Part shown: in pieces, positions 1 to 64,000 of the stretch | How the letters are laid out: the number at the start of each line of letters is the position of its first letter | Position numbering within the stretch: the stretch's first letter is position 1 | Origin: an uncultured Poribacteria bacterium | GTDB lineage: Bacteria > Poribacteria > WGA-4E > WGA-3G | NCBI GenBank assembly: GCA_951813565.1 | Contig: OX638351.1 | Location: forward strand, 3,168,001-3,232,000 | Direction: 5' to 3' | DNA: 64,000 bases | Program-made: the position numbers and the translations under genes | Notes under the pieces: generated by a model | Databases searched by the model: none | What the model was told of the DNA's origin: nothing | What the model saw: only the letters and a program-made list of their open reading frames with translations

Positions 1-77
1 CCCTGCAATTATTGGTCAGAAAATACGGCAAAATTGAGAGTGCAGAATCTTATGTTAAAGAAGCTAAAAAAGTATTA

Positions 78-985
78 TAGTAAATCCCGTAATTACTTAT
101 ACACTTTTATAATATCATCAATAGAGGTCTCAGCGTTGTATTGACGTATCCGCTTGATGTTGGCGAAATCCTTCTCAATCGGGTTCAACTCCGGTGAATA
201 CGGCGGTAAAAACAACAAACTCGCACCGCAATCCCGGATCAATGCCGCCGTCTGTGAACCTTTGTGGAAAGACGCATTATCCATAATCACAACATGGCTA
301 TCGTCAAGCAATGGACACAACATTTCCGAAAGCCAACTGTTGAAGGCGACCGCGTCGCAACTGCCCTCGAAAAGCACAGGTGCTGTGAAACATCCATCAA
401 GCCTTGCAGCAATCAGCGTCGTGGTGGTATACCGATGGCTTGGCACTTTATCTTCAACACGGACACCTTTCGGGGCATAAGCATACCGACGGAAAGTGGT
501 TTCAGTGAAACCACTTTCGTCAAGATAAACCGGTGTTTTGCCATGCGCCTGTGTCTCTTGTTGAAGTGCCGAAAGATACTCTTGGCGTTTTATCGGACAC
601 TGTTCTTTGTAGGTCGTGGTCTTTTTTTTCGCGTGATATTGAGTTTTGAGAAGGCATAAAAGATGCCATTTGTTGAAACACCGAAGTGTTTAGCACGTTC
701 GGCGAGTGTGGAATCTGGGAAATCGGCAACATGTTGCTGAAGTGCGTCATAATCAATATCTCGGGGCCCTTTGGGTCCCGGTTTTTCACAGGCGAAGGGG
801 TCTTCTGCTTCCAACCAGTTATAGATCGTTCTTCTTGAGACACGAAAAGTGCGTTCTGCGGCGGCTTTACTGCCACCATTATTGATGAAATCAAGCACGC
901 GTTTGCGTAAATCTGTTGAATATGCCATAATTATAAAGGCTAGCATAAATCCCAGAAAATGTAAACTTATTTTCAATATCTACTA
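78..985 (-). mobile_element. IS630-family insertion sequence (908 bp)
   Basis: Ends TAGTAAAT... and ...ATCTACTA are imperfect inverted repeats. TA is duplicated at 76-77 and 986-987. Encodes an HTH ORF and a DDE ORF. Confidence 0.92.
93..928 (-). CDS. IS630 transposase produced by a -1 frameshift
   Basis: OrfA starts MAYSTDLRKRVLDF (HTH). An A8G slippery run at 621-629 joins it to the frame reading KKKTTTYKE...YLDESGF...MDNASFH...LPPYSPELNPIE (DDE_3 motifs). Confidence 0.9.
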
Positions 986-987
986 TA

Positions 988-1470
988 ATTGAATTCAATG
1001 TCTCTCCTTTTGGATTCGGTCCGTATCCTGAAGTTCCCACCAATTATCCGTTTCAGGAACGACTTTGGGATAATCCCACACCAGAGCATGAGTTGTTAAT
1101 CCGAGTTCAGATTAAGTTATGGAAACAAGGCACAAAGACTAAAGGGGCAGGGTTTGATCGTAGTAATGGTCTCATTTATCCGACTATTCCTGGTGTCCTT
1201 TACGTGAAATGGCGTTACATTGAAGAAGGTGATCCAAATTTAGTAGGGCGAAGATATGCCGGTAGAGTAAAAGGTGACGGAGAGACTGCTGAAAAGTGGC
1301 GATCTTTATACCTTGGTGAACGTATGTTTGAACGCACAGACGTAGCACCTGATGAAATTGAGAAAGCATCAGGCATAAAAGTTTATGTGTATCCAGATGG
1401 CATAAAAGTTTATGAGTATCCAGATGGAGGTATAGACCCTTACAAATTCCTTGGTTTACCGAGGGACTGA
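988..1470 (+). pseudogene. 3' part of a hypothetical ORF interrupted by IS630
   Basis: The frame is open from 988 (IEFNVSPFGFGPYPEVP...). Removing the IS and one TA joins it in frame to the open frame at 3-77 (...KEAKKVL). Confidence 0.65.
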
Positions 1471-1492
1471 AAGTGAACGGCTCTGAATTAAA

Positions 1493-3976
1493 CTAAATTC
1501 CATTAGGCATAACGGTATACACAAACCAGCACCGTCTCCCATCAGTTTTCAAAGTAATTGCACCGAGTTGATCCGTTCGCAACTGCACACAATTCCTCTC
1601 TTGATACCGCGTAACCACATCCGCATGCGGAAATTGAAACCGATTCCTTTGACCGAGCGAAAAGACAGCATAACGCGGCTGAACAGCATCTAAAAACTGC
1701 GCACTGCTTGACGTTCTGCTGCCGTGATGCGGCACCTTTATAATTTCTGCCCTCAAATCCTGCCGAGACGCGATTAAACGAGTTTCAGCCTTGGACTCAA
1801 TATCGCCAGTGAATAAGATGTCTACTTCTCCATAACTGAGTTTCATCACAAGCGAATCATCGTTTTTGTCTTCATCTATAAGATTGGTGGATGCTTCATC
1901 AATCGGGTGCAACAGATTAAGTGCAGCAGTAGGCGTCAATTCAATTGCACCTGCATACAGAAAAGAATAAGGAATACCTTGTGCTTTGGCAATACCGCGT
2001 AATCGTTGATGGGTTTGTGAATCAAGTTGCATGTCTGGTATACCGAGGATCCGCTTCACCTTAAAGTTTTGAAGAATGTATGCAAGTCCGCCGCCGTGGT
2101 CAATGTCCGGGTGCGTAAGCATCACCAAATCAAGTTTCCGAATACCATGTGCATCAAGATAAGGTTCAATAATTCGCTCACCTACGTCATACTCAACCTC
2201 TCTCTGACGCTTTTCATCATAATATGAACGTTGGATGCCGCCATCAATTAACATTGTTCGTCTATCAGGAAATCTGACAATAGATGCATCTCCTTGTCCG
2301 ACATCAAGCGTAATCACTTCTAATAAACGCCCTTTTTCATGGCATGCGCTGTCCCAAACCCAAAATGCCACAACCGATAACCCAATTAGGCTCGCAACTC
2401 TCCATTGCTTATAAACATATCGCCAATGGGTAATGCCTATACATACTGCTATGTAGACAACGATAAGACCTAACGTTGGCGGTGCTAACTTCATTACACC
2501 CCATTCCTGTCCAAAAATTCCGATGAATTTTAGAAATGTAAAGATGATAACATGATTAACCAGTGCCAGCAGCTTAGCAAGTGGTAGCCAGACAAATCCC
2601 AAACAGACTGAAACAATACCCGCTCCAACAATTAGCGTTACCAGAAGAATAGCAAACGGTCCAACGATTATACCGAGTGGGTATGCCCTATAAAAGTGAA
2701 AAGCGATAAGCGGTCCAGTGCCAAGTTGTGCAGCGAATGTCACAAGATAGGATAACACCAACCATTTCACTGCTGTGTTCTTAATTTTTTGAAGGCGACT
2801 AACATCACCAGATTCAGAAGACGCCCACAACTTCCGAATAGGTTTCTCCATTTTTGGAACAAAATAGACAATGGAGGCAACGGCAACAAACGAGAGTTGA
2901 AAGCCAACATCCCACAACTGCATTGGGTTTAAAAGGAGTAATACCAACGCAGCAAATGCAAGTAAATTATAAATGTCTGCCTCACGATCAATTATCGTGG
3001 CAAAAAGATATAGGGTTGCCATAAGTGAAGCACGGAAAACAGATGGGCGAAAACCGACCAAGCACGCGTAAATAAGCACTGCTAAAATCGTCAAAAAAGA
3101 AAGCACCTTCTTGGGAATTCGAAATGCGGATAACCCGACGTAGCAAAACATCGCAACAAGTCCAACATGTAGACCTGACACTGCCAACACATGAAAAGTG
3201 CCACTGTTACGAAAGATGTCTAAAGTTTCTGGTGGCACTTCGCTCCGTTTTCCGAGAAGTATCGCTTTGAGCAATTGCGCATGCAACGCGTCTGTTGGAG
3301 GGGTTTCTAACCCTGATGTATTTGTAGGAAAGGTATATAACCTACCATAGATATCATCAATAATCCGTTCCGTCCGCAGGCGAAGTGCTTCTATCCAACG
3401 CAGTGGTGGAAACCCAGATTGCTCACCAATGCGAAGCAATCCTTGATGATAGATTATACCAGAAACACCTTGCCGCGCAAGATAGGCACGATAGTCAAAA
3501 CCACCAGGATTTCTTTGTGTATTGGGTTGACGCAGCACGCCCGTCAGTGTTCCCTTTTTACCGTAACGTAGTGGGATACGTTCTTGAAACCTAATCAAAA
3601 ACTTTGCAGACGCTGCCTGATCGGGATCTGATAAGAGTTGAATCTGTCCGACAGCATAACCGGCTTCCCACTTTTCGCCGCGCTCCGGTTGGTAGACTGT
3701 TTTGCCTGTGAAACTAATCGGTTGGTTATAAAAATGGGTGGGTATTGATGGGACGGTGGCAATTTCCAATCTCAACATCCCACATGCAAAGACTGCAATA
3801 TGCAGTAACACGTAACAGACATATTTTGACCGAGTTTTTATTAGGAGGCTGCAGATAAGGCATATCAACACAGATAACCATAGCCAAAGAATTGGGATTG
3901 ATGTGTATTCACTTATGAAGATGCCGCTCAGAAACGGGATGAGGGAATAGAGCGCGGGTCGTGGTTTGAGTGCCAT
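1493..3976 (-). CDS. comEC: DNA internalization competence protein ComEC/Rec2
   Basis: NPGGFDY, competence domain HVLAVSGLHVG, and C-terminal metallo-beta-lactamase motifs LDVGQGD, THPDIDHGGG, KVPHHGS. Confidence 0.95.
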   Translation of the reverse strand: MALKPRPALYSLIPFLSGIFISEYTSIPILWLWLSVLICLICSLLIKTRSKYVCYVLLHIAVFACGMLRLEIATVPSIPTHFYNQPISFTGKTVYQPERGEKWEAGYAVGQIQLLSDPDQAASAKFLIRFQERIPLRYGKKGTLTGVLRQPNTQRNPGGFDYRAYLARQGVSGIIYHQGLLRIGEQSGFPPLRWIEALRLRTERIIDDIYGRLYTFPTNTSGLETPPTDALHAQLLKAILLGKRSEVPPETLDIFRNSGTFHVLAVSGLHVGLVAMFCYVGLSAFRIPKKVLSFLTILAVLIYACLVGFRPSVFRASLMATLYLFATIIDREADIYNLLAFAALVLLLLNPMQLWDVGFQLSFVAVASIVYFVPKMEKPIRKLWASSESGDVSRLQKIKNTAVKWLVLSYLVTFAAQLGTGPLIAFHFYRAYPLGIIVGPFAILLVTLIVGAGIVSVCLGFVWLPLAKLLALVNHVIIFTFLKFIGIFGQEWGVMKLAPPTLGLIVVYIAVCIGITHWRYVYKQWRVASLIGLSVVAFWVWDSACHEKGRLLEVITLDVGQGDASIVRFPDRRTMLIDGGIQRSYYDEKRQREVEYDVGERIIEPYLDAHGIRKLDLVMLTHPDIDHGGGLAYILQNFKVKRILGIPDMQLDSQTHQRLRGIAKAQGIPYSFLYAGAIELTPTAALNLLHPIDEASTNLIDEDKNDDSLVMKLSYGEVDILFTGDIESKAETRLIASRQDLRAEIIKVPHHGSRTSSSAQFLDAVQPRYAVFSLGQRNRFQFPHADVVTRYQERNCVQLRTDQLGAITLKTDGRRCWFVYTVMPNGI

Positions 3977-4117
3977 TTTGTTGTATAAAATTTGCGGTGG
4001 GTATTTGCCCCATTATATTGAATGCTATGAAAATTATCAAGGTTATGTTTAGGGTCATGGACTCCCAGAGGCATTCAATTTTGCAATAATTTCTTCTTTT
4101 CTCTAAAACCTCTTCCT

Positions 4118-4144
4118 GTAGGAGCGAACTCCAGCTCGCGACCA
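4118..4144 (+). repeat. REP-like GTAG hairpin (GTAGGAGCG family)
   Basis: GTAGGAGCGAACTCCAGCTCGCGACC. Relatives occur near 11289, 36868, 41025 and 55222. Confidence 0.6.
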
Positions 4145-4203
4145 TGTCCAAAATGTTAAGAAAATCACGAGAACTGAATGGCTCTGGAACTCCCGAAACC
4201 TGC

Positions 4204-4232
4204 TTGACATTTGCTGCTATTTCTGATATTAT
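4204..4232 (+). promoter_or_regulatory. sigma-70-type promoter
   Basis: TTGACA-17 nt-TATTAT upstream of the ORF at 4272. Confidence 0.55.
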
Positions 4233-4271
4233 ATCAATATACTTATCAAGAATATAGATGGAAAGGAAACC

Positions 4272-6203
4272 ATGCAGAACGCTTACTCTCTCTTTTCATT
4301 AACAAGTCTTGTCCTGATATTCTTACTATTTACAAGCATTGCGTCCGGCCAGCAGTATGTCATCGTCGAGATGGAAAACGGCGACAGACTCACCGGCACA
4401 TGGCGCGGTGCTACCGATACACACTTTGAAATTGAATATAACGGACAGGTTATAAGACTTCCATTACAAGGACATACGTTAACATTTGTCTCAAAACTGG
4501 AAAATGTCCCAGACAGAACCGCAGCAAAACATTTTCGTAATGGACGCGACCTGTTAGATTTAAATTTTCCTGAATTAGCAAAGCGAAAATTTGAAAAGGC
4601 ATTAGAAGAATTTCCCAAGTTTGCAGATGCACATTACCAACTCGGATTACTTTATAAAACAGACGGTGACTTTGCAAAAGCATTGGAACGGTTTCGTTCT
4701 GTCGCCCTGATAGATGCACAGAAATTTGACCTTGTGCCGCAACTACAAGAGATTGGGGATAATGCGATTGCTACGATTGATGATAATGTGGTTGCTATGG
4801 AAAAGTATGCACAAGCAGTTGATGCCTTCCAATTAATACTTAAGCATTACCCCGAACATGAATCGGTCCCAACACTTACCTACCGCGTCGGATTTCTGTT
4901 GATGAAACAATTGAAGGACACTATGGCAGGGCTTGAATTGTTGCAGACAGCAGTCAAAGATTTTTCTAATGTCCCTGAACATGAGGAGGCTGTTTACCAG
5001 ATAGGGGTTTTGCAAGCTGAAACAGGTGAACCTGAAAAAGCTTTAAATACTTTGAAACAATTCAGTAGGATCTACCCAGAAAGCGATTGGGTGGATGATG
5101 CTCACTTAAAACGAGCAATAATCTATTTACAAGTCGGTGACAGAGAAAACGCTGTTAACTTAGCGAACCTCGTACGGCAAAATACCGATGATCCCAACAT
5201 TTTTGAACAAGCAAACGACGTATTACAAGCAAGTGCTTGGGACATCTACACAGACAAATTACCTGATCCTAATATCCAGACCATTGCAGTTGATGGAACA
5301 TCGCTCTGGATAGGTACACCAAAAGGGATAGCCCAGATCGAAACTGACGGCAATGGCGGATGGAAAGCGATTGAAGGTGCCGCATGGCGAATTAACGAAC
5401 ATGCTTCCACAGCACCTGATGTCCGCGCAATTGTAGTAAACGAATCTGAAGTATGGGTTGGCACCCGAAATCAAGGCATCATACACTTTAATAAAGAAAA
5501 GAACGAAGTAACAAATTACACAATTGCCAACGGTTTGCCAAGCATGTGGATCCGAGACATCAAGATGGATAACGAGGAAATTTGGTTGGCAACAGATGTT
5601 GGTGCGATGCGCCAAAATCTTAAAACCGGAATACAGAACCATTATAATAAAGAAAACAGCGATATCCCTAACGATATTCACTCTATAGCCCTAACACCTG
5701 ATACTGTATGGATAGGCACATCAGGCGATAACATCGCTATTTTTGATCGGGAATCAGGAGTCTGGAACTCTCAGCGTTTTACAAAAATAGAACCAGAAAC
5801 ACAGATTGTAAGGTTTGATGTTGTTGAAAACAAAATACTATTTTCTTGGTATAATGAAAGTGAAGAAAACCAGGGGAACGGCTTTTTTAAGGCAAACTGG
5901 GATGGTACGGATGGAGATTCTTATCCCGTGAGAGCCGATTTAGAGGAAAAGGAAGAGTTAGATGACATCTACGTTACTGGAGTTGCTGGCAAAGAATACG
6001 TATGGGTTGCTGTGAATGACTATATTGCAATCTATTATCCCGATATTGGTGAATATGATGACAACACTATTGATTATCCCAAAATAGTGTTGGATGATTT
6101 ATCTATTCAGTGCATTGCAATTAACAATGATCGCGCTTGGATAGGCACTAACAAAGGCATGCTTATGATAGATAAACAGAAATTCAGTCAGACGACAGAA
6201 TAG
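4272..6203 (+). CDS. Secreted TPR (BamD/CpoB-like repeats) plus beta-propeller protein
   Basis: Signal peptide, TPR motifs (ADAHYQLGLLY, YPESDWVDDA), and C-terminal LWIGT/VWVGT propeller repeats. Confidence 0.75.
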   Translation: MQNAYSLFSLTSLVLIFLLFTSIASGQQYVIVEMENGDRLTGTWRGATDTHFEIEYNGQVIRLPLQGHTLTFVSKLENVPDRTAAKHFRNGRDLLDLNFPELAKRKFEKALEEFPKFADAHYQLGLLYKTDGDFAKALERFRSVALIDAQKFDLVPQLQEIGDNAIATIDDNVVAMEKYAQAVDAFQLILKHYPEHESVPTLTYRVGFLLMKQLKDTMAGLELLQTAVKDFSNVPEHEEAVYQIGVLQAETGEPEKALNTLKQFSRIYPESDWVDDAHLKRAIIYLQVGDRENAVNLANLVRQNTDDPNIFEQANDVLQASAWDIYTDKLPDPNIQTIAVDGTSLWIGTPKGIAQIETDGNGGWKAIEGAAWRINEHASTAPDVRAIVVNESEVWVGTRNQGIIHFNKEKNEVTNYTIANGLPSMWIRDIKMDNEEIWLATDVGAMRQNLKTGIQNHYNKENSDIPNDIHSIALTPDTVWIGTSGDNIAIFDRESGVWNSQRFTKIEPETQIVRFDVVENKILFSWYNESEENQGNGFFKANWDGTDGDSYPVRADLEEKEELDDIYVTGVAGKEYVWVAVNDYIAIYYPDIGEYDDNTIDYPKIVLDDLSIQCIAINNDRAWIGTNKGMLMIDKQKFSQTTE

Positions 6204-6238
6204 GGTTTCGGACAACCTAACATTTCACGTACCTAACC

Positions 6239-7090
6239 ATGCAACAACAGACATGTACAAAGCAGGTCATCCGCTGGAATCAGTCAAAATCGACGTCTGT
6301 TGAAGACGAATTGGTCGTTGAAGAACCGCTTGAAATTCGGGTAGGACAGCAGAGTTTAATCGTTGTCATGCGGACACCAGGACATGATTTTGAACTCGCA
6401 GCGGGTTTCCTTTATACCGAAAGCCTCATAAAATCTGTAAACGATATTGAAATCATAGCATACTGCGATGATGATAACGCCACAGCAAAAGATAACGACC
6501 AGCATGCGCTCCTATCTGAGATGCAAAATATCGTCAACGTCCGATTAGTTAAAGACTTGAATCTTGAGGAGCAACAAGGATGGCAGCGAAATTTCCACGC
6601 AAATGCAAGCTGCGGTCTCTGCGGTAAGATGACAATTGAATCCGTAAAACACCAAGTTACACCATTAGATTTGACATTCCGCTTGAATCAAACAGTGTTT
6701 TACAAACTCAATGATCAACTGCGAGCCGCACAATCAGTCTTCGAAAAAACAGGCGGACTGCATGCAGCAGGGCTTTTTGATGAAAATGGTAAACTCCTCA
6801 TTGTCAGAGAGGATATAGGCAGACACAACGCAGTTGATAAAGTCATCGGACAAGCGTTACTATCAGATATGCTACCACTTGACAAACACGTTTTGATGGT
6901 AAGTGGACGCGCAAGTTTTGAAATCGTACAGAAAGCACTGTTTGCACGAATTCCTATCGTTGTTGCTGTTTCGGCTGCATCCACACTCGCTGTTGACTTG
7001 GCAGATGAAGGAAATCTCACGTTAATCGGTTTCATGCGGGGAAAGCGTATGGCAGTTTACAGCCACCCTAATCGGATACGCAGTGGATAG
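6239..7090 (+). CDS. fdhD: Formate dehydrogenase accessory sulfurtransferase FdhD
   Basis: EEPLEI, MRTPG, SCGLCG, TGGLHAA, EDIGRHNAVDK. Confidence 0.95.
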   Translation: MQQQTCTKQVIRWNQSKSTSVEDELVVEEPLEIRVGQQSLIVVMRTPGHDFELAAGFLYTESLIKSVNDIEIIAYCDDDNATAKDNDQHALLSEMQNIVNVRLVKDLNLEEQQGWQRNFHANASCGLCGKMTIESVKHQVTPLDLTFRLNQTVFYKLNDQLRAAQSVFEKTGGLHAAGLFDENGKLLIVREDIGRHNAVDKVIGQALLSDMLPLDKHVLMVSGRASFEIVQKALFARIPIVVAVSAASTLAVDLADEGNLTLIGFMRGKRMAVYSHPNRIRSG

Positions 7091-7098
7091 GGAAAATC

Positions 7099-7134
7099 GA
7101 AAAAAGATAGCAATAGGTTTTTCCTATCTTTTTC
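7099..7134. terminator. Probable intrinsic terminator after fdhD
   Basis: GAAAAAAGATAG ... CTATCTTTTTC inverted repeat. Confidence 0.5.
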
Positions 7135-7184
7135 AAACGGAATGTCTCTATTGTGACAAGTAAAACTATAAGGAGTAAATTTTC

Positions 7185-7472
7185 ATGTATTCCATTTTGA
7201 GCGGCATCCAAGGACTGGTTAACCTACTGTTTTTTGTTGCTATTGTTGGCACTATAGGTGTTTCGTGGGTTTTCGCGGATCGGTTGCACAAACGCCATAA
7301 TGCTGATTTTCCGTGGGGTAAAGCTTTAGCAATAATCGGTATTGAAGTTCTTACCATGATAGCCTTTAACATCTTCTTTGAAATTTTCAAAGCAAATTGG
7401 TTGTGGATTTCCATTGTCGGGATTATTGTGATTTTCATCATTCTCTCGCGAAAAAAGCGAAAATATGTCTGA
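7185..7472 (+). CDS. Small membrane protein (3 TM)
   Basis: AAGGAG RBS, three hydrophobic segments and a basic C-terminus. Confidence 0.7.
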   Translation: MYSILSGIQGLVNLLFFVAIVGTIGVSWVFADRLHKRHNADFPWGKALAIIGIEVLTMIAFNIFFEIFKANWLWISIVGIIVIFIILSRKKRKYV

Positions 7473-7538
7473 AGAAATAGTATGTGGGGTAAAGGTTGAT
7501 TCTACATCATTACCTCACATTTTTGAAAGGAGATAACT

Positions 7539-8591
7539 ATGCCTCGAACCGGTAGAGCCGTAGTTGCTTATGGTAAAGATTTTGAGGTCCGCGAATACCC
7601 CGTGCCTGACCCTGCTCCCAACACGCTGCTGCTCCGTCAAGAGTTAGCTGGTATCTGCGGCACTGACCTTCATAACTGGCAAAACGGCTTCAAAACAGAA
7701 ATTCTATTGGGACATGAAAATGTCGGTATCGTTGAAGCAATTGGCGAAGGCGTGAAAACCGATTATGTCGGCAAGTCAATCAAAGAGGGAGACAGGGTTA
7801 TATTCGCACCTGGCACCGACTACGGCGGGTACGGTTTTCAATGGAATCCTGATGAAGCACCACATTTCCGCGGTGGGTTTGCTGATTACATGTATCTCAC
7901 CTATCCCAATACTTGTTTTATGAAAACAGATGTTTCACCAGAGGTCGCTGTCCTTACAGAACCTTTTACTGTTGGTGTTCATGCAGTCATGCGAGGTGAT
8001 ATAAAATTCGGTGATACCGTCGTTGTCCAAGGCTCTGGAGCAATTGGTTTGGTAACACTTGCCTGCGCAAAATTGAGCGGTGCAGGAAAAATAATTATGG
8101 TCGGTGGTCCTGCCGGACGGTTGGAACTGGCAAAACGCCTCGGGGCTGATGTTACAATTGATATAGAAGAAGTCACCTCCGCTGAGGAGCGGACAGAACT
8201 CGTCCAAGCTGAAACACCTCGTAATGCTGGTGCTGATGTGGTCTTTGAATGTGCAGGTTTCCTTCCTGCGACACCAGAAGGATTAGGTTACACTCGCCGT
8301 AGCGGCACTTTCGTAGAAGTCGGTCACTTTGTTGATATGGGTTCAATTGATTTCAATATCAATCAGTTGCTCATGCGCAAAAATCTTCGCGTTGAAGCAA
8401 TCTGGGGGAGTCAATACGAGCATTTCGTCCGAGGACTTCCGCTCCTTGAAAAAAGTGATTTGCCTTTTGCTGATATGGTGAGTCATCAGTTACCACTTTC
8501 ACAGGTTGAAGATGGATTTAAGGCACTTGATGGCGGATATCGAATTAATGGCGAGACGGCAATTAAAATTGCTGTCCGCGCTGAGGAATAA
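7539..8591 (+). CDS. Zinc-binding (MDR) dehydrogenase
   Basis: GICGTD, GHE, GSGAIG. Lacks the four-Cys structural-zinc lobe. Confidence 0.9.
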   Translation: MPRTGRAVVAYGKDFEVREYPVPDPAPNTLLLRQELAGICGTDLHNWQNGFKTEILLGHENVGIVEAIGEGVKTDYVGKSIKEGDRVIFAPGTDYGGYGFQWNPDEAPHFRGGFADYMYLTYPNTCFMKTDVSPEVAVLTEPFTVGVHAVMRGDIKFGDTVVVQGSGAIGLVTLACAKLSGAGKIIMVGGPAGRLELAKRLGADVTIDIEEVTSAEERTELVQAETPRNAGADVVFECAGFLPATPEGLGYTRRSGTFVEVGHFVDMGSIDFNINQLLMRKNLRVEAIWGSQYEHFVRGLPLLEKSDLPFADMVSHQLPLSQVEDGFKALDGGYRINGETAIKIAVRAEE

Positions 8592-8627
8592 GTAAAAACA
8601 AATAATTGAACATAGGAGATATAATTT

Positions 8628-9647
8628 ATGTCAAAAACCTATCGCGTTGGCTTTGCTTCGTTAGTGCACGACCATGTCTGGGGTGAACTGAATCGGTGGA
8701 AAGAACATCCAAACGTTGAGATCGTCGCTGCAGGCGATGTCAACGCGGAATTACGCGACCAATTCAAATCAGAAACGGGTGTTGAAACCGTCTACGATTC
8801 TTGGCAAGAATTGCTGGATAAAGAGGAATTAGACATTATTCAAGCATGTGCAGAAAATAACGCTGGACCGGAAATCGTTGAATCTGCAGCATCTAAAGGC
8901 ATCCATGTAGTTTCTGAAAAACCGATGTCAGCACGGTTATCACAAGCGGATCAAATGCTTAACGCTGCGCAAAACGCTGGTATCTCCCTGATGATTAATT
9001 GGCCTACTGCATGGAGTCCCGCGCTGAATTTTGCCATGGAGCTTATCAAAGACGGTGCAATCGGTGATGTTTTCTATTTTAAATGGCGTTCAGCACATAA
9101 TGGGCCAAAAGAAATCGGATGTTCCCGCTATTTCTACGAGTGGCTATATGATGAAGAGAAAAATGGTGCAGGCGCGTTGATGGATTACTGCTGTTATTGT
9201 GCTGATATGTGCGCTTATCTACTCGGTTTACCTGAGCAGGTAACCGCCTTCCGAGGAACGTTTGTTAAAGATTATCCTCTCCCTGACGACAATGCCGTTA
9301 TCCTCATGAAATACGGCAATGCATTCGGTATCACAGAAGCATCGTGGACACAAAAAACAGGCTATGTCACCCCAAATCCTGTGGTTTACGGCACCGAAGG
9401 CGCTTTGACAGTAACTGGCAACCAAGTAAATCTGAGTCCCGCAGGCGGTGATGCTCAAGTTATAGAACCTGACCCACTTCCAGAAGGTATGCGGAACGCT
9501 CCAGAATACTTGATCCACTGCCTCGAAACTGGTGAACCGATAGATGGTTTGTGCTGCCCGTATATAAGCCGAGATGCACAAGAAATCTTGGAGGCAGGAC
9601 TTGTTTCTGCAGATAGCGGGCAAGTTGTTAATTTACCGATGACATAA
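8628..9647 (+). CDS. Gfo/Idh/MocA oxidoreductase
   Basis: HVVSEKPM motif and GAGALMDYCCY. Confidence 0.9.
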   Translation: MSKTYRVGFASLVHDHVWGELNRWKEHPNVEIVAAGDVNAELRDQFKSETGVETVYDSWQELLDKEELDIIQACAENNAGPEIVESAASKGIHVVSEKPMSARLSQADQMLNAAQNAGISLMINWPTAWSPALNFAMELIKDGAIGDVFYFKWRSAHNGPKEIGCSRYFYEWLYDEEKNGAGALMDYCCYCADMCAYLLGLPEQVTAFRGTFVKDYPLPDDNAVILMKYGNAFGITEASWTQKTGYVTPNPVVYGTEGALTVTGNQVNLSPAGGDAQVIEPDPLPEGMRNAPEYLIHCLETGEPIDGLCCPYISRDAQEILEAGLVSADSGQVVNLPMT

Positions 9648-9714
9648 ATAGACGATAATTTATATAATTTCTTGGACTCTTTTCACCAACTAATTTCAAA
9701 CAAGGAGAACCTAA

Positions 9715-10473
9715 TTGAGCGAAAGAATACCAATAGCCTTACAGTTATATTCCGTTAGAGAAGATTGTGCAAAAGACCTTTCCCTTGCACTTCAGGCAGT
9801 TGCACAGATGGGATATGAAGGTGTTGAATTTGCTGGCTACTACGACCGAACCGCCGAAGAATTGCGCGGCATGTGTGATGACCTTGAATTAAAAGTCGTT
9901 GGCACACATACAGGATTGAACACACTCCTCGGCGACACACTCACCAAGACAGTGGAATTCAATAAAATTCTTGGCAATCCCTATCTGATTGTTCCGGGCT
10001 TGGGGGGAGAGCACACAAATTCGCAAGAAGCGTGGCGAAACACAGCAAAACTTTTCAACGAAATCGCAGAAAAAATCGCTGACCAAGGCATGTTCACTGG
10101 CTATCACAACCACACAGGTGAATTTAAACCTTTAGACGGTGAAGTGCCGTGGGATACATTCGCAAGCAACACTCATGACAGTGTTGTCCTGCAAATTGAC
10201 ACTGGACACGTCCTCCGCGCAGGTGCCGACAATGTCCCGTTTATTGAACGTTATCCAGGCAGATCAAAACTGGTCCATATCAAAGAATACTCTGCCACGA
10301 ATGACAAGGCACTCATCGGAGAAGGGGATATACCGTGGGACGATCTGTTCCATGCCTTTGAAACCGTCGGCGGCACCGAATGGTACATCGTAGAGCAAGA
10401 AAGTTATGCGTATCCGCCGCTTGAATGTGCCGAAAAATGTATTGAAAATCTACGAAAGATGGGGAAAATTTAG
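9715..10473 (+). CDS. Sugar phosphate isomerase/epimerase (xylose isomerase-like TIM barrel)
   Basis: LQLYSVR, GYEGVEFAG, YHNH, DTGH, VHIKE, YIVEQE. Confidence 0.9.
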   Translation: MSERIPIALQLYSVREDCAKDLSLALQAVAQMGYEGVEFAGYYDRTAEELRGMCDDLELKVVGTHTGLNTLLGDTLTKTVEFNKILGNPYLIVPGLGGEHTNSQEAWRNTAKLFNEIAEKIADQGMFTGYHNHTGEFKPLDGEVPWDTFASNTHDSVVLQIDTGHVLRAGADNVPFIERYPGRSKLVHIKEYSATNDKALIGEGDIPWDDLFHAFETVGGTEWYIVEQESYAYPPLECAEKCIENLRKMGKI

Positions 10474-10475
10474 GT

Positions 10476-11219
10476 TTGCGTGAACCCGATGCATCGCAAC
10501 CGAAAGAAAGTGCTTGCGCTGTTGAGACGGATCTTCTGCTCTGGTGGGAAGACTTCTACCTACCTGTTTTTGAGTACGTCCTACCCCAAATGGGAACATT
10601 GGAAGGGAAAAAGGTGCTTGAGTTAGGCACAGGCACAGGTGGCACCGCTACGCTGCTTGCTAAGCAAGGTGCTTCAGTTGTTGGGATTGATCTGTTGCCC
10701 TTTCGGCTTGATGAAGCGAAGGAAAGGGCAAACCGACATAAAGTAGCTAATGCGGTCGATTTTTCCTTGATGGATGCTACGCAACTCGCTTTTCCTGACA
10801 ACACTTTCGATTTTATCATCTCTAAATCTGTGTTAGTATTTACAGAACACAAGCAAACAGCGAAAGAGTGCCACCGTGTTCTTAAACCGGGTGGCAAAGC
10901 GATTTTCATGGAAAATATGCGAAATCACCCTGTAGTGTTGCTCTATCGTAAGCTGTTTCTCAAATACTCCCGTGAGTTGCATTATTTTTCACTTCTCGAT
11001 ATTGAGGGAATCGGAAAAGAATTTGAGGAGATAGAACACCGCGAATTCCATCTTCTCTCTTTAGGCGCGCTGTTTTGGAAACGGATAATCCCAATTCCTA
11101 TTTTCTATCGGTGGACACTCCAGTTTCTTAAATTGATTGATAGAAATCTTTTGCGAATGTTCCCCGTACTCAAGCGTTTCTGTTGGATCACCGCGATGAT
11201 TTGTCACAAAAAGGCTTGA
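10476..11219 (+). CDS. Class I SAM-dependent methyltransferase
   Basis: VLELGTGTG, FPDNTFDFI, RVLKPGG. Confidence 0.88.
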   Translation: MREPDASQPKESACAVETDLLLWWEDFYLPVFEYVLPQMGTLEGKKVLELGTGTGGTATLLAKQGASVVGIDLLPFRLDEAKERANRHKVANAVDFSLMDATQLAFPDNTFDFIISKSVLVFTEHKQTAKECHRVLKPGGKAIFMENMRNHPVVLLYRKLFLKYSRELHYFSLLDIEGIGKEFEEIEHREFHLLSLGALFWKRIIPIPIFYRWTLQFLKLIDRNLLRMFPVLKRFCWITAMICHKKA

Positions 11220-11251
11220 ACTTCATAACCATTCAATTGTAGCGAAGCATT

Positions 11252-11332
11252 CTTGTAGGAGGACTTTGTCCGCCCGATTTTTCCTCTTGTCCGAGCGACC
11301 TCCTGGTCGCGATCGGGGAGGTCGCTCGGACA
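11252..11332 (+). repeat. REP cluster / REP doublet
   Basis: GTAGGAGGACTTTGTCCGCCCG followed by the hairpin GTCCGAGCGACCTCC...GGAGGTCGCTCGGAC. An inverted homologue lies at about 55221-55285. Confidence 0.75.
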
Positions 11333-11449
11333 GAAGAAATATCCTTTACACTCAATCCGAGATTCAAACAAAGCATCTGTCGTTAGTTTAGTTAAATTGC
11401 GTAAAACTTGTGTTCCGTTCTAACCAACCTACAAACTAATAAGCACCAG

Positions 11450-12601
11450 TCAATCTCTTTGATAAACCATTTGCCCCTTGAGAATCGTCGCTATCAAATC
11501 TATCTCACAAGTTGCATCATTCCACTCAAATAAAATCAGATTTAGGTGGTCATTTTCACCGATATTAAAAATTTCCTCTTCCACACCGAGTAATCGCGCA
11601 GGTTGTAACGTTGCAAGAGAAATCGCCTCTTTCAAAGTAATTCCTACAAATCGTACACTATTCTCAATACCCCGTGCCAACTCAATTGCTGAACCAGCAA
11701 GATATTCCGTGCCAGCTAAACGCACACATCGATCCGAAGTCAATTCCACTGGTTGTCCTGCGAACTGATAAGCACCAGGTGGCATCCCTGCTAACGCCGT
11801 AGCATCGCTGATGAGGATACACCGATCAAGCGTTTTGGCGCGTATCATTGACTTCACAACTGCAGACGGAAGGTGATGTCCATCTACAATAAGACTCGCG
11901 TGGAGTTCATCGGCAGCGAGTTGTTCCCAAATATAGTTCGGATGGCGCCGGATAACCGCATGCGCGCCGTTGCCAAGATGTGTAGAAAGTTTGGCGCCTG
12001 CACTAACTGCCGCTCGGATATCTTCCGCAGACGCATTCGTATGTCCTATCGCCATGACTACACCATCCATAACTAACTTTTCAATAAACGGAATAGCACC
12101 ATTTTTCTCAGGGGCAAGTGTTACGATGCGGATCATACCTTCAGCGATGTCCTGCCATCGCCGAAATTCGTCCCAATCTGGATCTCTGACGTGTTCTAAC
12201 GGATGTGCACCGCGTGGACCATCTTCTGCTGAAATATAAGGTCCCTCAATATGAATTCCAAGTATTGCGTGAGCAGCCAACGGGTCTCTTTGACACGCTT
12301 CTACAATAGCACGCAGAGAAGCACTGATATTCTCAAAGGACGCAGTCACCACTGTTGGACATAAGAAACCGGTACCGACGCGCCAGAGCGCACGAACCAT
12401 CTTAGACACATCCGCTGCTGTGACTGTAGCAACATTGAGATCAAATCCAGCGAAGCCGTTTACCTGTATATCTACAAAAGCGGGAGCAATCCATGCGTTA
12501 CCATCAGTAGATGTGACCTCGCGCACTGATTGAACGCGGTCGCTTACAAGGGTAATTTCAACGGATCTATTATCAAAAATGGTGTGTCCACTGAGTTTCA
12601 T
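11450..12601 (-). CDS. nagA: N-acetylglucosamine-6-phosphate deacetylase
   Basis: DIQVNG, GIHIEGPYIS, RGAH, VTLAPE, GHT, THLGNG, DGHH, LAGS. Confidence 0.85.
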   Translation of the reverse strand: MKLSGHTIFDNRSVEITLVSDRVQSVREVTSTDGNAWIAPAFVDIQVNGFAGFDLNVATVTAADVSKMVRALWRVGTGFLCPTVVTASFENISASLRAIVEACQRDPLAAHAILGIHIEGPYISAEDGPRGAHPLEHVRDPDWDEFRRWQDIAEGMIRIVTLAPEKNGAIPFIEKLVMDGVVMAIGHTNASAEDIRAAVSAGAKLSTHLGNGAHAVIRRHPNYIWEQLAADELHASLIVDGHHLPSAVVKSMIRAKTLDRCILISDATALAGMPPGAYQFAGQPVELTSDRCVRLAGTEYLAGSAIELARGIENSVRFVGITLKEAISLATLQPARLLGVEEEIFNIGENDHLNLILFEWNDATCEIDLIATILKGQMVYQRD

Positions 12602-12738
12602 AATGGGTTTACTATAAACTAAAAATTGATTTGTCGCAAGAAAAAGGTTGCATTTTTTGGCAAATTCGGTTAATGTATGTTAACCTTGAACAAATCCCGA
12701 CTGATCGTATGGGCAACATGTAAAATATGGAGGCAGAA

Positions 12739-13521
12739 ATGGAATATCTTACTTATGGAAAAACAGGTTTGGAAATCTCACGACTCTGTTTCGGGGCAGG
12801 AAGATTCGGAGACACCTGCAAGACTCACGAAGCAGGTGCTAAACTGATGTTAAAGGCACTGGACGAGGGCATAACCTTCTGGGACACTGCCGAAGGCTAC
12901 GGAACACAACCGCATCTCGGTGAAGCAATTCGTCAGATTAACCGCGAAGAAATCGTCATCCAAACGAAAACTGCCAACAAAGACCATGAAAGTGCATCAG
13001 CCAGTATACAAAAAGCACTGCGTGAACTGCAGACAGAGTATATAGATGTTATGTTACTGCACGCAATCTCTTCGCCAGACGATTTAGCAACACGGGAACG
13101 TGAAGGTGCGTTTGATGCGTTCCGAGAAGCGAAAGCTGCTGGCAAAGTCCGCGTTATCGGGTGCTCCACTCACATATACACAGGGGCAGTCATGGATGCC
13201 GTGATTGATCATCCTGAGATTGATGTTATCCTCACAACAGCGAACAAGGAAGGCAGGATGTTAGAAGGCGGGCCTTTTGAAAAACATCTGGAATATATCC
13301 AACGCGCTTATGACCTCGGCAAAGGTATAAGTATCATGAAGGTTGTTGTAGCAGGAGATATTCCGGAGGCGGATAGACCTGAATGGATTGAGTGGGGATT
13401 CAACCTTGAAACAGCACATGCGATTAACCTCGGCATGACTGAAGATCGGCATATCACACTTGATGTTGGCTTGGCACGGGCAAGCGCACGCAAACGCCTT
13501 GTCCAACGCAAGGCAGCATAA
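12739..13521 (+). CDS. Aldo/keto reductase
   Basis: GKTGLEISRLCFG, WDTAEGYG, IQTK, YIDVMLLH. A GGAGG RBS favours the start at 12739. Confidence 0.9.
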   Translation: MEYLTYGKTGLEISRLCFGAGRFGDTCKTHEAGAKLMLKALDEGITFWDTAEGYGTQPHLGEAIRQINREEIVIQTKTANKDHESASASIQKALRELQTEYIDVMLLHAISSPDDLATREREGAFDAFREAKAAGKVRVIGCSTHIYTGAVMDAVIDHPEIDVILTTANKEGRMLEGGPFEKHLEYIQRAYDLGKGISIMKVVVAGDIPEADRPEWIEWGFNLETAHAINLGMTEDRHITLDVGLARASARKRLVQRKAA

Positions 13522-13544
13522 CATATTTATCTGAGGATATCTTA

Positions 13545-14618
13545 ATGTCGGCAACGATGCGCGCTATAATGTGCCGTGGACCGCAAGATTACCGACTTGA
13601 AGAGGTCCCAATACCGCATGCCGGTCCCGGTGAAGTTGTCATCAAGGTCAATGCCTGCGGCGTTTGCGCGAGCGACATTAAATGTTATACAGGTGCCCCG
13701 CTTTTCTGGGGTGATGAAAACCGTGAACCTTATGTAGAAGCACCTGTCATCGCTGGCCATGAATTTATTGGAGAAGTCGTTCAACTCGGGGAAGGGGCAG
13801 GTGAAAAGCACGGATTGCAACTTGGAGACATAGCGATCTCGGAACAGATCGTCCCGTGTTGGGAATGTCGCTACTGCCGAACCGGAAAGTATTGGCTCTG
13901 TCAAGTTCACAACATCTACGGGTTTCAGTCCGTTGTCAACGGTGGTATGGCAGACTATATGAAATTCCTTGCGCGCTCACTTGTCTACAAAGTGCCATCC
14001 GATATACCTACCGCAAACGCAGCGATGATTGAACCACTTGCCTGTTCCATTCACGCCGTTCAACGCGGAGATATAGAATTCGGTGACGTTGTCGTTGTTG
14101 CAGGCGCAGGCACCCTCGGTCTCGGCATGATTGGCGCGGCGAAGTTGAAAAATCCTGGTGTGCTTATCGCCATTGACCTTATCTCAAATCGGTTAGAAGT
14201 CGCCCAAAAATTGGGAGCAGATATAATTATTAACCCCGCGGAAACAGATGCTGTTCAGCAAGTCTTGGACTTAACTGATGGCTATGGATGTGATGTCTAC
14301 ATTGAAGCAACAGGACACCCAAAGGCAGTTGAACAAGGGCTCCACATGATCCGAAAGGCAGGCACTTTTGTTGAATTCAGCGTCATGCGGGAGCCGGTTA
14401 CCGTTGATTGGACTATCATAGGCGATACGAAAGAGCTCAATATCCACGGGTCTCATTTAGGTCCTTATGCGTATCCACTCGCTATTGACTATATCCACAG
14501 CGGTGCTATAGGCGTAAGCCTTATGGTCACGCATCAACTCCCGCTGGAAGACTATCTTACTGCCTTTGATATGGTTCAGAAAGGTTCTGATTCGATTAAG
14601 GTTCAGTTAGTGCCTTAG
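13545..14618 (+). CDS. Zinc-dependent polyol dehydrogenase (erythritol/threitol dehydrogenase-like)
   Basis: CGVCASDIKCY-GAPLFWGD, GHE, CWECRYC, EPLACSIHAV. Confidence 0.82.
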   Translation: MSATMRAIMCRGPQDYRLEEVPIPHAGPGEVVIKVNACGVCASDIKCYTGAPLFWGDENREPYVEAPVIAGHEFIGEVVQLGEGAGEKHGLQLGDIAISEQIVPCWECRYCRTGKYWLCQVHNIYGFQSVVNGGMADYMKFLARSLVYKVPSDIPTANAAMIEPLACSIHAVQRGDIEFGDVVVVAGAGTLGLGMIGAAKLKNPGVLIAIDLISNRLEVAQKLGADIIINPAETDAVQQVLDLTDGYGCDVYIEATGHPKAVEQGLHMIRKAGTFVEFSVMREPVTVDWTIIGDTKELNIHGSHLGPYAYPLAIDYIHSGAIGVSLMVTHQLPLEDYLTAFDMVQKGSDSIKVQLVP

Positions 14619-14764
14619 CGATTGACATTTCACACGAAACAACCTTGTCCGAGACCTCTTTCCTATGGTATAATAAAATCGAACAAACGCGAAAATAGTA
14701 TAACAGATTTGAGATTGTCCGGTCCTTTAGAAATAATCTGAAGTCATGTTGCACCTAAAAGAAT

Positions 14765-15649
14765 ATGTTATTAGATGTCACCAAGCCGAAAGCATCTCGA
14801 ATTGCGCTTATTGGAAGCGATACTCCAGATTCATTTCAACAACTGCTTCAAGATTATTGGACATGGCACTATAACGATTCACTCTACGATTCTGTCAAAC
14901 TACTTTTAAGCACCGACTTAGGATGGGAACAAGTTCCACAACTCACAACGCCTCCCGTTGGAGAGGTGATTTCACCTCTCGGACATTCACTCGCTCATAC
15001 TGAAAAGGAGGTTCGCGAGGCTGCCCTTCAAACACTGGACGCAACCGTGTGTGTACCTACAGGAACTGCACTCATCGGTGAAGAATGTGCACCACTGGAA
15101 ATTGAGGAATTTGAAATCGGTGTCTATCCCGTAACCAATGCCCAATACCTTCGATTTTTACAAGACACTGGATATAAACCCCCAAAGGACTGGGTTGACA
15201 GTCCTCAACTAACTTTTGAAACTTATGCTTTAAAGGGAGATCATCCCGTAGTTTGGGTTAGTTGTGAAGATGCTGAGGCTTATGCTAATTATGTTGGGGG
15301 AAGATTGCCGACATTTCAAGAATGGCAATACGCGGCACGCGGCACCGATGGTAGACTGTTTCCGTGGGGATATGAAATAGACAAACCGCGCTGCAACACT
15401 GCCGAACTCGGTGCTGAAGACACAACACCGGTCGGAGCGTTCAAAGGTGGTATTAGTCCGTTCGGTTGTTATGATATGATAGGCAATGTTTGGGAATGGA
15501 CCAGCACCTTTTACGACGATGAGGAAACTTTCCGTGTTGCTTGTGGCGGTGCTTGGTATTACAACCACGATTATAGCACCTGTACCAGTTTCGATTTTTT
15601 CAGTACAAACTATGCAGAATTTGTAATAGGGTTTCGCATTGCTCGTTGA
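14765..15649 (+). CDS. Formylglycine-generating enzyme (SUMF1/FGE-sulfatase) domain protein
   Basis: YPVTNAQY, HPVVWVS, RLPT.EWQYAARG, FPWG, YDMIGNVWEW, IGFR. Confidence 0.88.
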   Translation: MLLDVTKPKASRIALIGSDTPDSFQQLLQDYWTWHYNDSLYDSVKLLLSTDLGWEQVPQLTTPPVGEVISPLGHSLAHTEKEVREAALQTLDATVCVPTGTALIGEECAPLEIEEFEIGVYPVTNAQYLRFLQDTGYKPPKDWVDSPQLTFETYALKGDHPVVWVSCEDAEAYANYVGGRLPTFQEWQYAARGTDGRLFPWGYEIDKPRCNTAELGAEDTTPVGAFKGGISPFGCYDMIGNVWEWTSTFYDDEETFRVACGGAWYYNHDYSTCTSFDFFSTNYAEFVIGFRIAR

Positions 15650-15742
15650 TGCTGCATCAATATCGCTATTAATTTGCCACTTTTTTAGCACATTGGTGTT
15701 AAAGTACTTGAGTTTTAGGAAACGGAGAAATGGAGTTAACGG

Positions 15743-16351
15743 ATGAAAGAAAATAAAACCGATGACGAACAAGTATCAATTAAAGATAAGTCCGCTAACT
15801 CTTCACTAAAGCGTGGCGATTCAGCCATTTCATCTGAAAGATTACAAAATCAGGTTATTCAGCGCGGACGTTTAGATATCCATCTTCATCAGGCAGCGGC
15901 TAAACATTTAAAACTGGGGGCAGATGCATTAAACGCGCGTAACTATGAAAAAGCAATTGAAGAATTTCTTCAGGTAATACAACATAATCGTGAATCCGCT
16001 GAAGCACACTTCCATCTCGGTTTAGCTTATTTTATGTTAGAAAACTATGAAAAAGCAATTGACGCTTATAAAATGGCGATCGCGTGTGAACCGAGCGAAG
16101 TGGCTGTGTATATCAATCTTGCATCAACTTATCGTATGCTAAAACGTTATGACGAGGCAATTGGCGTTTATGAAAGTGCTATCCAGTCTATCCCGAACCA
16201 CCCTGAATTGCATTCGGAACTCGGAGCAGTTTACTCTCTTCGGGGTAAACGGCGTGAAGCTGTCGTCGCTTTTAAAACGGCAATGCGTCTGAAATTGAAG
16301 TCTTCCAAAGAATTTCGGCCTACAAAAACAGAAGGCAACGAAGAGGAATAG
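15743..16351 (+). CDS. TPR protein
   Basis: Four TPR-like repeats (AEAHFHLGLAYF, YINLASTY). Confidence 0.85.
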   Translation: MKENKTDDEQVSIKDKSANSSLKRGDSAISSERLQNQVIQRGRLDIHLHQAAAKHLKLGADALNARNYEKAIEEFLQVIQHNRESAEAHFHLGLAYFMLENYEKAIDAYKMAIACEPSEVAVYINLASTYRMLKRYDEAIGVYESAIQSIPNHPELHSELGAVYSLRGKRREAVVAFKTAMRLKLKSSKEFRPTKTEGNEEE

Positions 16352-16409
16352 AATAAGAGCATCACTCGCGTGTGTGCCGCACCCTTACCTGAACAAGCAG
16401 GAGAAAATC

Positions 16410-17009
16410 ATGATAGTTTCAGACGAAGAATTGATGATGGAATGTCGTAAAGGAGATATGAGTGCGTTTGAGCTGCTTGTCAGAAGGTATCAAGATGCAC
16501 TTGTTAACTATATTCATTACACTATCAACGATTATCATCGTGCTGAAGACTTAGCACAGGAGACGTTCCTCCGTGTTTTCAAGAGCGCGAGTCGTTATGA
16601 ACCGAAAGCGCCCTTTAAAAGTTGGCTGTATACAATTGCTACCAATTTGTCAAAAAACGAAATTCGAAATCGGGCACGGCGAAATACATACTTTCTGGAA
16701 GATATGGTTGACGAAAACGAGGATGTTTACCACTCTGAATTTATGATAGATACCCGTTACCAACCAGATATCCTTTATGAAAAGAAAGAACGCCAACAAC
16801 TCATCAAAAAAGCACTTAAACAACTACCTGAAAACCAACGTTTAGCTTTAACACTGGTAACATATCAAGAACTTAGTTACGAAGAAATTTCTGAGATACT
16901 AAACTGTTCAATAGGGTCGGTGAAATCTTTAATTCATCGTGCACGTCAAAACATCAAAAAACTACTTATCAAGGCTGGAATAGGAGGTGGAGTCAATGCC
17001 AAAATATAA
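16410..17009 (+). CDS. ECF RNA polymerase sigma factor
   Basis: DEELM, AFELLVRRY, AEDLAQETFLRV, FKSWLYTIATN, LSYEEISEIL, GSVKSLIHRAR. Confidence 0.95.
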   Translation: MIVSDEELMMECRKGDMSAFELLVRRYQDALVNYIHYTINDYHRAEDLAQETFLRVFKSASRYEPKAPFKSWLYTIATNLSKNEIRNRARRNTYFLEDMVDENEDVYHSEFMIDTRYQPDILYEKKERQQLIKKALKQLPENQRLALTLVTYQELSYEEISEILNCSIGSVKSLIHRARQNIKKLLIKAGIGGGVNAKI

Positions 17010-17523
17010 AACAAACGGATGTAAAAATGTTCAAACACAACTTTCAGCCTATTTTGACAATGAAATGCCTACGTGGAAACGACATCTTATTGGGTGGCAT
17101 CTAAAGCAATGCCCGGATTGCAAACACCGAGCCAAAGCAATAGAACGAACTGATAAACTGCTCCACTTTGTAGAACCGGTTAAGGTTTCCGATACCTTTC
17201 TATCAACTGTAATGTCACGTGTAACTACGATGAAGGCGACTCAAAAAGCGCATCAGTCGCTCTTTAACCGTCTTGGGTCTGTAGTTGAAGGCCTGCAACT
17301 ATGGATGCGGAGCAACATCCGTGCCTATAACCTCGTTTATATGTTTGGGTTAATTTTTTGTGTAATTACAATGATAGGTGTAACGCTCTACTCACCTCGT
17401 ATTGAGAAACTCAACCTGTTTCCACAATTAAGTTCTAAATCATCAGAAACCCAACAAGAGAGGCTTGTTTCTTTTGAAGTAATATTACTGCCGGAACCCA
17501 AACGTTCCTTTAAAATTCGTTGA
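16996..17523 (+). CDS. Zinc-finger (ZAS/zf-HC2) transmembrane anti-sigma factor
   Basis: C...LSAYFDNE...HLKQCPDC (HxxxCxxC) and one TM helix. Overlaps the sigma stop codon. Confidence 0.88.
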   Translation: MPKYKTNGCKNVQTQLSAYFDNEMPTWKRHLIGWHLKQCPDCKHRAKAIERTDKLLHFVEPVKVSDTFLSTVMSRVTTMKATQKAHQSLFNRLGSVVEGLQLWMRSNIRAYNLVYMFGLIFCVITMIGVTLYSPRIEKLNLFPQLSSKSSETQQERLVSFEVILLPEPKRSFKIR

Positions 17524-17536
17524 TGAGGTATAAACA

Positions 17537-19318
17537 ATGAAAAGTATAAGCCGTCGTACCGTAAAATCTATAACGCGTAATGCGTTGATTATTTCAATGA
17601 TACTTCACGTATTTTTTCTGATTACGCTGTTTTATTTTTCTGTCAGTGATCAATCTCTCTTATCTTTTCAAGACAGGATTGCTGTAACACTATCAACGGC
17701 ACCGAAACCGTTACCAGCAAAGATTCCAAAGAAAGCACCAATACGCCAACAACACACAACAAACGTGTATAAAGCACCAAAGCCGCTCGCTGAAGTTGAA
17801 TCGATCAATCCACATAACGCGTTTCGTTCTCATCTTGCGCCTACAGAACCCATTATCACAGAACAACCACGACTTGAGGATACAAAAACCTCACCTGATG
17901 TAAATGTGAATGTGAGTACCGCACTCAATAAACTTCGCCAGGTTGAAAACGGATTATCTACCGTAGAAGCGGCCGAACCGACCTTAGGCAAGTCGCTTGG
18001 GACAAAACGTTCCGGGATGCAAGGTGCTCGTCGTGCCCCTACTCGGTCTACGCTTAATGTTGCTGGAGCAACAAGTATTGATAGTGATGGAGCAGGACAA
18101 ATAGGTGATATCTTTGAGAACAAACCATTATTACCGAATATCAAAATTGGCGATGTAATGAGGAGCCTTGCCAACCAAATTGTTGGAACAAGTGAGGGCG
18201 GACCTATTGATGTCGTATTTGTGATTGATTTAAGTGGTAGTATGAGGGATAACAAAAATGATGTTGCTAAACATCTGGTAAATATGGTTGATGTATACGA
18301 AGCTTCTAACATTGACTACGAACTCGGCTTATCACATTTTACCACTCATGAAGGCAAAAATGACATTCAAATTCTTCAATTGACAAAAGATTTGGATAAA
18401 TATGAACGCGAAATCAAAGAGATTTTCATCCGCCCAGCTGACGAAAGTGCGTTGGATGCTATTGTGAAAACTGTCAAAGAAATGCGGTTCCGTGCCACAT
18501 CCAAAAAACATCTTATTCTCGTCACAGATGAACCATTCACAAGCATAGAAGGCAGGACAGTGAATGATGCAATTGACATCTGCCAAGAGTTTGGAATTTA
18601 TGTTAACGTACTGGGTCTTCCGGTGAAGGAACATCAAGTACTTGCCTCTGAAACGAATGGTAAGTGGCATGCAATTCCTGGAAAACAAGGCAACCAACAG
18701 ATAGCGCAACAACGCAGCACTGCCTCAACATCAAAAACAAAGACTGAAACTCTTAGGAAAGCAAAATGGGAAGATATTCAGCGAGTCGGCATAGGATTGA
18801 TTCAAAATACTCGAAATGAACCTGTGGATATTGTCTTATTTATTGATGGAAGTAAAAGCATGGAAGACAAACTTCCGCAGTTTTTAAAACAACTGGATGT
18901 TTGGGTGCGGGACTGGGACAATGCACTGATTCGTTATCAATTAGGCGTAGTTAGATTCAGTTCGGATGATTCCGGTGATACGGTAGATGTTTTCAATCCA
19001 CCACAATCATTGGTTCAGATCCGCAAAATCATTGAACTGCCCTGTCAAGATGATGAGTTTGTTTTACATGCTATTGTTAAAGCATATACGCAGTTAGAAC
19101 TTCGACCCAGGGCAAAAACCCACTTCATCCTTGTCACAGATGAACCTATAACACAAACCTCTAAAACGGAAGCTGTCATCCAGTTTTTAGAGCAAAAACC
19201 TGTTGTTGTAAGCGTTGTCGGAACTTTTGATGATTTTCAAGAAAAAGTAACTGTTAAGACCGGGGGCCTGTGGGTCCCAATCCCTGAAGGGCATTTAGTT
19301 AATGACGTAAATTGGTAA
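17537..19318 (+). CDS. Membrane-anchored protein with two vWA domains (paralog 1)
   Basis: N-terminal TM, Pro/Lys-rich linker, MIDAS motifs DLSGS and DGSKS, each followed by ILVTDE. Confidence 0.88.
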   Translation: MKSISRRTVKSITRNALIISMILHVFFLITLFYFSVSDQSLLSFQDRIAVTLSTAPKPLPAKIPKKAPIRQQHTTNVYKAPKPLAEVESINPHNAFRSHLAPTEPIITEQPRLEDTKTSPDVNVNVSTALNKLRQVENGLSTVEAAEPTLGKSLGTKRSGMQGARRAPTRSTLNVAGATSIDSDGAGQIGDIFENKPLLPNIKIGDVMRSLANQIVGTSEGGPIDVVFVIDLSGSMRDNKNDVAKHLVNMVDVYEASNIDYELGLSHFTTHEGKNDIQILQLTKDLDKYEREIKEIFIRPADESALDAIVKTVKEMRFRATSKKHLILVTDEPFTSIEGRTVNDAIDICQEFGIYVNVLGLPVKEHQVLASETNGKWHAIPGKQGNQQIAQQRSTASTSKTKTETLRKAKWEDIQRVGIGLIQNTRNEPVDIVLFIDGSKSMEDKLPQFLKQLDVWVRDWDNALIRYQLGVVRFSSDDSGDTVDVFNPPQSLVQIRKIIELPCQDDEFVLHAIVKAYTQLELRPRAKTHFILVTDEPITQTSKTEAVIQFLEQKPVVVSVVGTFDDFQEKVTVKTGGLWVPIPEGHLVNDVNW

Positions 19319-19351
19319 GGTTTTTCAAGATGCATTGATGAGGTATAAACG

Positions 19352-21139
19352 ATGAAAAATATAAGCCGCCGTACCGTGAAATCTATAACGCGTAATGCGT
19401 TGATTATTTCAATGGTACTCCATTTATTCTTTCTGATTACGCTGTTTTATTTTTCTGTCAGTGATCAATCTCTCTTATCTTTTCAAGACAAGATTGCTGT
19501 AACACTATCAACGGCACCGAAACCGCCATCAAAGATGCCGATGAAACCACCAATACGACAACAGCGCCCAACAGCCACCTATGATGCAGTAACACCAATT
19601 GCCAAAATTGAATCGATCAACCCACACATTGCGTTTCAACCTCGTCTTGCGCCTACGGAACCCGTTATTACAGAACAACCACGACTCAAACAGACAAATA
19701 CAGCACCGGACGTGAAAGTAAATATCAGCACCGCGCTCAACGAACTGCGTCAAGTTGAAAATGGCTTATCAAAGACAGAGGCAGCAGAGCCAACAATAGG
19801 AAGTTCTTTCGGTTCAAAACGTTCCGGTATGCTGGGTGTTCAACGCACACCAACTCCTACTAAACTTGATATTGGGGGCACAATAGATGCGGATGATGAT
19901 ATTCCAACTATTGCAGATCTCCAAGAGAAAAAACCGCCTTTACCATATATTCCTTTTGGCACCGTTATGGAGAACATCGCAAGAGAAATTGTAGAAACAA
20001 GCAATGGCGGACCGATTGATGTTGTTTTTGTCATTGATGCCAGCGGTAGTATGGGCGATAATATTGAGGCAGTTGCTGAACACCTAACAGATATGATTGA
20101 TGTCTATAAATCTTCAGATATTGATTACGCACTCGGTTTAACACAATTCTCCACACGTCATCGTCAGAATTCACGAAAAAAGCAAAATGATATTGAAGTA
20201 TTTCAATTGACCCAAAGTTTAGCAGAATCCAAACGGAATATACATGCAATTGTACCTCGTAGAGACGAAAACGCATTGGATGCTATTGCGCAGACAGTCA
20301 ACCAAATGCGGTTCCGTGCCACATCCAAAAAACATCTCATTCTTGTCACGGATGAACCATTCACCAGTCTTGAAGGTTTAACAATAGATGACTCAATCGC
20401 TCTATGCCGCGAGTTCGGTATTTATGTTAACGTCCTTGGTTTACCAAACGAAAATCATAGACTACTTGCATCTGCTACGAATGGCAAATGGCATGCAATT
20501 CCCAAAGATCCAAAAAAGCGACAGGTACAACGACGCAATAAATCCTTAACAGAAAAAGTAAAAACTCAATTGCTTAGAAAAACACATTGGCGAAACGTCC
20601 AGAAGATCAGCAAGACATTGCTGCGAAACTCTGGAAATACACCAGTAGATGTTGTTTTATTCATTGATGGGAGTAAAAGCATGGAAGATAAACTCCCACA
20701 GTTTTTACAACAACTCAATGTTTGGGTTCTGGACTGGGAAAAAGCACTCATTGACTATCAGATAGGTGTCGTTAGGTTTCGGACACGTGCTTCCGTTGAC
20801 ATAGTGAATGTATTCAATCCACCACAATCTCTTGATCAGATCCACAAAATTGTTGAACTGCCATGTCGAGAAAATGAGAACCTGCTACATGCTATTACTG
20901 AAGGTTTACGCCGTATTAAGCTCCGTCCGGATGCGCAAATACATCTCATTCTCGTTACAGATGAACCTGTAAGTAAAAACTCACCCTCATCAGGCGTAAT
21001 TCAGTTCTTAGAAGAAAAACAGGCTGTTGTAAGTGTTGTTGGAACTTTTGATGATTTTCAAGAAGAAGTGACAATTAAAACTGGTGGTGTGTGGGTGCCG
21101 ATTCCAGAGGGACACACAACTAATCACATGCACTGGTAA
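19352..21139 (+). CDS. Membrane-anchored protein with two vWA domains (paralog 2)
   Basis: Same architecture with DASGS and DGSKS MIDAS motifs. Confidence 0.88.
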   Translation: MKNISRRTVKSITRNALIISMVLHLFFLITLFYFSVSDQSLLSFQDKIAVTLSTAPKPPSKMPMKPPIRQQRPTATYDAVTPIAKIESINPHIAFQPRLAPTEPVITEQPRLKQTNTAPDVKVNISTALNELRQVENGLSKTEAAEPTIGSSFGSKRSGMLGVQRTPTPTKLDIGGTIDADDDIPTIADLQEKKPPLPYIPFGTVMENIAREIVETSNGGPIDVVFVIDASGSMGDNIEAVAEHLTDMIDVYKSSDIDYALGLTQFSTRHRQNSRKKQNDIEVFQLTQSLAESKRNIHAIVPRRDENALDAIAQTVNQMRFRATSKKHLILVTDEPFTSLEGLTIDDSIALCREFGIYVNVLGLPNENHRLLASATNGKWHAIPKDPKKRQVQRRNKSLTEKVKTQLLRKTHWRNVQKISKTLLRNSGNTPVDVVLFIDGSKSMEDKLPQFLQQLNVWVLDWEKALIDYQIGVVRFRTRASVDIVNVFNPPQSLDQIHKIVELPCRENENLLHAITEGLRRIKLRPDAQIHLILVTDEPVSKNSPSSGVIQFLEEKQAVVSVVGTFDDFQEEVTIKTGGVWVPIPEGHTTNHMHW

Positions 21140-21171
21140 TGCTTTAAGAGATTCGTTGATGAGGTAAAATA

Positions 21172-22311
21172 ATGAAAAATATAAGCCGCCGCACCGTGAA
21201 ATCTATAACACGTAATGCATTGATTATTTCAATGATTCTCCATGGATTCCTTATGATTACGCTATTTTATTTTTCTGTCCGTAACCAATCTCTCTTATCT
21301 TTTCAAGACAAGATTGATGCAACAATTGATACAGTACAGAAACCACCGTTATCAAAGAAGCCGATAAAGGCTCCAATATATCAGCAGCAAAAAACAACTG
21401 TGTTTGAAGCGGCAAAAATATCAATTGCGAATGTTGAATCAATTGCTCCGCAAATAACATTTCAATCCCATATTTCACCTACGTCACCCGTTATTGCGGA
21501 AAAATTACAACTGAAGCAGACAAATACTGCGTCAGACGTAAAAGTGAACGTCAGCACCGCGCTCCGTCAACTCCGTGACGCTGAGAATGGGTTATCAAAA
21601 GTAGAACCGACAGTAGATAGTTCTCTCGGTTCAAAACGTTCCAGTGGAGTGTTCGATATTCAACGTACGCCTACCCGTTCTATGCTTGATTTTGCTGAAA
21701 CAATAGGCGGTAGTGGCATAGCACAAATAGGTGATATCTTTGAGAACAAACCTTCTTTACCTAATAATCAATTTACCGATGTTATGAGGGACCTCGCGAG
21801 CGAAATTATTGCAACAAGTGATGGTGGGCCTATTGATGTCGTTTTTGTTATTGATGCCAGCGGTAGTATGAGTGACAACATTGAGGCAGTCGCTAATCAT
21901 GTAATTCAGATGATTGATGTATACCAATCCTCTGGTATTGACTATGCTCTCGGATTAACAGAATTTTATATGTTTGGACAGAGAAATGCTATTCATGTTC
22001 TTCAATTGACGCAAAATTTACAAGAATACAAAAAGGATATACGTGCGATTTTTTCTCGCCGCGGCGAAAATGCATTGGATGCTATTGCCAAAACTATCAG
22101 AAAAATGCGGTTCCGTGCTACATCTAAAAAACATCTTATCGTTGTCACCGATGAACCTTTCACAAGCATAGAAGGCAGGACAGTGTCCGACACAATCGCG
22201 CTCTGTAACGAGTTCGGTATCTATGTCAACGTGCTCGGGCTTCCAAGCGAGGAACATCAATTACTGGCTGCAAGGACTCAAGGTAGTTGGTACGCTATCC
22301 CTGGAAACTAA
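21172..22311 (+). CDS. Membrane-anchored protein with one vWA domain (paralog 3)
   Basis: Same N-terminus and DASGS MIDAS. Ends right after the first vWA domain (WYAIPGN). Confidence 0.85.
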   Translation: MKNISRRTVKSITRNALIISMILHGFLMITLFYFSVRNQSLLSFQDKIDATIDTVQKPPLSKKPIKAPIYQQQKTTVFEAAKISIANVESIAPQITFQSHISPTSPVIAEKLQLKQTNTASDVKVNVSTALRQLRDAENGLSKVEPTVDSSLGSKRSSGVFDIQRTPTRSMLDFAETIGGSGIAQIGDIFENKPSLPNNQFTDVMRDLASEIIATSDGGPIDVVFVIDASGSMSDNIEAVANHVIQMIDVYQSSGIDYALGLTEFYMFGQRNAIHVLQLTQNLQEYKKDIRAIFSRRGENALDAIAKTIRKMRFRATSKKHLIVVTDEPFTSIEGRTVSDTIALCNEFGIYVNVLGLPSEEHQLLAARTQGSWYAIPGN

Positions 22312-22448
22312 TAGCTTACCGATAGTACAACAACCATAAGCAGAATCGCTTAGAAATGTGCACATTTTACCTATGGTGAATACCATAAACATACCTTGCC
22401 CTGATTTCGTTGAGGTCGTAAAAAGGCAGACCATGTAAACACACACTA

Positions 22449-22604
22449 TAGTAAAACCTATAATTAATGGGACACTTCTGTAGCGCAAACTTTTAGTTTG
22501 CGTCTCATAAGGCACAAACTAAAAGTTTGTGCTACAACTTCTATTGTCCATTATCTTTCCAAGACAAGTTTATCAAAGTGTCCCAATAATTTCAAAGTTC
22601 ACTA
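22449..22604. mobile_element. MITE with IS630-like ends carrying a REP doublet (156 bp)
   Basis: TA flanks, ends TAGTAAAACC...AGTTCACTA, internal GGGACACTT/AAGTGTCCC inverted repeat. An identical copy with an insertion is at 39916-40356. Confidence 0.88.
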
Positions 22605-22657
22605 TAAATACGGTTTTTAGGCAAGTTGGATTTCAAATAAATAAAAAGAGATAAATA

Positions 22658-23263
22658 GTGAAAATTGCGGTTCTCGTTTCAGGAAGCGGAACCAATCTGC
22701 AAACCCTGATTGAGCAGTTACATGAAGACGAAGCCAGCGGTATTGAAATCGCAGTTGTAATTAGTGATCGTCAGAAAGCCTACGCACTGACGCGGGCAAA
22801 ACGTGCTGGTATCCCAACACAAATTGTCAGGACCCAAGACTTTGAAAACCGCATTGCATTTGATGCGGCAATTTCAAAACACATTGAAAACTATTCGGTT
22901 GAACTAATTGTGCTTGCAGGTTTTATGAAGTTGTTTCAACCACCATTCGTCCGCAAATATCGCAATCGGATAATTAACGTACATCCAAGTCTGTTGCCTG
23001 CTTTCCCAGGCGCAACGCCTGTCGCTGATACTTTGGCTTACGGTGTTAAGGTGGCAGGTGTTACTGTGCATTTCGTTGACGAAAACATAGATACAGGACC
23101 AATTATCGCACAGACAGTTGTTCCAGTTTATGATACAGACGACGCAGAGAGTCTACACAAACGGATTCAGATTGAAGAGCACAAACTTTATCCGAAAGTG
23201 ATAAAACGTTACGCGCAAGGCAAGTTGAAAGTTGATGGGCGGAAAGTTATCAAAATAACTTAA
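22658..23263 (+). CDS. purN: Phosphoribosylglycinamide formyltransferase
   Basis: VSGSGTNLQ, LAGFM, INVHPSLLPAFPG, GVTVHFVD, DTGPII. Confidence 0.96.
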   Translation: MKIAVLVSGSGTNLQTLIEQLHEDEASGIEIAVVISDRQKAYALTRAKRAGIPTQIVRTQDFENRIAFDAAISKHIENYSVELIVLAGFMKLFQPPFVRKYRNRIINVHPSLLPAFPGATPVADTLAYGVKVAGVTVHFVDENIDTGPIIAQTVVPVYDTDDAESLHKRIQIEEHKLYPKVIKRYAQGKLKVDGRKVIKIT

Positions 23264-23335
23264 GAAATATAAGACTCCCAAACGCAAATTCTGGACCTTA
23301 CTTCGGCTTTTCTACCTTGTAAATTTTAAAATATA

Positions 23336-24262
23336 ATGTTAGCAATTTCAACAATGTGGAACGCTTTGAAGCAACCGGATGGCGCTGCGCTGTTTGATGA
23401 GTTGAAGGATCTCGGTTTTGATGCTATTGCGCTTAGTCGCCATCTTACGCTTGAACAAGTAGAGCAACTCAAACTAGTGCTTCGGGACATCGGACAAATA
23501 CCGCCTTGTGCTATCCAAAATTTTTGCCCAATTCTCCACGGAACTTTACAATCCGAAGCTGAAAACGACAAAATCCTGCTTTCCAGCCTTGATAATGATG
23601 AGCGGCAGGTGGCAATTCGTAGAACCGTTCAAACGATGGAGCTTGCCGTTGAAATGGAAATCACAACAGTGGTGATCCGTCTCGGTGAAGTGGATACCTA
23701 TGATAGGTCTTATCTCATGACTGATCTTTACGAGTATGGCGAGCGTGAGTTTGAGGCATTCAACAAAAAAGTGGCTGAAGCAACAGAATGGAGAAAACGT
23801 AAAGAGACAAAACATCACGATGCCGTGCTGCGAAGCCTTGATGAACTAAATGAAAGGGCACTCAAAATGGAACTCTGCATCGCGATTGAAAATCGTCCTC
23901 GCTATTACCAAATTCCAAATTTTGATGAAGTTGGGCTATTTTTTGATGAATTTTATGGTAGCCCGATGCGCTATTGGCACAACGTCGGACATGCAGCTTT
24001 GCAGGAAAAACTCGGACTTTGTTGGGCACATGAATGGCTTGAAATATATAACGAACACCTCATTGGTGTGACACTGCACGACCTACAAGGACTTGAGGCT
24101 TACCACCCACCTGGCAGCGGCGACTTGGACTGGGATGAGTTGTTTACACAGATACCATCAGATATTATGAAGGTAATCGAAATTCGGCATGGAGAAACGG
24201 AAGCGGTGATACAGGCAAGAGAATTATGCGAATCGCTTATGAATACACAGGATGAAGTATAA
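23336..24262 (+). CDS. Xylose isomerase-like TIM barrel protein
   Basis: AISTMWN, IAIENR, WHNVGHA, LHDLQG, PGSGDLDW. Confidence 0.8.
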   Translation: MLAISTMWNALKQPDGAALFDELKDLGFDAIALSRHLTLEQVEQLKLVLRDIGQIPPCAIQNFCPILHGTLQSEAENDKILLSSLDNDERQVAIRRTVQTMELAVEMEITTVVIRLGEVDTYDRSYLMTDLYEYGEREFEAFNKKVAEATEWRKRKETKHHDAVLRSLDELNERALKMELCIAIENRPRYYQIPNFDEVGLFFDEFYGSPMRYWHNVGHAALQEKLGLCWAHEWLEIYNEHLIGVTLHDLQGLEAYHPPGSGDLDWDELFTQIPSDIMKVIEIRHGETEAVIQARELCESLMNTQDEV

Positions 24263-24354
24263 CCTGTCGTTGCACCGAAATCACCACATTTAAAAATAAA
24301 ATTTATAATACGGATTACGTTAGTTTTGTTATAAAAGATTAAACTTTTATTGAC

Positions 24355-24505
24355 CAGGACTTACGCAAAATGAGCAGAAAAAGGAAATATTGGACTTAAA
24401 AAACCGTAATTTCGGTATTTTATCTCCCCATACGCTATCGCTATGGGGCCCGCCCGCTAAATCCCCCTTATCAGAGGGACTTTAAGAAAAAGTGCGTAAG
24501 TTCTG
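24355..24505. mobile_element. MITE with CAGGACTTACGCA terminal repeats (151 bp)
   Basis: CAGGACTTACGCA ... TGCGTAAGTTCTG, with a 6-bp direct repeat ATTGAC at 24349-24354 and 24506-24511. Confidence 0.85.
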
Positions 24506-24620
24506 ATTGACAAAATTGTATCCATTTGCAATAATAGATGATATAAATAGTCAAAATTAGACTATCTCTCAAAACAACCACTTCATTCCTAAATGACGAT
24601 GTTCAGTAGGAGGTATCTAA

Positions 24621-25478
24621 ATGTTTCGAATATTAACGAAAGTCAACAATCTCAAACTTCCAATACTTCTTTTTTATATCGCTTTGTTGCTATTAATGTT
24701 TGTATTAAATATCCCCGTAGAAGCACAACGCGATGAAGGAACAGTTGCAGGAATCTGGACTTTCGACGATGGTACAGCAGATGACACTTCAGACCAAAAT
24801 TTGAATAGTACTACCGTTGGAAACCCAGAGTCCGTTAACGGAATCGTAGGAAAAGCTTTGAAATTCAACGGAGAAAGTGATGGTATAAAGATTCCGGACT
24901 CTCCCAGAATCAATATCACAAACATATTTACTAATCGGACGGTCGCAGCATTTTTTAACTGCAATGATGTCAACAAGGATCAAAAACAAGTAATTTTTGA
25001 GGCAGGCGGTCAGACGCGTGGATTAGCTATATATGTGTTTAATAGTAAACTTTATGTTGGAGGTTGGAATCGCGCTGAGTATAACTGGCCCGGTGCTTGG
25101 CCATCCGTGGACATCAAGTCAAACACTTGGTACCACGTTGGCTTGATCATCCGTGACGCTGCTGGCGCGCTGGAAGATGACAAGTTTGAAATGTGGCTTG
25201 ATGGAAAACTTATCGTAAAAGAAAAGGGAGGCCAACTCCATCCACATGCTGATGATACCGGTATTGGGTTTCTCAATCAAAATTCTTTTTATCATGATGG
25301 TGGACGTGGTGCTAATAACATGGACTGGTTTGGTGGTTTAATTGACGAAGTTATTGTCTACGGTTCGGCTTTTACTCAAGCAGATTTCACACAGATCTCA
25401 AAATCGTTGAGTGTAGAACCACAAGGAAAGCACACAACCACTTGGGGAAATTTGAAAGTCCAACGGACACAAGATTAA
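24621..25478 (+). CDS. Secreted LamG-like jellyroll protein
   Basis: Signal peptide, WTFDDG, GKALKFNG, WYHV, IDEV, and tail VEPQGKHTTTWGNLK. Confidence 0.88.
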   Translation: MFRILTKVNNLKLPILLFYIALLLLMFVLNIPVEAQRDEGTVAGIWTFDDGTADDTSDQNLNSTTVGNPESVNGIVGKALKFNGESDGIKIPDSPRINITNIFTNRTVAAFFNCNDVNKDQKQVIFEAGGQTRGLAIYVFNSKLYVGGWNRAEYNWPGAWPSVDIKSNTWYHVGLIIRDAAGALEDDKFEMWLDGKLIVKEKGGQLHPHADDTGIGFLNQNSFYHDGGRGANNMDWFGGLIDEVIVYGSAFTQADFTQISKSLSVEPQGKHTTTWGNLKVQRTQD

Positions 25479-25486
25479 TTTTTTTC

Positions 25487-25572
25487 AGGACTTACACGAA
25501 TTGGCAGATCGTGACGATATTCATTGCACATCTCCAAAAAAGATGATGATCACCAAAATTACGTAAGTCTTA
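25487..25572. mobile_element. Degenerate GGACTTAC-type MITE
   Basis: CAGGACTTACAC ... TTACGTAAGTCTTA between the two LamG genes. Confidence 0.5.
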
Positions 25573-25619
25573 TCATTCCAATGCGGACGAGGTTCCGCTT
25601 TTACAAGGAGCAATATAAA

Positions 25620-26450
25620 ATGACTAAGTTCATCTCTATTTTAAGTGTTTTACTCATGCTAATAGCCGTATCAATCTATGCTGCGAGAGACGAAGCAACT
25701 GCCAGAGCAATTTGGACTTTTGATGAAGGTGATGCCGCAGACACTTCCGGTAACGATGTCAACGGAACGTTCGCTGGCGAACCTGAAGTTGTCGACGGTA
25801 TTGTTGGAAAAGCACTACAGTTTGATGGCGTAGACGATGGTGTCAAACTGCCGGATTCAAACGGTCTCAACACAGGTGGGCCTTTTACTGACCGAACTAT
25901 TGCTGCTTACTTCAAATGTTCTGATGTCAGTATTACGGACCATAAACAAACGATTTTTGATGAAGGCGGACGTACCCGCGGTTTTGTCGTCAATGTCTTT
26001 GATGGACAAGTCTACGTCGGGGCGTGGAATCGTGCTGAATACCAATGGGCTGGGGCATGGCCCTCTGCTCCTGTCGAATCTGACAAATGGTATCACGTTG
26101 CACTTGTCCTTCGAAACACTACTAATGCCGTTGAAGATGACAAATTTGAGATGTGGCTAAATGGTGAAATGATTGCAAGTGAACCCGGTGGTCAGCTATT
26201 CGCACACGGGGACGATACCGGTATAGCGCATACTAATGCTAACGCCGTTTTTCATGATGATGATGGTACTGGTACCAACATTCACTACTTCGGTGGTGTT
26301 ATCGATGAAGTTATTGTTTATAACTCCGCTTTTGATGCTGATGATTTCGCTGAATATGCAGAAGTGATTCAGGCTACTACAAGTGTTGAACCACAGGGTA
26401 AATTTACCACTACGTGGGGAACGTTAAAAGCGCAACGGACGAGACAGTAA
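25620..26450 (+). CDS. Secreted LamG-like jellyroll protein (tandem paralog)
   Basis: AAGGAG RBS before ATG 25620, signal peptide, homologous to the preceding gene, tail VEPQGKFTTTWGTLK. Confidence 0.88.
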   Translation: MTKFISILSVLLMLIAVSIYAARDEATARAIWTFDEGDAADTSGNDVNGTFAGEPEVVDGIVGKALQFDGVDDGVKLPDSNGLNTGGPFTDRTIAAYFKCSDVSITDHKQTIFDEGGRTRGFVVNVFDGQVYVGAWNRAEYQWAGAWPSAPVESDKWYHVALVLRNTTNAVEDDKFEMWLNGEMIASEPGGQLFAHGDDTGIAHTNANAVFHDDDGTGTNIHYFGGVIDEVIVYNSAFDADDFAEYAEVIQATTSVEPQGKFTTTWGTLKAQRTRQ

Positions 26451-26502
26451 TAGCCAGTATCTTCATAGAAAATTGACGAACACATGTTTTTCTTTGTTCT
26501 AC

Positions 26503-26540
26503 AGCACGGTAGTTTTCTGACTACCGTGCTTCTTTATTTA
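26503..26540 (+). terminator. Intrinsic terminator
   Basis: AGCACGGTAG-loop-CTACCGTGCT followed by a T-rich tract. Confidence 0.7.
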
Positions 26541-26677
26541 TGTGCATAATTTACACGTTCGTTGCCAAAATGACACAACCCGTGCCACGTTGTACCACCC
26601 CTCTGTGTTCTGTTGTCCGAATCAGATGTAGGGCAAAGTCTCTGTGCCTCAGCCCTGCCAAACCTAACAGACAAAAT

Positions 26678-26693
26678 TGGCACAAATTTTGCT
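26678..26693 (+). promoter_or_regulatory. sigma-54 (-24/-12) promoter of clpB
   Basis: TGGCACAAATTTTGCT matches TGGCAC-N5-TTGCW with exact GG-N10-GC spacing, about 40 nt before the start codon. Confidence 0.72.
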
Positions 26694-26734
26694 CTCAACA
26701 TATAGGACATTAGAAAGATACAAGGAGAAGAAAA

Positions 26735-29323
26735 ATGAGATTAGACAGATTCACAATTAAAGCACAAGAGGCACTACAATCAGCACAAACTTTAGCCAGC
26801 GAGGCGCAAAATCCAGAACTTGGGGTTGAGCATCTGATGCTTTCCCTCATTAAACAGACAGACGGAATAGTAGCACCAATTTTTCAAAAATTAGGGGTAG
26901 ATATTCAAGGGATTATATCGGCACTTGAGGATGTCGTACAGAAGGCGCCCAAAGTACAAGGAGTAAGTTCGGAACTACACATATCAAGACCTTTACAATC
27001 TGTTCTTGAGACTGCTCTCAAAGAAGCAATAACACTCAAAGATGAATATGTCAGCACAGAACACCTCTTAATCGCCTGTGCAGAATCAAAAAAGAGTGAA
27101 GTCGGGCAAATTCTACGCGATGTTGGTGTAACGAAGGATAAAATCCTCAAAGCTCTCGTAGATATCCGCGGCACACAACGAATAACCGATCAGAATCCCG
27201 AGGACAAATATCAAGCACTCACCCGATTTGGCAGGGAACTCACGCAAGAATCGATGTCTGGTAAGCTTGATCCGGTTATTGGGAGAGATGATGAAATTCG
27301 ACGTGTGATGCAAGTGCTATCCCGTAGACGCAAAAATAATCCTGTGCTTATCGGTGAGCCTGGCGTCGGAAAAACTGCGATTGTAGAGGGATTAGCACAA
27401 CGCATCGCGGATGGTGACGTGCCAGAAAGTCTGCGGGAAAAACGGCTCATCGCTCTTGATTTAGGAGCGCTGATCGCGGGCAGTAAATATCGTGGGGAAT
27501 TTGAGGACAGACTAAAAGCGGTCCTCGCTGATGTAGAACAGGCAGAAGGACAGGTTATCCTCTTTATTGACGAACTTCATACCATTGTTGGTGCAGGTGC
27601 TGCAGAAGGGGCGGTTGATGCGTCTAATATGCTCAAACCGGCATTAGCACGAGGCGAATTGCGATGCATCGGTGCAACAACGCTTGATGAATACCGTAAA
27701 CACATTGAAAAAGATGCTGCCTTAGAACGACGATTCCAACCTGTTCAGGTACAAGAACCGTCCGTTGAGGATACGATAGCGATTCTACGCGGGTTAAAGG
27801 AACGGTACGAAACACATCACGGCGTTCAAATCCAGGACAATGCAATCGTATCTGCTGCCACCCTCTCAAAACGGTATATTTCTGATCGCTTCCTGCCAGA
27901 TAAAGCAGTGGATTTAGTGGATGAAGCAGCAGCTCGGCTGCGGATTGAGATTGACAGTGTACCAGAACAAATTGATGAAGTAGAACGGCGCATTATCCAA
28001 CTCCAAATGGAACAGCAAGCACTGGAAAAAGAGGATGATGGCGTATCTAAACAACGTTTAGAAAAATTGAACGCTGAACTTGCAGAACTAAAAGAGAAAG
28101 TAGATGCCCTCAAAGCAGGTTGGCAAAATGAAAAAGCAAACCTGATACAGATTCGAGAGTTGATGGAACAAATTGAGGCACTCCGCATTGAATCTGAGCA
28201 AGCAAAGCGCAGCGGTAACCTTGCAAAAGCGTCTGAACTTGAATACGGCAAAATACCTACGCTTGAATCGCAACTCAAAACTTTGCGAGAGGCGGTTGAA
28301 ACAGATGCTAATGGCACACAAATGCTAAAAGAACGTATGAGCGCAGAAGATATTGCTGAGATTGTAGCTAAATGGACCGGTATTCCTGTTTATCGCCTCA
28401 TGGAAGGCGAAACACAAAAACTGCTTCACATGGAAGAACGGTTGTGTGAACAGGTTATTGGACAGAATGAGGCGGTTTCCGCTGTCTCCAACGCGATTCG
28501 CCGTTCCCGTGTTGGTCTTGGGGATCCGGATCGACCACTCGGTTCATTTCTCTTTATGGGACCTACCGGTGTCGGCAAAACACATCTTGCTAAATCGCTT
28601 TCAGAATTTCTATTTGACGATGTAAACGCCATCGTCCGCATTGATATGAGCGAATACATGGAGAAACATACCGTTTCTCGACTCATTGGCGCACCACCGG
28701 GGTACGTAGGCTATGACGAAGGTGGGCAGTTAACCGAAGCGGTCAGACGACATCCATATTGTGTGATTCTGCTTGATGAAGTTGAAAAAGCTCATCCAGA
28801 AGTATTCAATGTTCTACTCCAAATGCTTGATGATGGTAGAATGACAGATGGACAAGGACACACGGTAGATTTTAAGAATACGGTTGTTATCATGACATCT
28901 AACATTGGTAGCCAGTGGATTAGCGACACACATCTCGCTACAGAAGAAATTCGGCGGAAGGTAATGGATGCTTTACAAGCACACTTCCCACCAGAATTCC
29001 TGAATCGTGTGGATGATCTAATTATTTTTGATCGTCTTGGAATTGATGAATTGAAGCAAATTGTAACGCTTGAACTTTCCAAACTAAGTGTCCAATTTGC
29101 TGAAAAGGATATGACACTAACGTTAACCGAATCGGCAAAAGAAGAATTGGTTAAACGCGGATTTGATGCAGTATATGGCGCCCGTCCGCTTCGACGGACG
29201 CTTCAACGGGATATTCTCAACCCGTTGGCTATTGATATGCTTGAAGGCAACTTCCATGATGGCGATGTCATTGTTGCAGATTTTGCAAGTGAAAAGTTCA
29301 TTTTCAGCGTTGAAAAAGTTTGA
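26735..29323 (+). CDS. clpB: Chaperone ClpB
   Basis: Two AAA+ modules ([16 protein letters not shown]), coiled-coil M domain, GAPPGYVGY. Confidence 0.97.
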
Positions 29324-29428
29324 AATGGATTGAAATCTATCCAAATTTCATGGTATTCTATTATATAATCCAAGTTGCCACCTATGTAGCACAAACTTTT
29401 AGTTTGTGCCTATGAATACGCAAACTGA

Positions 29429-29543
29429 ATGAAGATAAATTTTTAAATTCGGTAATTTTCTGTCCGCACAAGGCAGGTGTCCACTTCTGCTGGCGAGGTT
29501 TCCTAACCTCGCTAAATTACCGATTTATTTTATTAAACTTCAT
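29429..29543. mobile_element. ATGAAG...CTTCAT MITE inserted in a REP hairpin loop (115 bp)
   Basis: Terminal ATGAAG/CTTCAT plus subterminal TCGGTAATTT/AAATTACCGA. Interrupts the hairpin CGCAAACT-GAA-AGTTTGCG. Confidence 0.85.
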
Positions 29544-29666
29544 AAAGTTTGCGCTACGATATGTCACAAATAATGAACTTTTCTCGAATTAAAAATGGCG
29601 TCTGCAGGTCTAAAATCTTATAGGTAGCAACTTGGATTATATACTTGAATTCACGGAGAAATAACG

Positions 29667-29918
29667 GTGGAACACCCAAACTGGACAAAAGACGATTCCC
29701 GCAGAGCCAAGCATATCTGGGCAGAGTACCAAAAACAACACGATATTACTGAACGGATCGGGCAGACAGCTGGGATTGATCCGAAAAGTGGCAGGATTTG
29801 GTTCGGGGACTCTGCCCTTGAGATTGTCCAGCAACGTCTTGCTGAAGGATTGACTTCCCCTCTTTTCTTTGAGCGAGTCGGTTATGCCTCCTACTTACGT
29901 AAGGGTGGACGTCGATGA
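29667..29918 (+). CDS. Small hypothetical protein paired with an aspartyl protease
   Basis: GGAG RBS; ATGA overlap with the next gene. Confidence 0.7.
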   Translation: MEHPNWTKDDSRRAKHIWAEYQKQHDITERIGQTAGIDPKSGRIWFGDSALEIVQQRLAEGLTSPLFFERVGYASYLRKGGRR

Positions 29919-30277
29919 TTCACGGATCAATATCGGATGATGGAGTCCCAATAATCACACTTTCTATCGTAGGACAAGAATGTACCGCAACTATAGATAC
30001 AGGCTTCAATGGATATCTGGAACTACCTGAAACTCTACGAAATACGTTGAATCCCCAATATATTGGTCTAGTGATTTCAGTATTAGCAGGCGGGCAAACA
30101 ATTGAAGAAGAACTTTATCAAGTCAATTTTCTTTTTGATGGAAGGATAATTCCTGCCGAGGCAACATTCGTTGTTAATGGTGAGATTCTTATAGGGCCTC
30201 ATTTGCTTCGTGAGTATCGTCTGGAGATTGATTTTGTCAGACGAACCGTTGTATTAGAAAAGGTTATTATCGGATAA
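29915..30277 (+). CDS. Clan AA (retropepsin-like) aspartic protease
   Basis: IDTGFNG catalytic motif and ILIG motif. Confidence 0.85.
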   Translation: MIHGSISDDGVPIITLSIVGQECTATIDTGFNGYLELPETLRNTLNPQYIGLVISVLAGGQTIEEELYQVNFLFDGRIIPAEATFVVNGEILIGPHLLREYRLEIDFVRRTVVLEKVIIG

Positions 30278-30325
30278 TTGTTTAGTAGTTACCAAAACAA
30301 AATGCATCGAACCACATACTGGATA

Positions 30326-30853
30326 TTATTTTCTCAACCGCTCAACAATTTTGTCAACAATCCCCTCAGCGCGGTCACGAATCTGTTCCTGTGTAAGACT
30401 CTGGATCGGATGTGTAACCGTAAGTGGTTCTAATTCATTGTATCCGAGCACACGCGCCTGCACCTTTCCTGCTGCAAAAAATACCTCTGTACAGATCGTC
30501 ACACTCGGTACGCCGCGCTCCTCTAAAACACTTCCATCGTGCATACTGCACGATATACAAGAGCCTCAGTCGGCGAGACCTTCAATGACGAAATCTGTCT
30601 GATCGGCAAGGTCATTGAGCAGCTCAGTCGGAGCTGGACGCGCAAATGTCGGTTTCTTGACACGGACCACCTCAGCAATGTCAAACCGTTCGCGCATTAA
30701 TTCTTCAACGCGATCAAGAAAAATATCACTACCATTTTTGGTGATATCCAGCAAACCCATCACTTTTCCATCAAAGGTATCAAGTCGTGGAGCCAAAAAT
30801 TTTTCATCTGCATCACTTTGGGAGGTAGGATCAAGTAAAGTAACGTTTGCCAT
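30326..30853 (-). CDS. UGSC-family selenoprotein (TGA read as Sec), 175 aa
   Basis: Two ORF-track fragments share one frame across a single TGA at 30566-30568: EGLAD-U-GSCISCSMHD. Confidence 0.85.
30536..30554 (-). promoter_or_regulatory. Candidate bacterial SECIS hairpin
   Basis: ATCGTGCA-GTA-TGCACGAT is a perfect 8-bp stem starting 11 nt after the UGA; the loop begins with G. Confidence 0.65.
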
Positions 30854-30865
30854 AGTCAAAATCTC

Positions 30866-31198
30866 CTATGTGGTTGAACCGGACGTTTCCAACTGTATCT
30901 GTTGCGACTTCGCCATCGCATCTTCTGCTTCCTGAATCATACCTTTACGCTGGTAACACATAGATAAACTGGTGTAAACAAGCGGATCATTCGGATTGAT
31001 TTCAATCGCTTTTTCGACTGCTTCAATGGCTTCATCGTATTGACTAAGCCGTTCATACGCATGTCCCAATCCGAGATACCCCTCAATATATTCTGGATAC
31101 GATTCAATAAGTTCCTTAAAAGCGTTAACAGCAGCTTCCAGGTCATTTTCTGCGAAATGAGTCAGTGCTACATCGTAAAGTTGTTCTTGTGTTGACAT
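30866..31198 (-). CDS. Small TPR protein
   Basis: GYLGLGHAYERL...AIEINPNDPLVYTSLS. Confidence 0.85.
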   Translation of the reverse strand: MSTQEQLYDVALTHFAENDLEAAVNAFKELIESYPEYIEGYLGLGHAYERLSQYDEAIEAVEKAIEINPNDPLVYTSLSMCYQRKGMIQEAEDAMAKSQQIQLETSGSTT

Positions 31199-31269
31199 AT
31201 TTTCTTCCTTACAAAATTTGAAAACATTTTAACAAAAACCGAAGTGAAAGTCAATTGGATTTTAGGATA

Positions 31270-31427
31270 ACGTGAGTTTGATAATTAACTGGACAGGCAA
31301 AAATTGAACAGAGAACGGGCATATTTGCTGAAAAAAATCGTTATTTTGGTGTTTTTAACCCTAAATCCCCTTATCAGAGGACTTTAAGAGGAAATGTAGA
31401 AATCCTAACTATTTATCAAACTCACGT
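31270..31427. mobile_element. MITE with IS982-like (AC...GT) ends (158 bp)
   Basis: ACGTGAGTTTGATAA ... TTATCAAACTCACGT perfect terminal repeat, with a 7-bp direct repeat TAGGATA on both sides. Confidence 0.87.
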
Positions 31428-31641
31428 TAGGATAAGATGTGTAAATATTTGGCATATAGGTTCAATTTACGAAGAACCCTTCGCGTTTTCAACTGTAAGC
31501 GCGAGTCTCTGTGCCCGCCCGTTGTTTCCGGACTTCAAACATAGCGTGGGATTGCATTCAGAAAACCTAAAACTGAATGTCTTTACTTAATTTTAAAAAT
31601 TATTGACAAAAAGTATTGAAATCTGGTATCATATTTTCTAA

Positions 31642-32070
31642 GTGTATTGCTACGATTACCCGCGCCCTTCAGTGACTATTGATATTGTGTTGTTGACGGA
31701 TGCTTTCCCGCATCCCAAAGTCTTGTTAATTCGCCGTAAGAATCCTCCGTTCAAAGACCTGTGGGCACTTCCAGGCGGGTTTTTGGAAATGGATGAAACA
31801 CTTGAGGAGAGCGCGTGCCGCGAGTTACACGAAGAAACGAACATCTCAGATGTCCAACTGACACAAGTAGGCACTTTCGGACGCCCTGACCGTGACCCAC
31901 GCGGGCGCGTTATTACTGTTGCCTACGTTGGAATCATCGGATCGGAACAACAAGAAGCTATAGCAGGTTCCGATGCTGCTGAAGTTTCGTGGTTTCCGAC
32001 ATTAGATATGCCACAACTTGCCTTTGACCATAGTGAGATAATAAAGAAGGCGTTAGAAGGATTTAAATGA
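31642..32070 (+). CDS. NUDIX hydrolase
   Basis: WALPGGF..ETLEESACRELHEET Nudix box, RDPRGRV, LAFDH. Confidence 0.92.
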   Translation: MYCYDYPRPSVTIDIVLLTDAFPHPKVLLIRRKNPPFKDLWALPGGFLEMDETLEESACRELHEETNISDVQLTQVGTFGRPDRDPRGRVITVAYVGIIGSEQQEAIAGSDAAEVSWFPTLDMPQLAFDHSEIIKKALEGFK

Positions 32071-32399
32071 AACACTACGGTTTGACCTTAAACCTGAAAG
32101 ATGATCCTACAATTATTGAACAGTATAAGGCATATCACAGAGATGCCTGGCCAGAGACATTGGCTGGCCTAAAAGCGGTCGGAATTACAAAAATGAATAT
32201 CTATCTGTTAGGTCGGCGTTTGTTTATGGCGATGGAAACCGTGGATACGTTTGATATAGAACGTGATTTTCCGCGCTACCTTGAAGAACATCCGAAGTGC
32301 AAAGAATGGGATGAATTAATGCGTACTTTTCAGGAACCTGTTGAAGAGGCACAAGCTGGTGAGTGGTGGGCAGAGATGGAACCTGTCTTTGAGTTATAA
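32067..32399 (+). CDS. L-rhamnose mutarotase family protein
   Basis: IEQYKAYH..WPE, GITKMNIY, WAEMEPVF. Confidence 0.85.
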   Translation: MKHYGLTLNLKDDPTIIEQYKAYHRDAWPETLAGLKAVGITKMNIYLLGRRLFMAMETVDTFDIERDFPRYLEEHPKCKEWDELMRTFQEPVEEAQAGEWWAEMEPVFEL

Positions 32400-32478
32400 A
32401 GAGGCAAAAGTGAGAACATGTGAGGGTATCCGCAATCTTGTTTGTGTGATTTTATAGGTTAAGAAATAGGATTGAAAA

Positions 32479-33396
32479 ATGACAATCAGTTACGACTTCA
32501 TGGCATTCAGTGGTAGGCTTTCAGAAAGTAGCTGGACTCTTGGGATGAAAGCGATTCAAGGCGAAGTGCCTCTGGATATCGTGATACCGAGTTTGCAAAC
32601 ATCATCAGATTACGACGAAAAGGATATAATTGGGGTTTTGACAAAAGAAGGTATCTCGCGGGAAAGTTCGGATGTGATGGAACTTTATCGATACCTTCGA
32701 CAGCTTAACCCAAAATCTAATCAAGCGTTCGGATACAATGAGGTTGCGATCCGTAATATTCACACCCGTCTAAATTTGCTGAAGGTTGATGAAGAACTTC
32801 GCGTTCAAATTACCTATACCGAACGTAAAGAGAACTATATTGCGGCTTCATATAACATAAAATTGTTAGGCATCTTCCAGATTACAACTGCCGATCTGCC
32901 AGTTCCTCCTGCTCCTGATATTACTGAAAACATTGATATAGATGTTTCTGAAGCGGATACACAAGATATTCCAGAACAACAGGAGAAACCCATAATTCCA
33001 AAAGATTTTCCTCAAACGGATCAAGAGATACCGGTTTATAAAACGACGAATACCTTGGAAAAATTAATCACTTTTACTCGAACGTTACAGTCTGAACTGA
33101 AAGAGATAACAGAAAATCTTGCCTTAATGACTGAAAGAGTACGTTTACTGGAAGAAGAACGTCAGCGTTACCGCGGACAAGAAGACCTATTACAGGAGAT
33201 TCTCAAACGGCTTAACCATCTGGAAAGTTTTGAAAGGCGGATTGACTTCCTTGAAGATGACCGTCATCAACTTGACGACCTAAAACAAACTTTAATTGCA
33301 TATTTCAGAACGTCAAACCGACAAACACGGGCATTGCTTAATGAAGTTAGTGATGAAACGGATGACACCAATTCGATAAGTGAGACATCTCAATAA
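32479..33396 (+). CDS. Hypothetical protein with C-terminal coiled coil
   Basis: Long ORF with heptad-rich Leu/Glu C-terminal third; no recognised motif. Confidence 0.7.
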   Translation: MTISYDFMAFSGRLSESSWTLGMKAIQGEVPLDIVIPSLQTSSDYDEKDIIGVLTKEGISRESSDVMELYRYLRQLNPKSNQAFGYNEVAIRNIHTRLNLLKVDEELRVQITYTERKENYIAASYNIKLLGIFQITTADLPVPPAPDITENIDIDVSEADTQDIPEQQEKPIIPKDFPQTDQEIPVYKTTNTLEKLITFTRTLQSELKEITENLALMTERVRLLEEERQRYRGQEDLLQEILKRLNHLESFERRIDFLEDDRHQLDDLKQTLIAYFRTSNRQTRALLNEVSDETDDTNSISETSQ

Positions 33397-33430
33397 AATA
33401 GAAGTGATATAAAGAAAGGATGACCGTTTC

Positions 33431-34231
33431 ATGATGAAAATAGGCACAATGTCTTTGAATGTCAAAGGCACCACAGCAACCGATTTTGCACAAATCGTAT
33501 ACGACCTCGGCTTTGACGTAATTGAACTCCACTCCAGTGCATTTGAATCTACCGATGCAACCTATCTACGGGAACTAAAGATGAACCTGATGCGGAAAGG
33601 TTTACCATTAGGTTACATCGGCATCAGCAATAACTTTGGTAAACCTGTTGCCGAACACCCCGAACAGATTGCGCATATTAAGAAGTGGATTGATATTGCC
33701 TCATTTATGAGTTGTCCTATAGTCCGGGTATTTGCAGCTTATGTGCCTGCAGATTGTGATGATGAGGAAACATTGTGGCCTCCAATGATTGAAGGCTTCA
33801 AAGAAGTTGCAGAATACGGCTATGAATCAGGAATTCTTGTTGGTCTGCAAAATCATAACCACAACAATGTTACTCGCGATGGGGATGCTGTTTTACGTGC
33901 GTTAAATGAAACTGACCATCCCTATTTCACGCATATCTTAGATACGGGACAGTACGCAGGTTCTCCTGGTGCCAGTGGACATCGTGGTTCGCCACATCCG
34001 GACTATGACTGCTACACGAGTATTGAACAAACAGCACCCCACGCTGTTTACGTCCGTACCAAGTTTTATGAGATTGATAGCGGTGTAGAGGAGTGGTTGG
34101 ACTATACGCGGGTTTTGGACATTTTGCGAGGTGTTGGATATAACGGATGCCTTTCAGTTGTCTATGAAGGTCAATCGGATCCGATTGAATCAATGCGTAA
34201 AGCAAGAAGTTATCTGGAATCCTTATTGTAG
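33431..34231 (+). CDS. Sugar phosphate isomerase/epimerase family protein
   Basis: GFDVIEL, VRVFA, LQNHNH, LDTGQ, GYNGCLSVVYEG. Confidence 0.85.
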   Translation: MMKIGTMSLNVKGTTATDFAQIVYDLGFDVIELHSSAFESTDATYLRELKMNLMRKGLPLGYIGISNNFGKPVAEHPEQIAHIKKWIDIASFMSCPIVRVFAAYVPADCDDEETLWPPMIEGFKEVAEYGYESGILVGLQNHNHNNVTRDGDAVLRALNETDHPYFTHILDTGQYAGSPGASGHRGSPHPDYDCYTSIEQTAPHAVYVRTKFYEIDSGVEEWLDYTRVLDILRGVGYNGCLSVVYEGQSDPIESMRKARSYLESLL

Positions 34232-34239
34232 AGGGTAAG

Positions 34240-35343
34240 ATGAAAACACGTGCCGCTGTTATGTATGAACATAATCAACCTGTGGTTGTTGAGGAACTGG
34301 AGTTAGAAGAACCGAAAGCAAACGAAGTTCTTGTCCGCACTGCTGCAAGTGGTGTCTGCCATTCCGATCTATCAGTCGTCACGGGTGCTATCTACTACGA
34401 TGCGGCTGTTGTGCTTGGACATGAAGGTGCGGGTGTAATTGAACATATTGGAACCGATGTGACAGATTTTCAGGTGGGAGATCATGTAATTCTCTCTTTC
34501 GTTAGTTATTGCGGTGATTGCCACATGTGTCAGATGGAAAAAGTCTGTTTGTGCGAAAGTTACAATGTACCGCGCGGGTTTCAATTAGATGGTACCTACC
34601 GTCTGTATAACAAATCAGGTGAAGGTATCTTACAGATGGCGCGGATTGCGACTATGTCGGAATATATGGTCGTACCGCAACAAAACCTTATAAAAATAGA
34701 CGATCACTATTCGTTAGAGAAGGCTGCGCTTGTGGGATGCGGTGTAACAACAGGTGTTGGTGCCGTCCTCAATACAGCAAAAGTAGAACCCGGTAGTTCC
34801 GTAGCAGTTATCGGCACAGGTGGAGTAGGTTTAAACGCTATTCAAGGTGCTGTGCTTGCGCAAGCGGAAAAGATTATCGCTGTTGATATTGCTGAGAAGA
34901 AACTCAACTTTGCCAAAAGTTTTGGAGCAACAGATGTTGTCAATGCTGCCGAAGTGGATCCGGTTGAGACTGTTCGTGAGTTGACAGATGGCCGCGGTGT
35001 AGATTATGCATTTGAGGTAATCGGGAATCCAGACACTATTGTGCAAGCATATCTTATGGTGCGAGCGGCTGGCACTGCTGTTATTGTCGGAATGGCACAC
35101 CATCAAAAGGAATTCAGCATTCCAGCACAACACTTTGTCGCAACTGAAAGACAGATTATCGGTTCATTTTACGGTTCATGTCAACCGCGAGTGGATATGC
35201 CAGAACTTCTCAATCTCTATACGGAAGGGAAGTTAAAGTTAGATGAGCTAATTACAAAGCACTATTCGCTTGATCAGATTAATGAGGCGTTTGCGGATAT
35301 GGAAGCTGGCGAAAATGCACGCGGAGTTATCCGCTTTAATTGA
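34240..35343 (+). CDS. Zn-dependent alcohol dehydrogenase (class III-like)
   Basis: GVCHSD, GHEGAG, CGDCHMC, GCGVTTGVGA, GTGGVG. Confidence 0.92.
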   Translation: MKTRAAVMYEHNQPVVVEELELEEPKANEVLVRTAASGVCHSDLSVVTGAIYYDAAVVLGHEGAGVIEHIGTDVTDFQVGDHVILSFVSYCGDCHMCQMEKVCLCESYNVPRGFQLDGTYRLYNKSGEGILQMARIATMSEYMVVPQQNLIKIDDHYSLEKAALVGCGVTTGVGAVLNTAKVEPGSSVAVIGTGGVGLNAIQGAVLAQAEKIIAVDIAEKKLNFAKSFGATDVVNAAEVDPVETVRELTDGRGVDYAFEVIGNPDTIVQAYLMVRAAGTAVIVGMAHHQKEFSIPAQHFVATERQIIGSFYGSCQPRVDMPELLNLYTEGKLKLDELITKHYSLDQINEAFADMEAGENARGVIRFN

Positions 35344-35399
35344 CCCTTTTCACCATAAGATAACATTTCCTACCGTAGGTTAGGTAGAACAAAGTGAAA

Positions 35400-35873
35400 C
35401 CCATAAATCAACGCTATGAGTGCCCTTATGGCATTAAACCAAATCAACGCAGCATGCGCCAAATCAAGAAATCAACGGTATGAATCATGGCGAATGCTAA
35501 AAGCGCATTCGTCTTTAGTCATTCACCGGGTCCGAATGCCCTTTGGCATTCCCCGTATGGCATGCTGCGGGTGTTAATTTAAGGAAACATGACCACCTAT
35601 TCCGACACGGTAGGAGCGGTTTCTAACCGCTCCGTATTATCCGAAAGGCTCTTGTGGGAGGCGTTTTCAACGCCGATATATCGCGCGGACAAAGCGCTCC
35701 CACAAAGATGTCCTGCCGATTAGTGGCTACCAACTCATGTAAGTCCGATTGCGGTGAATCAACGCCAAATACGACAAGTGCCATACGCGTGCTTGGCGTT
35801 GATTTGGCTTTTGGTATTTGTCGGGAAAACGCATCTACCGAGGGTGAAAATCCACTAAATTGACAGTTATGGG
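35400..35873. mobile_element. Composite CCCATA...TATGGG element containing REPs and nested hairpin units
   Basis: Ends match those of 37038-37343 in the opposite orientation. Flanked by a 17-20 bp direct repeat GGTAGAAYAAAGTGAAA(CCC). Confidence 0.7.
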
Positions 35874-35976
35874 GGTAGAATAAAGTGAAACCCAACAAAC
35901 TATCTTCTGTTTGTAACCGCGCAATTCACAGCACCTCTTCCAGTTTAATCGACAACTGATAGCTAAAAACTGAAAT

Positions 35977-36753
35977 ATGAAAACCATCCATACCTCCGTC
36001 CGTGAACAGTTTAGCCAACATGCCGACTATTATGCCCAAAGCAGCGCGCATGCCAAAGGCGATACCCTTGAGGTTATCCTTGACTTTGCAAATCCGAAAG
36101 GGACGGAGAAAACTTTGGATATTGCGACAGGCACAGGTTTTACAGCGTTTGCGCTTGCACCCAAGGTAGCACAAGTGGTCGCTACGGATCTCACGCCTGA
36201 GATGGTCACTAAGGCATCCGAGTTAGCACAGGAACAAGCGATAGAAAATGTTACGTTTTCCGTTGCCGCAGCAGAATCTTTACCGTTTGCTACTGCTTCA
36301 TTAGATTTAGTGACCTGTCGACTTGCTCCTCACCACTTTCAAGATGTTCCCAAATTCTTGAGTGAGGTCCATCGTGTTTTACGAACAGAGGGACTTTTTT
36401 GCCTTGTAGATTCCGTTTCCCCTGAATCAAAAAAATTAATAGCATGGCAGAACCGCGTGGAAAAATTACGCGACGATTCTCATGTGTATGGGTACCCACC
36501 GTCTCAGTGGGATGCGATGATTTCAGATGCCGGTTTTGATATTGAGAGGACAGCACACACGCGAAATGCGCTGATGTCGTTTTTGTGGTGGGTGCGTCCA
36601 CAGAAAAATCCGCCGGAAGTGGTGAAGGAAATCCGTGACGCGTTCGCGCAACTCTCGCCTGATGACGCGAAAAAGTATTATACAGTTAAACCCGCAGATG
36701 ACGATTTCTATTTTTCGTGGCCGATGTATGCTGTTAAAGCAAGAAAAGGATAG
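35977..36753 (+). CDS. Class I SAM-dependent methyltransferase
   Basis: LDIATGTG, AESLPF, APHHF, HRVL. Confidence 0.9.
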   Translation: MKTIHTSVREQFSQHADYYAQSSAHAKGDTLEVILDFANPKGTEKTLDIATGTGFTAFALAPKVAQVVATDLTPEMVTKASELAQEQAIENVTFSVAAAESLPFATASLDLVTCRLAPHHFQDVPKFLSEVHRVLRTEGLFCLVDSVSPESKKLIAWQNRVEKLRDDSHVYGYPPSQWDAMISDAGFDIERTAHTRNALMSFLWWVRPQKNPPEVVKEIRDAFAQLSPDDAKKYYTVKPADDDFYFSWPMYAVKARKG

Positions 36754-37037
36754 AACATCGGTATGTAAAATTCTTGTCATTGACCTTTGCTTTTCTTGTA
36801 GGAGGAGTTTTTAACCCCAATTTCTCAATTGCAACAAGCGTATCGGGCATTGACTTGGATTTCTTCTGTAGGAGCGACCTCCTGGTCCCGACCCGACGAA
36901 TGTCATACGCTCATTTGACGTTGATTCGTAGTGTATCAATAGACATTATAATGATTTAATCGGAAGTGTCTGATAATGCCAAGACCGAAAGATAGGCAAA
37001 AAGTGGATGGCGTGTCCGTCGGGTAGAGCTTGCGACA

Positions 37038-37343
37038 CCCATAACTGTCAATTTAGTGGTCCGCCACCCTGGTAGGCGCGTTTTGATGAAGATTAATTTT
37101 TTAATTCGGTATTTTTCCGTCAGCACAAGGCAAGTGTCCACTTCTGCTGGCGAGGTTTCCTAACCTCGCCAAATTACCGATTTATTTCTTAAACTTCATG
37201 TAAACGCGCTGATAATTCAGAATTTTGCTGAAAATTACACCATTTTTGCCGTAATTACCGCAAAAGTCGAGAAAATTGCGTAAGTCCTGCTTAAGTTTAC
37301 ATCCGCTGAATGCCAACAGACATTCATAGCGTTGATTTATGGG
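37038..37343. mobile_element. Second CCCATA...TATGGG composite element
   Basis: CCCATAACTGTCAATTTAGTGG is the reverse complement of 35852-35873. The other end is homologous to 35400-35583. Confidence 0.7.
37086..37199. mobile_element. ATGAAG...CTTCAT MITE in a REP hairpin loop (114 bp)
   Basis: Near-identical to 29429-29543. Interrupts GCGCGTTT-TGT-AAACGCGC. Confidence 0.85.
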
Positions 37344-37734
37344 TTTCGCTCCGCTCTACCCAACGGACGATACTATTATAAAGAATTAACGCATGTGATA
37401 AAATGCGTCAGAAATATAGAAAACTAAATAACCCTGTCTAACCCCTATGACCATTGACTTCGTGAAAACAAACGCACACACATTTTACATCAGTAGATCT
37501 TTTCTTATTCTTCTAAACCTGATAATATCAATACCAAATACCTATAAAAAAACCATTTAATGAACGATTTTATTCTATTTTGTATTGAAAATAAGGTGTC
37601 TTTTTCACGTAATGGGGATCTATCAATAAGCATTTTTTAGCATTTTCATAACCGCGTATTGAGAGAACTTTGATAGGTAGTGGCTTCTGAGTGCTTTTGA
37701 GAAATCCCAGAATAGAAACTAACCAAACTTACAA

Positions 37735-37848
37735 CTAATTAGTTATAATATCTATTACTGTGATGTTCAGGGTAGCAGCTTCTGCTATATTCAAAACAAC
37801 AAATAAGGAAACCAAAAAAAATATACTAATTAGGCTCAATCGTTTCAT
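37735..37848 (-). pseudogene. Truncated secreted-protein gene (signal peptide only)
   Basis: AAGGAG RBS and MKRLSLISIFFLVSLFVVLNIAEA signal peptide, then stops after 37 codons in AT-rich DNA. Confidence 0.45.
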
Positions 37849-38078
37849 TATTCTAACTCCTTTATTTGGAATACTGTTTAGTTGCCATGGCAATAAGCGG
37901 TATTCCGAAATCGACGTACTTGACCTGGGGTAGTTTATCACTCTTTTGTGTTGGAACTGAGTTTACCACAGAAATTCCATGGGGTCGCAGCACGCTTGAA
38001 ACTTATAACTTAAGCGTAAGTATCACAACTTGAAGAAAAAAAGTCAATTTTATTCTGATTTTACCTCAAGAATTTGTC

Positions 38079-38107
38079 TTGATTTATATTGCGTATATTG
38101 GTATAAT
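38079..38107 (+). promoter_or_regulatory. sigma-70-type promoter for the nadD cluster
   Basis: TTGATT-17 nt-TATAAT. Confidence 0.55.
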
Positions 38108-38236
38108 TAAGGATCAGAAAAATAGTTTCATATCGAATCCGTGTGTTCATGTTTACCCATTTCGGGACACACTTCAGTTAACAATTGTGGCCTATGATAT
38201 GCATATCTTCTCGGTCAGCAAACAAACAAGAAGCAG

Positions 38237-38818
38237 ATGAAAATCGCAATTATGGGGGGGACTTTTAACCCAATCCATTACGCGCATCTGCTGAGTGCCG
38301 AGCAAGTGCGTGAAGGTTTAGGTTACGATAAAATTCTGTTTGTCCCCGCTGCGCGACCACCTCATAAATCACAACCGGATATGGTTTCTGCTGAGCACAG
38401 ATATCAGATGGTGTTGTTAGCAACAGCAGACAACCCGTATTTTGAGGTATCTCGAATTGAATTGGATCGCGATGGTCCATCATACACAATTCAGACAATA
38501 AAAGAATTACGACTCCGCTACGGTAAAACAACAAAACTTGCATGGATTATCGGTGCGGATTCGTTAATTGAGTATAAAATTTGGAAAGATTTCGACGAAG
38601 TGTTAAAGCAGTGTACTATGATTGTTACAACACGTCCCAATTACGATTTACAGCGTGTTCCCGCCGAAATCCGCAATCGTGTTATAACGTTTCAGATAAC
38701 CGGTTTCGATATGTCGGCAACCGAGATTCGGGAACGTATTCGGGAAAACAACTCTATCCGATACCTTGTTCCTAAAAAAGTTGTTATTTATATTGAACAG
38801 CATCAGTTATACCGATAA
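38237..38818 (+). CDS. nadD: Nicotinate-nucleotide adenylyltransferase
   Basis: GGTFNPIHYAH, PPHK, SYT, IIGADS, SATEIR. Confidence 0.95.
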   Translation: MKIAIMGGTFNPIHYAHLLSAEQVREGLGYDKILFVPAARPPHKSQPDMVSAEHRYQMVLLATADNPYFEVSRIELDRDGPSYTIQTIKELRLRYGKTTKLAWIIGADSLIEYKIWKDFDEVLKQCTMIVTTRPNYDLQRVPAEIRNRVITFQITGFDMSATEIRERIRENNSIRYLVPKKVVIYIEQHQLYR

Positions 38819-38902
38819 AAGGATATTCGTAAAGTGTGGTCTGTTAGAGCAAGTGGGCGAATTCTGTCCATACAGATCGTATTAGTTTGAAAAGGAGTTA
38901 AT

Positions 38903-39148
38903 ATGAAGCTGAAATGTAGTCTCTGCGGCACTGCTTACGAATTTATTTATGTAAAAGGTAAGCCTTTACCTCCAAATTTTCCGTTTTGTAGTAACCGATG
39001 TAAGTCGATAGATTTAGGCAAATGGCTTAACGAGGAATATCGTATTAGCATGCCGCTGCCAGAAACAGATATATTAACAGAAATCTTTACCGAATTTCAG
39101 GAAGAGACACTTGCAAGGATACTTGGAGACGATATAGAATCTGAATAG
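38903..39148 (+). CDS. yacG: DNA gyrase inhibitor YacG-like zinc finger
   Basis: CSLC...PFCSNRCKSIDLGKWLNEEYRI. Confidence 0.88.
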   Translation: MKLKCSLCGTAYEFIYVKGKPLPPNFPFCSNRCKSIDLGKWLNEEYRISMPLPETDILTEIFTEFQEETLARILGDDIESE

Positions 39149-39152
39149 GCTT

Positions 39153-39869
39153 ATGTCTCCTGATTTCACACATTCAAGAGTTGATTTGCTCTATAGATCG
39201 CAGCGCAAAAAGAAGATAGACATGACGTTGAGTAAACCTTTTTCAGTAAACAGAAAATTAAAATCAGCGTTTCCTACATTAACGGAACTCAGGAAGCACT
39301 CAAAATCGATAGAAATTCAGCGTTACCTTTCGGAAAAACTGGCATCGGAACGTTTTGATCACGTCCTTTCTGTGCAGGAGACATCAGTAGCATTAGCACG
39401 ATGTCATAATGCGGATGTCTGGAAAACCAATTTAGCGGCTCTTTTACATGATGTAGTAAAATGGATGAGTGACGATCAATTGTACACTGCCGCAGCACGT
39501 TATGAAATAGAACTCGACCCGATTGAGAAGATAATGCCTGCCTTATTACATGCGATTGTCGGTGTAAAGTACGCAATCGAATTATTCGATGTGACCGATT
39601 TAGATGTGCTTGAAGCGATTCGGAATCACACGACAGGCAACGCATCAATGGGAATAACGGCAAAATTAATATATGTAGCAGATTTTGCGGAGCCGACACG
39701 AGAATACAAAGAAGCTGCGCAGGTAAGAAAATTAGCAGAAACACAGTTAGAACAGGCAGTCCATAACGTAGCGCGTTACAAGATAGATTTTCTGCTTCAA
39801 AAAGGATGGATAATTCATCCGAATACCATCCATACCTACAACAGTACGTTGGCAAATATTACGTTTTGA
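39153..39869 (+). CDS. yqeK: HD-domain Ap4A hydrolase YqeK (start uncertain)
   Basis: RFDHVLSV, ALLHDVVK, LLHA, AIRNHTTG, YVADFAEP; nadD/rsfS context. Confidence 0.9.
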   Translation: MSPDFTHSRVDLLYRSQRKKKIDMTLSKPFSVNRKLKSAFPTLTELRKHSKSIEIQRYLSEKLASERFDHVLSVQETSVALARCHNADVWKTNLAALLHDVVKWMSDDQLYTAAARYEIELDPIEKIMPALLHAIVGVKYAIELFDVTDLDVLEAIRNHTTGNASMGITAKLIYVADFAEPTREYKEAAQVRKLAETQLEQAVHNVARYKIDFLLQKGWIIHPNTIHTYNSTLANITF

Positions 39870-39915
39870 GTTTCAAGTTGACTTTAGCATGGTCTAAGTG
39901 TTTAACTCAAACTTA

Positions 39916-40356
39916 TAGTAAAACCTATAATTAATGGGACACTTCTGTAGCGCAAACTTTATGAAGTTTAAGAAAATAAATTCGGTATTTTCCTTAGTCC
40001 CGTAGGGACGATATGTTTGTTGCCATGTGCTGCAAGGACATATCGTCCCTACGGGACTAAGAGAAGAGATAACACCTCCTGCTATAAACATATCGTCCCT
40101 ACCAAATCAACGCCAAATGCGCCAAATCAACGGTATGAATGCCTTTTGGCATTCCCCGTATGGCATTTGTCGGGACTGAAGAGCGTTTGACATATCCAGA
40201 ATATACCTAACAAGAAATTACCGAATTAAAAAATTAATCTTCATTTAGTTTGCGTCTCATAAGGCACAAACTAAAAGTTTGTGCTACAACTTCTATTGTC
40301 CATTATCTTTCCAAGACAAGTTTATCAAAGTGTCCCAATAATTTCAAAGTTCACTA
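39916..40356. mobile_element. IS630-like MITE copy containing nested insertions
   Basis: Identical to 22449-22604 apart from a 284-bp insert (39961-40244) plus 1 bp. Confidence 0.9.
39961..40244. mobile_element. ATGAAG...CTTCAT MITE with different cargo (284 bp)
   Basis: Same ends as the 29429 and 37086 copies. The interior carries GTAGGGACGATATG REPs and nested hairpin units. Confidence 0.88.
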
Positions 40357-40433
40357 TAAATAATACGCAATAGCCTATAACTGTATCTCACGAAGCGTTT
40401 ATGCACGACCTCATTTATTAGGAGACCTAACCG

Positions 40434-40877
40434 ATGGAAACAAATAATACATTAGAAATTGTAAAAGCAGCTGCATCGGCGGCTGTGAGTCGACGCGCAC
40501 AGAATCCTGTGATTCTTGATCTTCGCGAATTAGATTGTTTTACCGACTATTTCGCGATTTTCAGCGGTATCTCCGATGTACAAGTTGAAGGTATTTCAGA
40601 AGCAATCTTAGAAGAACTTGAAGTAAACTGGGATCAGCAACCGTGGCATCGGGAAGGGGCTCAAAAAGCGGATTGGATACTGTTAGACTATGTTGATTTC
40701 GTCGTACACATCTTTTTGGACGAAAGACGTTCCTACTACAGTCTTGAGCGTCTATGGGCAGAAGCTCCGCATGTGAAACTACCGGAAATGGACAGGATTC
40801 CCTTATTAGATGAACCAGAGGAATATGATGAAGATGAAATGGTGTTGGGTCTTGTTTCAGCAGATGAAGAGAACTAA
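40434..40877 (+). CDS. rsfS: Ribosome silencing factor RsfS
   Basis: ILDLR, TDYF, WILLDYVDFVVHIF, YYSLERLW. Confidence 0.95.
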   Translation: METNNTLEIVKAAASAAVSRRAQNPVILDLRELDCFTDYFAIFSGISDVQVEGISEAILEELEVNWDQQPWHREGAQKADWILLDYVDFVVHIFLDERRSYYSLERLWAEAPHVKLPEMDRIPLLDEPEEYDEDEMVLGLVSADEEN

Positions 40878-40933
40878 TTCTAAGGCAGGCAGTTGTTGGG
40901 CAACGTTTTTATCAGTATAAATATATTAATGTA

Positions 40934-41179
40934 ACGACTTGTGCCAGTTACGTATCAGTTTTGTTGTTTTTCACAACTGTTCATATTCTGGAATCAACGC
41001 CAAATACACTTTTGGCATTTGGCGAGAGCGATTTCCGAATCGCGACCCGTTTGTCGTCGGGAATCGGAGTTCCCTCCTACCTTGAGGTTGTCAGGTATCG
41101 GAAAAGTTTCGGAATCCAAACCCAAACGAGGCGAACATGTCAAATATAAACATACCATATGTTAACAGGCACAACGCGT
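40934..41179. mobile_element. MITE with IS982-like ends (246 bp)
   Basis: ACGACTTGTGCCAGTTA ... TAACAGGCACAACGCGT with a 7-bp direct repeat TAATGTA. Carries a REP doublet and a hairpin unit. Confidence 0.8.
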
Positions 41180-41187
41180 TAATGTAA

Positions 41188-41922
41188 CTAATCAATAGCA
41201 ATAAGGAGTACAGTGACGTTATCCGTGCCACCGTAAGCAAGTGCTTTACTAACAAGATTTTCGCCTGCTTCCTCAAGCGTAGACGCTGATGTGATAATAT
41301 TACGAGTCTCGGTGTCGTCGGTAATTAGGTCGTGCAATCCATCGGTGCAGGCGAGGATAATGTCACCAGCGGAAAGTGGATACACGTCTGTCGTGAGCGA
41401 AACCTCTTCTGCTAAGCCGATAGCTTGTGTAATGATGTTTCGTTTTGGATGGACCCGTCCTTCTTCTGGTGTGATTTCACCTTTGTCTATCATTTTTTGC
41501 ACTAATGAATCGTCAACGGTAATTTGTGTAAGAATGTCGTTATGGAGGACGTACAACCGGCTATCACCGACGTGGACGTAAGCTAAATAACTCGGTGTAA
41601 CAAACCCCGCGGTAAGAGTTGTTCCCATTCTGTGGTATTGATGTGAGTCTTGTCCCGTAGCGTAGACACGTCGATTCGCTTCAGTGGCGATTTTTTCTAA
41701 GATATCAAGTCTTTTTATGGGACCCAAATCACTTGTAGGAATAGGGGTTTCTTTTGCCCATTCCTCAAAGATTTGAAGCGCAAGTCGACTTGCAATATCA
41801 CCCCGAGCATGCCCGCTCATTCCGTCCGCGATTGCAAACAACCGATTTTGTTCGTCAAAAAAGTACGAATCTTCGTTTCTTTCTCGAAGAGCACCGATGT
41901 CTGTTTTTGCTATAAAGTTCAT
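41188..41922 (-). CDS. PP2C-type Ser/Thr phosphatase (Stp1/PrpC-like)
   Basis: RERNEDS, IADGMSGH, MGTT, HVGDSRLY, CTDGL, GGTDNVT. Confidence 0.94.
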   Translation of the reverse strand: MNFIAKTDIGALRERNEDSYFFDEQNRLFAIADGMSGHARGDIASRLALQIFEEWAKETPIPTSDLGPIKRLDILEKIATEANRRVYATGQDSHQYHRMGTTLTAGFVTPSYLAYVHVGDSRLYVLHNDILTQITVDDSLVQKMIDKGEITPEEGRVHPKRNIITQAIGLAEEVSLTTDVYPLSAGDIILACTDGLHDLITDDTETRNIITSASTLEEAGENLVSKALAYGGTDNVTVLLIAID

Positions 41923-42046
41923 CGAAATTAGCCCTTCCCTTTACGTTGTAAATTATTAACGTTAAATAAGTAGTTTTGTTTCAAATTAGTCATATATGGA
42001 GCATTATTTAAATTCAATATAAATATGTCACATTGGATGGCATCTT

Positions 42047-43210
42047 ATGAGTATAAATATTGGTATTAGTTCTAAAGTTTACAGATTGACGGCTTCACCG
42101 AAACATCATTTTTTCGGATATTACGGAATTAATCCGTGGGATAAATCAGGTCAATATCATCTTGCACTGGAAACAGATTTTCACACACATCGTCCGACAA
42201 CATCCGATGTTGCCACTGTTGGACTTGTTGATCGCGAAACACATAACTTTATTCCTTATGCCAAAACCTCTGCTTTCAATCTACAACAAGGTAGTATGAT
42301 GCATTGGATAGGTGAGGAATTTACTTTTAACGATTGGGAGAGTGGGACACTTGTATCTCGTGCGCTGAATCCAAAAACAAAGAATATCCGCACGATTCAA
42401 GGAGCGATTGCGGCAGTTTCACCAACAGAACCTGTTGCTATAGGATTGAACTATCAACGTATGGCACATTGTCGTAGCGTTGTTGGTTATGCCAGTGATC
42501 TGGAACTGAATAACATCAAAGCACAACCCGAAGATGACGGTTTATATCTGCTTGGCCTTCAAGATGGTACATCAAAACTCATCCTTTCAATTGCGGATAT
42601 GATGTCAACTATTGACGATGAAAGGCTTGTTGAGAGACGGGCTTGGTTTAACCATGTCCTTTTCAATACAGATGGCACTCGGATTTTGTTTTTCTGCCGC
42701 GTCAGACACGAAAAAGGTTTTTATTCATCGCTATGGACGGTTAACCCTGATGGAACCGGTTTGGAGATACAGATTCCGTTCGGTTATCGCGTTTCACACT
42801 TTGATTGGAAAACTCCCACCGAAATTCTTGTCTCTTCCGATATAGTGGATGAGATGGGTTTCGTTGAATTTACTGACGGTATGCGAAATTTTAAACCTCT
42901 CGGACGTGGTGTGTTACCGAACGATGGACACGCTTCATTTTCACCTGACCGACAATGGTTGCTCTGTGATACCTATCCGCGAGGTACAGAACGTTTAGCA
43001 GAACTTTTGCTTTACCATATTACAGAAAACCGAAAAATCGTTCTTGGAGAATTTCATCACGAAGAACAGTTTAGTGGAGACATTCGGTGCGATTTACATC
43101 CGCGTTGGTCATCAGATGGAAAGACAATTACCTTTGATTCTGTCCATGAAGGTTCTCGGCAAATATACAGCATTGACCTACATAAGTTGACAGAAAACTT
43201 GAACGTATAG
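42047..43210 (+). CDS. TolB/oligogalacturonate-lyase-like beta-propeller protein
   Basis: HHFFGYY, NLQQG, DGHASFSPD, CDTYP, RCDLHPRWS, FDSVHEG. Confidence 0.75.
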   Translation: MSINIGISSKVYRLTASPKHHFFGYYGINPWDKSGQYHLALETDFHTHRPTTSDVATVGLVDRETHNFIPYAKTSAFNLQQGSMMHWIGEEFTFNDWESGTLVSRALNPKTKNIRTIQGAIAAVSPTEPVAIGLNYQRMAHCRSVVGYASDLELNNIKAQPEDDGLYLLGLQDGTSKLILSIADMMSTIDDERLVERRAWFNHVLFNTDGTRILFFCRVRHEKGFYSSLWTVNPDGTGLEIQIPFGYRVSHFDWKTPTEILVSSDIVDEMGFVEFTDGMRNFKPLGRGVLPNDGHASFSPDRQWLLCDTYPRGTERLAELLLYHITENRKIVLGEFHHEEQFSGDIRCDLHPRWSSDGKTITFDSVHEGSRQIYSIDLHKLTENLNV

Positions 43211-43261
43211 GCAAATTTGTGTTGATATGATTGAATTTGAACTACATTGAGGAACATGTGA

Positions 43262-44314
43262 ATGTCAATATCTACCTCTATTCTTGATTTACACACGCAG
43301 TCTCTCGTGATCGATTCCCATAACGATGCCATCGTTGCACATATCCGCCGTGGCAACATCAGTCTTGCAGACGAACACACTAAAAACTCCGATCAGCATA
43401 GTGGCACTATCGCCTATCTACGTGGACGGGTACCGCCTGAAGAGGACGCCATCGGCATTCAACTCAACATTCCAAAAATGCGTCAAGGTGGAATTGATGT
43501 CGCGTTTTTTGCCGTTGACGTGACGCGCGCATGGAAAAATCATCTCTCTTACGCGTTAGACGCTTTCGGTTGGTTTGATACGGAAGTGGCAACCAATGCA
43601 TCTGATATCTGCATCGCACGTACAGCAGCAGACATTCACAAGGCAAAGGCTGAAGGCAAACTTGCCGCAGTGCTTGCCATTGAAAACAGTGAGGCTGTGG
43701 AACGTAGTTTGAATATTCTACGTTCCCTGTATTTACTTAGTGTTCGATCAATTGGGTTGACGCATAACCCAAATACGTGGGCATCAACGGGAAACGATGA
43801 AGGGGAGACTGGTGGAGGTTTAACGAAATTTGGAGTTCAGTTGGTAAAAGAGATGAATAAACTCGGCATGCTGGTTGATGTATCGCACATCAGCGAACGC
43901 GGATTTTGGGATGTATTAGATATATCAGACGCACCTGTTATCGCTTCGCATAGCAACTGCAAAACGTTGTGTAACCATTCTCGTAATTTGACCAACGAAC
44001 AACTTAAGGCGATTGCAGTCAACGGTGGCGTAGTAGGGATAACATTTGTACCAGGATTCATCACTGGAGACGGTTGGAAAAAAACACCTCCCTTTGCACA
44101 ACTTCTCAATCATATTGAATATGCAATTGATGTTGCGGGTCTTGACCATGTTGGCATCGGTTCAGATTTTGATGGTGGTGGGGATCTTCTCAAGGATGCT
44201 ACCGAATTCCCTAAAATCACGGAAGGCTTAAGTGAGCGAGGCTACTCGGATGAAGCAATTCAGAAAGTATTGGGTGGGAACCATCTGCGCGTTTTTGAAG
44301 CTGCGTGTGGATAG
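43262..44314 (+). CDS. Membrane dipeptidase (peptidase M19)
   Basis: IDSHND, LTHN, VDVSH, IASHSN, HVGIGSDFDG, LGGN. Confidence 0.92.
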   Translation: MSISTSILDLHTQSLVIDSHNDAIVAHIRRGNISLADEHTKNSDQHSGTIAYLRGRVPPEEDAIGIQLNIPKMRQGGIDVAFFAVDVTRAWKNHLSYALDAFGWFDTEVATNASDICIARTAADIHKAKAEGKLAAVLAIENSEAVERSLNILRSLYLLSVRSIGLTHNPNTWASTGNDEGETGGGLTKFGVQLVKEMNKLGMLVDVSHISERGFWDVLDISDAPVIASHSNCKTLCNHSRNLTNEQLKAIAVNGGVVGITFVPGFITGDGWKKTPPFAQLLNHIEYAIDVAGLDHVGIGSDFDGGGDLLKDATEFPKITEGLSERGYSDEAIQKVLGGNHLRVFEAACG

Positions 44315-44341
44315 AGCGAATGTAAATGTAAACAGTACAAT

Positions 44342-45337
44342 TTATCTCTCAATCATTTGACAGATAGAATCCCACACTTCATCAACTGTAATCTGTTTCA
44401 TACAGATATTATCTTTACATTTATCCGTAAACTGTTTACAAGGACTGCACGGCACATCATAGCGAATGATTGTGTGTAAATTCCCGAAAGGTTGGAATCG
44501 GATGTGATTGCCAGGACCGAACAGTGCTACGGTGGGTGTTCTCACTGCAGCTGCGATGTGCATCGGCCCGGTGTCATTTGTGAGAAAAAGATTACACCTT
44601 TCTATGCAAGCGGCTAACTGTCGAATATGAAGTTTTCCCGCAAATGGAGTAGCAGGTTCGTTCATCAGTTTGCTAACTGTGTGTACCAAGTCTACCTCCT
44701 TCGGTCCGCCGAAAATGATGACTTGTGCATTGAAATGTCGAACGAGTTTATCTCCAATAGCTGCGAAACGTTCTGGCATCCATTCTCGCAATTTCCATCC
44801 TGCCCCTGGGAATAGACCAACCTTTAACTGCATTTCTGCTATACCCGCTTCTTCGAAAGCGTGATAAACATCTGCACGTTCAGATTCCGTAAGGAAAAGT
44901 TCTAATTGACGATTTTCTGCTGGTATTCCGGTTGCATGTAACAGATCAAAATAGTGTTCTGTTGCATGTTTGTTGTCCCGTTCAGGAACACGGGTTGTGC
45001 AGAGTCTTCCCTTTCCAACACGCTCAGAAGCCCCACTTAAAAACATGAGTAGTTCTGTCCGAAACTTACGTTGAAAATCAAATGTAAGTCCGAATTTACG
45101 TTGACGCAAGATACGGATAATCCGCAGCATTTCACCCGTATCCTTGTCTTTCGCGAACCTATTGAATTGGATTATCTCATTGAGGTGTGGATTTTGTCGG
45201 AGAACATCTGCAGATTGCTTCGCGACTAACATCGCGATATAAGCATTGGGAAAATGGGCGCGAATAGCACGAATAGCTGGGGTTGTCAACACTACATCTC
45301 CGAGCGAACTGAGGCGAATGAGTAAAATTCGTTCCAT
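44342..45337 (-). CDS. Glycosyltransferase family 9 (LPS heptosyltransferase-like)
   Basis: RLSSLGDVVLTTP, PGAGW, NDTGPMHIAAA, CSPC. Confidence 0.92.
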   Translation of the reverse strand: MERILLIRLSSLGDVVLTTPAIRAIRAHFPNAYIAMLVAKQSADVLRQNPHLNEIIQFNRFAKDKDTGEMLRIIRILRQRKFGLTFDFQRKFRTELLMFLSGASERVGKGRLCTTRVPERDNKHATEHYFDLLHATGIPAENRQLELFLTESERADVYHAFEEAGIAEMQLKVGLFPGAGWKLREWMPERFAAIGDKLVRHFNAQVIIFGGPKEVDLVHTVSKLMNEPATPFAGKLHIRQLAACIERCNLFLTNDTGPMHIAAAVRTPTVALFGPGNHIRFQPFGNLHTIIRYDVPCSPCKQFTDKCKDNICMKQITVDEVWDSICQMIER

Positions 45338-45390
45338 GAGCTTTTAATTGGTATTCAGTTAAGAGATTCCTTGTCAATCTAAAACCGCCT

Positions 45391-46578
45391 TCAACTACCA
45401 TTTTCATAAGAAAAATTTACAATTTTCTTTTCAATTCCATCCATCGCCGTTTCAACAAGTGTTGCTATATCAAAACCTGCCTCCGCTTTGTCTAAATCTG
45501 CAGGTGATGCGTGCGTTGCAGGGTGCTTCGGCACAAAAAGAGAACAACAATCCTGATGTGGAAGTGTAGATACCTTAAAAGTGCCTATCTGTTCAGCTTT
45601 CGCGATAATATCAATCTTATCATAGCCGATAAGAGGACGGAGAATTGGTATGTCTGCAATTGCTTCAATTGACCGAAGGTTCGTAAGTGTTTGGGATGCT
45701 ACCTGTGCAAGACTTTCTCCTGTAACAAGTGCTTCAGCGTCAACAAATGCAGCAACCCGCTGTGCGATACGTGTCATCATCCGCCGATACAGTAAAACTC
45801 GAAACGGTGCGGGAGTTTCTGTTACGATAGTTTGTTGAAGTTCGGCAAATGGCACCAGAAAAATTACACTGCGATAGTTCGACTCTGCTAAGATATTGGT
45901 CAACTCTATTACCTTCTCCAACGATGCCTTATCAGTATAAGGATAACTGTAGAAGTGAATAAAAACGGCTTTCGTACCACGTTTAATCATTTGCCACGCT
46001 GCAACAGGGGAATCAATCCCGCCAGAAAGCATCACAAGTACTTTTCCACTAACACCAACCGGCAAGCCACCAACGCCTTGAAGTTTATCAGTGTAAATAT
46101 AGGCAGAATTGTGTGATATTTCTACCCAGCAGCGTAGGTCAGGGTTATGCATATCTGCCCTGGCACCAGTCTGTTGAATCAGGTGTCCGCCGACTTCACT
46201 ACTAATTTCGGGCGAAGTTAACGGAAAGGATTTGTCGGAACGTTTGGTTTCAACTTTTAGTGTCTCAAAAGTTTTTCCTTCGGTCAGCTGCAAAGCAGTG
46301 TCTTTAATTACATCAATGTCTTTTTCGGTGCGACAAACAAGTTCAAAATGTGCAATACCCATAACTCGCCGCAGTCGTTTCTCGATTTCAGCAATATCTG
46401 TCCCTTGTTTAAGATGCACAACGATTCTATCGTGAAGTCTTTGGACTTCTGCGTAACCTGTTCCGCGTAGGGAAAGTTTGATGTTTTGTGTAAGCTTCTT
46501 TTCAAAAAACACTCTATTTTTCCCTTTGAGTCCAACTTCAGCATAATGAATTATAAATAACTTTTCGGTATAATGCAT
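45391..46578 (-). CDS. thiI: tRNA 4-thiouridine synthase ThiI (no rhodanese domain)
   Basis: EVGLKGKNR, THUMP domain, GGLPVG, SGGIDS, GESLAQVASQT, DCC. Confidence 0.95.
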   Translation of the reverse strand: MHYTEKLFIIHYAEVGLKGKNRVFFEKKLTQNIKLSLRGTGYAEVQRLHDRIVVHLKQGTDIAEIEKRLRRVMGIAHFELVCRTEKDIDVIKDTALQLTEGKTFETLKVETKRSDKSFPLTSPEISSEVGGHLIQQTGARADMHNPDLRCWVEISHNSAYIYTDKLQGVGGLPVGVSGKVLVMLSGGIDSPVAAWQMIKRGTKAVFIHFYSYPYTDKASLEKVIELTNILAESNYRSVIFLVPFAELQQTIVTETPAPFRVLLYRRMMTRIAQRVAAFVDAEALVTGESLAQVASQTLTNLRSIEAIADIPILRPLIGYDKIDIIAKAEQIGTFKVSTLPHQDCCSLFVPKHPATHASPADLDKAEAGFDIATLVETAMDGIEKKIVNFSYENGS

Positions 46579-46651
46579 TGCTATTAATCCTTATATTGAC
46601 TTAAGATGCACTGCTTGAGAACGGTCATGAATCCTTGTAAGCTGATTAAAT

Positions 46652-47308
46652 TTATGCAAGGACAGTTTCTGTTGTACGAAAATGAAGTTTGGCAACATTC
46701 CTTAGTGCTTTAGCACCGTGCAATTTGATAAATTCTTTTCCTGCGTCTGTAACCTGATATGCACCTCTCGGCAACCGTATCTTATATCTTTGTGATAAAG
46801 TTTCTATACCTTTCAGAAAAGCATCGCGCGCTATGATTGACGCAGCAGCTACTGCGATGTCTCTTTCTGCCTTAGTTTCCTGTTTTATCTCTATATCTTG
46901 TTGTGCCAACTGTGGTGTTATTATATCATTATTTGCAAATTTATCTATGAGCGCGTGCTTCGCTCCCATACGGTTCGCAAGTGTTTGAATGGACTCAATA
47001 TGTAATTTGGCAAGCATCGTATTTAGGTTTTGGTCACGCTTTCTGAGGATTTCGTAAAGAGAATTATAGTCCTCTGGCATCTTTTGTTTAATAACGATGT
47101 GTTGCTCGTAATGCTTCCATATCCAATCAGCAAGTTTACGGACGCGTGGATTTGAAATCTTCTTTCCATCAGTAATTTTCTTACTCAAAAACTCATCTTG
47201 ACAATCGGCGTTTACGTAAACTCCCGCAACAACAAGCGGACCAAAGTAATCGCCTTTTCCTGCTTCGTCCGTACCGATCCATTCATTCCAACTGTGTATA
47301 TCATTCAT
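46652..47308 (-). CDS. rnhC: Ribonuclease HIII (catalytic domain only)
   Basis: IGTDEAGKGDYFGPLVV, VAAASIIAR, LPRGA, AKLHF. Confidence 0.85.
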   Translation of the reverse strand: MNDIHSWNEWIGTDEAGKGDYFGPLVVAGVYVNADCQDEFLSKKITDGKKISNPRVRKLADWIWKHYEQHIVIKQKMPEDYNSLYEILRKRDQNLNTMLAKLHIESIQTLANRMGAKHALIDKFANNDIITPQLAQQDIEIKQETKAERDIAVAAASIIARDAFLKGIETLSQRYKIRLPRGAYQVTDAGKEFIKLHGAKALRNVAKLHFRTTETVLA

Positions 47309-47323
47309 ATTATATGTCTATAT

Positions 47324-47887
47324 CTATTTTGAATTATAGAGGGCAGCGAATTGGGTAACTTCGCGTCCAATCGTTTTGACACGCGCTGCCAATTCTGGAT
47401 CGCGTAAATTACCGTTCTCATCAAAAGCTTGAGAAGCACGTGGAATTGAAACATCGTTCGGAATGACCCATGCACGTAATGTAGCACCTACAATTCTTAA
47501 CATTGACAAGGCATTTCCCGCGCCCATCCTACCACCTGAAACACCGATTAGTCCAACAACCTTATTTTCAAATTCCTCATACCGCATCAGATCTAAAGCG
47601 TTTTTGAGAACGCCACTGAAACTTCCATGGTATTCTGGAGTGCCAAGAAGAATACCATGCGCGCGTTTCACCTTTTCCTTGAGTATGAAAACATCGGGAG
47701 GATATTCAGATTCATCTGCAACTGCACCGTGGAAGATAAGTTGATATTCACTCAAATCCAGCAACTCTACCTCCGCACCGACCTCTTTTGCACCTGCAAG
47801 AGCAATTGTCAGTGCTGCGTGTGTGGTACTACCTTGCCGTAGACTACCGCATAGCCCTACCACATAAATCTGTTTATTTGATACCAT
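47324..47887 (-). CDS. NADPH-dependent FMN reductase
   Basis: GSLRQGS, TPEYHGSFSGVLKNALD. Confidence 0.93.
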   Translation of the reverse strand: MVSNKQIYVVGLCGSLRQGSTTHAALTIALAGAKEVGAEVELLDLSEYQLIFHGAVADESEYPPDVFILKEKVKRAHGILLGTPEYHGSFSGVLKNALDLMRYEEFENKVVGLIGVSGGRMGAGNALSMLRIVGATLRAWVIPNDVSIPRASQAFDENGNLRDPELAARVKTIGREVTQFAALYNSK

Positions 47888-47913
47888 AAGGAATATCCTC
47901 TACTCAGGAATAT

Positions 47914-49257
47914 TTATTTTTTCTTTTGTAGTTCACTTTTATTTTCTTTGAGTTTTTCTTGTGTTTTCGCGCGGAGATTCTCATAAGCCTCAACACTTGG
48001 AGCAAGAGTGAGAGCGCGGTTGATAGCAACTAACGCCTCGGAGTATTGTTTATTGCGGTAATAGGCATAAGCAAGTGTGTCGTAATGTTTCGGTATTGGG
48101 GACAAAGCAACTGCATTTTCTGCAAGCGCAATTGCTTGTTTAGTCTCTGTCCCGAGGCCGGCATAGACACGCGCTAAATTGTTATAGGCTTCAGCGGATG
48201 TGTTATCTGCTGCAATAGCCTGCTTGAAAGCCTCAACAGCACGTTCAAACTGCTTACGATTAATATGTATAACACCCAACTTTAACCATGCTTGTAAGTT
48301 GTCAGGTTCAATTTCTGTTATTTTTTGATAGACTTTGGTCGCTTTTTCTAAGGCACGTTGATGAATCAGCACTGTGCCAAGGCTGTGATAGGCGGGTAAA
48401 AAAGAAGGATATAACGCCATTGCAGTCTGATATACACGTTGTGCATCAGCAAAGTTGTCAAATTTTTCGTGGAGTTGTCCTAACTTCACATACAAAATCG
48501 GAGTGTTCGGATTTTTGTAAATTGCTTCGCGAAACCGATGAACGTTGTCTGAGTAACTTTTCATTCGTTCAAACTGCGCCATCGCTTTTTCTGCTGCTTC
48601 CAGATTTTGTAAACAACGGTACGCGATTGCAAGACGGTAATGCGGTTGTGGATCGTAAAGGTTTTGTTTAATGGCTCGACGGTAGTTGTTAACAGCAGAA
48701 ATGAAATCGTTCTGCATTTCTGCCACCCTACCTAAACCGTAATAGGATTCAGTAAAATTTGGATTTAACAGGATGCTCTGGCGATACGCATGTTTTGCCT
48801 TGTCCAATTGACGTTGGAGGAGGTATACCTCTCCAAGATGAATATACGCTTCTGGAGTTTCAGGAGTAAGCGTTAGGACCTCTTTGAGATGCGTCTTTGA
48901 GAGGTGCAATTTTCCTTGTGCTTTGTAGACGATCCCTAAATGGAGGTGAGCACTACCGTGTATTGGCGGAGGGGCTTGGAATGTTAACGCATTCTGATAT
49001 GCTTCTAATGCTTCGTTCAGTCTATTTTGTTCTTGAAGCACCATGCCGATATAACAATAGATGCCGCTACTTGGTTCTTGCTTTCGTATGGTATCAAACG
49101 CCGCTAACGCTTTTTCATACTGTTCCATCTCCATGTAGTGGAGCCCAAGCGCAAATGGGTCGTTAAGCACAACATCGGTATCGCTCCATACCGATACCGT
49201 TCCCCACTGAAAACATAGTGCCAAACAGAAGCACATAAGCAGGCGGTAGTTTAACAT
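47914..49257 (-). CDS. Exported multi-TPR protein
   Basis: Signal-like N-terminus and about ten TPR repeats. Start moved to 49257 because 49290 lies within a terminator hairpin. Confidence 0.85.
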   Translation of the reverse strand: MLNYRLLMCFCLALCFQWGTVSVWSDTDVVLNDPFALGLHYMEMEQYEKALAAFDTIRKQEPSSGIYCYIGMVLQEQNRLNEALEAYQNALTFQAPPPIHGSAHLHLGIVYKAQGKLHLSKTHLKEVLTLTPETPEAYIHLGEVYLLQRQLDKAKHAYRQSILLNPNFTESYYGLGRVAEMQNDFISAVNNYRRAIKQNLYDPQPHYRLAIAYRCLQNLEAAEKAMAQFERMKSYSDNVHRFREAIYKNPNTPILYVKLGQLHEKFDNFADAQRVYQTAMALYPSFLPAYHSLGTVLIHQRALEKATKVYQKITEIEPDNLQAWLKLGVIHINRKQFERAVEAFKQAIAADNTSAEAYNNLARVYAGLGTETKQAIALAENAVALSPIPKHYDTLAYAYYRNKQYSEALVAINRALTLAPSVEAYENLRAKTQEKLKENKSELQKKK

Positions 49258-49282
49258 GCGCTGAACCCGAAGGAGTGTATAA

Positions 49283-49323
49283 GAAAACATGGGGAAATTT
49301 CAAGAAATTTCCCCATGTTTTTT
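49283..49323. terminator. Intrinsic terminator hairpin
   Basis: AAAACATGGGGAAATTT-loop-AAATTTCCCCATGTTTT. Confidence 0.75.
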
Positions 49324-49348
49324 GTTGTTTATGTGTGACGGTTAAGTG

Positions 49349-50131
49349 TTAATTCCGCTTTGTTTTGAGAATACCCCAAGTTGTTGTCAACTTATCGCGT
49401 GGTTCAACAGAAATGAGTAAGCCACCCATTATGTCGTTAACCTCGTCTTTAGAGAGTGCTCGGTTGAAGGCAAAAAAGTCATCAATGTAGAAAGTCGCGG
49501 ATCTATAACCCGTTTTACCGATATACAACTTTTCTTCACCTTGAGCGTGTGCCGCGGGGACGTCATATTCACCAACTTGGACACCATCAATATAAAAATG
49601 GAATTTGCCTGCCGCTTTGACTCCAGCGATATGATGCCATTTACCAGTTTCAAACTGTTGGTCTTCTCCTCCGGGACCCGCACATTGTGAGCCTTGGTTT
49701 CCAGGATTAAACCGATAGTGAATATTCAAGGAATTAGGACACGTCCATACACCAGGGGAACGGTCAGAACCAGGAGCTTTTTTCGCGAAAATTTGACTCC
49801 AGGCACCATTATGCCCCTGAATGAAGTGGAGCCAGAACACAAAACTATTGTCCTGATATTCTTCCAATTCTTGGAAAGATTCAACTTCCAAACTGGCATT
49901 CTGATCTAACATTTCCAAAGAACCCGAACCAACTTTCTTTTCGTCTGTTGTAACACTTGCGCTTGTCAGCGTTCCATTATTGCCTCCACCGGTACCATCA
50001 GTAACGACGCCTCCTGTTTCTTTGTCGAAACTGAAGTAGAGAATTAAACCGTCGTCTAACGCAGCGTGCGTGGAGAGAATGCCACCAGCGAAAAACATTA
50101 CCGCAATAAACACATAAATCGTAAAACGCAT
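49349..50131 (-). CDS. Secreted LamG-like jellyroll protein
   Basis: LILYFSFD, WHHIAG, FYIDG, IDDF, tail VEPRDKLTTTWGILK. Confidence 0.88.
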   Translation of the reverse strand: MRFTIYVFIAVMFFAGGILSTHAALDDGLILYFSFDKETGGVVTDGTGGGNNGTLTSASVTTDEKKVGSGSLEMLDQNASLEVESFQELEEYQDNSFVFWLHFIQGHNGAWSQIFAKKAPGSDRSPGVWTCPNSLNIHYRFNPGNQGSQCAGPGGEDQQFETGKWHHIAGVKAAGKFHFYIDGVQVGEYDVPAAHAQGEEKLYIGKTGYRSATFYIDDFFAFNRALSKDEVNDIMGGLLISVEPRDKLTTTWGILKTKRN

Positions 50132-50750
50132 GAGTAAATTCCTCCTCATGTATTCAATAAACTATTTGGTCTTGTTTGGTGCGAAAAGTTTTTTTATGTC
50201 ATCCCACTTTGGATTGTATAATGTTCGCAAACTAAACAACATCTTTTGTAAGGGACAACTTAAAAACACTCTTTTCGTATAATTACGTAATTACGTTGAA
50301 TATTTTACAAAAAACATCAAAATCTGTCAAGAAAAAATCAAATTTTTTATTTTTGATAATATTCGTGTATTTGGTTGAATTAAAAAATATAGTGATGCTT
50401 AGAAATAGATATACATTATTAGGTTTGGGCGTTTGTAGTTGCGCAATTCATTGCGCCTCTTACATTAGTTTGTAGGTTGGATAGAGCATAGCGAAACCTA
50501 TCGTCATCATTTTTAGAATGAATCTGCTTTTTATGGGAGTCTCCTCGTACGGTAGGAGCGGTTTCCTAACCGCTCCGTGTTCTCCGAAAAACGAACAGTC
50601 GTTCTTGTCAAAGGGTTTCAATTCTGCCAAATGCCCAAAAGCGTATTTGATGTTGATTTGGATTTATCGGGCGGACGAAGCCCTCCTACAAGAAAATGAC
50701 ATGGTTAATGCCAGAAACTTTACATACCCAATATTTACATGCCCTTGACA

Positions 50751-50889
50751 GGGTGTGTAAAGTTTTTGTAGAAATCCGCACCACTCCTATTGTAGGGGCG
50801 GGTCTCCGCCCTACAGTGGGAAACGCCGCGTAATCATTGCAAATTGAACCTATGTAACCAAATATTTACACACCCATATTTACACACCC
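50751..50889. mobile_element. MITE with GGGTGTGTAAA ends (139 bp)
   Basis: GGGTGTGTAAA ... TTTACACACCC with an 8-bp direct repeat CCTTGACA. Carries a GTAGGGGCG REP. Confidence 0.82.
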
Positions 50890-50891
50890 CC

Positions 50892-50920
50892 TTGACAAAT
50901 TTAATCGTTTTTTGTAAAAT
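50892..50920 (+). promoter_or_regulatory. sigma-70-type promoter for the LamG gene
   Basis: TTGACA-17 nt-TAAAAT. Confidence 0.6.
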
Positions 50921-51031
50921 GGGTTTCACTATAGTATTTTGAGAAATAGATTTGAAATAGTATGTGGGTTAAAAAATCAACATGCCTACATCTAATATTA
51001 ACTAACTTGTATGCTCAAGGAGGCAATCACG

Positions 51032-51814
51032 ATGAGATTAGTAACATATTTGTCCTTCATACTCCTACTTTTGGTAGGCGTTCTAACTGCACAAGCTGCA
51101 ATTAAAGATGACGGTTTGATTCTCTATTTCAGTTTTGATGAAACTAATGGTAAAAAAATTGAAGATAAAACCGGTGGAGGGAATGACGCTGAAATAATTA
51201 ATAACGCAGATATAACAACCGATGAAAAAAAGTTTGGTAAAGGTTCTTTGGAAATCAGAGATGCAAATGCTGATGTCCAAGTTCAACCTTTCAAAGAATT
51301 GAATGAATATCAGGACAACAGTTTTCTATTTTGGATCAACTTCATTGCAGCTCATAATGGTGCTTGGAGCCAAATTATCGCAAAAAAAGGACCTGGGGAC
51401 CGATCTCCTGGTATATGGATTTGCCCAAATTCTCTGAACATTCACTGGCGGTTCAACCCTGGAAATCAAGGCACCGAATGTGCTGGTCCTAAAGGAGAAG
51501 GATCCCTGTTTGAATTAGATAAATGGTATCATGTTGCGGGGACCAAAGAAGATGGAACATTGACGTTTTACATTGATGGCGAAAAAACCCAAACAAACGG
51601 TGTTCCGGCAAAACATAATCAGGGTGCTCAGCAACTTTTTATTGGTAAAACGGGATATAGAGCAGCAACCTTCTACATTGATGAACTTTACGTATACGAC
51701 AGAGCCCTTGATGGCGATGAGGTTTCAGGGGTGATGGAAGGTGACTTACTTCCTGTTGAACCCCAGGAAAAACTTGCCACTAAGTGGGGAAAAATGAAAA
51801 CGCGTCGTGACTAA
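51032..51814 (+). CDS. Secreted LamG-like jellyroll protein (divergently transcribed paralog of 49349-50131)
   Basis: Shares YQDNSF, HNGAWSQI, RSPG.W.CPNSLNIH; tail VEPQEKLATKWGKMK. Confidence 0.88.
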   Translation: MRLVTYLSFILLLLVGVLTAQAAIKDDGLILYFSFDETNGKKIEDKTGGGNDAEIINNADITTDEKKFGKGSLEIRDANADVQVQPFKELNEYQDNSFLFWINFIAAHNGAWSQIIAKKGPGDRSPGIWICPNSLNIHWRFNPGNQGTECAGPKGEGSLFELDKWYHVAGTKEDGTLTFYIDGEKTQTNGVPAKHNQGAQQLFIGKTGYRAATFYIDELYVYDRALDGDEVSGVMEGDLLPVEPQEKLATKWGKMKTRRD

Positions 51815-51830
51815 TTCCATATCCATAAAT

Positions 51831-51866
51831 ATAGGGACGGCTTCTATGCTGTCCCTATTCATTTTC
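51831..51866 (+). terminator. Intrinsic terminator
   Basis: ATAGGGACGGC-loop-GCTGTCCCTAT followed by a T-rich tract. Confidence 0.65.
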
Positions 51867-51957
51867 TATCCCCTTTGATTATGCATTCTTCATAAATAAG
51901 GGTGAATTTTAAATTAATTTCGCAACATTGATAAATATCCATATCACAGAGGACATA

Positions 51958-52746
51958 ATGAAAAAAGGAATATGTATTGGGTCATTGCCCGGCGATTCAA
52001 CAGATGCGCGGTTTAAACTTGCCAAAAAAGCAGGTTTTGACGGCGTTGAAATCGGAACATTAAGTAATGATACAGAACGCGTTAAAATAAAACAGTTGGC
52101 AACAGATAACGGAATTGAGTTGTGCAGCGTGATGAATGGAAAACATTGGTCACATCCACTTTCAGATGCGGATGCTGCGGTGCGTGAAGTGTCTCACAAT
52201 GCGATGCTTGATTCATTAGCGACAGCAGAGGCTATAGGTGCAGATACGGTGTTGCTTGTTGCAGCAGTTGTTAATCAAAAGACCACTTATGAAGAGGCAT
52301 ACCAACGTTCCCAAGAAGAAATTCGGAAATTGATTCCAACTGCAAAAGAAAAAGGACTAACCATTGCGATAGAGAACGTATGGAATAAATTTCTATTGAG
52401 TCCTATAGAATTTGCGCGTTACCTTGATGAATTTGAGAGCGATGCAGTTTCAGCTTATTTTGATGTCGGCAATATTGTTGCATACGGTTTTCCACAACAT
52501 TGGATCCATTCGCTTGGTTCTCGTATTTCCAAGGTACATGTAAAAGGCTTCAATGCAAATGAACACCGGTTTACATATCTGATTGAAGAATGCACAATTG
52601 ATTGGAACGCAGTAATGACAGCGCTAACAGATGTCGGGTATGACGACTATATGACAGCCGAACTACCAGTAGGAGCGGATGATCCGGAAGGCACAGTTCA
52701 TCAAATTAGCGAAGATATGGGTAAAATTATCGCTGGAGAAGTTTAG
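51958..52746 (+). CDS. Sugar phosphate isomerase/epimerase (hexulose-6-phosphate isomerase-like)
   Basis: AGFDGVE, IENVWNKFLLSP, YFDVGN, VHVK. Confidence 0.88.
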   Translation: MKKGICIGSLPGDSTDARFKLAKKAGFDGVEIGTLSNDTERVKIKQLATDNGIELCSVMNGKHWSHPLSDADAAVREVSHNAMLDSLATAEAIGADTVLLVAAVVNQKTTYEEAYQRSQEEIRKLIPTAKEKGLTIAIENVWNKFLLSPIEFARYLDEFESDAVSAYFDVGNIVAYGFPQHWIHSLGSRISKVHVKGFNANEHRFTYLIEECTIDWNAVMTALTDVGYDDYMTAELPVGADDPEGTVHQISEDMGKIIAGEV

Positions 52747-52759
52747 AGTTCAGTTTTAA

Positions 52760-53545
52760 ATGGAAGTTATTATTCAACCCTCTCATCATCAACTTGCTGT
52801 AATTGCCTCGGAAATCATTCGGGACGCACTCCTAAAAAAGCTTAACCTCGTGTTGGGTTTAGCGACAGGCAGTACCCCAATAGGGCTTTACAAAGCACTC
52901 GTACGCATGCACAAAGAAGACGGACTCGATTTTTCAAGGGTTACTACCTTTAATTTGGACGAGTACGTTAACATTCCCCGTGAACATCCGCAGAGCTATC
53001 ACACATTCATGGCGAAACACTTTTTTGACCATGTCAATATCTCCGTAGAGAATCAACATATCCCTCAAAATACTGCGGAGAACCATGAAACGTTTTGTGC
53101 AAGGTATGAGGAGGCGATTGAACGTGTTGGCGGTATTGATATTCAAGTACTGGGTATCGGTACGGACGGACATATCGGTTTTAATGAGGTGGGTTCGTCT
53201 CTCGCTTCACGAACCCGCATCGTAACCTTGACGGAAAGCACTCTTGTGGCAAATGCTATCCATTTTGGTGGCGATGTTAGCACGGTGCCAGAAATGGCAA
53301 TTACGATGGGGATTGGTACCATCATGCAAGTAAAGCAGTGCCTGCTTTTAGCATGTGGCACTTCAAAATCGGAAGCAATAGCAAAAGCGATTGAAGGTCC
53401 TATCACAGTTATGATGCCAGCGTCAGCTTTACAGATGCATCCAAATACGGTTGTTTTGATTGATGAAGCGGCGGCATCAAATCTCAAAGAGGTGGAGTAT
53501 TACAAAAGGTCTTATGCAAATAAGTTAAAACTTGAGTCTCAGTAG
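52760..53545 (+). CDS. nagB: Glucosamine-6-phosphate deaminase
   Basis: LGLATGSTP, FNLDEY, GIGTDGHIGFNE, AITMGIGTI. Confidence 0.95.
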   Translation: MEVIIQPSHHQLAVIASEIIRDALLKKLNLVLGLATGSTPIGLYKALVRMHKEDGLDFSRVTTFNLDEYVNIPREHPQSYHTFMAKHFFDHVNISVENQHIPQNTAENHETFCARYEEAIERVGGIDIQVLGIGTDGHIGFNEVGSSLASRTRIVTLTESTLVANAIHFGGDVSTVPEMAITMGIGTIMQVKQCLLLACGTSKSEAIAKAIEGPITVMMPASALQMHPNTVVLIDEAAASNLKEVEYYKRSYANKLKLESQ

Positions 53546-53593
53546 AAACCCGATACGTATTCGTGTAAGTGTGATTACAGTGCATTTCAATAA

Positions 53594-55021
53594 TTACTCG
53601 TCACACAGTCCATATTCTTTAGCTTTCCGTTGAATTGTTCGTCGACTGATGTCAAGGATTTTTGCTGCTTTTGCCTTGTTGTTGTCGGTATATTCAAGTG
53701 TAGCTCGTAACACTTCTCGGTTGATTTCTTCCAGCGACATACCGACTTCAACGTTAAGGTGGAGGTTTCCGTTGTCAAAGGAATCTGTTTTATGGAGGGT
53801 TGGTACTGAAGATATAATTGAATTTGTACCTGCTGTGGTCTTCAGGATACGTTCAGGTAAATCCGTCAGTTGTAGAGTCTCTTGTGTAGACATAACGACA
53901 AGTCCTTCAATGCAGTTTTTCAGCTCGCGCACATTTCCGGGCCAGTGATATTTCATCAAAACTCTAACAGATTCTGGCGTAAGTGCTCTTAATGTTTTTC
54001 CGTTTTCTCTACAAAATTCTTCCAGAAAATCGTTGACAAGCAGTGGAATATCTTCAATTCGTTCTTGAAGTGTTGGTAGGTTAATGGAAACGACGTTAAG
54101 TCGGTCATAGAGATCATGTAGGAATTCACCTTTACTGCAAGCATCTTCTAAGTCATGGTTCGTAGCGCAGATAATACGAACGTTAACTTGGATTGTTTTA
54201 TCTCCTCCCACGCGTTCAAATTCTCGTTCTTCAAGCACACGCAGTAGACGTGCTTGGTTAGAAAGACTCAGTTGAGAAACTTCGTCAAGGAAAAGCGTCC
54301 CTCCGTGAGCAAGTTCAAACCGGCCCTTCCTTTGATTATAAGCACCGCTGAAAGCACCGCGCTCGTGCCCGAAAAGTTCGGATTCTGCCAAATTCTCATT
54401 AAGGGTCGCACAGTTAAAGGCGATAAGATTACCTTGTCGTAAACTCCGATGGTGTATGGCGCGTGCGACCAATTCTTTTCCAGTGCCACGAGCACCATAA
54501 ATCATTACGGTCGCCTTTGTCGGGGCAATTTGGGTAATCATTTCACGAATCTGTATGAGTTGTGGCGATTTACCTGTAAGTCTACAAAGACCTTCCTTTT
54601 CGTCAATTTGTGATCGAAGTTGTCGATTTTCAAAAGTGAGTCGTTGATTCTGAAGTGTTTTATGGAGGAGAGCCTTAAGGTGAACTGGATTAAGCGGTTT
54701 GTAGAGAAAATAAGTTCCTTCATGTGCCAGCATCGCCTTGATACCAATATCGGTTTCTAAAACGTTGGGAGCCGTAATAAAAATAATCCCGACATCCGGA
54801 TGGTGACGTGTAGCAGCTTCCAAGAGAGCTAATCCATCAATCCGTTCGGCTTTCAGAGGCGCAATCAAGATGTCCATCGTCAGGTGTTCAATCCGATGAA
54901 AAGCTTGATACATATTACCTGTAACGATTAGATTGAGTCCTTCCCCGTCAAGTGCTTGACAAATAATCTCACGTTGTCGAGGATTGGCATCTACAATCAG
55001 GACGTTTTTTCGGATGTTCAT
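53594..55021 (-). CDS. sigma-54 enhancer-binding protein (NtrC-like) with atypical receiver
   Basis: GARGTGKE, ESELFGHERGAFSGA, LFLDEV, WPGNVREL, C-terminal Fis HTH. Confidence 0.92.
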   Translation of the reverse strand: MNIRKNVLIVDANPRQREIICQALDGEGLNLIVTGNMYQAFHRIEHLTMDILIAPLKAERIDGLALLEAATRHHPDVGIIFITAPNVLETDIGIKAMLAHEGTYFLYKPLNPVHLKALLHKTLQNQRLTFENRQLRSQIDEKEGLCRLTGKSPQLIQIREMITQIAPTKATVMIYGARGTGKELVARAIHHRSLRQGNLIAFNCATLNENLAESELFGHERGAFSGAYNQRKGRFELAHGGTLFLDEVSQLSLSNQARLLRVLEEREFERVGGDKTIQVNVRIICATNHDLEDACSKGEFLHDLYDRLNVVSINLPTLQERIEDIPLLVNDFLEEFCRENGKTLRALTPESVRVLMKYHWPGNVRELKNCIEGLVVMSTQETLQLTDLPERILKTTAGTNSIISSVPTLHKTDSFDNGNLHLNVEVGMSLEEINREVLRATLEYTDNNKAKAAKILDISRRTIQRKAKEYGLCDE

Positions 55022-55384
55022 TTGCCACCCTGGCTCTCTTTAGAATTTCAGTATAATTAAATACGTTTGCGTGTACTATTGAAACATGCCTACTGGAAAT
55101 GTTTGTACGTAAACATCGTCTTGATAGATTATACCTGATGTTTCTATCTTTCGTCAACAAGAATGTTGTAATTCCAGAGCTATTCAGTTTTCGTGTTTTT
55201 CTCAACATTTTGGCGCATTGGTCGAGACCAGGAGGTTGCTCCTACAAGAAGAAAATCGGGCGGACAAGGTCTCCCTCCCACAAGAGCAAATCCAGCATTT
55301 TTTCTTAAGTTGATACTTATAGGTTTCGCGTTTGCTCTACCTGACCTATAAAATAATGAATATCGTCACATAGAAATGATATTA

Positions 55385-55654
55385 GAACGTATCTCATAAA
55401 TCATTTGTAGGGCGAGGTCCCGGGGAATGCCATAAGGCATTCGGACCCGGTGAATGACTAAAGACGAATGCGCTTGGTAGAATACGCTTTTGGTATTCTA
55501 CATGATTCGCCATGATTCATACCGTTGATTTCTTGATTTGGTGCCTCGCCATGTCTCATAAATGAAAAATCATGGGCGGGCACAGAGACCCGCCCCTACG
55601 ATGGAGTTGAATTTTCTGGTGGGAACCGTGTTTAACGATTTATGAGATAGACTT
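55385..55654. mobile_element. MITE with TATCTCATAAATC terminal repeats and TA flanks
   Basis: GAACGTATCTCATAAATC ... GATTTATGAGATAGACTT. Carries two REPs and a nested hairpin cassette. Confidence 0.7.
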
Positions 55655-55707
55655 TACATAATCGAATTATCATATTTTCGGGAATTGTGTGTTTTTCAGA
55701 GTTTTTG

Positions 55708-55736
55708 TTGACTTAGAAACTACACTTGAGTATACT
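55708..55736 (+). promoter_or_regulatory. sigma-70-type promoter
   Basis: TTGACT-17 nt-TATACT. Confidence 0.55.
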
Positions 55737-55914
55737 TATTGACATATAGTGTCTCTATTTTCTTAATCCATTTCAATTGTAAAGACTTTTACAATAAAAC
55801 CAACGATTTATATTTGATATAAATTCAGAGATTATTAACTTGTTAAAAATTATTAGACATATCCGACATACCGAAGATATTTACCAATTTACATAAGGGA
55901 AAAGGGTTATGTAA

Positions 55915-56535
55915 ATGAATGATAATTCAAAAAGTTTGTGTTTTCTCGGTGGTACAAGCGCTGTCCTTAGTGGACTTCTCATGATATTTTTAAGTTATTG
56001 GTTCGCTTTTCGACCTGAGGCAACTCATGATGCTATGCATGGGGTCAGTGTGGTAATGCTTATTTTGGTCGTGCCAACAGTCATTGCTGCTACTGTTCTA
56101 CTCATAAAAGATGCGAAAACAGGCGCTCTTTTAGGGGTGGGGTTCGCAACGCTTTGGATCGTGTTGGAACTGATAGCACACTGTTCTCAAACTGCACCTT
56201 TGAAGACGCTCCATGCATTGATACAGGAAACAGCAACACAAGAGTTTGGAGACAAAATCAATCTGGTATGGCAAGAATGGTCACAAGCACTCACACTTAT
56301 TGGGGCGTTCTTATTCTCTGTGGCTGCATTGTGTTACGGTACATCTCTCCGTGCGTGGGGAAATCCTGCTTCTGCGTATCTGCTGATATTGTCTGCAATC
56401 GTTTTCGCGATTACTTTCATACCAGGCGTAAGTTTCTATTGGCACATTTTGATCCGAGGCATTGCCTTTATATTTTTTGGCGGTGTTCTTGTGCAGGCAA
56501 GCCGTGAGGCGGTTGATGAGGAATGGAAAGCATAA
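55915..56535 (+). CDS. Integral membrane protein (about 6 TM)
   Basis: Multiple hydrophobic segments. Confidence 0.75.
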   Translation: MNDNSKSLCFLGGTSAVLSGLLMIFLSYWFAFRPEATHDAMHGVSVVMLILVVPTVIAATVLLIKDAKTGALLGVGFATLWIVLELIAHCSQTAPLKTLHALIQETATQEFGDKINLVWQEWSQALTLIGAFLFSVAALCYGTSLRAWGNPASAYLLILSAIVFAITFIPGVSFYWHILIRGIAFIFFGGVLVQASREAVDEEWKA

Positions 56536-56647
56536 TCTCTGCCCAGTAAAAGCAGACCGTTGACACTGTAGACACAGATTGAACTGATAAAATAAAAAAA
56601 GATGAAACACGTATTATTGACTGTTCATTTAACTGATACGTGTGCAA

Positions 56648-57451
56648 TTATTCTCTTTCTATTTCCGGTGAATCTACTTCATTCAATAACTGTTCTAATT
56701 CGGTCAAGAGATCTGTGTCATCCTCTTCACTCGTCTCATTACCACTGTTGTCACCATCTTCTGTGCCGAGAGCCTCTAAATCGGATCGGAATTCAATGAG
56801 GTTGCTAAGGTAACGTTCACGCGTAATATTTTCTGCTTCACCATGTTCCTCGCGTAAACATTCTCCACAAAATTCACCAATCTGTTGAATTCCAATGTCA
56901 ATTTGCTGTAAAGCTGTGTCAGGATCATCCTCTTGCAGGCTTAATTCCGCTTTAGCAATGCTGTTCATCATAATCATATACCCTTTATATTGGTAACTTT
57001 GCCAAGCAATTTCGGAGGGTGCATATTCGCGAGCCAAATTAGTTACAGATAAATTCATATCCGTATCGCGTTTCACATCTTCCCATCGTTTAATACCTGC
57101 GAATAGAAGATATCGAGTATAGCGATGGAAAGATTCCTCAAACAACGTTTGCCACTCCTCTTCTGTTAATTCAAAACCTTCCCGTGTTCCGTTTTCTTCT
57201 TCATACTTTTCTAATTTCCCAGTAAAATAATCGTAGTATGAATCCATTCCGTGAGGACGTGAACCATCGGGACGCCCCGTAGCATAGATACGTGAAACTG
57301 TGAAAGCGTTCGGTTGTACGACAACCACTTCTCTACCGTCTTCAATTGTCAGAATCCTGATTGGATGATCTTCGTCAAGGTTAAGGACTTGGAGAAGTCT
57401 ATCAAGCGCTTGAACCCACCGTGTATTTCTTTGTGTCGAATCGTTTGCCAT
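56648..57451 (-). CDS. Conserved hypothetical protein (GRPDG.RPHG motif)
   Basis: Starts 3 nt after the carB stop. GRPDGSRPHG..SYYDY resembles an uncharacterised family I recall from Planctomycetota/Verrucomicrobiota. Confidence 0.7.
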   Translation of the reverse strand: MANDSTQRNTRWVQALDRLLQVLNLDEDHPIRILTIEDGREVVVVQPNAFTVSRIYATGRPDGSRPHGMDSYYDYFTGKLEKYEEENGTREGFELTEEEWQTLFEESFHRYTRYLLFAGIKRWEDVKRDTDMNLSVTNLAREYAPSEIAWQSYQYKGYMIMMNSIAKAELSLQEDDPDTALQQIDIGIQQIGEFCGECLREEHGEAENITRERYLSNLIEFRSDLEALGTEDGDNSGNETSEEDDTDLLTELEQLLNEVDSPEIERE

Positions 57452-57454
57452 TTT

Positions 57455-60400
57455 TTACCTTAATTCCGATTTATGATAATCTTGGAGTGGTGAAACTGAA
57501 ATATCTCCGCGTTGTAGCGCGTCAATGGCGTTTACAGCAGCGGCTGCACCTGGAATAGTTGAGAAGATCGGAATATCATGTTCTATCGCCATCTGGCGGA
57601 TAAGTAGTTCATTGGTTCGGTGCAAATCGCCTGTTGGTGTATTGATAATCAAGTCAACTGCATGGTTTTTAATATAGTCATGAATTGTCGGCCTACCTTT
57701 GCCGATGCTATACACGAGTTGAACGTCCATTCCGTTACGGAGCAATACTTTCGCTGTACCGTGTGTGGCAATGAGTTCAAATCCCATATCTGTGAGTTTC
57801 TTTGCTATAAAGATCACAGCGCGTTTGTCCTTGTTTCTCACACTGATAAAAGCATTACCTTTCAGAGGCAATGTATATCCACAAGCTTTTTGTGCCTTCG
57901 CAAAAGCGCGGGAAACATCGCTATCAATTCCCATGACCTCCCCTGTTGATTTCATTTCGGGACCAAGTCGAGAGTTTGCGCCGGGAAATCGATTGAATGG
58001 AAAAACAGGTGCCTTCACGCTAAAATACGGAGGTTCAATTTCGCGCGTAAATCCGAGTTCATGCAGTGTTTTTCCTGCCATCACGCGCGCAGCTAACTTT
58101 GCCAGCGGAACACCGATGGCTTTACTCACAAACGGTATAGTTCTGGAAGCGCGCGGATTCACCTCAAGCACAAAAATTTCATCGTTCTTAATCGCATACT
58201 GTACGTTCATTAATCCACGTACGTTTAGTGCTTTTGCAAGTGCGTAGGTATACTCCTTGAGTTGATCAATTTGTTCGTCAACCAATGTATACGGAGGAAG
58301 GACACAGTCGCTGTCCCCTGAATGAACTCCTGCCTCTTCAATATGTTCCATGATACCACCGATAACAGTTAAGTTTCCATCAGAAATTGCATCTACATCT
58401 ACCTCAATTGCTTCTTCAAGATATTTGTCAATAAGCACAGGGTGCTCAGGTGAGGCTTGTACAGCAGATTCCATATATTCCTGTAGGAGTTTTTCATCGT
58501 AAACAATTTGCATAGCACGCCCACCCAGAACAAATGACGGACGGACAATTACAGGATATCCAAGCGATGCGGCGATAGGCGCTGCTTCCTCACTTGAGGT
58601 TGCAGTGCCGTTAGGTGGTTGCATTAATCTGATTTCGTCTAACACCTCTTTGAAAAGTTGACGATTTTCAGAACGAGCGATGTCTTCAGGACTTGTGCCG
58701 ATTATCGGAACGCCTGCATCTTTAAGCACCATTGCAAGATTCAGTGGTGTTTGCCCGCCGAATTGCACGATGACCCCGATAGGTTTCTCTTTGTCGTAAA
58801 TATTCAAAACATCTTCGCAAGTCAAAGGTTCAAAGTAGAGACGATCAGAGGTATCGTAATCTGTGCTTACCGTTTCGGGATTGCTGTTCACCATGATAGT
58901 TTCATAACCATCTGCTTTGAGTGCCATTGCAGCATGCACGCAACAATAGTCAAATTCTATACCTTGCCCGATACGGTTAGGTCCGCCGCCTAAAATCATG
59001 ATTTTTTCTTTATCTGTGGGACGTACTTCGTCTTCACTGGAACAGGTTGAATAATAGTAAGGTGTTTCTGCTTCAAACTCTGCTGCACAGGTATCAACAG
59101 TTTTGAACGTTGCTTCAATTCCAAGTGTTTTTCGTGTTTTTCGCATTTGGGTCTCTGACACATCATAGATTTCAGCGAGCTGCCGATCCGAAAAACCGAA
59201 CTGTTTTGCTTGACGTAGGAGAGATACTGCCTCTGCATCTGACTTTCCGTTTTCTACAAAGGGTCGTGTCTGCGGTGACGAAAGATATTTTTCAAAGTCA
59301 ACAATTTCTTGGAGATTGTAGAGGAAAAACGGATCAATATGTGTATAGGAATAGATGTCTTCAATAGTCATCCCACGCTTGAGGGCAGACTTGATGTAAA
59401 AGATACGTTCAACATTTGGGATCGTCAATTTACTTGATAGTTCTGAGAGTGGTAGTTCTTCAAGTGGATGATTGTCAAATCCTGACCAACCAGTTTCTAA
59501 AGATCGCAAGCCTTTCTGAAGTGCTTCCTTGAAAGTGCCACCAATGGACATCGCTTCACCGACAGATTTCATCTGCGTTGTCAATGTTTCATCGGTGCCT
59601 TGAAACTTTTCAAATGCCCATCTCGGAATTTTGACGACAACGTAGTCAATGGTCGGTTCGAAACATGCAGGTGTTTCTGCGGTGATGTCGTTCGGGATTT
59701 CATCTAAATTATACCCGACAGCTAACTTCGCGGCAATTTTGGCAATTGGGAAACCTGTTGCTTTTGAGGCAAGTGCGGAACTACGGGAAACACGCGGGTT
59801 CATTTCAATCACAACCTGTTCACCAGTCTTTGGATCAACAGCAAATTGAATATTGGAACCACCTGTATCCACACCGATTTCTCGGATGATTTTAATCGCT
59901 GAATCCCGCATCTCCTGATACTCTTTATCGGTTAATGTTTGGATCGGCGCAACGGTGATACTATCTCCAGTATGAACACCCATCGGATCGACATTTTCAA
60001 TGGAGCAGATGATAACAACGTTGTCCGCGCCATCCCGCATCACTTCTAATTCAAATTCCTTCCAACCGATGATAGATTCTTCAATGAGCAATTCGTTGAT
60101 TGGACTTAAGGCAAGACCTGTGGCGACCATTTTCTGATACTCTTCTATGTTGTAAGCGATGCCACCACCTGTGCCACCGAGTGTAAATGCAGGACGGATA
60201 ATTGCAGGAAAACCGATCTCGTCAATCAACGCTATTGCTTCCTGCGTAGAGTGTGCTATACCGCTCTTAGGAACAGCTAAACCGATTTTTTCCATCGCCT
60301 GTTTGAACAGCGCACGGTCTTCTGCTTTCTGAATAGCAGGTAATTTTGCACCAATCAGTTCTACGTCGTATTTTTCCAGAACACCTGATTCAGCAAGTGC

Positions 60401-60700
60401 CACCGAGACGTTCAATGCTGTTTGTCCACCTAATGTTGGTAACAAGGCGTGCGGACGTTCCTTCTCTATTATGAGTTCTACCGTGTCTGCTGTAATCGGT
60501 TCAACGTAGGTGCGGTCGGCGAAATCCGGGTCGGTCATAATTGTTGCTGGATTACTATTGACCAGAACAATCTGATAGCCCTCTTCTTTGAGCGCTTTGC
60601 ATGCCTGCGTTCCGGAGTAATCGAATTCACATGCTTGACCGATGATGATCGCGCCGGAACCTATAATTAAGATCTTTTCTATATCTGTTCGCTTTGGCAT
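57455..60700 (-). CDS. carB: Carbamoyl-phosphate synthase large subunit
   Basis: [25 protein letters not shown], two ATP-grasp halves, MGS domain. Confidence 0.98.
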
Positions 60701-60756
60701 TTTCTTATGGTAATTGGTTATTGAAAAGGTTTAAATGCGTATTAAAAATATCTTTT

Positions 60757-61893
60757 TTAATATTTTGCCATCATCTGTGTAAATTGTGAAAACAGGTAAC
60801 TTGCATCATGTGGACCGGGTGATGCTTCTGGATGATACTGTACAGAAAAAGCGGGATACTCTCTATGTTGTATCCCTTCAAGTGTGTTGTCATTTAAGTT
60901 GATGTGGGTTATATCTACGGTATTGGGAAGTGAATCTATATCAACGCAAAACCCGTGATTTTGGGAAGTTATCTCAACCTGATCAGTTTCCAGATATTTT
61001 ACAGGTTGATTTGCCCCCCGATGCCCAAACTTTAGTTTATAGGTTTTGCCACCGAGAGCCAGTCCCAAAAGTTGGTGTCCCAAACAGATGCCGAAAATCG
61101 GTTTTTTACCCAGCAATTCCTGTATCGTTTTTATCGCATAATCAAGCGGCATCGGATCTCCAGGGCCATTTGAGAGGAACACGCCATCAGGTTCCGCAGC
61201 GAGAATTTCTTCTGCAGTTGTTTTCGCAGGCACAACTTGGACTTCACAACCATGTTCTGTCAGCTGTCGTAAAATGTTGTATTTGATGCCGAAATCCATC
61301 GCAACCACACGGAATTTTCCATTTTCTGATAGATTTGAATCTCCTGATTGTAGCCCATTAGAACTTGATGGATGTTGATTCCACGCATACGGGTTCGGAC
61401 AGGTGACGCGTTGCACCATATCCCACCCTACTAAACCGTGCCATGCTTGTGCTTTTTCTATGAGGCTTGCTGCGTCAAGATTTCCATCGGCATCTTCTGT
61501 AGCGAGACAACCGTTCATTACACCGTGAACACGGAGACGGCGGGTTAGCGCACGCGTATCAATATTTTGAATTCCGATGATCTCGTTTTCGGCTAAGTAG
61601 GTGTCCAAACTCCATTTTGAACGCCAATTGCTATGATATGCGCTGTATTCACGCACTACGAATCCTTCTACTTGTGGACCGATAGATTCAATATCCGCTT
61701 CGTTACAACCGTAATTGCCAATTAACGGATAGGTCATGGTGACAATCTGCCCTTTATAGGACGGATCTGTTAGGACTTCCTGATACCCTGTCATACTTGT
61801 ATTGAAGACAACTTCCCCAACAGTTTCACCTGTCGCGCCAAACTGCTGTCCTTCAAAAACGGTTCCGTCCGCTAATGTGAGAATTGCTTTCAT
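60757..61893 (-). CDS. carA: Carbamoyl-phosphate synthase small subunit
   Basis: GEVVFNTSMTGYQE, SNGPGDP, GICLGHQ, QYHPEASPGP. Confidence 0.98.
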   Translation of the reverse strand: MKAILTLADGTVFEGQQFGATGETVGEVVFNTSMTGYQEVLTDPSYKGQIVTMTYPLIGNYGCNEADIESIGPQVEGFVVREYSAYHSNWRSKWSLDTYLAENEIIGIQNIDTRALTRRLRVHGVMNGCLATEDADGNLDAASLIEKAQAWHGLVGWDMVQRVTCPNPYAWNQHPSSSNGLQSGDSNLSENGKFRVVAMDFGIKYNILRQLTEHGCEVQVVPAKTTAEEILAAEPDGVFLSNGPGDPMPLDYAIKTIQELLGKKPIFGICLGHQLLGLALGGKTYKLKFGHRGANQPVKYLETDQVEITSQNHGFCVDIDSLPNTVDITHINLNDNTLEGIQHREYPAFSVQYHPEASPGPHDASYLFSQFTQMMAKY

Positions 61894-61915
61894 ATTTTCC
61901 TCTTTATTGGAATGT

Positions 61916-63202
61916 TTAGCTCTGAATTCCCTCTCGGATTGTCATCACTGACCATCCCTTAAGCTGCCAATCAGCAAAAGGTGTGTTTCGGCTTTTTGAA
62001 CACGATTTTTCTATGTCAACCTTTGCCACTTTTTGTGTATCAATTAGTGTGACATCTGCCACCGCACCGATAGAGAGTGTCCCACGATCTATTCCGACTA
62101 TTTCTGCTGGAATACATGTTAACTTTGCGATCGCATCTTTCAGTGTTAGATGTCCAGCATCAACCAAATATGTTAGTACAAGTGGCATACATGTCTCAAG
62201 TCCAATAATTCCGTTAGGCGCATCTTTCATTCCGAGTGCTTTTTCTTTTGGCGTATGTGGCGCGTGGTCAGTAGCGATTGCATCTATTGTGCCATCACGC
62301 AAGCCTTCAAGCACAGCGTCAATATCCTTTTGTGTCCGAAGCGGTGGATGCATTTTAGCGTTAGTTCCCTGTTTTTCAATCTCCGTATCAGTCAGAATCC
62401 AATGATGGGGGCACGCTTCTGCTGTAACGTTGACGCCTCGCTGTTTACCCCATCGCACTAATTCGACTGCTCCTGCCGTACTGACGTGTAAAATATGCAC
62501 ATGTCCGCCTGTTAATTCCGCGAGCATGATGTCGCGCGCTACGATAATATCCTCCGCTGCATTCGGGCTGCCCACGAGATTTAGTTTTCTTGATGTCTCA
62601 CCGAGATTCATCACTGCATCAGCATTCAAATTGTGCTCTTCACAGTGAACCATCACCGGAAAACCGAGTTCTGCACTTAACATTAATGCTTCATACATCA
62701 GTGCAGAATTCATGACGGTAACACCATCATCACTGACACCGACTGCTCCAGCAGAGAGCATGCCACGGATATCGGTTAGTTCTTCACCAGCAAGGTTTTT
62801 TGTTATACTACCCACCGGAAAAACGTTTGCTGTAGGAGATGTCTGTTGCTCCGAATTTCGATTTGCGATGTCATAAATGTGCTTAATCTTTTCAGGAGAA
62901 TCTGTTACCGGTGACGTGTTTGCCATGCAAACAACGGAGGTAAACCCGCCCGATGTTGCCGCTGCTGTCCCCGTGGTAATCGTCTCTTTATGCTCAAATC
63001 CGGGTTCACGCAGATGAACGTGCATGTCAATTAAACCGGGCGTAACGGTCAAGTCAGTTGCGTCAACAATGTTGTTGGCATCCGCCGCCAAATTTCTACC
63101 GACCTTAGCGATTTTACCATCAACGATAAGAATGTCGCCAACTTCATCAACGTTATTCGCCGGATCAATGATATGTCCATTGCCGATAAGCACACTCTCC
63201 AT
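61916..63202 (-). CDS. pyrC: Dihydroorotase
   Basis: DMHVHLREPG, HCE, HVST, ATDHAPH, SRNTPF. Confidence 0.95.
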   Translation of the reverse strand: MESVLIGNGHIIDPANNVDEVGDILIVDGKIAKVGRNLAADANNIVDATDLTVTPGLIDMHVHLREPGFEHKETITTGTAAATSGGFTSVVCMANTSPVTDSPEKIKHIYDIANRNSEQQTSPTANVFPVGSITKNLAGEELTDIRGMLSAGAVGVSDDGVTVMNSALMYEALMLSAELGFPVMVHCEEHNLNADAVMNLGETSRKLNLVGSPNAAEDIIVARDIMLAELTGGHVHILHVSTAGAVELVRWGKQRGVNVTAEACPHHWILTDTEIEKQGTNAKMHPPLRTQKDIDAVLEGLRDGTIDAIATDHAPHTPKEKALGMKDAPNGIIGLETCMPLVLTYLVDAGHLTLKDAIAKLTCIPAEIVGIDRGTLSIGAVADVTLIDTQKVAKVDIEKSCSKSRNTPFADWQLKGWSVMTIREGIQS

Positions 63203-63228
63203 CTTTTTGTGGTTTTACCTCCTACCCG

Positions 63229-63813
<585 letters not shown>

Positions 63814-63839
63814 TTACATCAAGGGTGTTATTTTGACCA

Positions 63840-63872
63840 TAAAAAAACCTCCTCACTAAAGAGTGAGAAGGG
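63840..63872 (-). terminator. Leader terminator (candidate attenuator) upstream of pyrR
   Basis: Minus strand reads CCTTCTCACT-CTTT-AGTGAGGAGG-TTTTTTT. Confidence 0.7.
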
Positions 63873-64000
63873 TGCAATTTAATATTTCTCTTTTACAGAT
63901 GGGATGTTTTAAAAGTAAAACCAATTTTGCAAGATTAGCAGGTATTTTTTGCTTCAATATGATTTTCTGTTGCGCAAAACATGTTTTTTGAAAACAGTCT

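Follow-up and report, generated by a model that had tools for sequence, protein, structure and literature searches.

The hallmark of IS630/Tc1/mariner elements is specificity for TA, duplicated as 2 bp on insertion, and in their transposases the second Asp and the Glu lie about 34-35 residues apart. A duplication of constant length is taken as reflecting a fixed distance between two active sites. REP-targeting ISs, namely ISPsy8 (IS3), ISRm22, ISPa11/ISPpu9/ISPpu10/IS621 (IS110) and IS1397/ISKpn1, were described as having a fixed insertion point in REPs, on the symmetry axis for ISPsy8 and ISRm22, with one REP consensus each and a fixed repeat of 3, 6, 0 or 2 bp; the families named there are IS3, IS110, IS4, IS256 and IS5, and not IS630 (PMC1525189). 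IS1272 (IS1182 family) takes inverted-repeat targets of varied sequence and size, for which a cruciform model including a drawn pathway attacking the loops was proposed, and it excises the whole stem-loop with zero duplication (PMC5678879). REPINs with their RAYT are small non-autonomous units carrying GTAG REPs, and Correia and RUP are IS630/Tc1-mariner MITEs (PMC2817692). Within the latter family, ISY100 was found to insert almost exclusively at TA, which is duplicated, by cut-and-paste chemistry with the 5' ends cut two bases inside (PMC2170065).

The elements described here are real MITEs, non-autonomous derivatives of an IS630/mariner-type IS: they are short, non-coding and multi-copy, have ends in common with 1,241-bp autonomous IS630 elements, and are inserted on the axis of hairpins of about 20 unrelated stem types. 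Three of them lie in the window, the whole 64,000-nt stretch that was analysed of the genome (labelled G000) of an uncultured Poribacteria bacterium, a sponge symbiont; plain coordinates are positions in it (Table 1). They were found where the initial annotation had placed them. All three start with ATGAAG and finish with CTTCAT, 18-21 of 29 terminal bases being complementary, and the end pattern has six matches in the window against 0.01 expected. Each splits a GTAG-headed 8-bp stem and leaves two loop bases per side, repeating the middle loop base as had been claimed: A at 29428 and 29544, G at 37085 and 37200, T at 39960 and 40245. The MITE ends, those in the window included, are 24-28/29 identical to the cognate autonomous ends (26/29 and 27/29 for copy 1); the window ends are 16-20/29 identical to those of a sister IS630. 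The ends of the element hosting copy 1 are similar to those of a different IS of the same genome. Subtraction of element 3 and one base from its filled allele restores the annotated empty allele with zero mismatches, and a joint of the host repeat that skips 285 bases was also present in contigs of four out of four runs. The empty stem-loop has a predicted -8.3 kcal/mol as DNA, equalled by 0/200 shuffles. Rfam gave zero matches in 29000-40600.

Table 1. Features of the three insertion sites and of the empty allele in the window
Feature	Position	Strand	Length	Description
MITE copy 1	29429..29543		115 bp	29-bp imperfect TIRs ATGAAG...CGGTAAT
Copy 1 target hairpin	29419..29557	minus (GTAG head)		8-bp stem, 3-base loop
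Hairpin inside copy 1	29492..29512	+		4-base loop
Copy 1 host element	29372..29633			another small inverted-repeat element, enclosing a REP doublet
MITE copy 2	37086..37199		114 bp	
Copy 2 target hairpin	37072..37209	+		GTAG head, unrelated 8-bp stem
Hairpin inside copy 2	37149..37169	+		4-base loop
MITE copy 3	39961..40244		284 bp	interior differs: GTAG hairpin pair 39997-40009 and 40045-40057
Copy 3 target hairpin	39947..40254	+		GTAG head, 8-bp stem
Filled allele of host repeat	39916..40356		441 bp	156 + 284 + 1
Empty allele of host repeat	22449..22604		156 bp	target hairpin 22480-22502, loop TTT

Across G000, 120 ends were collected, making up 51 complete copies and 18 orphan ends, in a census that was hand-edited (four weak ends in, two chance hits out). 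The copies do not lie mostly outside hairpins, an outcome that the initial annotation had named as evidence against itself: 46 of the 51 sit on a hairpin axis, pairing at at least 7/8 stem positions with both arms kept. An identical base stands on both sides in 41 copies and a complementary base in eight, and two are chimeric; the repeated base is T in 15, A in 12, C in eight and G in six. When the 29-nt empty sites of the 41 were reconstructed on the assumption of a 1-bp duplication, 13 had an exact match elsewhere in G000; a zero-duplication reading was rejected, as reconstruction without duplication gave a match for 0/41. Such empty alleles are paralogous repeat copies rather than the corresponding locus of another strain. 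Orthologous empty alleles of copy 1 and of the copy at C1:4783603 were not found in four runs each, in which contigs enter these copies from unique flanks or break at the repeats, and no relative within the genus spans site 2. The copies are mostly 110-116 bp long, TA|TA junctions number 0/51, and 0/51 lie inside ORFs of at least 150 aa, a harmlessness in REP-rich genomes for which hairpin targeting would account. The ATGAAG start was seen in 0/21 multi-copy G000 repeat families whose ends were checked. Two look-alike families, with ends TTTGGAC and YGTCAA, were set aside as cases of TIR asymmetry, only TTTGGAC having been compared with its long copies.

The transposase presumed to act in trans, to be sought in long ORF-enclosing copies according to the initial annotation, was identified in related genomes as an intact IS630-family enzyme within the 1,241-bp elements; a matching enzyme was not found in G000, where an unguided search combining a stem, a repeated base and TIRs returned the two look-alike families and no autonomous copy. 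One autonomous partner, L036, itself lies inside a REP loop with G repeated. The TIRs flanking the gene are 22-29/29 complementary in full-length copies. The protein scores 174.6 bits against the NCBIfam IS630 profile NF033545 (cut-off 100) and matches PF13358 and PF13565, its best annotated plasmid matches are IS630 proteins (24-28% identical), and D191, D273 and E334 are invariant in 89 sequences. A PDB sequence search gave zero matches; the top seven Foldseek rows for the predicted fold (pLDDT 81, pTM 0.57) are Mos1, the best being 5hoo at E 1e-7. With its N-terminal HTH and DDE domain above the IS630 cut-off, the Mos1-closest fold, about 29-bp TIRs and trans-moved MITEs, the system resembles IS630/Tc1-mariner. 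The transposase is unrelated to those of IS1397 or IS621, which the initial annotation had named. By protein the family is IS630; by target it is a non-canonical member. The spacing from second Asp to Glu is 59-60 residues in 13/13 Poribacteria enzymes versus 35 in the TA-duplicating sister, and 59-75 in 52 metagenome relatives out of the 53 scored (14 unscored). The clade carries an insertion of ~25 residues at this place, common to the distant metagenome relatives and lacking in the TA-specific sister, which is about 40% identical; the reach of this subgroup rests on 80 metagenome loci.

Among 67 unique junctions of autonomous copies, 54 pair at at least 6/8 positions, as hairpin tips do, 50 repeat one base, and TA|TA occurs once; the sister junctions read CTA|TAG in 12/12 and are paired in 1/12. 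The junctions without a repeated base (17/67 autonomous, 10/51 in G000) may reflect later recombination or palindrome correction. Over the 20 stem types, the information content at positions -5 to -10 does not exceed 0.11 bit, and in a set made up of all 38 poorly paired sites and a single representative of each type the mean pairing is 4.45/8 against 2.35 +/- 0.21 for shuffled sites, whose maximum in 2000 shuffles was 3.12. This pairing without consensus supports a structure-dependent target choice, as had been suggested from the window, but shape alone is insufficient, because four abundant 3-base-loop families of G000 (43, 34, 32 and 29 copies), two 4-base-loop families (215 and 67 copies) and the abundant 5-base-loop families checked hold zero insertions. 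In 2 Mb of G000, 231 of 43,092 YT-NNN-AR sites have such a stem. The choice of hairpins is filtered by a weak sequence preference, for pyrimidines at stem positions -3 and -4, which adjoin the loop.

What is new here is that the 1-bp duplication is not fixed. Each side keeps two loop bases. The claimed duplication holds for G000 but not as a constant length: it is probably a side effect of loops of 3 bases, and loops of 5 bases likely lose one. Judged from paralogous empty sites, the duplication would equal four minus the loop length, that is +1 for 3-base, 0 for 4-base and -1 for 5-base loops. In genome G022, empty GAATGAC/GTCATTC hairpins have five-base loops in 17/17 cases (ATTTA 13, ATTAG 2, ATTAA 2), and the eight filled sites read AT|TA (five), AT|AA (two) and AT|AG (one), with the middle base absent in all three variants. 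In G043 the filled site is TA|AT, and among the listed empty sites TAAAT accounts for 61/77, TAT and TAAT for none. Four-base loops seem to give zero duplication (L167, L375), and the sister target CC-TA-GG (+2) agrees with the same count. The GAATGCC sites of G022 could be 0 or -1, because that genome also has seven empty TAAT loops. The rule has four exceptions, all G022 junctions keeping 2 + 3 bases (L159, L254, L279, L285). A fixed 1-base stagger fits these 2|3 junctions better.

As IS630 derivatives, the elements are probably moved in trans by cut-and-paste, with the transposase likely capturing an extruded hairpin on each strand. Since 3-base loops gain one base and 5-base loops likely lose one, the enzyme probably takes its distance from the hairpin stem and does not read the TA used by its relatives. 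Cutting of the 5' ends two bases inside is assumed, carried over from ISY100. Each transposon end would be joined at a point lying two bases 5' of the 3' hairpin arm. The Mos1 target is bent by 147 degrees, with two bases 3' of each cut unpaired (PMC5481204), and by analogy two hairpin tips, belonging to a cruciform or to transiently single-stranded DNA, may replace the halves of such a bent target. Repair would fill a 1-base gap, seal a nick or trim a 1-base flap. The ~25-residue insertion, which lies between D273 and E334 as a loop rich in Pro and Lys, is a candidate cause of the altered target choice.

Unlike ISY100, this clade dispenses with TA, depends on a stem and would yield +1, 0 or -1. 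It shares with REP-targeting ISs the fixed insertion point, but its many stems are unrelated and its repeat length appears to track the loop; in place of an IS3 transposase, a 3-bp repeat and one REP consensus, an IS630 enzyme, a 1-bp repeat and many stems were found. IS1272 is similar in its targets but has a different transposase family, and here the stem-loop is entered at its tip and keeps both arms in 46/51 copies. In contrast to REPINs, the REP is both cargo and target, and both the ends and the enzyme belong to a DDE IS630. In a literature search, with most subscription journals outside its reach, no title or abstract dealt with IS630 elements inserting at hairpin tips or with 1-bp insertion by them.

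Alternatively, nothing is extruded: the enzyme binds a duplex palindrome that bends and melts easily, and the stagger of its cut is a fixed property of the enzyme variant, namely +1 for most of the Poribacteria, -1 for the branch of G022 and G043, 0 for the distant relatives and +2 for the sister. We regard this as unlikely, though a serious contender. It fits the confinement of -1 to G022 and G043, the enzymes of which group as sisters in the phylogeny (support 0.994), the 4-base loops with 2|3 junctions, the pyrimidine bias and the several hairpin families never used. It also fits the distant metagenome relatives, which show mostly zero duplication, T-N|N-A in 33/35 junctions on each side and weaker stems, 11/35 sites pairing at at least 6/8. 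A duplex-reading dimer, however, would yield a consensus rather than pairing without one, and nine identical copies in genome G005, with one identical enzyme, use at least three unrelated stems. Furthermore, +1 and -1 occur within one G022 MITE subfamily, 94-97% identical, in 3- and 5-base loops, with the caveat that more than one enzyme can move MITEs.

Tethering of an ordinary IS630 transposase by a host protein bound to REP hairpins is decidedly improbable. DNA polymerase I, gyrase and IHF bind REPs (PMC1525189) and 109 of 116 scored G000 ends adjoin two REP stem families, but single hairpins without a GTAG head are used with the same geometry (G000:C1:1046065, L002, L212, L229), and the base-exact centring and the loss of TA would be left unexplained. 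That a RAYT (Y1 HUH) enzyme moves the units as REPIN-like elements is barely credible, and largely refuted by the autonomous copies: most short copies have a central GTAG hairpin and G000 has 10 Y1_Tnp matches (Pfam), but the TIRs are nearly identical to those of DDE-encoding IS630 elements that lack a REP and hit the same targets. Equally implausible is that the flanking palindromes are the element's own or made by insertion, the repeated base being an asymmetric base of a longer TIR, as apparently imitated by the TTTGGAC-ended family; exact, complete empty hairpins refute this, stems vary among copies and each of the four bases is found repeated.

As a tentative proposal, capture of two hairpin tips by a shape-reading DDE transposase that measures off two bases at either stem, giving +1, 0 or -1 by loop, may define an IS630 subgroup that is widespread yet undescribed and whose catalytic domain carries 25-30 inserted residues. 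If true, one rule for the three outcomes would mean that the enzyme reads its target as a pair of separate hairpins; the elements would be direct genomic evidence that cruciforms undergo strand transfer in vivo, and would represent a natural integrase addressed by hairpins. Cruciform use by transposases would become directly testable, with the TA-specific sister as control and swap partner. IS and MITE finders demanding a duplicated target likely overlook or mis-bound this subgroup. The one long G000 copy (1,675 bp, C1:3538441-3540115) was rejected as mobiliser, since inside it lies a passenger that has TIRs of its own and a repeat of approximately 9 bp and which we take, by the look of its protein, to be of the IS1595 type.

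The initial annotation had described three elements in the window with ATGAAG...CTTCAT ends, each lying in a hairpin and flanked by one repeated base; all of this was found as claimed when the coordinates were re-examined, and the end pattern has six matches within the window, where chance would give 0.01. The 1-bp duplication is borne out by the empty allele, in that the 441-bp host of copy 3 becomes exactly the 156-bp empty host once the 284-bp element is taken out together with one base. A profile scan of the whole genome (G000), curated by hand (four weak ends added, two chance hits dropped), yielded 120 ends, which make up 51 complete copies, with 18 ends left as orphans. The flanks tabulated genome-wide repeat the pattern: 46 of 51 copies lie in hairpins, with stem pairing of at least 7/8 and two bases left on each side, and 41 carry one repeated base (T 15, A 12, C 8, G 6); in eight the junction bases are complementary, and in two unrelated flanks are joined. 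Exact empty sites exist in G000 for 13/41 assuming a 1-bp duplication and for 0/41 assuming zero. These 41 are not one composite propagated as a unit: counting interior, orientation and flank together, 37 different combinations occur, spread over 26 host-site types; among four pairs of identical copies, host site or orientation differs in three. The first target family has 94 GTAG-headed arms, of which 33 are filled, 51 empty with 3-base loops and 10 other; in the second, 72 such arms divide into 11, 37 and 24. None of the 51 complete copies lies inside an ORF of at least 150 aa. Of 40 relatives drawn from three families within one order, 28 have the MITE ends.

Coordinates of the elements, their hosts and related features
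Position	Feature	Detail
Window 29429-29543	MITE copy 1	
Window 37086-37199	MITE copy 2	
Window 39961-40244	MITE copy 3	
Window 39916-40356	filled host of copy 3	
Window 22449-22604	empty host; small inverted-repeat element carrying REPs	ends TATAGT
Window 29372-29633	target-hosting element, same kind	ends AAGTTGC
Window 37072-37286	target-hosting element, same kind	ends GACTTACGCA
Window 29492-29512, 37149-37169	internal hairpin of short MITEs	
Window 40083-40186	stacked short hairpin units inside copy 3	led by AATCAAC; 36 bases skipped in contigs of four runs
G000:C1:291278, 406269, 492509, 689950, 753393, 1371844, 1683855, 2121001; L054, L103, L108	complementary junction bases	
G000:C1:753393-753437	45-bp copy, internal deletion	barely more than two ends
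G000:C1:1875728, 2854858	lone sister-type ends	no adjoining transposase
G000:C1:3538441-3540115 (L001)	MITE with nested element	intact frame, ~9-bp repeat

The MITEs are almost certainly derived from IS630. A TA-duplicating IS630 of G000 (the sister) has ends of the same layout, with ATGAA at the tip and GGTAAT at 23-28, and its use as a query recovered an autonomous element of 1,241 bp (L036); it has ATGAAG ends, contains an intact frame of 384 aa and sits in a REP loop, the repeated base being G. Against the NCBIfam IS630 model its transposase reaches 174.6 bits (cut-off 100), and its predicted structure best matches Mos1. Matches at E 1e-40 or better occur in 35/151 genomes of the order, some via the sister only; the cognate transposase was not found in the G000 assembly (95% complete), where the best match is the sister at 38%. 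At 67 unique autonomous junctions, pairing reaches at least 6/8 in 54, and one base is repeated in 50, complementary in 8 and other in 9. Sister junctions read CTA|TAG in 12/12 and are paired in 1/12. ISY100 is described as inserting at TA, which is duplicated (PMC2170065), whereas TA|TA is found at 1/67 of the autonomous junctions.

A 1-bp duplication centred on the hairpin axis, as initially annotated, holds for 3-base loops but is not fixed, since 5-base loops likely read -1 and 4-base loops seem to read 0. Empty copies of one hairpin family in the related genome G022 all have 5-base loops (ATTTA 13, ATTAG 2, ATTAA 2; 17/17), and eight filled copies, from about 70/110 ends retrieved, read AT|TA 5, AT|AA 2 and AT|AG 1, each a known 5-base loop minus its middle base. 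The AT|AA and AT|AG junctions cannot be reconciled with any 1-bp duplication. A filled site of G043 reads TA|AT; TAAAT occurs in 61 of the 77 empties listed, among which no TAT or TAAT loop was found. An AAAT loop was filled as AA|AT. Because 3-, 4- and 5-base loops all retain two bases per side, a ruler is suggested in which the duplication would equal 4 minus the loop length, and the sister, whose TA lies between CC and GG, agrees with it too. The main rival is that enzymes differing in a fixed stagger act on duplex palindromes. The -1 outcome is seen only in two enzymes that are each other's sisters, 2 + 3 bases are kept at four junctions, seven empty TAAT loops make the GAATGCC sites of G022 ambiguous, and the empty sites are all paralogues, all of which count against the ruler; in G022, a single MITE subfamily (94-97% identical) is found in 3- and 5-base loops alike, the former giving +1. 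Hairpin capture together with a two-base ruler is on balance the reading that we favour from these genomic comparisons.

The proposal that target choice depends on structure was supported, although shape by itself is not enough. Pairing at >=6/8 is seen in 163 of the 201 unique junctions; these represent 20 stem types, and hardly any base is conserved across them except for a pyrimidine bias adjoining the loop. Since pairing within types is circular, the test took a single site from each type together with all of the 38 poor sites, and gave a mean of 4.45 against 2.35 +/- 0.21 shuffled. In G005, nine copies identical to one another are found in at least three unrelated stems. The weak consensus by itself would not locate hairpins, because only 231/43,092 matching sites have one. 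Against a purely shape-based reading, no insertion was found in any of the G000 3-base-loop families with 43, 34, 32 and 29 copies, or 4-base-loop families with 215 and 67.

The target in the Mos1 strand-transfer complex is reported to have a bend of 147 degrees, with the T and A that lie 3' of each cut left unpaired (PMC5481204). By analogy, a hairpin tip may present a similar arrangement, a duplex arm plus unpaired bases, on a single strand. Two tips, from cruciform or transiently single-stranded DNA, would occupy the two active sites, each would be cut two bases ahead of its 3' arm, and repair would then fill, seal or trim the centre.

A Pro/Lys-rich insertion separates D273 from E334 in hairpin-clade enzymes; the model shows it as an ordered loop (pLDDT about 83-87), and the D-to-E spacing is 59-60 in 13/13 versus 35 in four sisters. 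Among metagenome relatives (best 80 of 551 retained, 38-50% identity), 67 entered the phylogeny, and of these the long spacing occurs in 52/53 scored. Where both flanks are available (35 unique sites), T-N stands left in 33 and N-A right in 33, one base is repeated at 9 (about chance) and two at 3, and pairing of at least 6/8 is found at 11 versus 1.1 shuffled (maximum 6); at L375, an empty form on one metagenome contig indicates no duplication. In the FastTree phylogeny including these 67 relatives, all 13 enzymes from Poribacteria fall in a single clade (support 1.0) nested in the long-spacing group (0.906), and the TA sister branches outside that group. Since sampling followed likeness to the query and outgroups are partial, this branching does not fix the order of events.

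REP-targeting ISs described earlier belong to five families, all other than the IS630 of the present elements, and two of them insert on the symmetry axis with repeats of 3 and 6 bp (PMC1525189). Inverted repeats of unrelated sequence are also targets of IS1272, which removes them (PMC5678879), and Correia and RUP are given as IS630 MITEs (PMC2817692). IS630 goes unmentioned in the main text of a preprint about IS niches (10.1101/2025.07.22.666184), and no paper on IS630 insertion at hairpin tips or with 1 bp was found in the literature searched (largely open-access journals). The hairpin-tip elements are real, a variant of a known family, the variant itself being new.

Where the junction bases are complementary, the flank and TIR together come closer to a perfect palindrome, and inter-copy recombination or template-switch correction is the likely origin. 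The G055 enzyme (59% identical; L123-L133) targets mostly CC-TAC-GG hairpins, one base apart from the sister's CC-TA-GG. G000 is rich in ISs (DDE_Tnp_1 63, DDE_3 28 and Y1_Tnp 10 matches), and has a gene in more than 20 copies that we take, from the look of its protein, to be TnpB-like; the element nested in L001 is presumably IS1595-like on the same ground. TATAGT and AAGTTGC ends resemble those of other ISs in G000. The internal hairpin of short MITEs, also in G037 and G022 copies, has mostly the 4-base loop TCCT; in G037 this REP has 131 free copies with 3-base loops and 20 copies with four-base loops, the latter located mostly inside MITEs, where the hairpin could be an excision footprint or a guard against self-insertion.

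What the first reader, a model, noticed from the sequence alone, without database searches (positions are those of the whole stretch)
35440..55540. Self-nesting 33-35 bp leader-plus-hairpin units that insert at C^G
Seen: a unit (CA/G)AATCAAC + 9-nt arm + 7-nt loop (GCGTATG or RCTTTTG) + 9-nt arm occurs at 35440-35568, 35756-35822, 35773-35806 (reverse), 36895-36927 (reverse), 40103-40171, 40991-41023 and 50626-50660 (reverse). Related cassettes occur at 35460-35554, 40123-40157 and 55422-55540 (reverse). Arms vary while staying complementary (GCAGCATGC/GCATGCTGC versus GCCAAATAC/GCATTTGGC). Seven of the ten sit between C and G of a CG. Removing them restores recognisable targets, e.g. CCCTAC^GGGACT (intact copy at about 40047), the REP GTAGGGCGAGGTCCC^GTGCCTCGCC, and the loop of another unit. 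Three units lie inside other units. There are no terminal inverted repeats and at most a 1-bp duplication. Inference: a minimal, asymmetric mobile hairpin, perhaps handled by a single-strand HUH enzyme (IS200/IS605 TnpA or RAYT-like); none is encoded in the window.
Basis: partly seen in the sequence, partly recalled or inferred. Interest (0 to 1): 0.85.

Follow-up and report, generated by a model that had tools for sequence, protein, structure and literature searches.

The report
Tiny self-nesting hairpin element of Poribacteria
A 33-36-base DNA unit (a short fixed leader plus a hairpin) has pasted itself hundreds of times into other repeats, into copies of itself and now and then into genes of one family of sponge-symbiont bacteria; it is real, very small mobile DNA, but the enzyme that moves it was not found.

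Summary
Confirmed. All ten units lie at the stated coordinates, seven at C^G; two more were missed. The genome (Candidatus Poribacteria) holds 544 intact units. Mobility is shown by filled/empty orthologues: a 36-nt in-frame insertion at C^G in a lipoate-ligase-like gene, empty in 5 of 5 relatives, and a 33-nt one in an OGG-like gene, filled in 8 of 24 genus genomes. CA-leader copies sit at C^G in 220 of 229 cases. The C^G rule is only half the story: G-leader copies often replace 1-2 target bases, so the hairpin end is fixed and the leader end is not. Cassettes of 95-119 nt with the same ends sit in unrelated C^G sites. The unit is confined to one family (81 of 99 genomes). No Y1, reverse-transcriptase or recombinase gene is bracketed by it (0 of 79 loci), and no empty allele appeared within the species. 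Best guess: moved in trans as single-stranded DNA by a HUH-type enzyme (45%). Same kind as Nostoc small dispersed repeats (paper not held). The scan found this family nine times before, elsewhere in this genome.

The parts
35404..35439 (+).
   Evidence: covariance model E 0.011
35440..35568 (+). 34-nt CA-leader unit split in its loop by the 95-nt cassette; C^G junction
35460..35554 (+). 95-nt composite cassette (leader ... short-loop hairpin end) in the loop of the unit above; C^G; the joined flanks occur 34 times in the genome
35491..35511 (-). Leaderless copy of the hairpin inside the 95-nt cassette
   Evidence: model positions 12-32
35756..35822 (+). G-leader unit in another palindromic repeat, split in its loop by an inverted unit; replaces a target base
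35773..35806 (-). 34-nt CA-leader unit in the loop of the unit above, opposite strand; C^G
36895..36927 (-). 33-nt G-leader unit; C^G; present in the 3 runs whose contigs bridge it
37305..37339 (-).
40047..40058 (+). Intact (empty) copy of the target hairpin loop used at 40103
40103..40171 (+). 34-nt CA-leader unit at C^G in a GTAG-type repeat, split in its loop by a 35-nt unit
40123..40157 (+). 35-nt short-loop ('B-type') unit in the loop of the unit above; C^G
   Evidence: 97 simple copies genome-wide, 96 at C^G
40991..41023 (+). G-leader unit in the GTAG tag of a REP; the tag's TA is replaced, not opened at CG
   Evidence: 32 empty copies with the intact tag
50626..50660 (-). 35-nt CA-leader unit (8-nt loop) at C^A, probably a decayed C^G site; present in 4 of 4 runs
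55407..55550 (+). Host GTAG-tagged REP whose loop carries the 119-nt cassette
55422..55540 (-). 119-nt composite cassette with the same two ends as the 35-nt unit; C^G; 23 copies genome-wide, all at C^G
55477..55501 (+). Leaderless hairpin inside the 119-nt cassette (followed by ATG on the cassette's strand)

Best explanation
A family of non-autonomous micro-elements: two variable bases, the fixed leader AATCAAC, then a 25-27-nt hairpin. SHOWN: it inserts as a unit without target duplication, with the hairpin foot always joined to a G (usually C|GG), into other palindromic repeats, into its own loop, in tandem behind itself, and rarely in frame into genes; composite cassettes with the same two ends occupy the same kind of site. 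INFERRED: it is cut out or copied as single-stranded DNA and joined in by an enzyme acting in trans that reads the leader and the stem, most likely a HUH (Y1, RAYT-like) nuclease that cuts after C; the hairpin-side junction is the enzyme's precise strand transfer, and the leader-side junction is resolved less exactly (0-2 target bases lost). Much of the copy number then comes from host repeats spreading with their passenger and from conversion between copies.
For: Exact 36-nt in-frame insertion at C^G, empty in 5 of 5 relatives (gene PF21948). 33-nt in-frame insertion filled in 8 of 24 genus genomes, with the exact empty site in 6. Removing 34 nt restores a 20-mer found elsewhere for 86 of 125 CA-leader units; cuts of other lengths restore 0-1. 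Hairpin-side junction C|G 388 and T|G 28 of 433. 21 units appear only after inner ones are peeled out. Covariation. Anatomy matches HUH substrates: tag at the foot of a palindrome, no inverted ends, no duplication (PMC3333891, passages). By the RAYT guide rule (PMC8266576, passages) the tetranucleotide AACG at the stem foot would select C|G. Y1 genes occur in 36 of 40 genus genomes; G001, the one genome with no unit, has none. The main hosts are GTAG/GTGG repeats like those flanking RAYT genes of this genus.
Against: No Y1 gene is bracketed by the unit (0 of 79 mobile-enzyme loci); the genome-wide Y1 profile finds only the same 10 ORFs. Copy number does not track Y1 count (rho 0.16, p 0.33, 38 genomes) and G023 has 49 units and no Y1 match. 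A clean HUH cut-and-join does not lose target bases, yet G-leader copies do: 233 empty GTAG and 0 GTGG tags against 14 filled copies lacking the A or TA. The guide argument needs the leader-first strand, but stem mismatches favour the other strand (A.C 49 against G.T 28 in 133 distinct units, p 0.02), and the left junction of CA units is C|C, not C|G. No empty allele within the species in four runs. The ends do not resemble the IS605 ends of this genome.
Confidence: 0.45

Rival explanations
1. No dedicated enzyme: the unit spreads by host processes, template switching at stalled hairpins and conversion between short repeats, using 1-3 bases of microhomology; arm symmetry comes from hairpin-templated mutation.
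For: Replaced target bases and donor-like flanking G; strong preference for other hairpins (only 36 of 544 units have near-unique flanks); the same site filled 10-36 times; double-tailed and leaderless derivatives; no enzyme found.
Against: A fixed 7-nt leader across a whole family, a sharp unit length and a clean insertion into a unique gene site are hard to get without a protein that reads the ends.
Confidence: 0.25
2. The unit moves through a short RNA (leader plus hairpin, a stable decay product) that is reverse-transcribed and primed at the target's run of C, giving one exact end and one loose end. This is the idea recalled for the Nostoc small dispersed repeats.
For: One fixed and one variable junction; G-rich 3' flank in nearly all dissimilar sites; this genome has an RT beside cas1 and a Drt4 RT.
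Against: PF00078 is found in only 18 of 40 genus genomes and not in G006, G012, G048, G017 or G014, which hold 80-395 units; no unit among 53 CRISPR spacers printed; wobble pairs are not favoured on the leader-first strand.
Confidence: 0.12
3. A short tyrosine recombinase of the genus (207 aa, G000:4771357-4771974) handles the unit, whose 9+7+9 layout resembles a crossover site and whose leader resembles an integron attC inverse core (both resemblances recalled).
For: It is the only PF00589 gene in this genome, 77-95% identical in 26 of 38 genus genomes; these have more units (median 46 against 25, p 0.014) and include all nine with 80 or more.
Against: Kin are not independent; genomes without it hold up to 49 units, and genus g9 has units but no close homologue; no unit near the gene in 6 loci; the target is G-G-rich, not GTT-like.
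Confidence: 0.1
4. The units are internal fragments or ends of one larger known insertion sequence.
For: Longer cassettes with the same two ends exist.
Against: The longest such cassettes found are about 200 nt and made of further repeats; no transposase gene lies between units; IS605 ends differ; no IS91- or IS110-type gene found in this genome (the Y2 search rang in no control either).
Confidence: 0.04

Closest known systems
Small dispersed repeats (SDR1-8) of Nostoc and relatives (Elhai et al. 2008, Genome Res; not held; content recalled and taken from earlier scan notes; one passage in PMC4390886)
   Same: [quoted passage not shown]
   Different: 33-36 nt rather than 21-27 (recalled); no sequence likeness known to me (not tested); fixed single-stranded leader; one exact and one loose junction; composite cassettes up to 119 nt occupy the same sites; hosts are GTAG/GTGG REPs.
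GTAG-tagged REPs / REPINs with RAYT (TnpA-REP) (PMC8266576, PMC3333891, PMC3116915 passages; PMC6006769 abstract and section 12)
   Same: Tag 5' of a palindrome, hundreds of intergenic copies, no inverted ends, no duplication, junction after C, tandem arrays, occasional in-frame insertions in genes.
   Different: No GTRG tag; no cognate RAYT flanked by it; junction C^G, not C|T or C|A; moves as a single unit rather than an inverted pair; it is a passenger of REPs.
CGTC-tagged REPs (PMC3733652, passages)
   Same: Short tagged hairpins with no dedicated transposase found; some sit inside other palindromes or in frame in genes.
   Different: Different tag and tail; self-nesting not described in the passages read (0 hits for 'nested').
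Non-autonomous IS200/IS605 derivatives
   Same: No inverted ends, no duplication, hairpin about 9 nt from one end, cargo between two ends.
   Different: One hairpin, flush with one end; no 4-5-nt target consensus; no shared ends with the IS605 elements of this genome.

Membership tests
GTAG REP / RAYT system | GT(A/G)G tetranucleotide at the 5' foot of the hairpin | tested here: not met
   The foot reads AATCAAC in all 304 units; invariant in alignment A2
GTAG REP / RAYT system | A cognate RAYT gene flanked on both sides by the repeat | tested here: not met
   0 of 79 Y1, RT and recombinase loci bracketed; flanks read (part of 62 was cut)
GTAG REP / RAYT system | Cleavage at C|T or C|A | tested here: inconclusive
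   Junctions are mostly C|G; cleavage itself cannot be tested here
IS200/IS605 non-autonomous derivative | Two subterminal hairpins shared with an autonomous element | tested here: not met
   One hairpin; ends of the TnpB/TnpA elements printed are unlike it
IS200/IS605 non-autonomous derivative | Insertion 3' of a fixed tetra- or pentanucleotide | tested here: not met
   Only position -1 (C, 22 of 26) and +1 to +2 (G) carry a consensus
IS200/IS605 non-autonomous derivative | Orientation bias to the lagging-strand template | tested here: inconclusive
   No clear replichores, and the IS605 control shows no bias either
MITE | Terminal inverted repeats and target-site duplication | tested here: not met
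   Asymmetric ends; exact insertion with no duplication
Nostoc-type small dispersed repeat (as a kind; features recalled) | Under 100 nt, dispersed, structure kept by compensatory changes | tested here: met
   33-36 nt, 544 intact copies, covariation
Nostoc-type small dispersed repeat (as a kind; features recalled) | Nested in copies of itself and in other repeats; filled/empty sites; clade-confined | tested here: met
Nostoc-type small dispersed repeat (as a kind; features recalled) | Sequence or structure homology to SDR1-8 | not testable with these tools
Integron cassette (attC) | Both core sites (RYYYAAC and GTTRRRY) around the hairpin, integron integrase present | tested here: not met
   GTT follows the hairpin in only 16 of 543; the single tyrosine recombinase is a 207-aa catalytic-domain protein
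IS110/IS1111 or IS91 derivative | Cognate transposase in the genome | tested here: inconclusive
   PF01548 0 matches with controls ringing; PF04986 0 matches but no control rang; genome 95% complete
Known RNA family | Rfam match at gathering score | tested here: not met
   0 matches in window 35000-56000

The most novel reading that the evidence does not exclude
The unit is the substrate of an undescribed single-strand insertion pathway with one exact end (hairpin foot joined to G) and one loose end, run by an enzyme outside the known transposase families, which needs only a 7-nt leader and a 25-nt hairpin and can carry about 100 nt of cargo; the same pathway could lie behind the many enzyme-less micro-hairpins in other phyla.
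Probability: 0.25. Interest if true: 0.85.

Novelty: new variant of a known kind. Interest (0 to 1): 0.55.

Why it matters
How repeats of under 40 bases move is an open question, and this family gives an unusually clean test case: hundreds of copies, defined ends, dated insertions in two genes, and a short list of candidate enzymes from one genus. If an enzyme is found, a 34-base donor that inserts without duplication and tolerates cargo is about the smallest transposon substrate imaginable. It also shapes these genomes: it breaks assemblies at repeats and has added 11-12 residues to two proteins. The score is held down because the kind is known and the enzyme is still missing.

Tried and rejected
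Autonomous parent: none found among genes bracketed by units in this genome (35 of 4284 gene-like ORFs, judged by eye, not scanned against families; cas1 is one of them), in 79 mobile-enzyme loci, in IMG/VR (0 matches), or near 113 metagenome matches (two Y1 hits, at the scores of this genome's own L010 and L006 proteins). Orthologous spacers around 40103 and 40991 in 24 of 29 relatives where they could be cut out lack the whole repeat stack, so they give no unit-level empty allele; three hold their own units in other host repeats. Within-species polymorphism: contigs of four runs bridge 50626 (4 of 4), 36895 (3; the fourth contig stops 8 bases short) and 35756 (1 by the 31-base rule), all filled; the joint that skips 40123-40158 has about ten times the locus depth and is read as paralogous copies; contigs cannot show rare variants and 77 joints were not shown. 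No RNA holder listed. Replication-strand bias: uninformative (297 against 247 on a skew split that is not credible; control flat). IS608-type guide rule (recalled) predicts TGxG targets; rejected because 61 empty GTGG-tag repeats offer that site and none is filled there. CRISPR spacer origin: no unit among 53 spacers. The genome search with the covariance model scored only 150 of 4501 candidates, so its 166 matches are not a count. Protein atlas on the short recombinase: only generic PF00589 clusters. Literature: five searches listed no paper describing this repeat; only listings or passages were seen, no supplements, and subscription papers are not held.
Full report
Setting. The window is G000:C1:3168001-3232000 of a 5.43-Mb single-contig genome. 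The units lie between housekeeping genes (alcohol dehydrogenase, methyltransferase, cytidylyltransferase, HD protein, RsfS, PP2C, LamG proteins, sigma-54 regulator; 14 of the 84 ORFs were scanned). None of the genome's 10 Y1 matches lies in the window.

Observation. All ten stretches are there, seven at C^G. Two more units, 35404-35439 and 37305-37339, were missed. AAATCAACG is the commonest 9-mer of the genome (817). 304 of 2358 AATCAAC are followed by a 9-pair stem with a 7-nt loop, against 1-4 of 565-1650 for six control heptamers. Two patterns find 544 intact units and 893 leader-plus-arm starts, only 81 of them in gene-like ORFs that cover 82% of the genome. In an alignment of 40 units (38 distinct) from the window and other Poribacteria, 6 of 9 pairs change on both sides and no shuffle reaches the covariation score; relatedness and hairpin-templated mutation can inflate this.

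Anatomy. Two variable bases (CA 333, TG 102, GG 41, CG 36, TA 19 of 544), the fixed leader, then either a 9-pair stem with a 7-8-nt loop (407 of 543) or a short-loop form (136 of 543). The hairpin-side junction is almost invariant: C|G 388 and T|G 28 of 433 non-tandem copies. 114 of 543 are followed directly by CAA, the start of another leader: each insertion recreates a C^G site at its own 3' end, and the loop offers a second one. This accounts for tandem arrays and nesting; 21 units appear only after inner ones are removed.

It is mobile. (a) A 36-nt unit sits in frame at C^G in a lipoate-ligase-like gene at G000:4511663 and is absent, with no scar or duplication, in 5 of 5 relatives. (b) A 33-nt unit sits in frame near the start of an OGG-like gene in 8 of 24 genus genomes; 6 of the other 16 show the exact empty site. 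(c) Removing 34 nt from CA-leader units restores a 20-mer found elsewhere in 86 of 125 cases, and cuts of other lengths restore 0-1. CA-leader first units sit at C^G in 220 of 229 cases and in 21 of 26 dissimilar contexts, against a 6% background. Against recent activity: every contig that bridges a window unit in four runs from four studies carries it.

The C^G rule is incomplete. For one GTAG-tag repeat there are 233 empty copies with GTAG and none with GTGG, yet 14 filled copies have lost the A or the TA; a second family shows 45, 0 and 10; 61 empty GTGG-tag copies of another family are never filled at the tag. At other sites two bases are replaced or none. So the net gain runs from 32 to 36 nt: the hairpin end is exact and the leader end is loose. 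Many filled sites repeat (one context 36 times with 13 hairpin variants, another 20 times with 2), so part of the copy number is host repeats spreading with a passenger, or conversion.

Cassettes. The 95- and 119-nt cassettes of the window are the 35-nt short-loop unit with further pieces inside. The four stages number 97, 25, 17 and 23 copies, and 160 of these 162 sit at C^G, in unit loops as well as in REP loops. Either the two ends suffice to move cargo, or simple units were converted to composites in place; I cannot tell these apart. 120 of 374 hairpins of the long-loop type lack the exact leader; the commonest are followed by ATG and sit inside other units, which may be a sister class.

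Range. A strict pattern is in 38 of 39 other genus genomes; a relaxed one in 81 of 99 family genomes (0-395 copies in those other than G000, which has 426) and in 2 of 51 genomes of other families, both matches without a stem by eye. None in IMG/VR; no Rfam match.

The enzyme. The genome's five RAYT-like genes and those of relatives are flanked by their own GTAG-, GTGG- or other repeats; units near them are passengers. A covariance model finds no Y1, RT or recombinase gene bracketed by units in 79 loci. IS605 ends are unlike the unit. No IS110-type match with controls ringing; the IS91-type search is uninformative. RT is missing from five genomes with 80-395 units. Y1 count does not track copy number, although the one genome without units has no Y1. 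A 207-aa tyrosine recombinase goes with higher copy number (median 46 against 25), but kin are not independent and genus g9 has units without it. The RAYT rule that the last guide base selects the base before the cut and an inner guide base the one after (PMC8266576, passages) would make AACG select C|G, a neat but untested fit; stem mismatches mildly favour the opposite strand, on which the unit reads hairpin then a 9-nt tail, as at an IS200/IS605 right end (recalled).

Mechanism, graded. Shown: unit boundaries, no duplication, nesting logic, insertion between species, asymmetric junctions. Inferred: single-stranded intermediate and a trans-acting enzyme reading leader and stem. Guess: a HUH Y1 enzyme (45%); host template switching and conversion alone (25%); RNA and RT (12%); the short recombinase (10%); fragment of a larger IS (4%).

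Comparison. It works like a REP or an IS200/IS605 end but fails membership of both (no GTRG tag, no cognate gene, no shared ends, no 4-5-nt target). In kind it matches the Nostoc small dispersed repeats; that paper is not held, so I rely on recall, on earlier scan notes and on one passage in PMC4390886. PMC3733652 (passages) describes CGTC repeats that likewise lack a dedicated transposase. Papers seen: PMC6006769 abstract and section 12; passages of PMC3184786, PMC3116915, PMC4390886, PMC8266576, PMC3733652, PMC3333891; the rest as listings. Five searches listed no description of this repeat; supplements were not read and could hold repeat catalogues.

Verdict. A real, family-wide mobile micro-element; a new variant of a known but unexplained kind. 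This scan reported the same family nine times from other parts of this genome; those notes are not independent support. Interest 0.55.

Noticed in passing
G000:C1:4444573-4445490 (L215, L237-L244): An old 33-nt unit adds 11 residues to the N-terminus of an 8-oxoguanine glycosylase-like protein and is kept in frame in 8 genus genomes at about 82-84% protein identity.
   Followed up: yes
G000:C1:4511528-4512385 (L214): A 36-nt unit adds 12 residues in frame near the C-terminus of a lipoate-protein ligase-like gene in this species only, among six compared.
   Followed up: yes
window 55477-55501 and 35491-35511; about 120 genome-wide: Leaderless hairpins with the same loop, the commonest followed by ATG, inserted in other units and REPs; possibly a sister micro-element of about 25-28 nt.
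   Followed up: partly
G000:C1:4771357-4771974 (L267): The genome's only tyrosine recombinase is a 207-aa catalytic-domain protein, 77-95% identical in 26 of 38 genus genomes; no XerC/XerD-length gene was found here, and ten genus genomes have no match at all at E 1e-10.
   Followed up: partly
G000:C1:3988991-3996420: Reverse transcriptase gene next to cas1 and a CRISPR array of about 54 repeats; units lie on both sides of cas1.
   Followed up: partly
G000:C1:811737-813284 (L012): Drt4 antiviral reverse transcriptase above the NCBIfam cut-off.
   Followed up: no
G000, about 45 TnpB-like ORFs: Several IS200/IS605 families, most copies with TnpB only, inserted after TTAG- or TTAA-like targets; five TnpA copies, two of them damaged.
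   Followed up: no
window 35200-56000 intergenic regions; L008-L010, L075-L104: Many distinct GTAG/GTGG REP families coexist, and RAYT genes across the genus each carry their own flanking repeat; two of this genome's five RAYT-like genes are broken.
   Followed up: partly
G000:C1:502438-502476, 1083204-1083242, 1460149-1460187 and others: Double-tailed forms (leader, hairpin, inverted leader), which look like deletions between two inverted filled repeats.
   Followed up: partly
window 17590 and 19405 (- strand): Two near-identical stretches beginning with the leader heptamer inside paralogous genes (17537-19318, 19352-21139), with no hairpin; not units.
   Followed up: no
window 48866-48889: A cluster of substitutions in the TPR gene shared by three of four runs, suggesting a converted or recombined tract.
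   Followed up: no
G015, G016, G050, G052, G055: Many long reverse-transcriptase ORFs on small contigs or in one block, which look like eukaryotic retroelement contamination of these bins.
   Followed up: no
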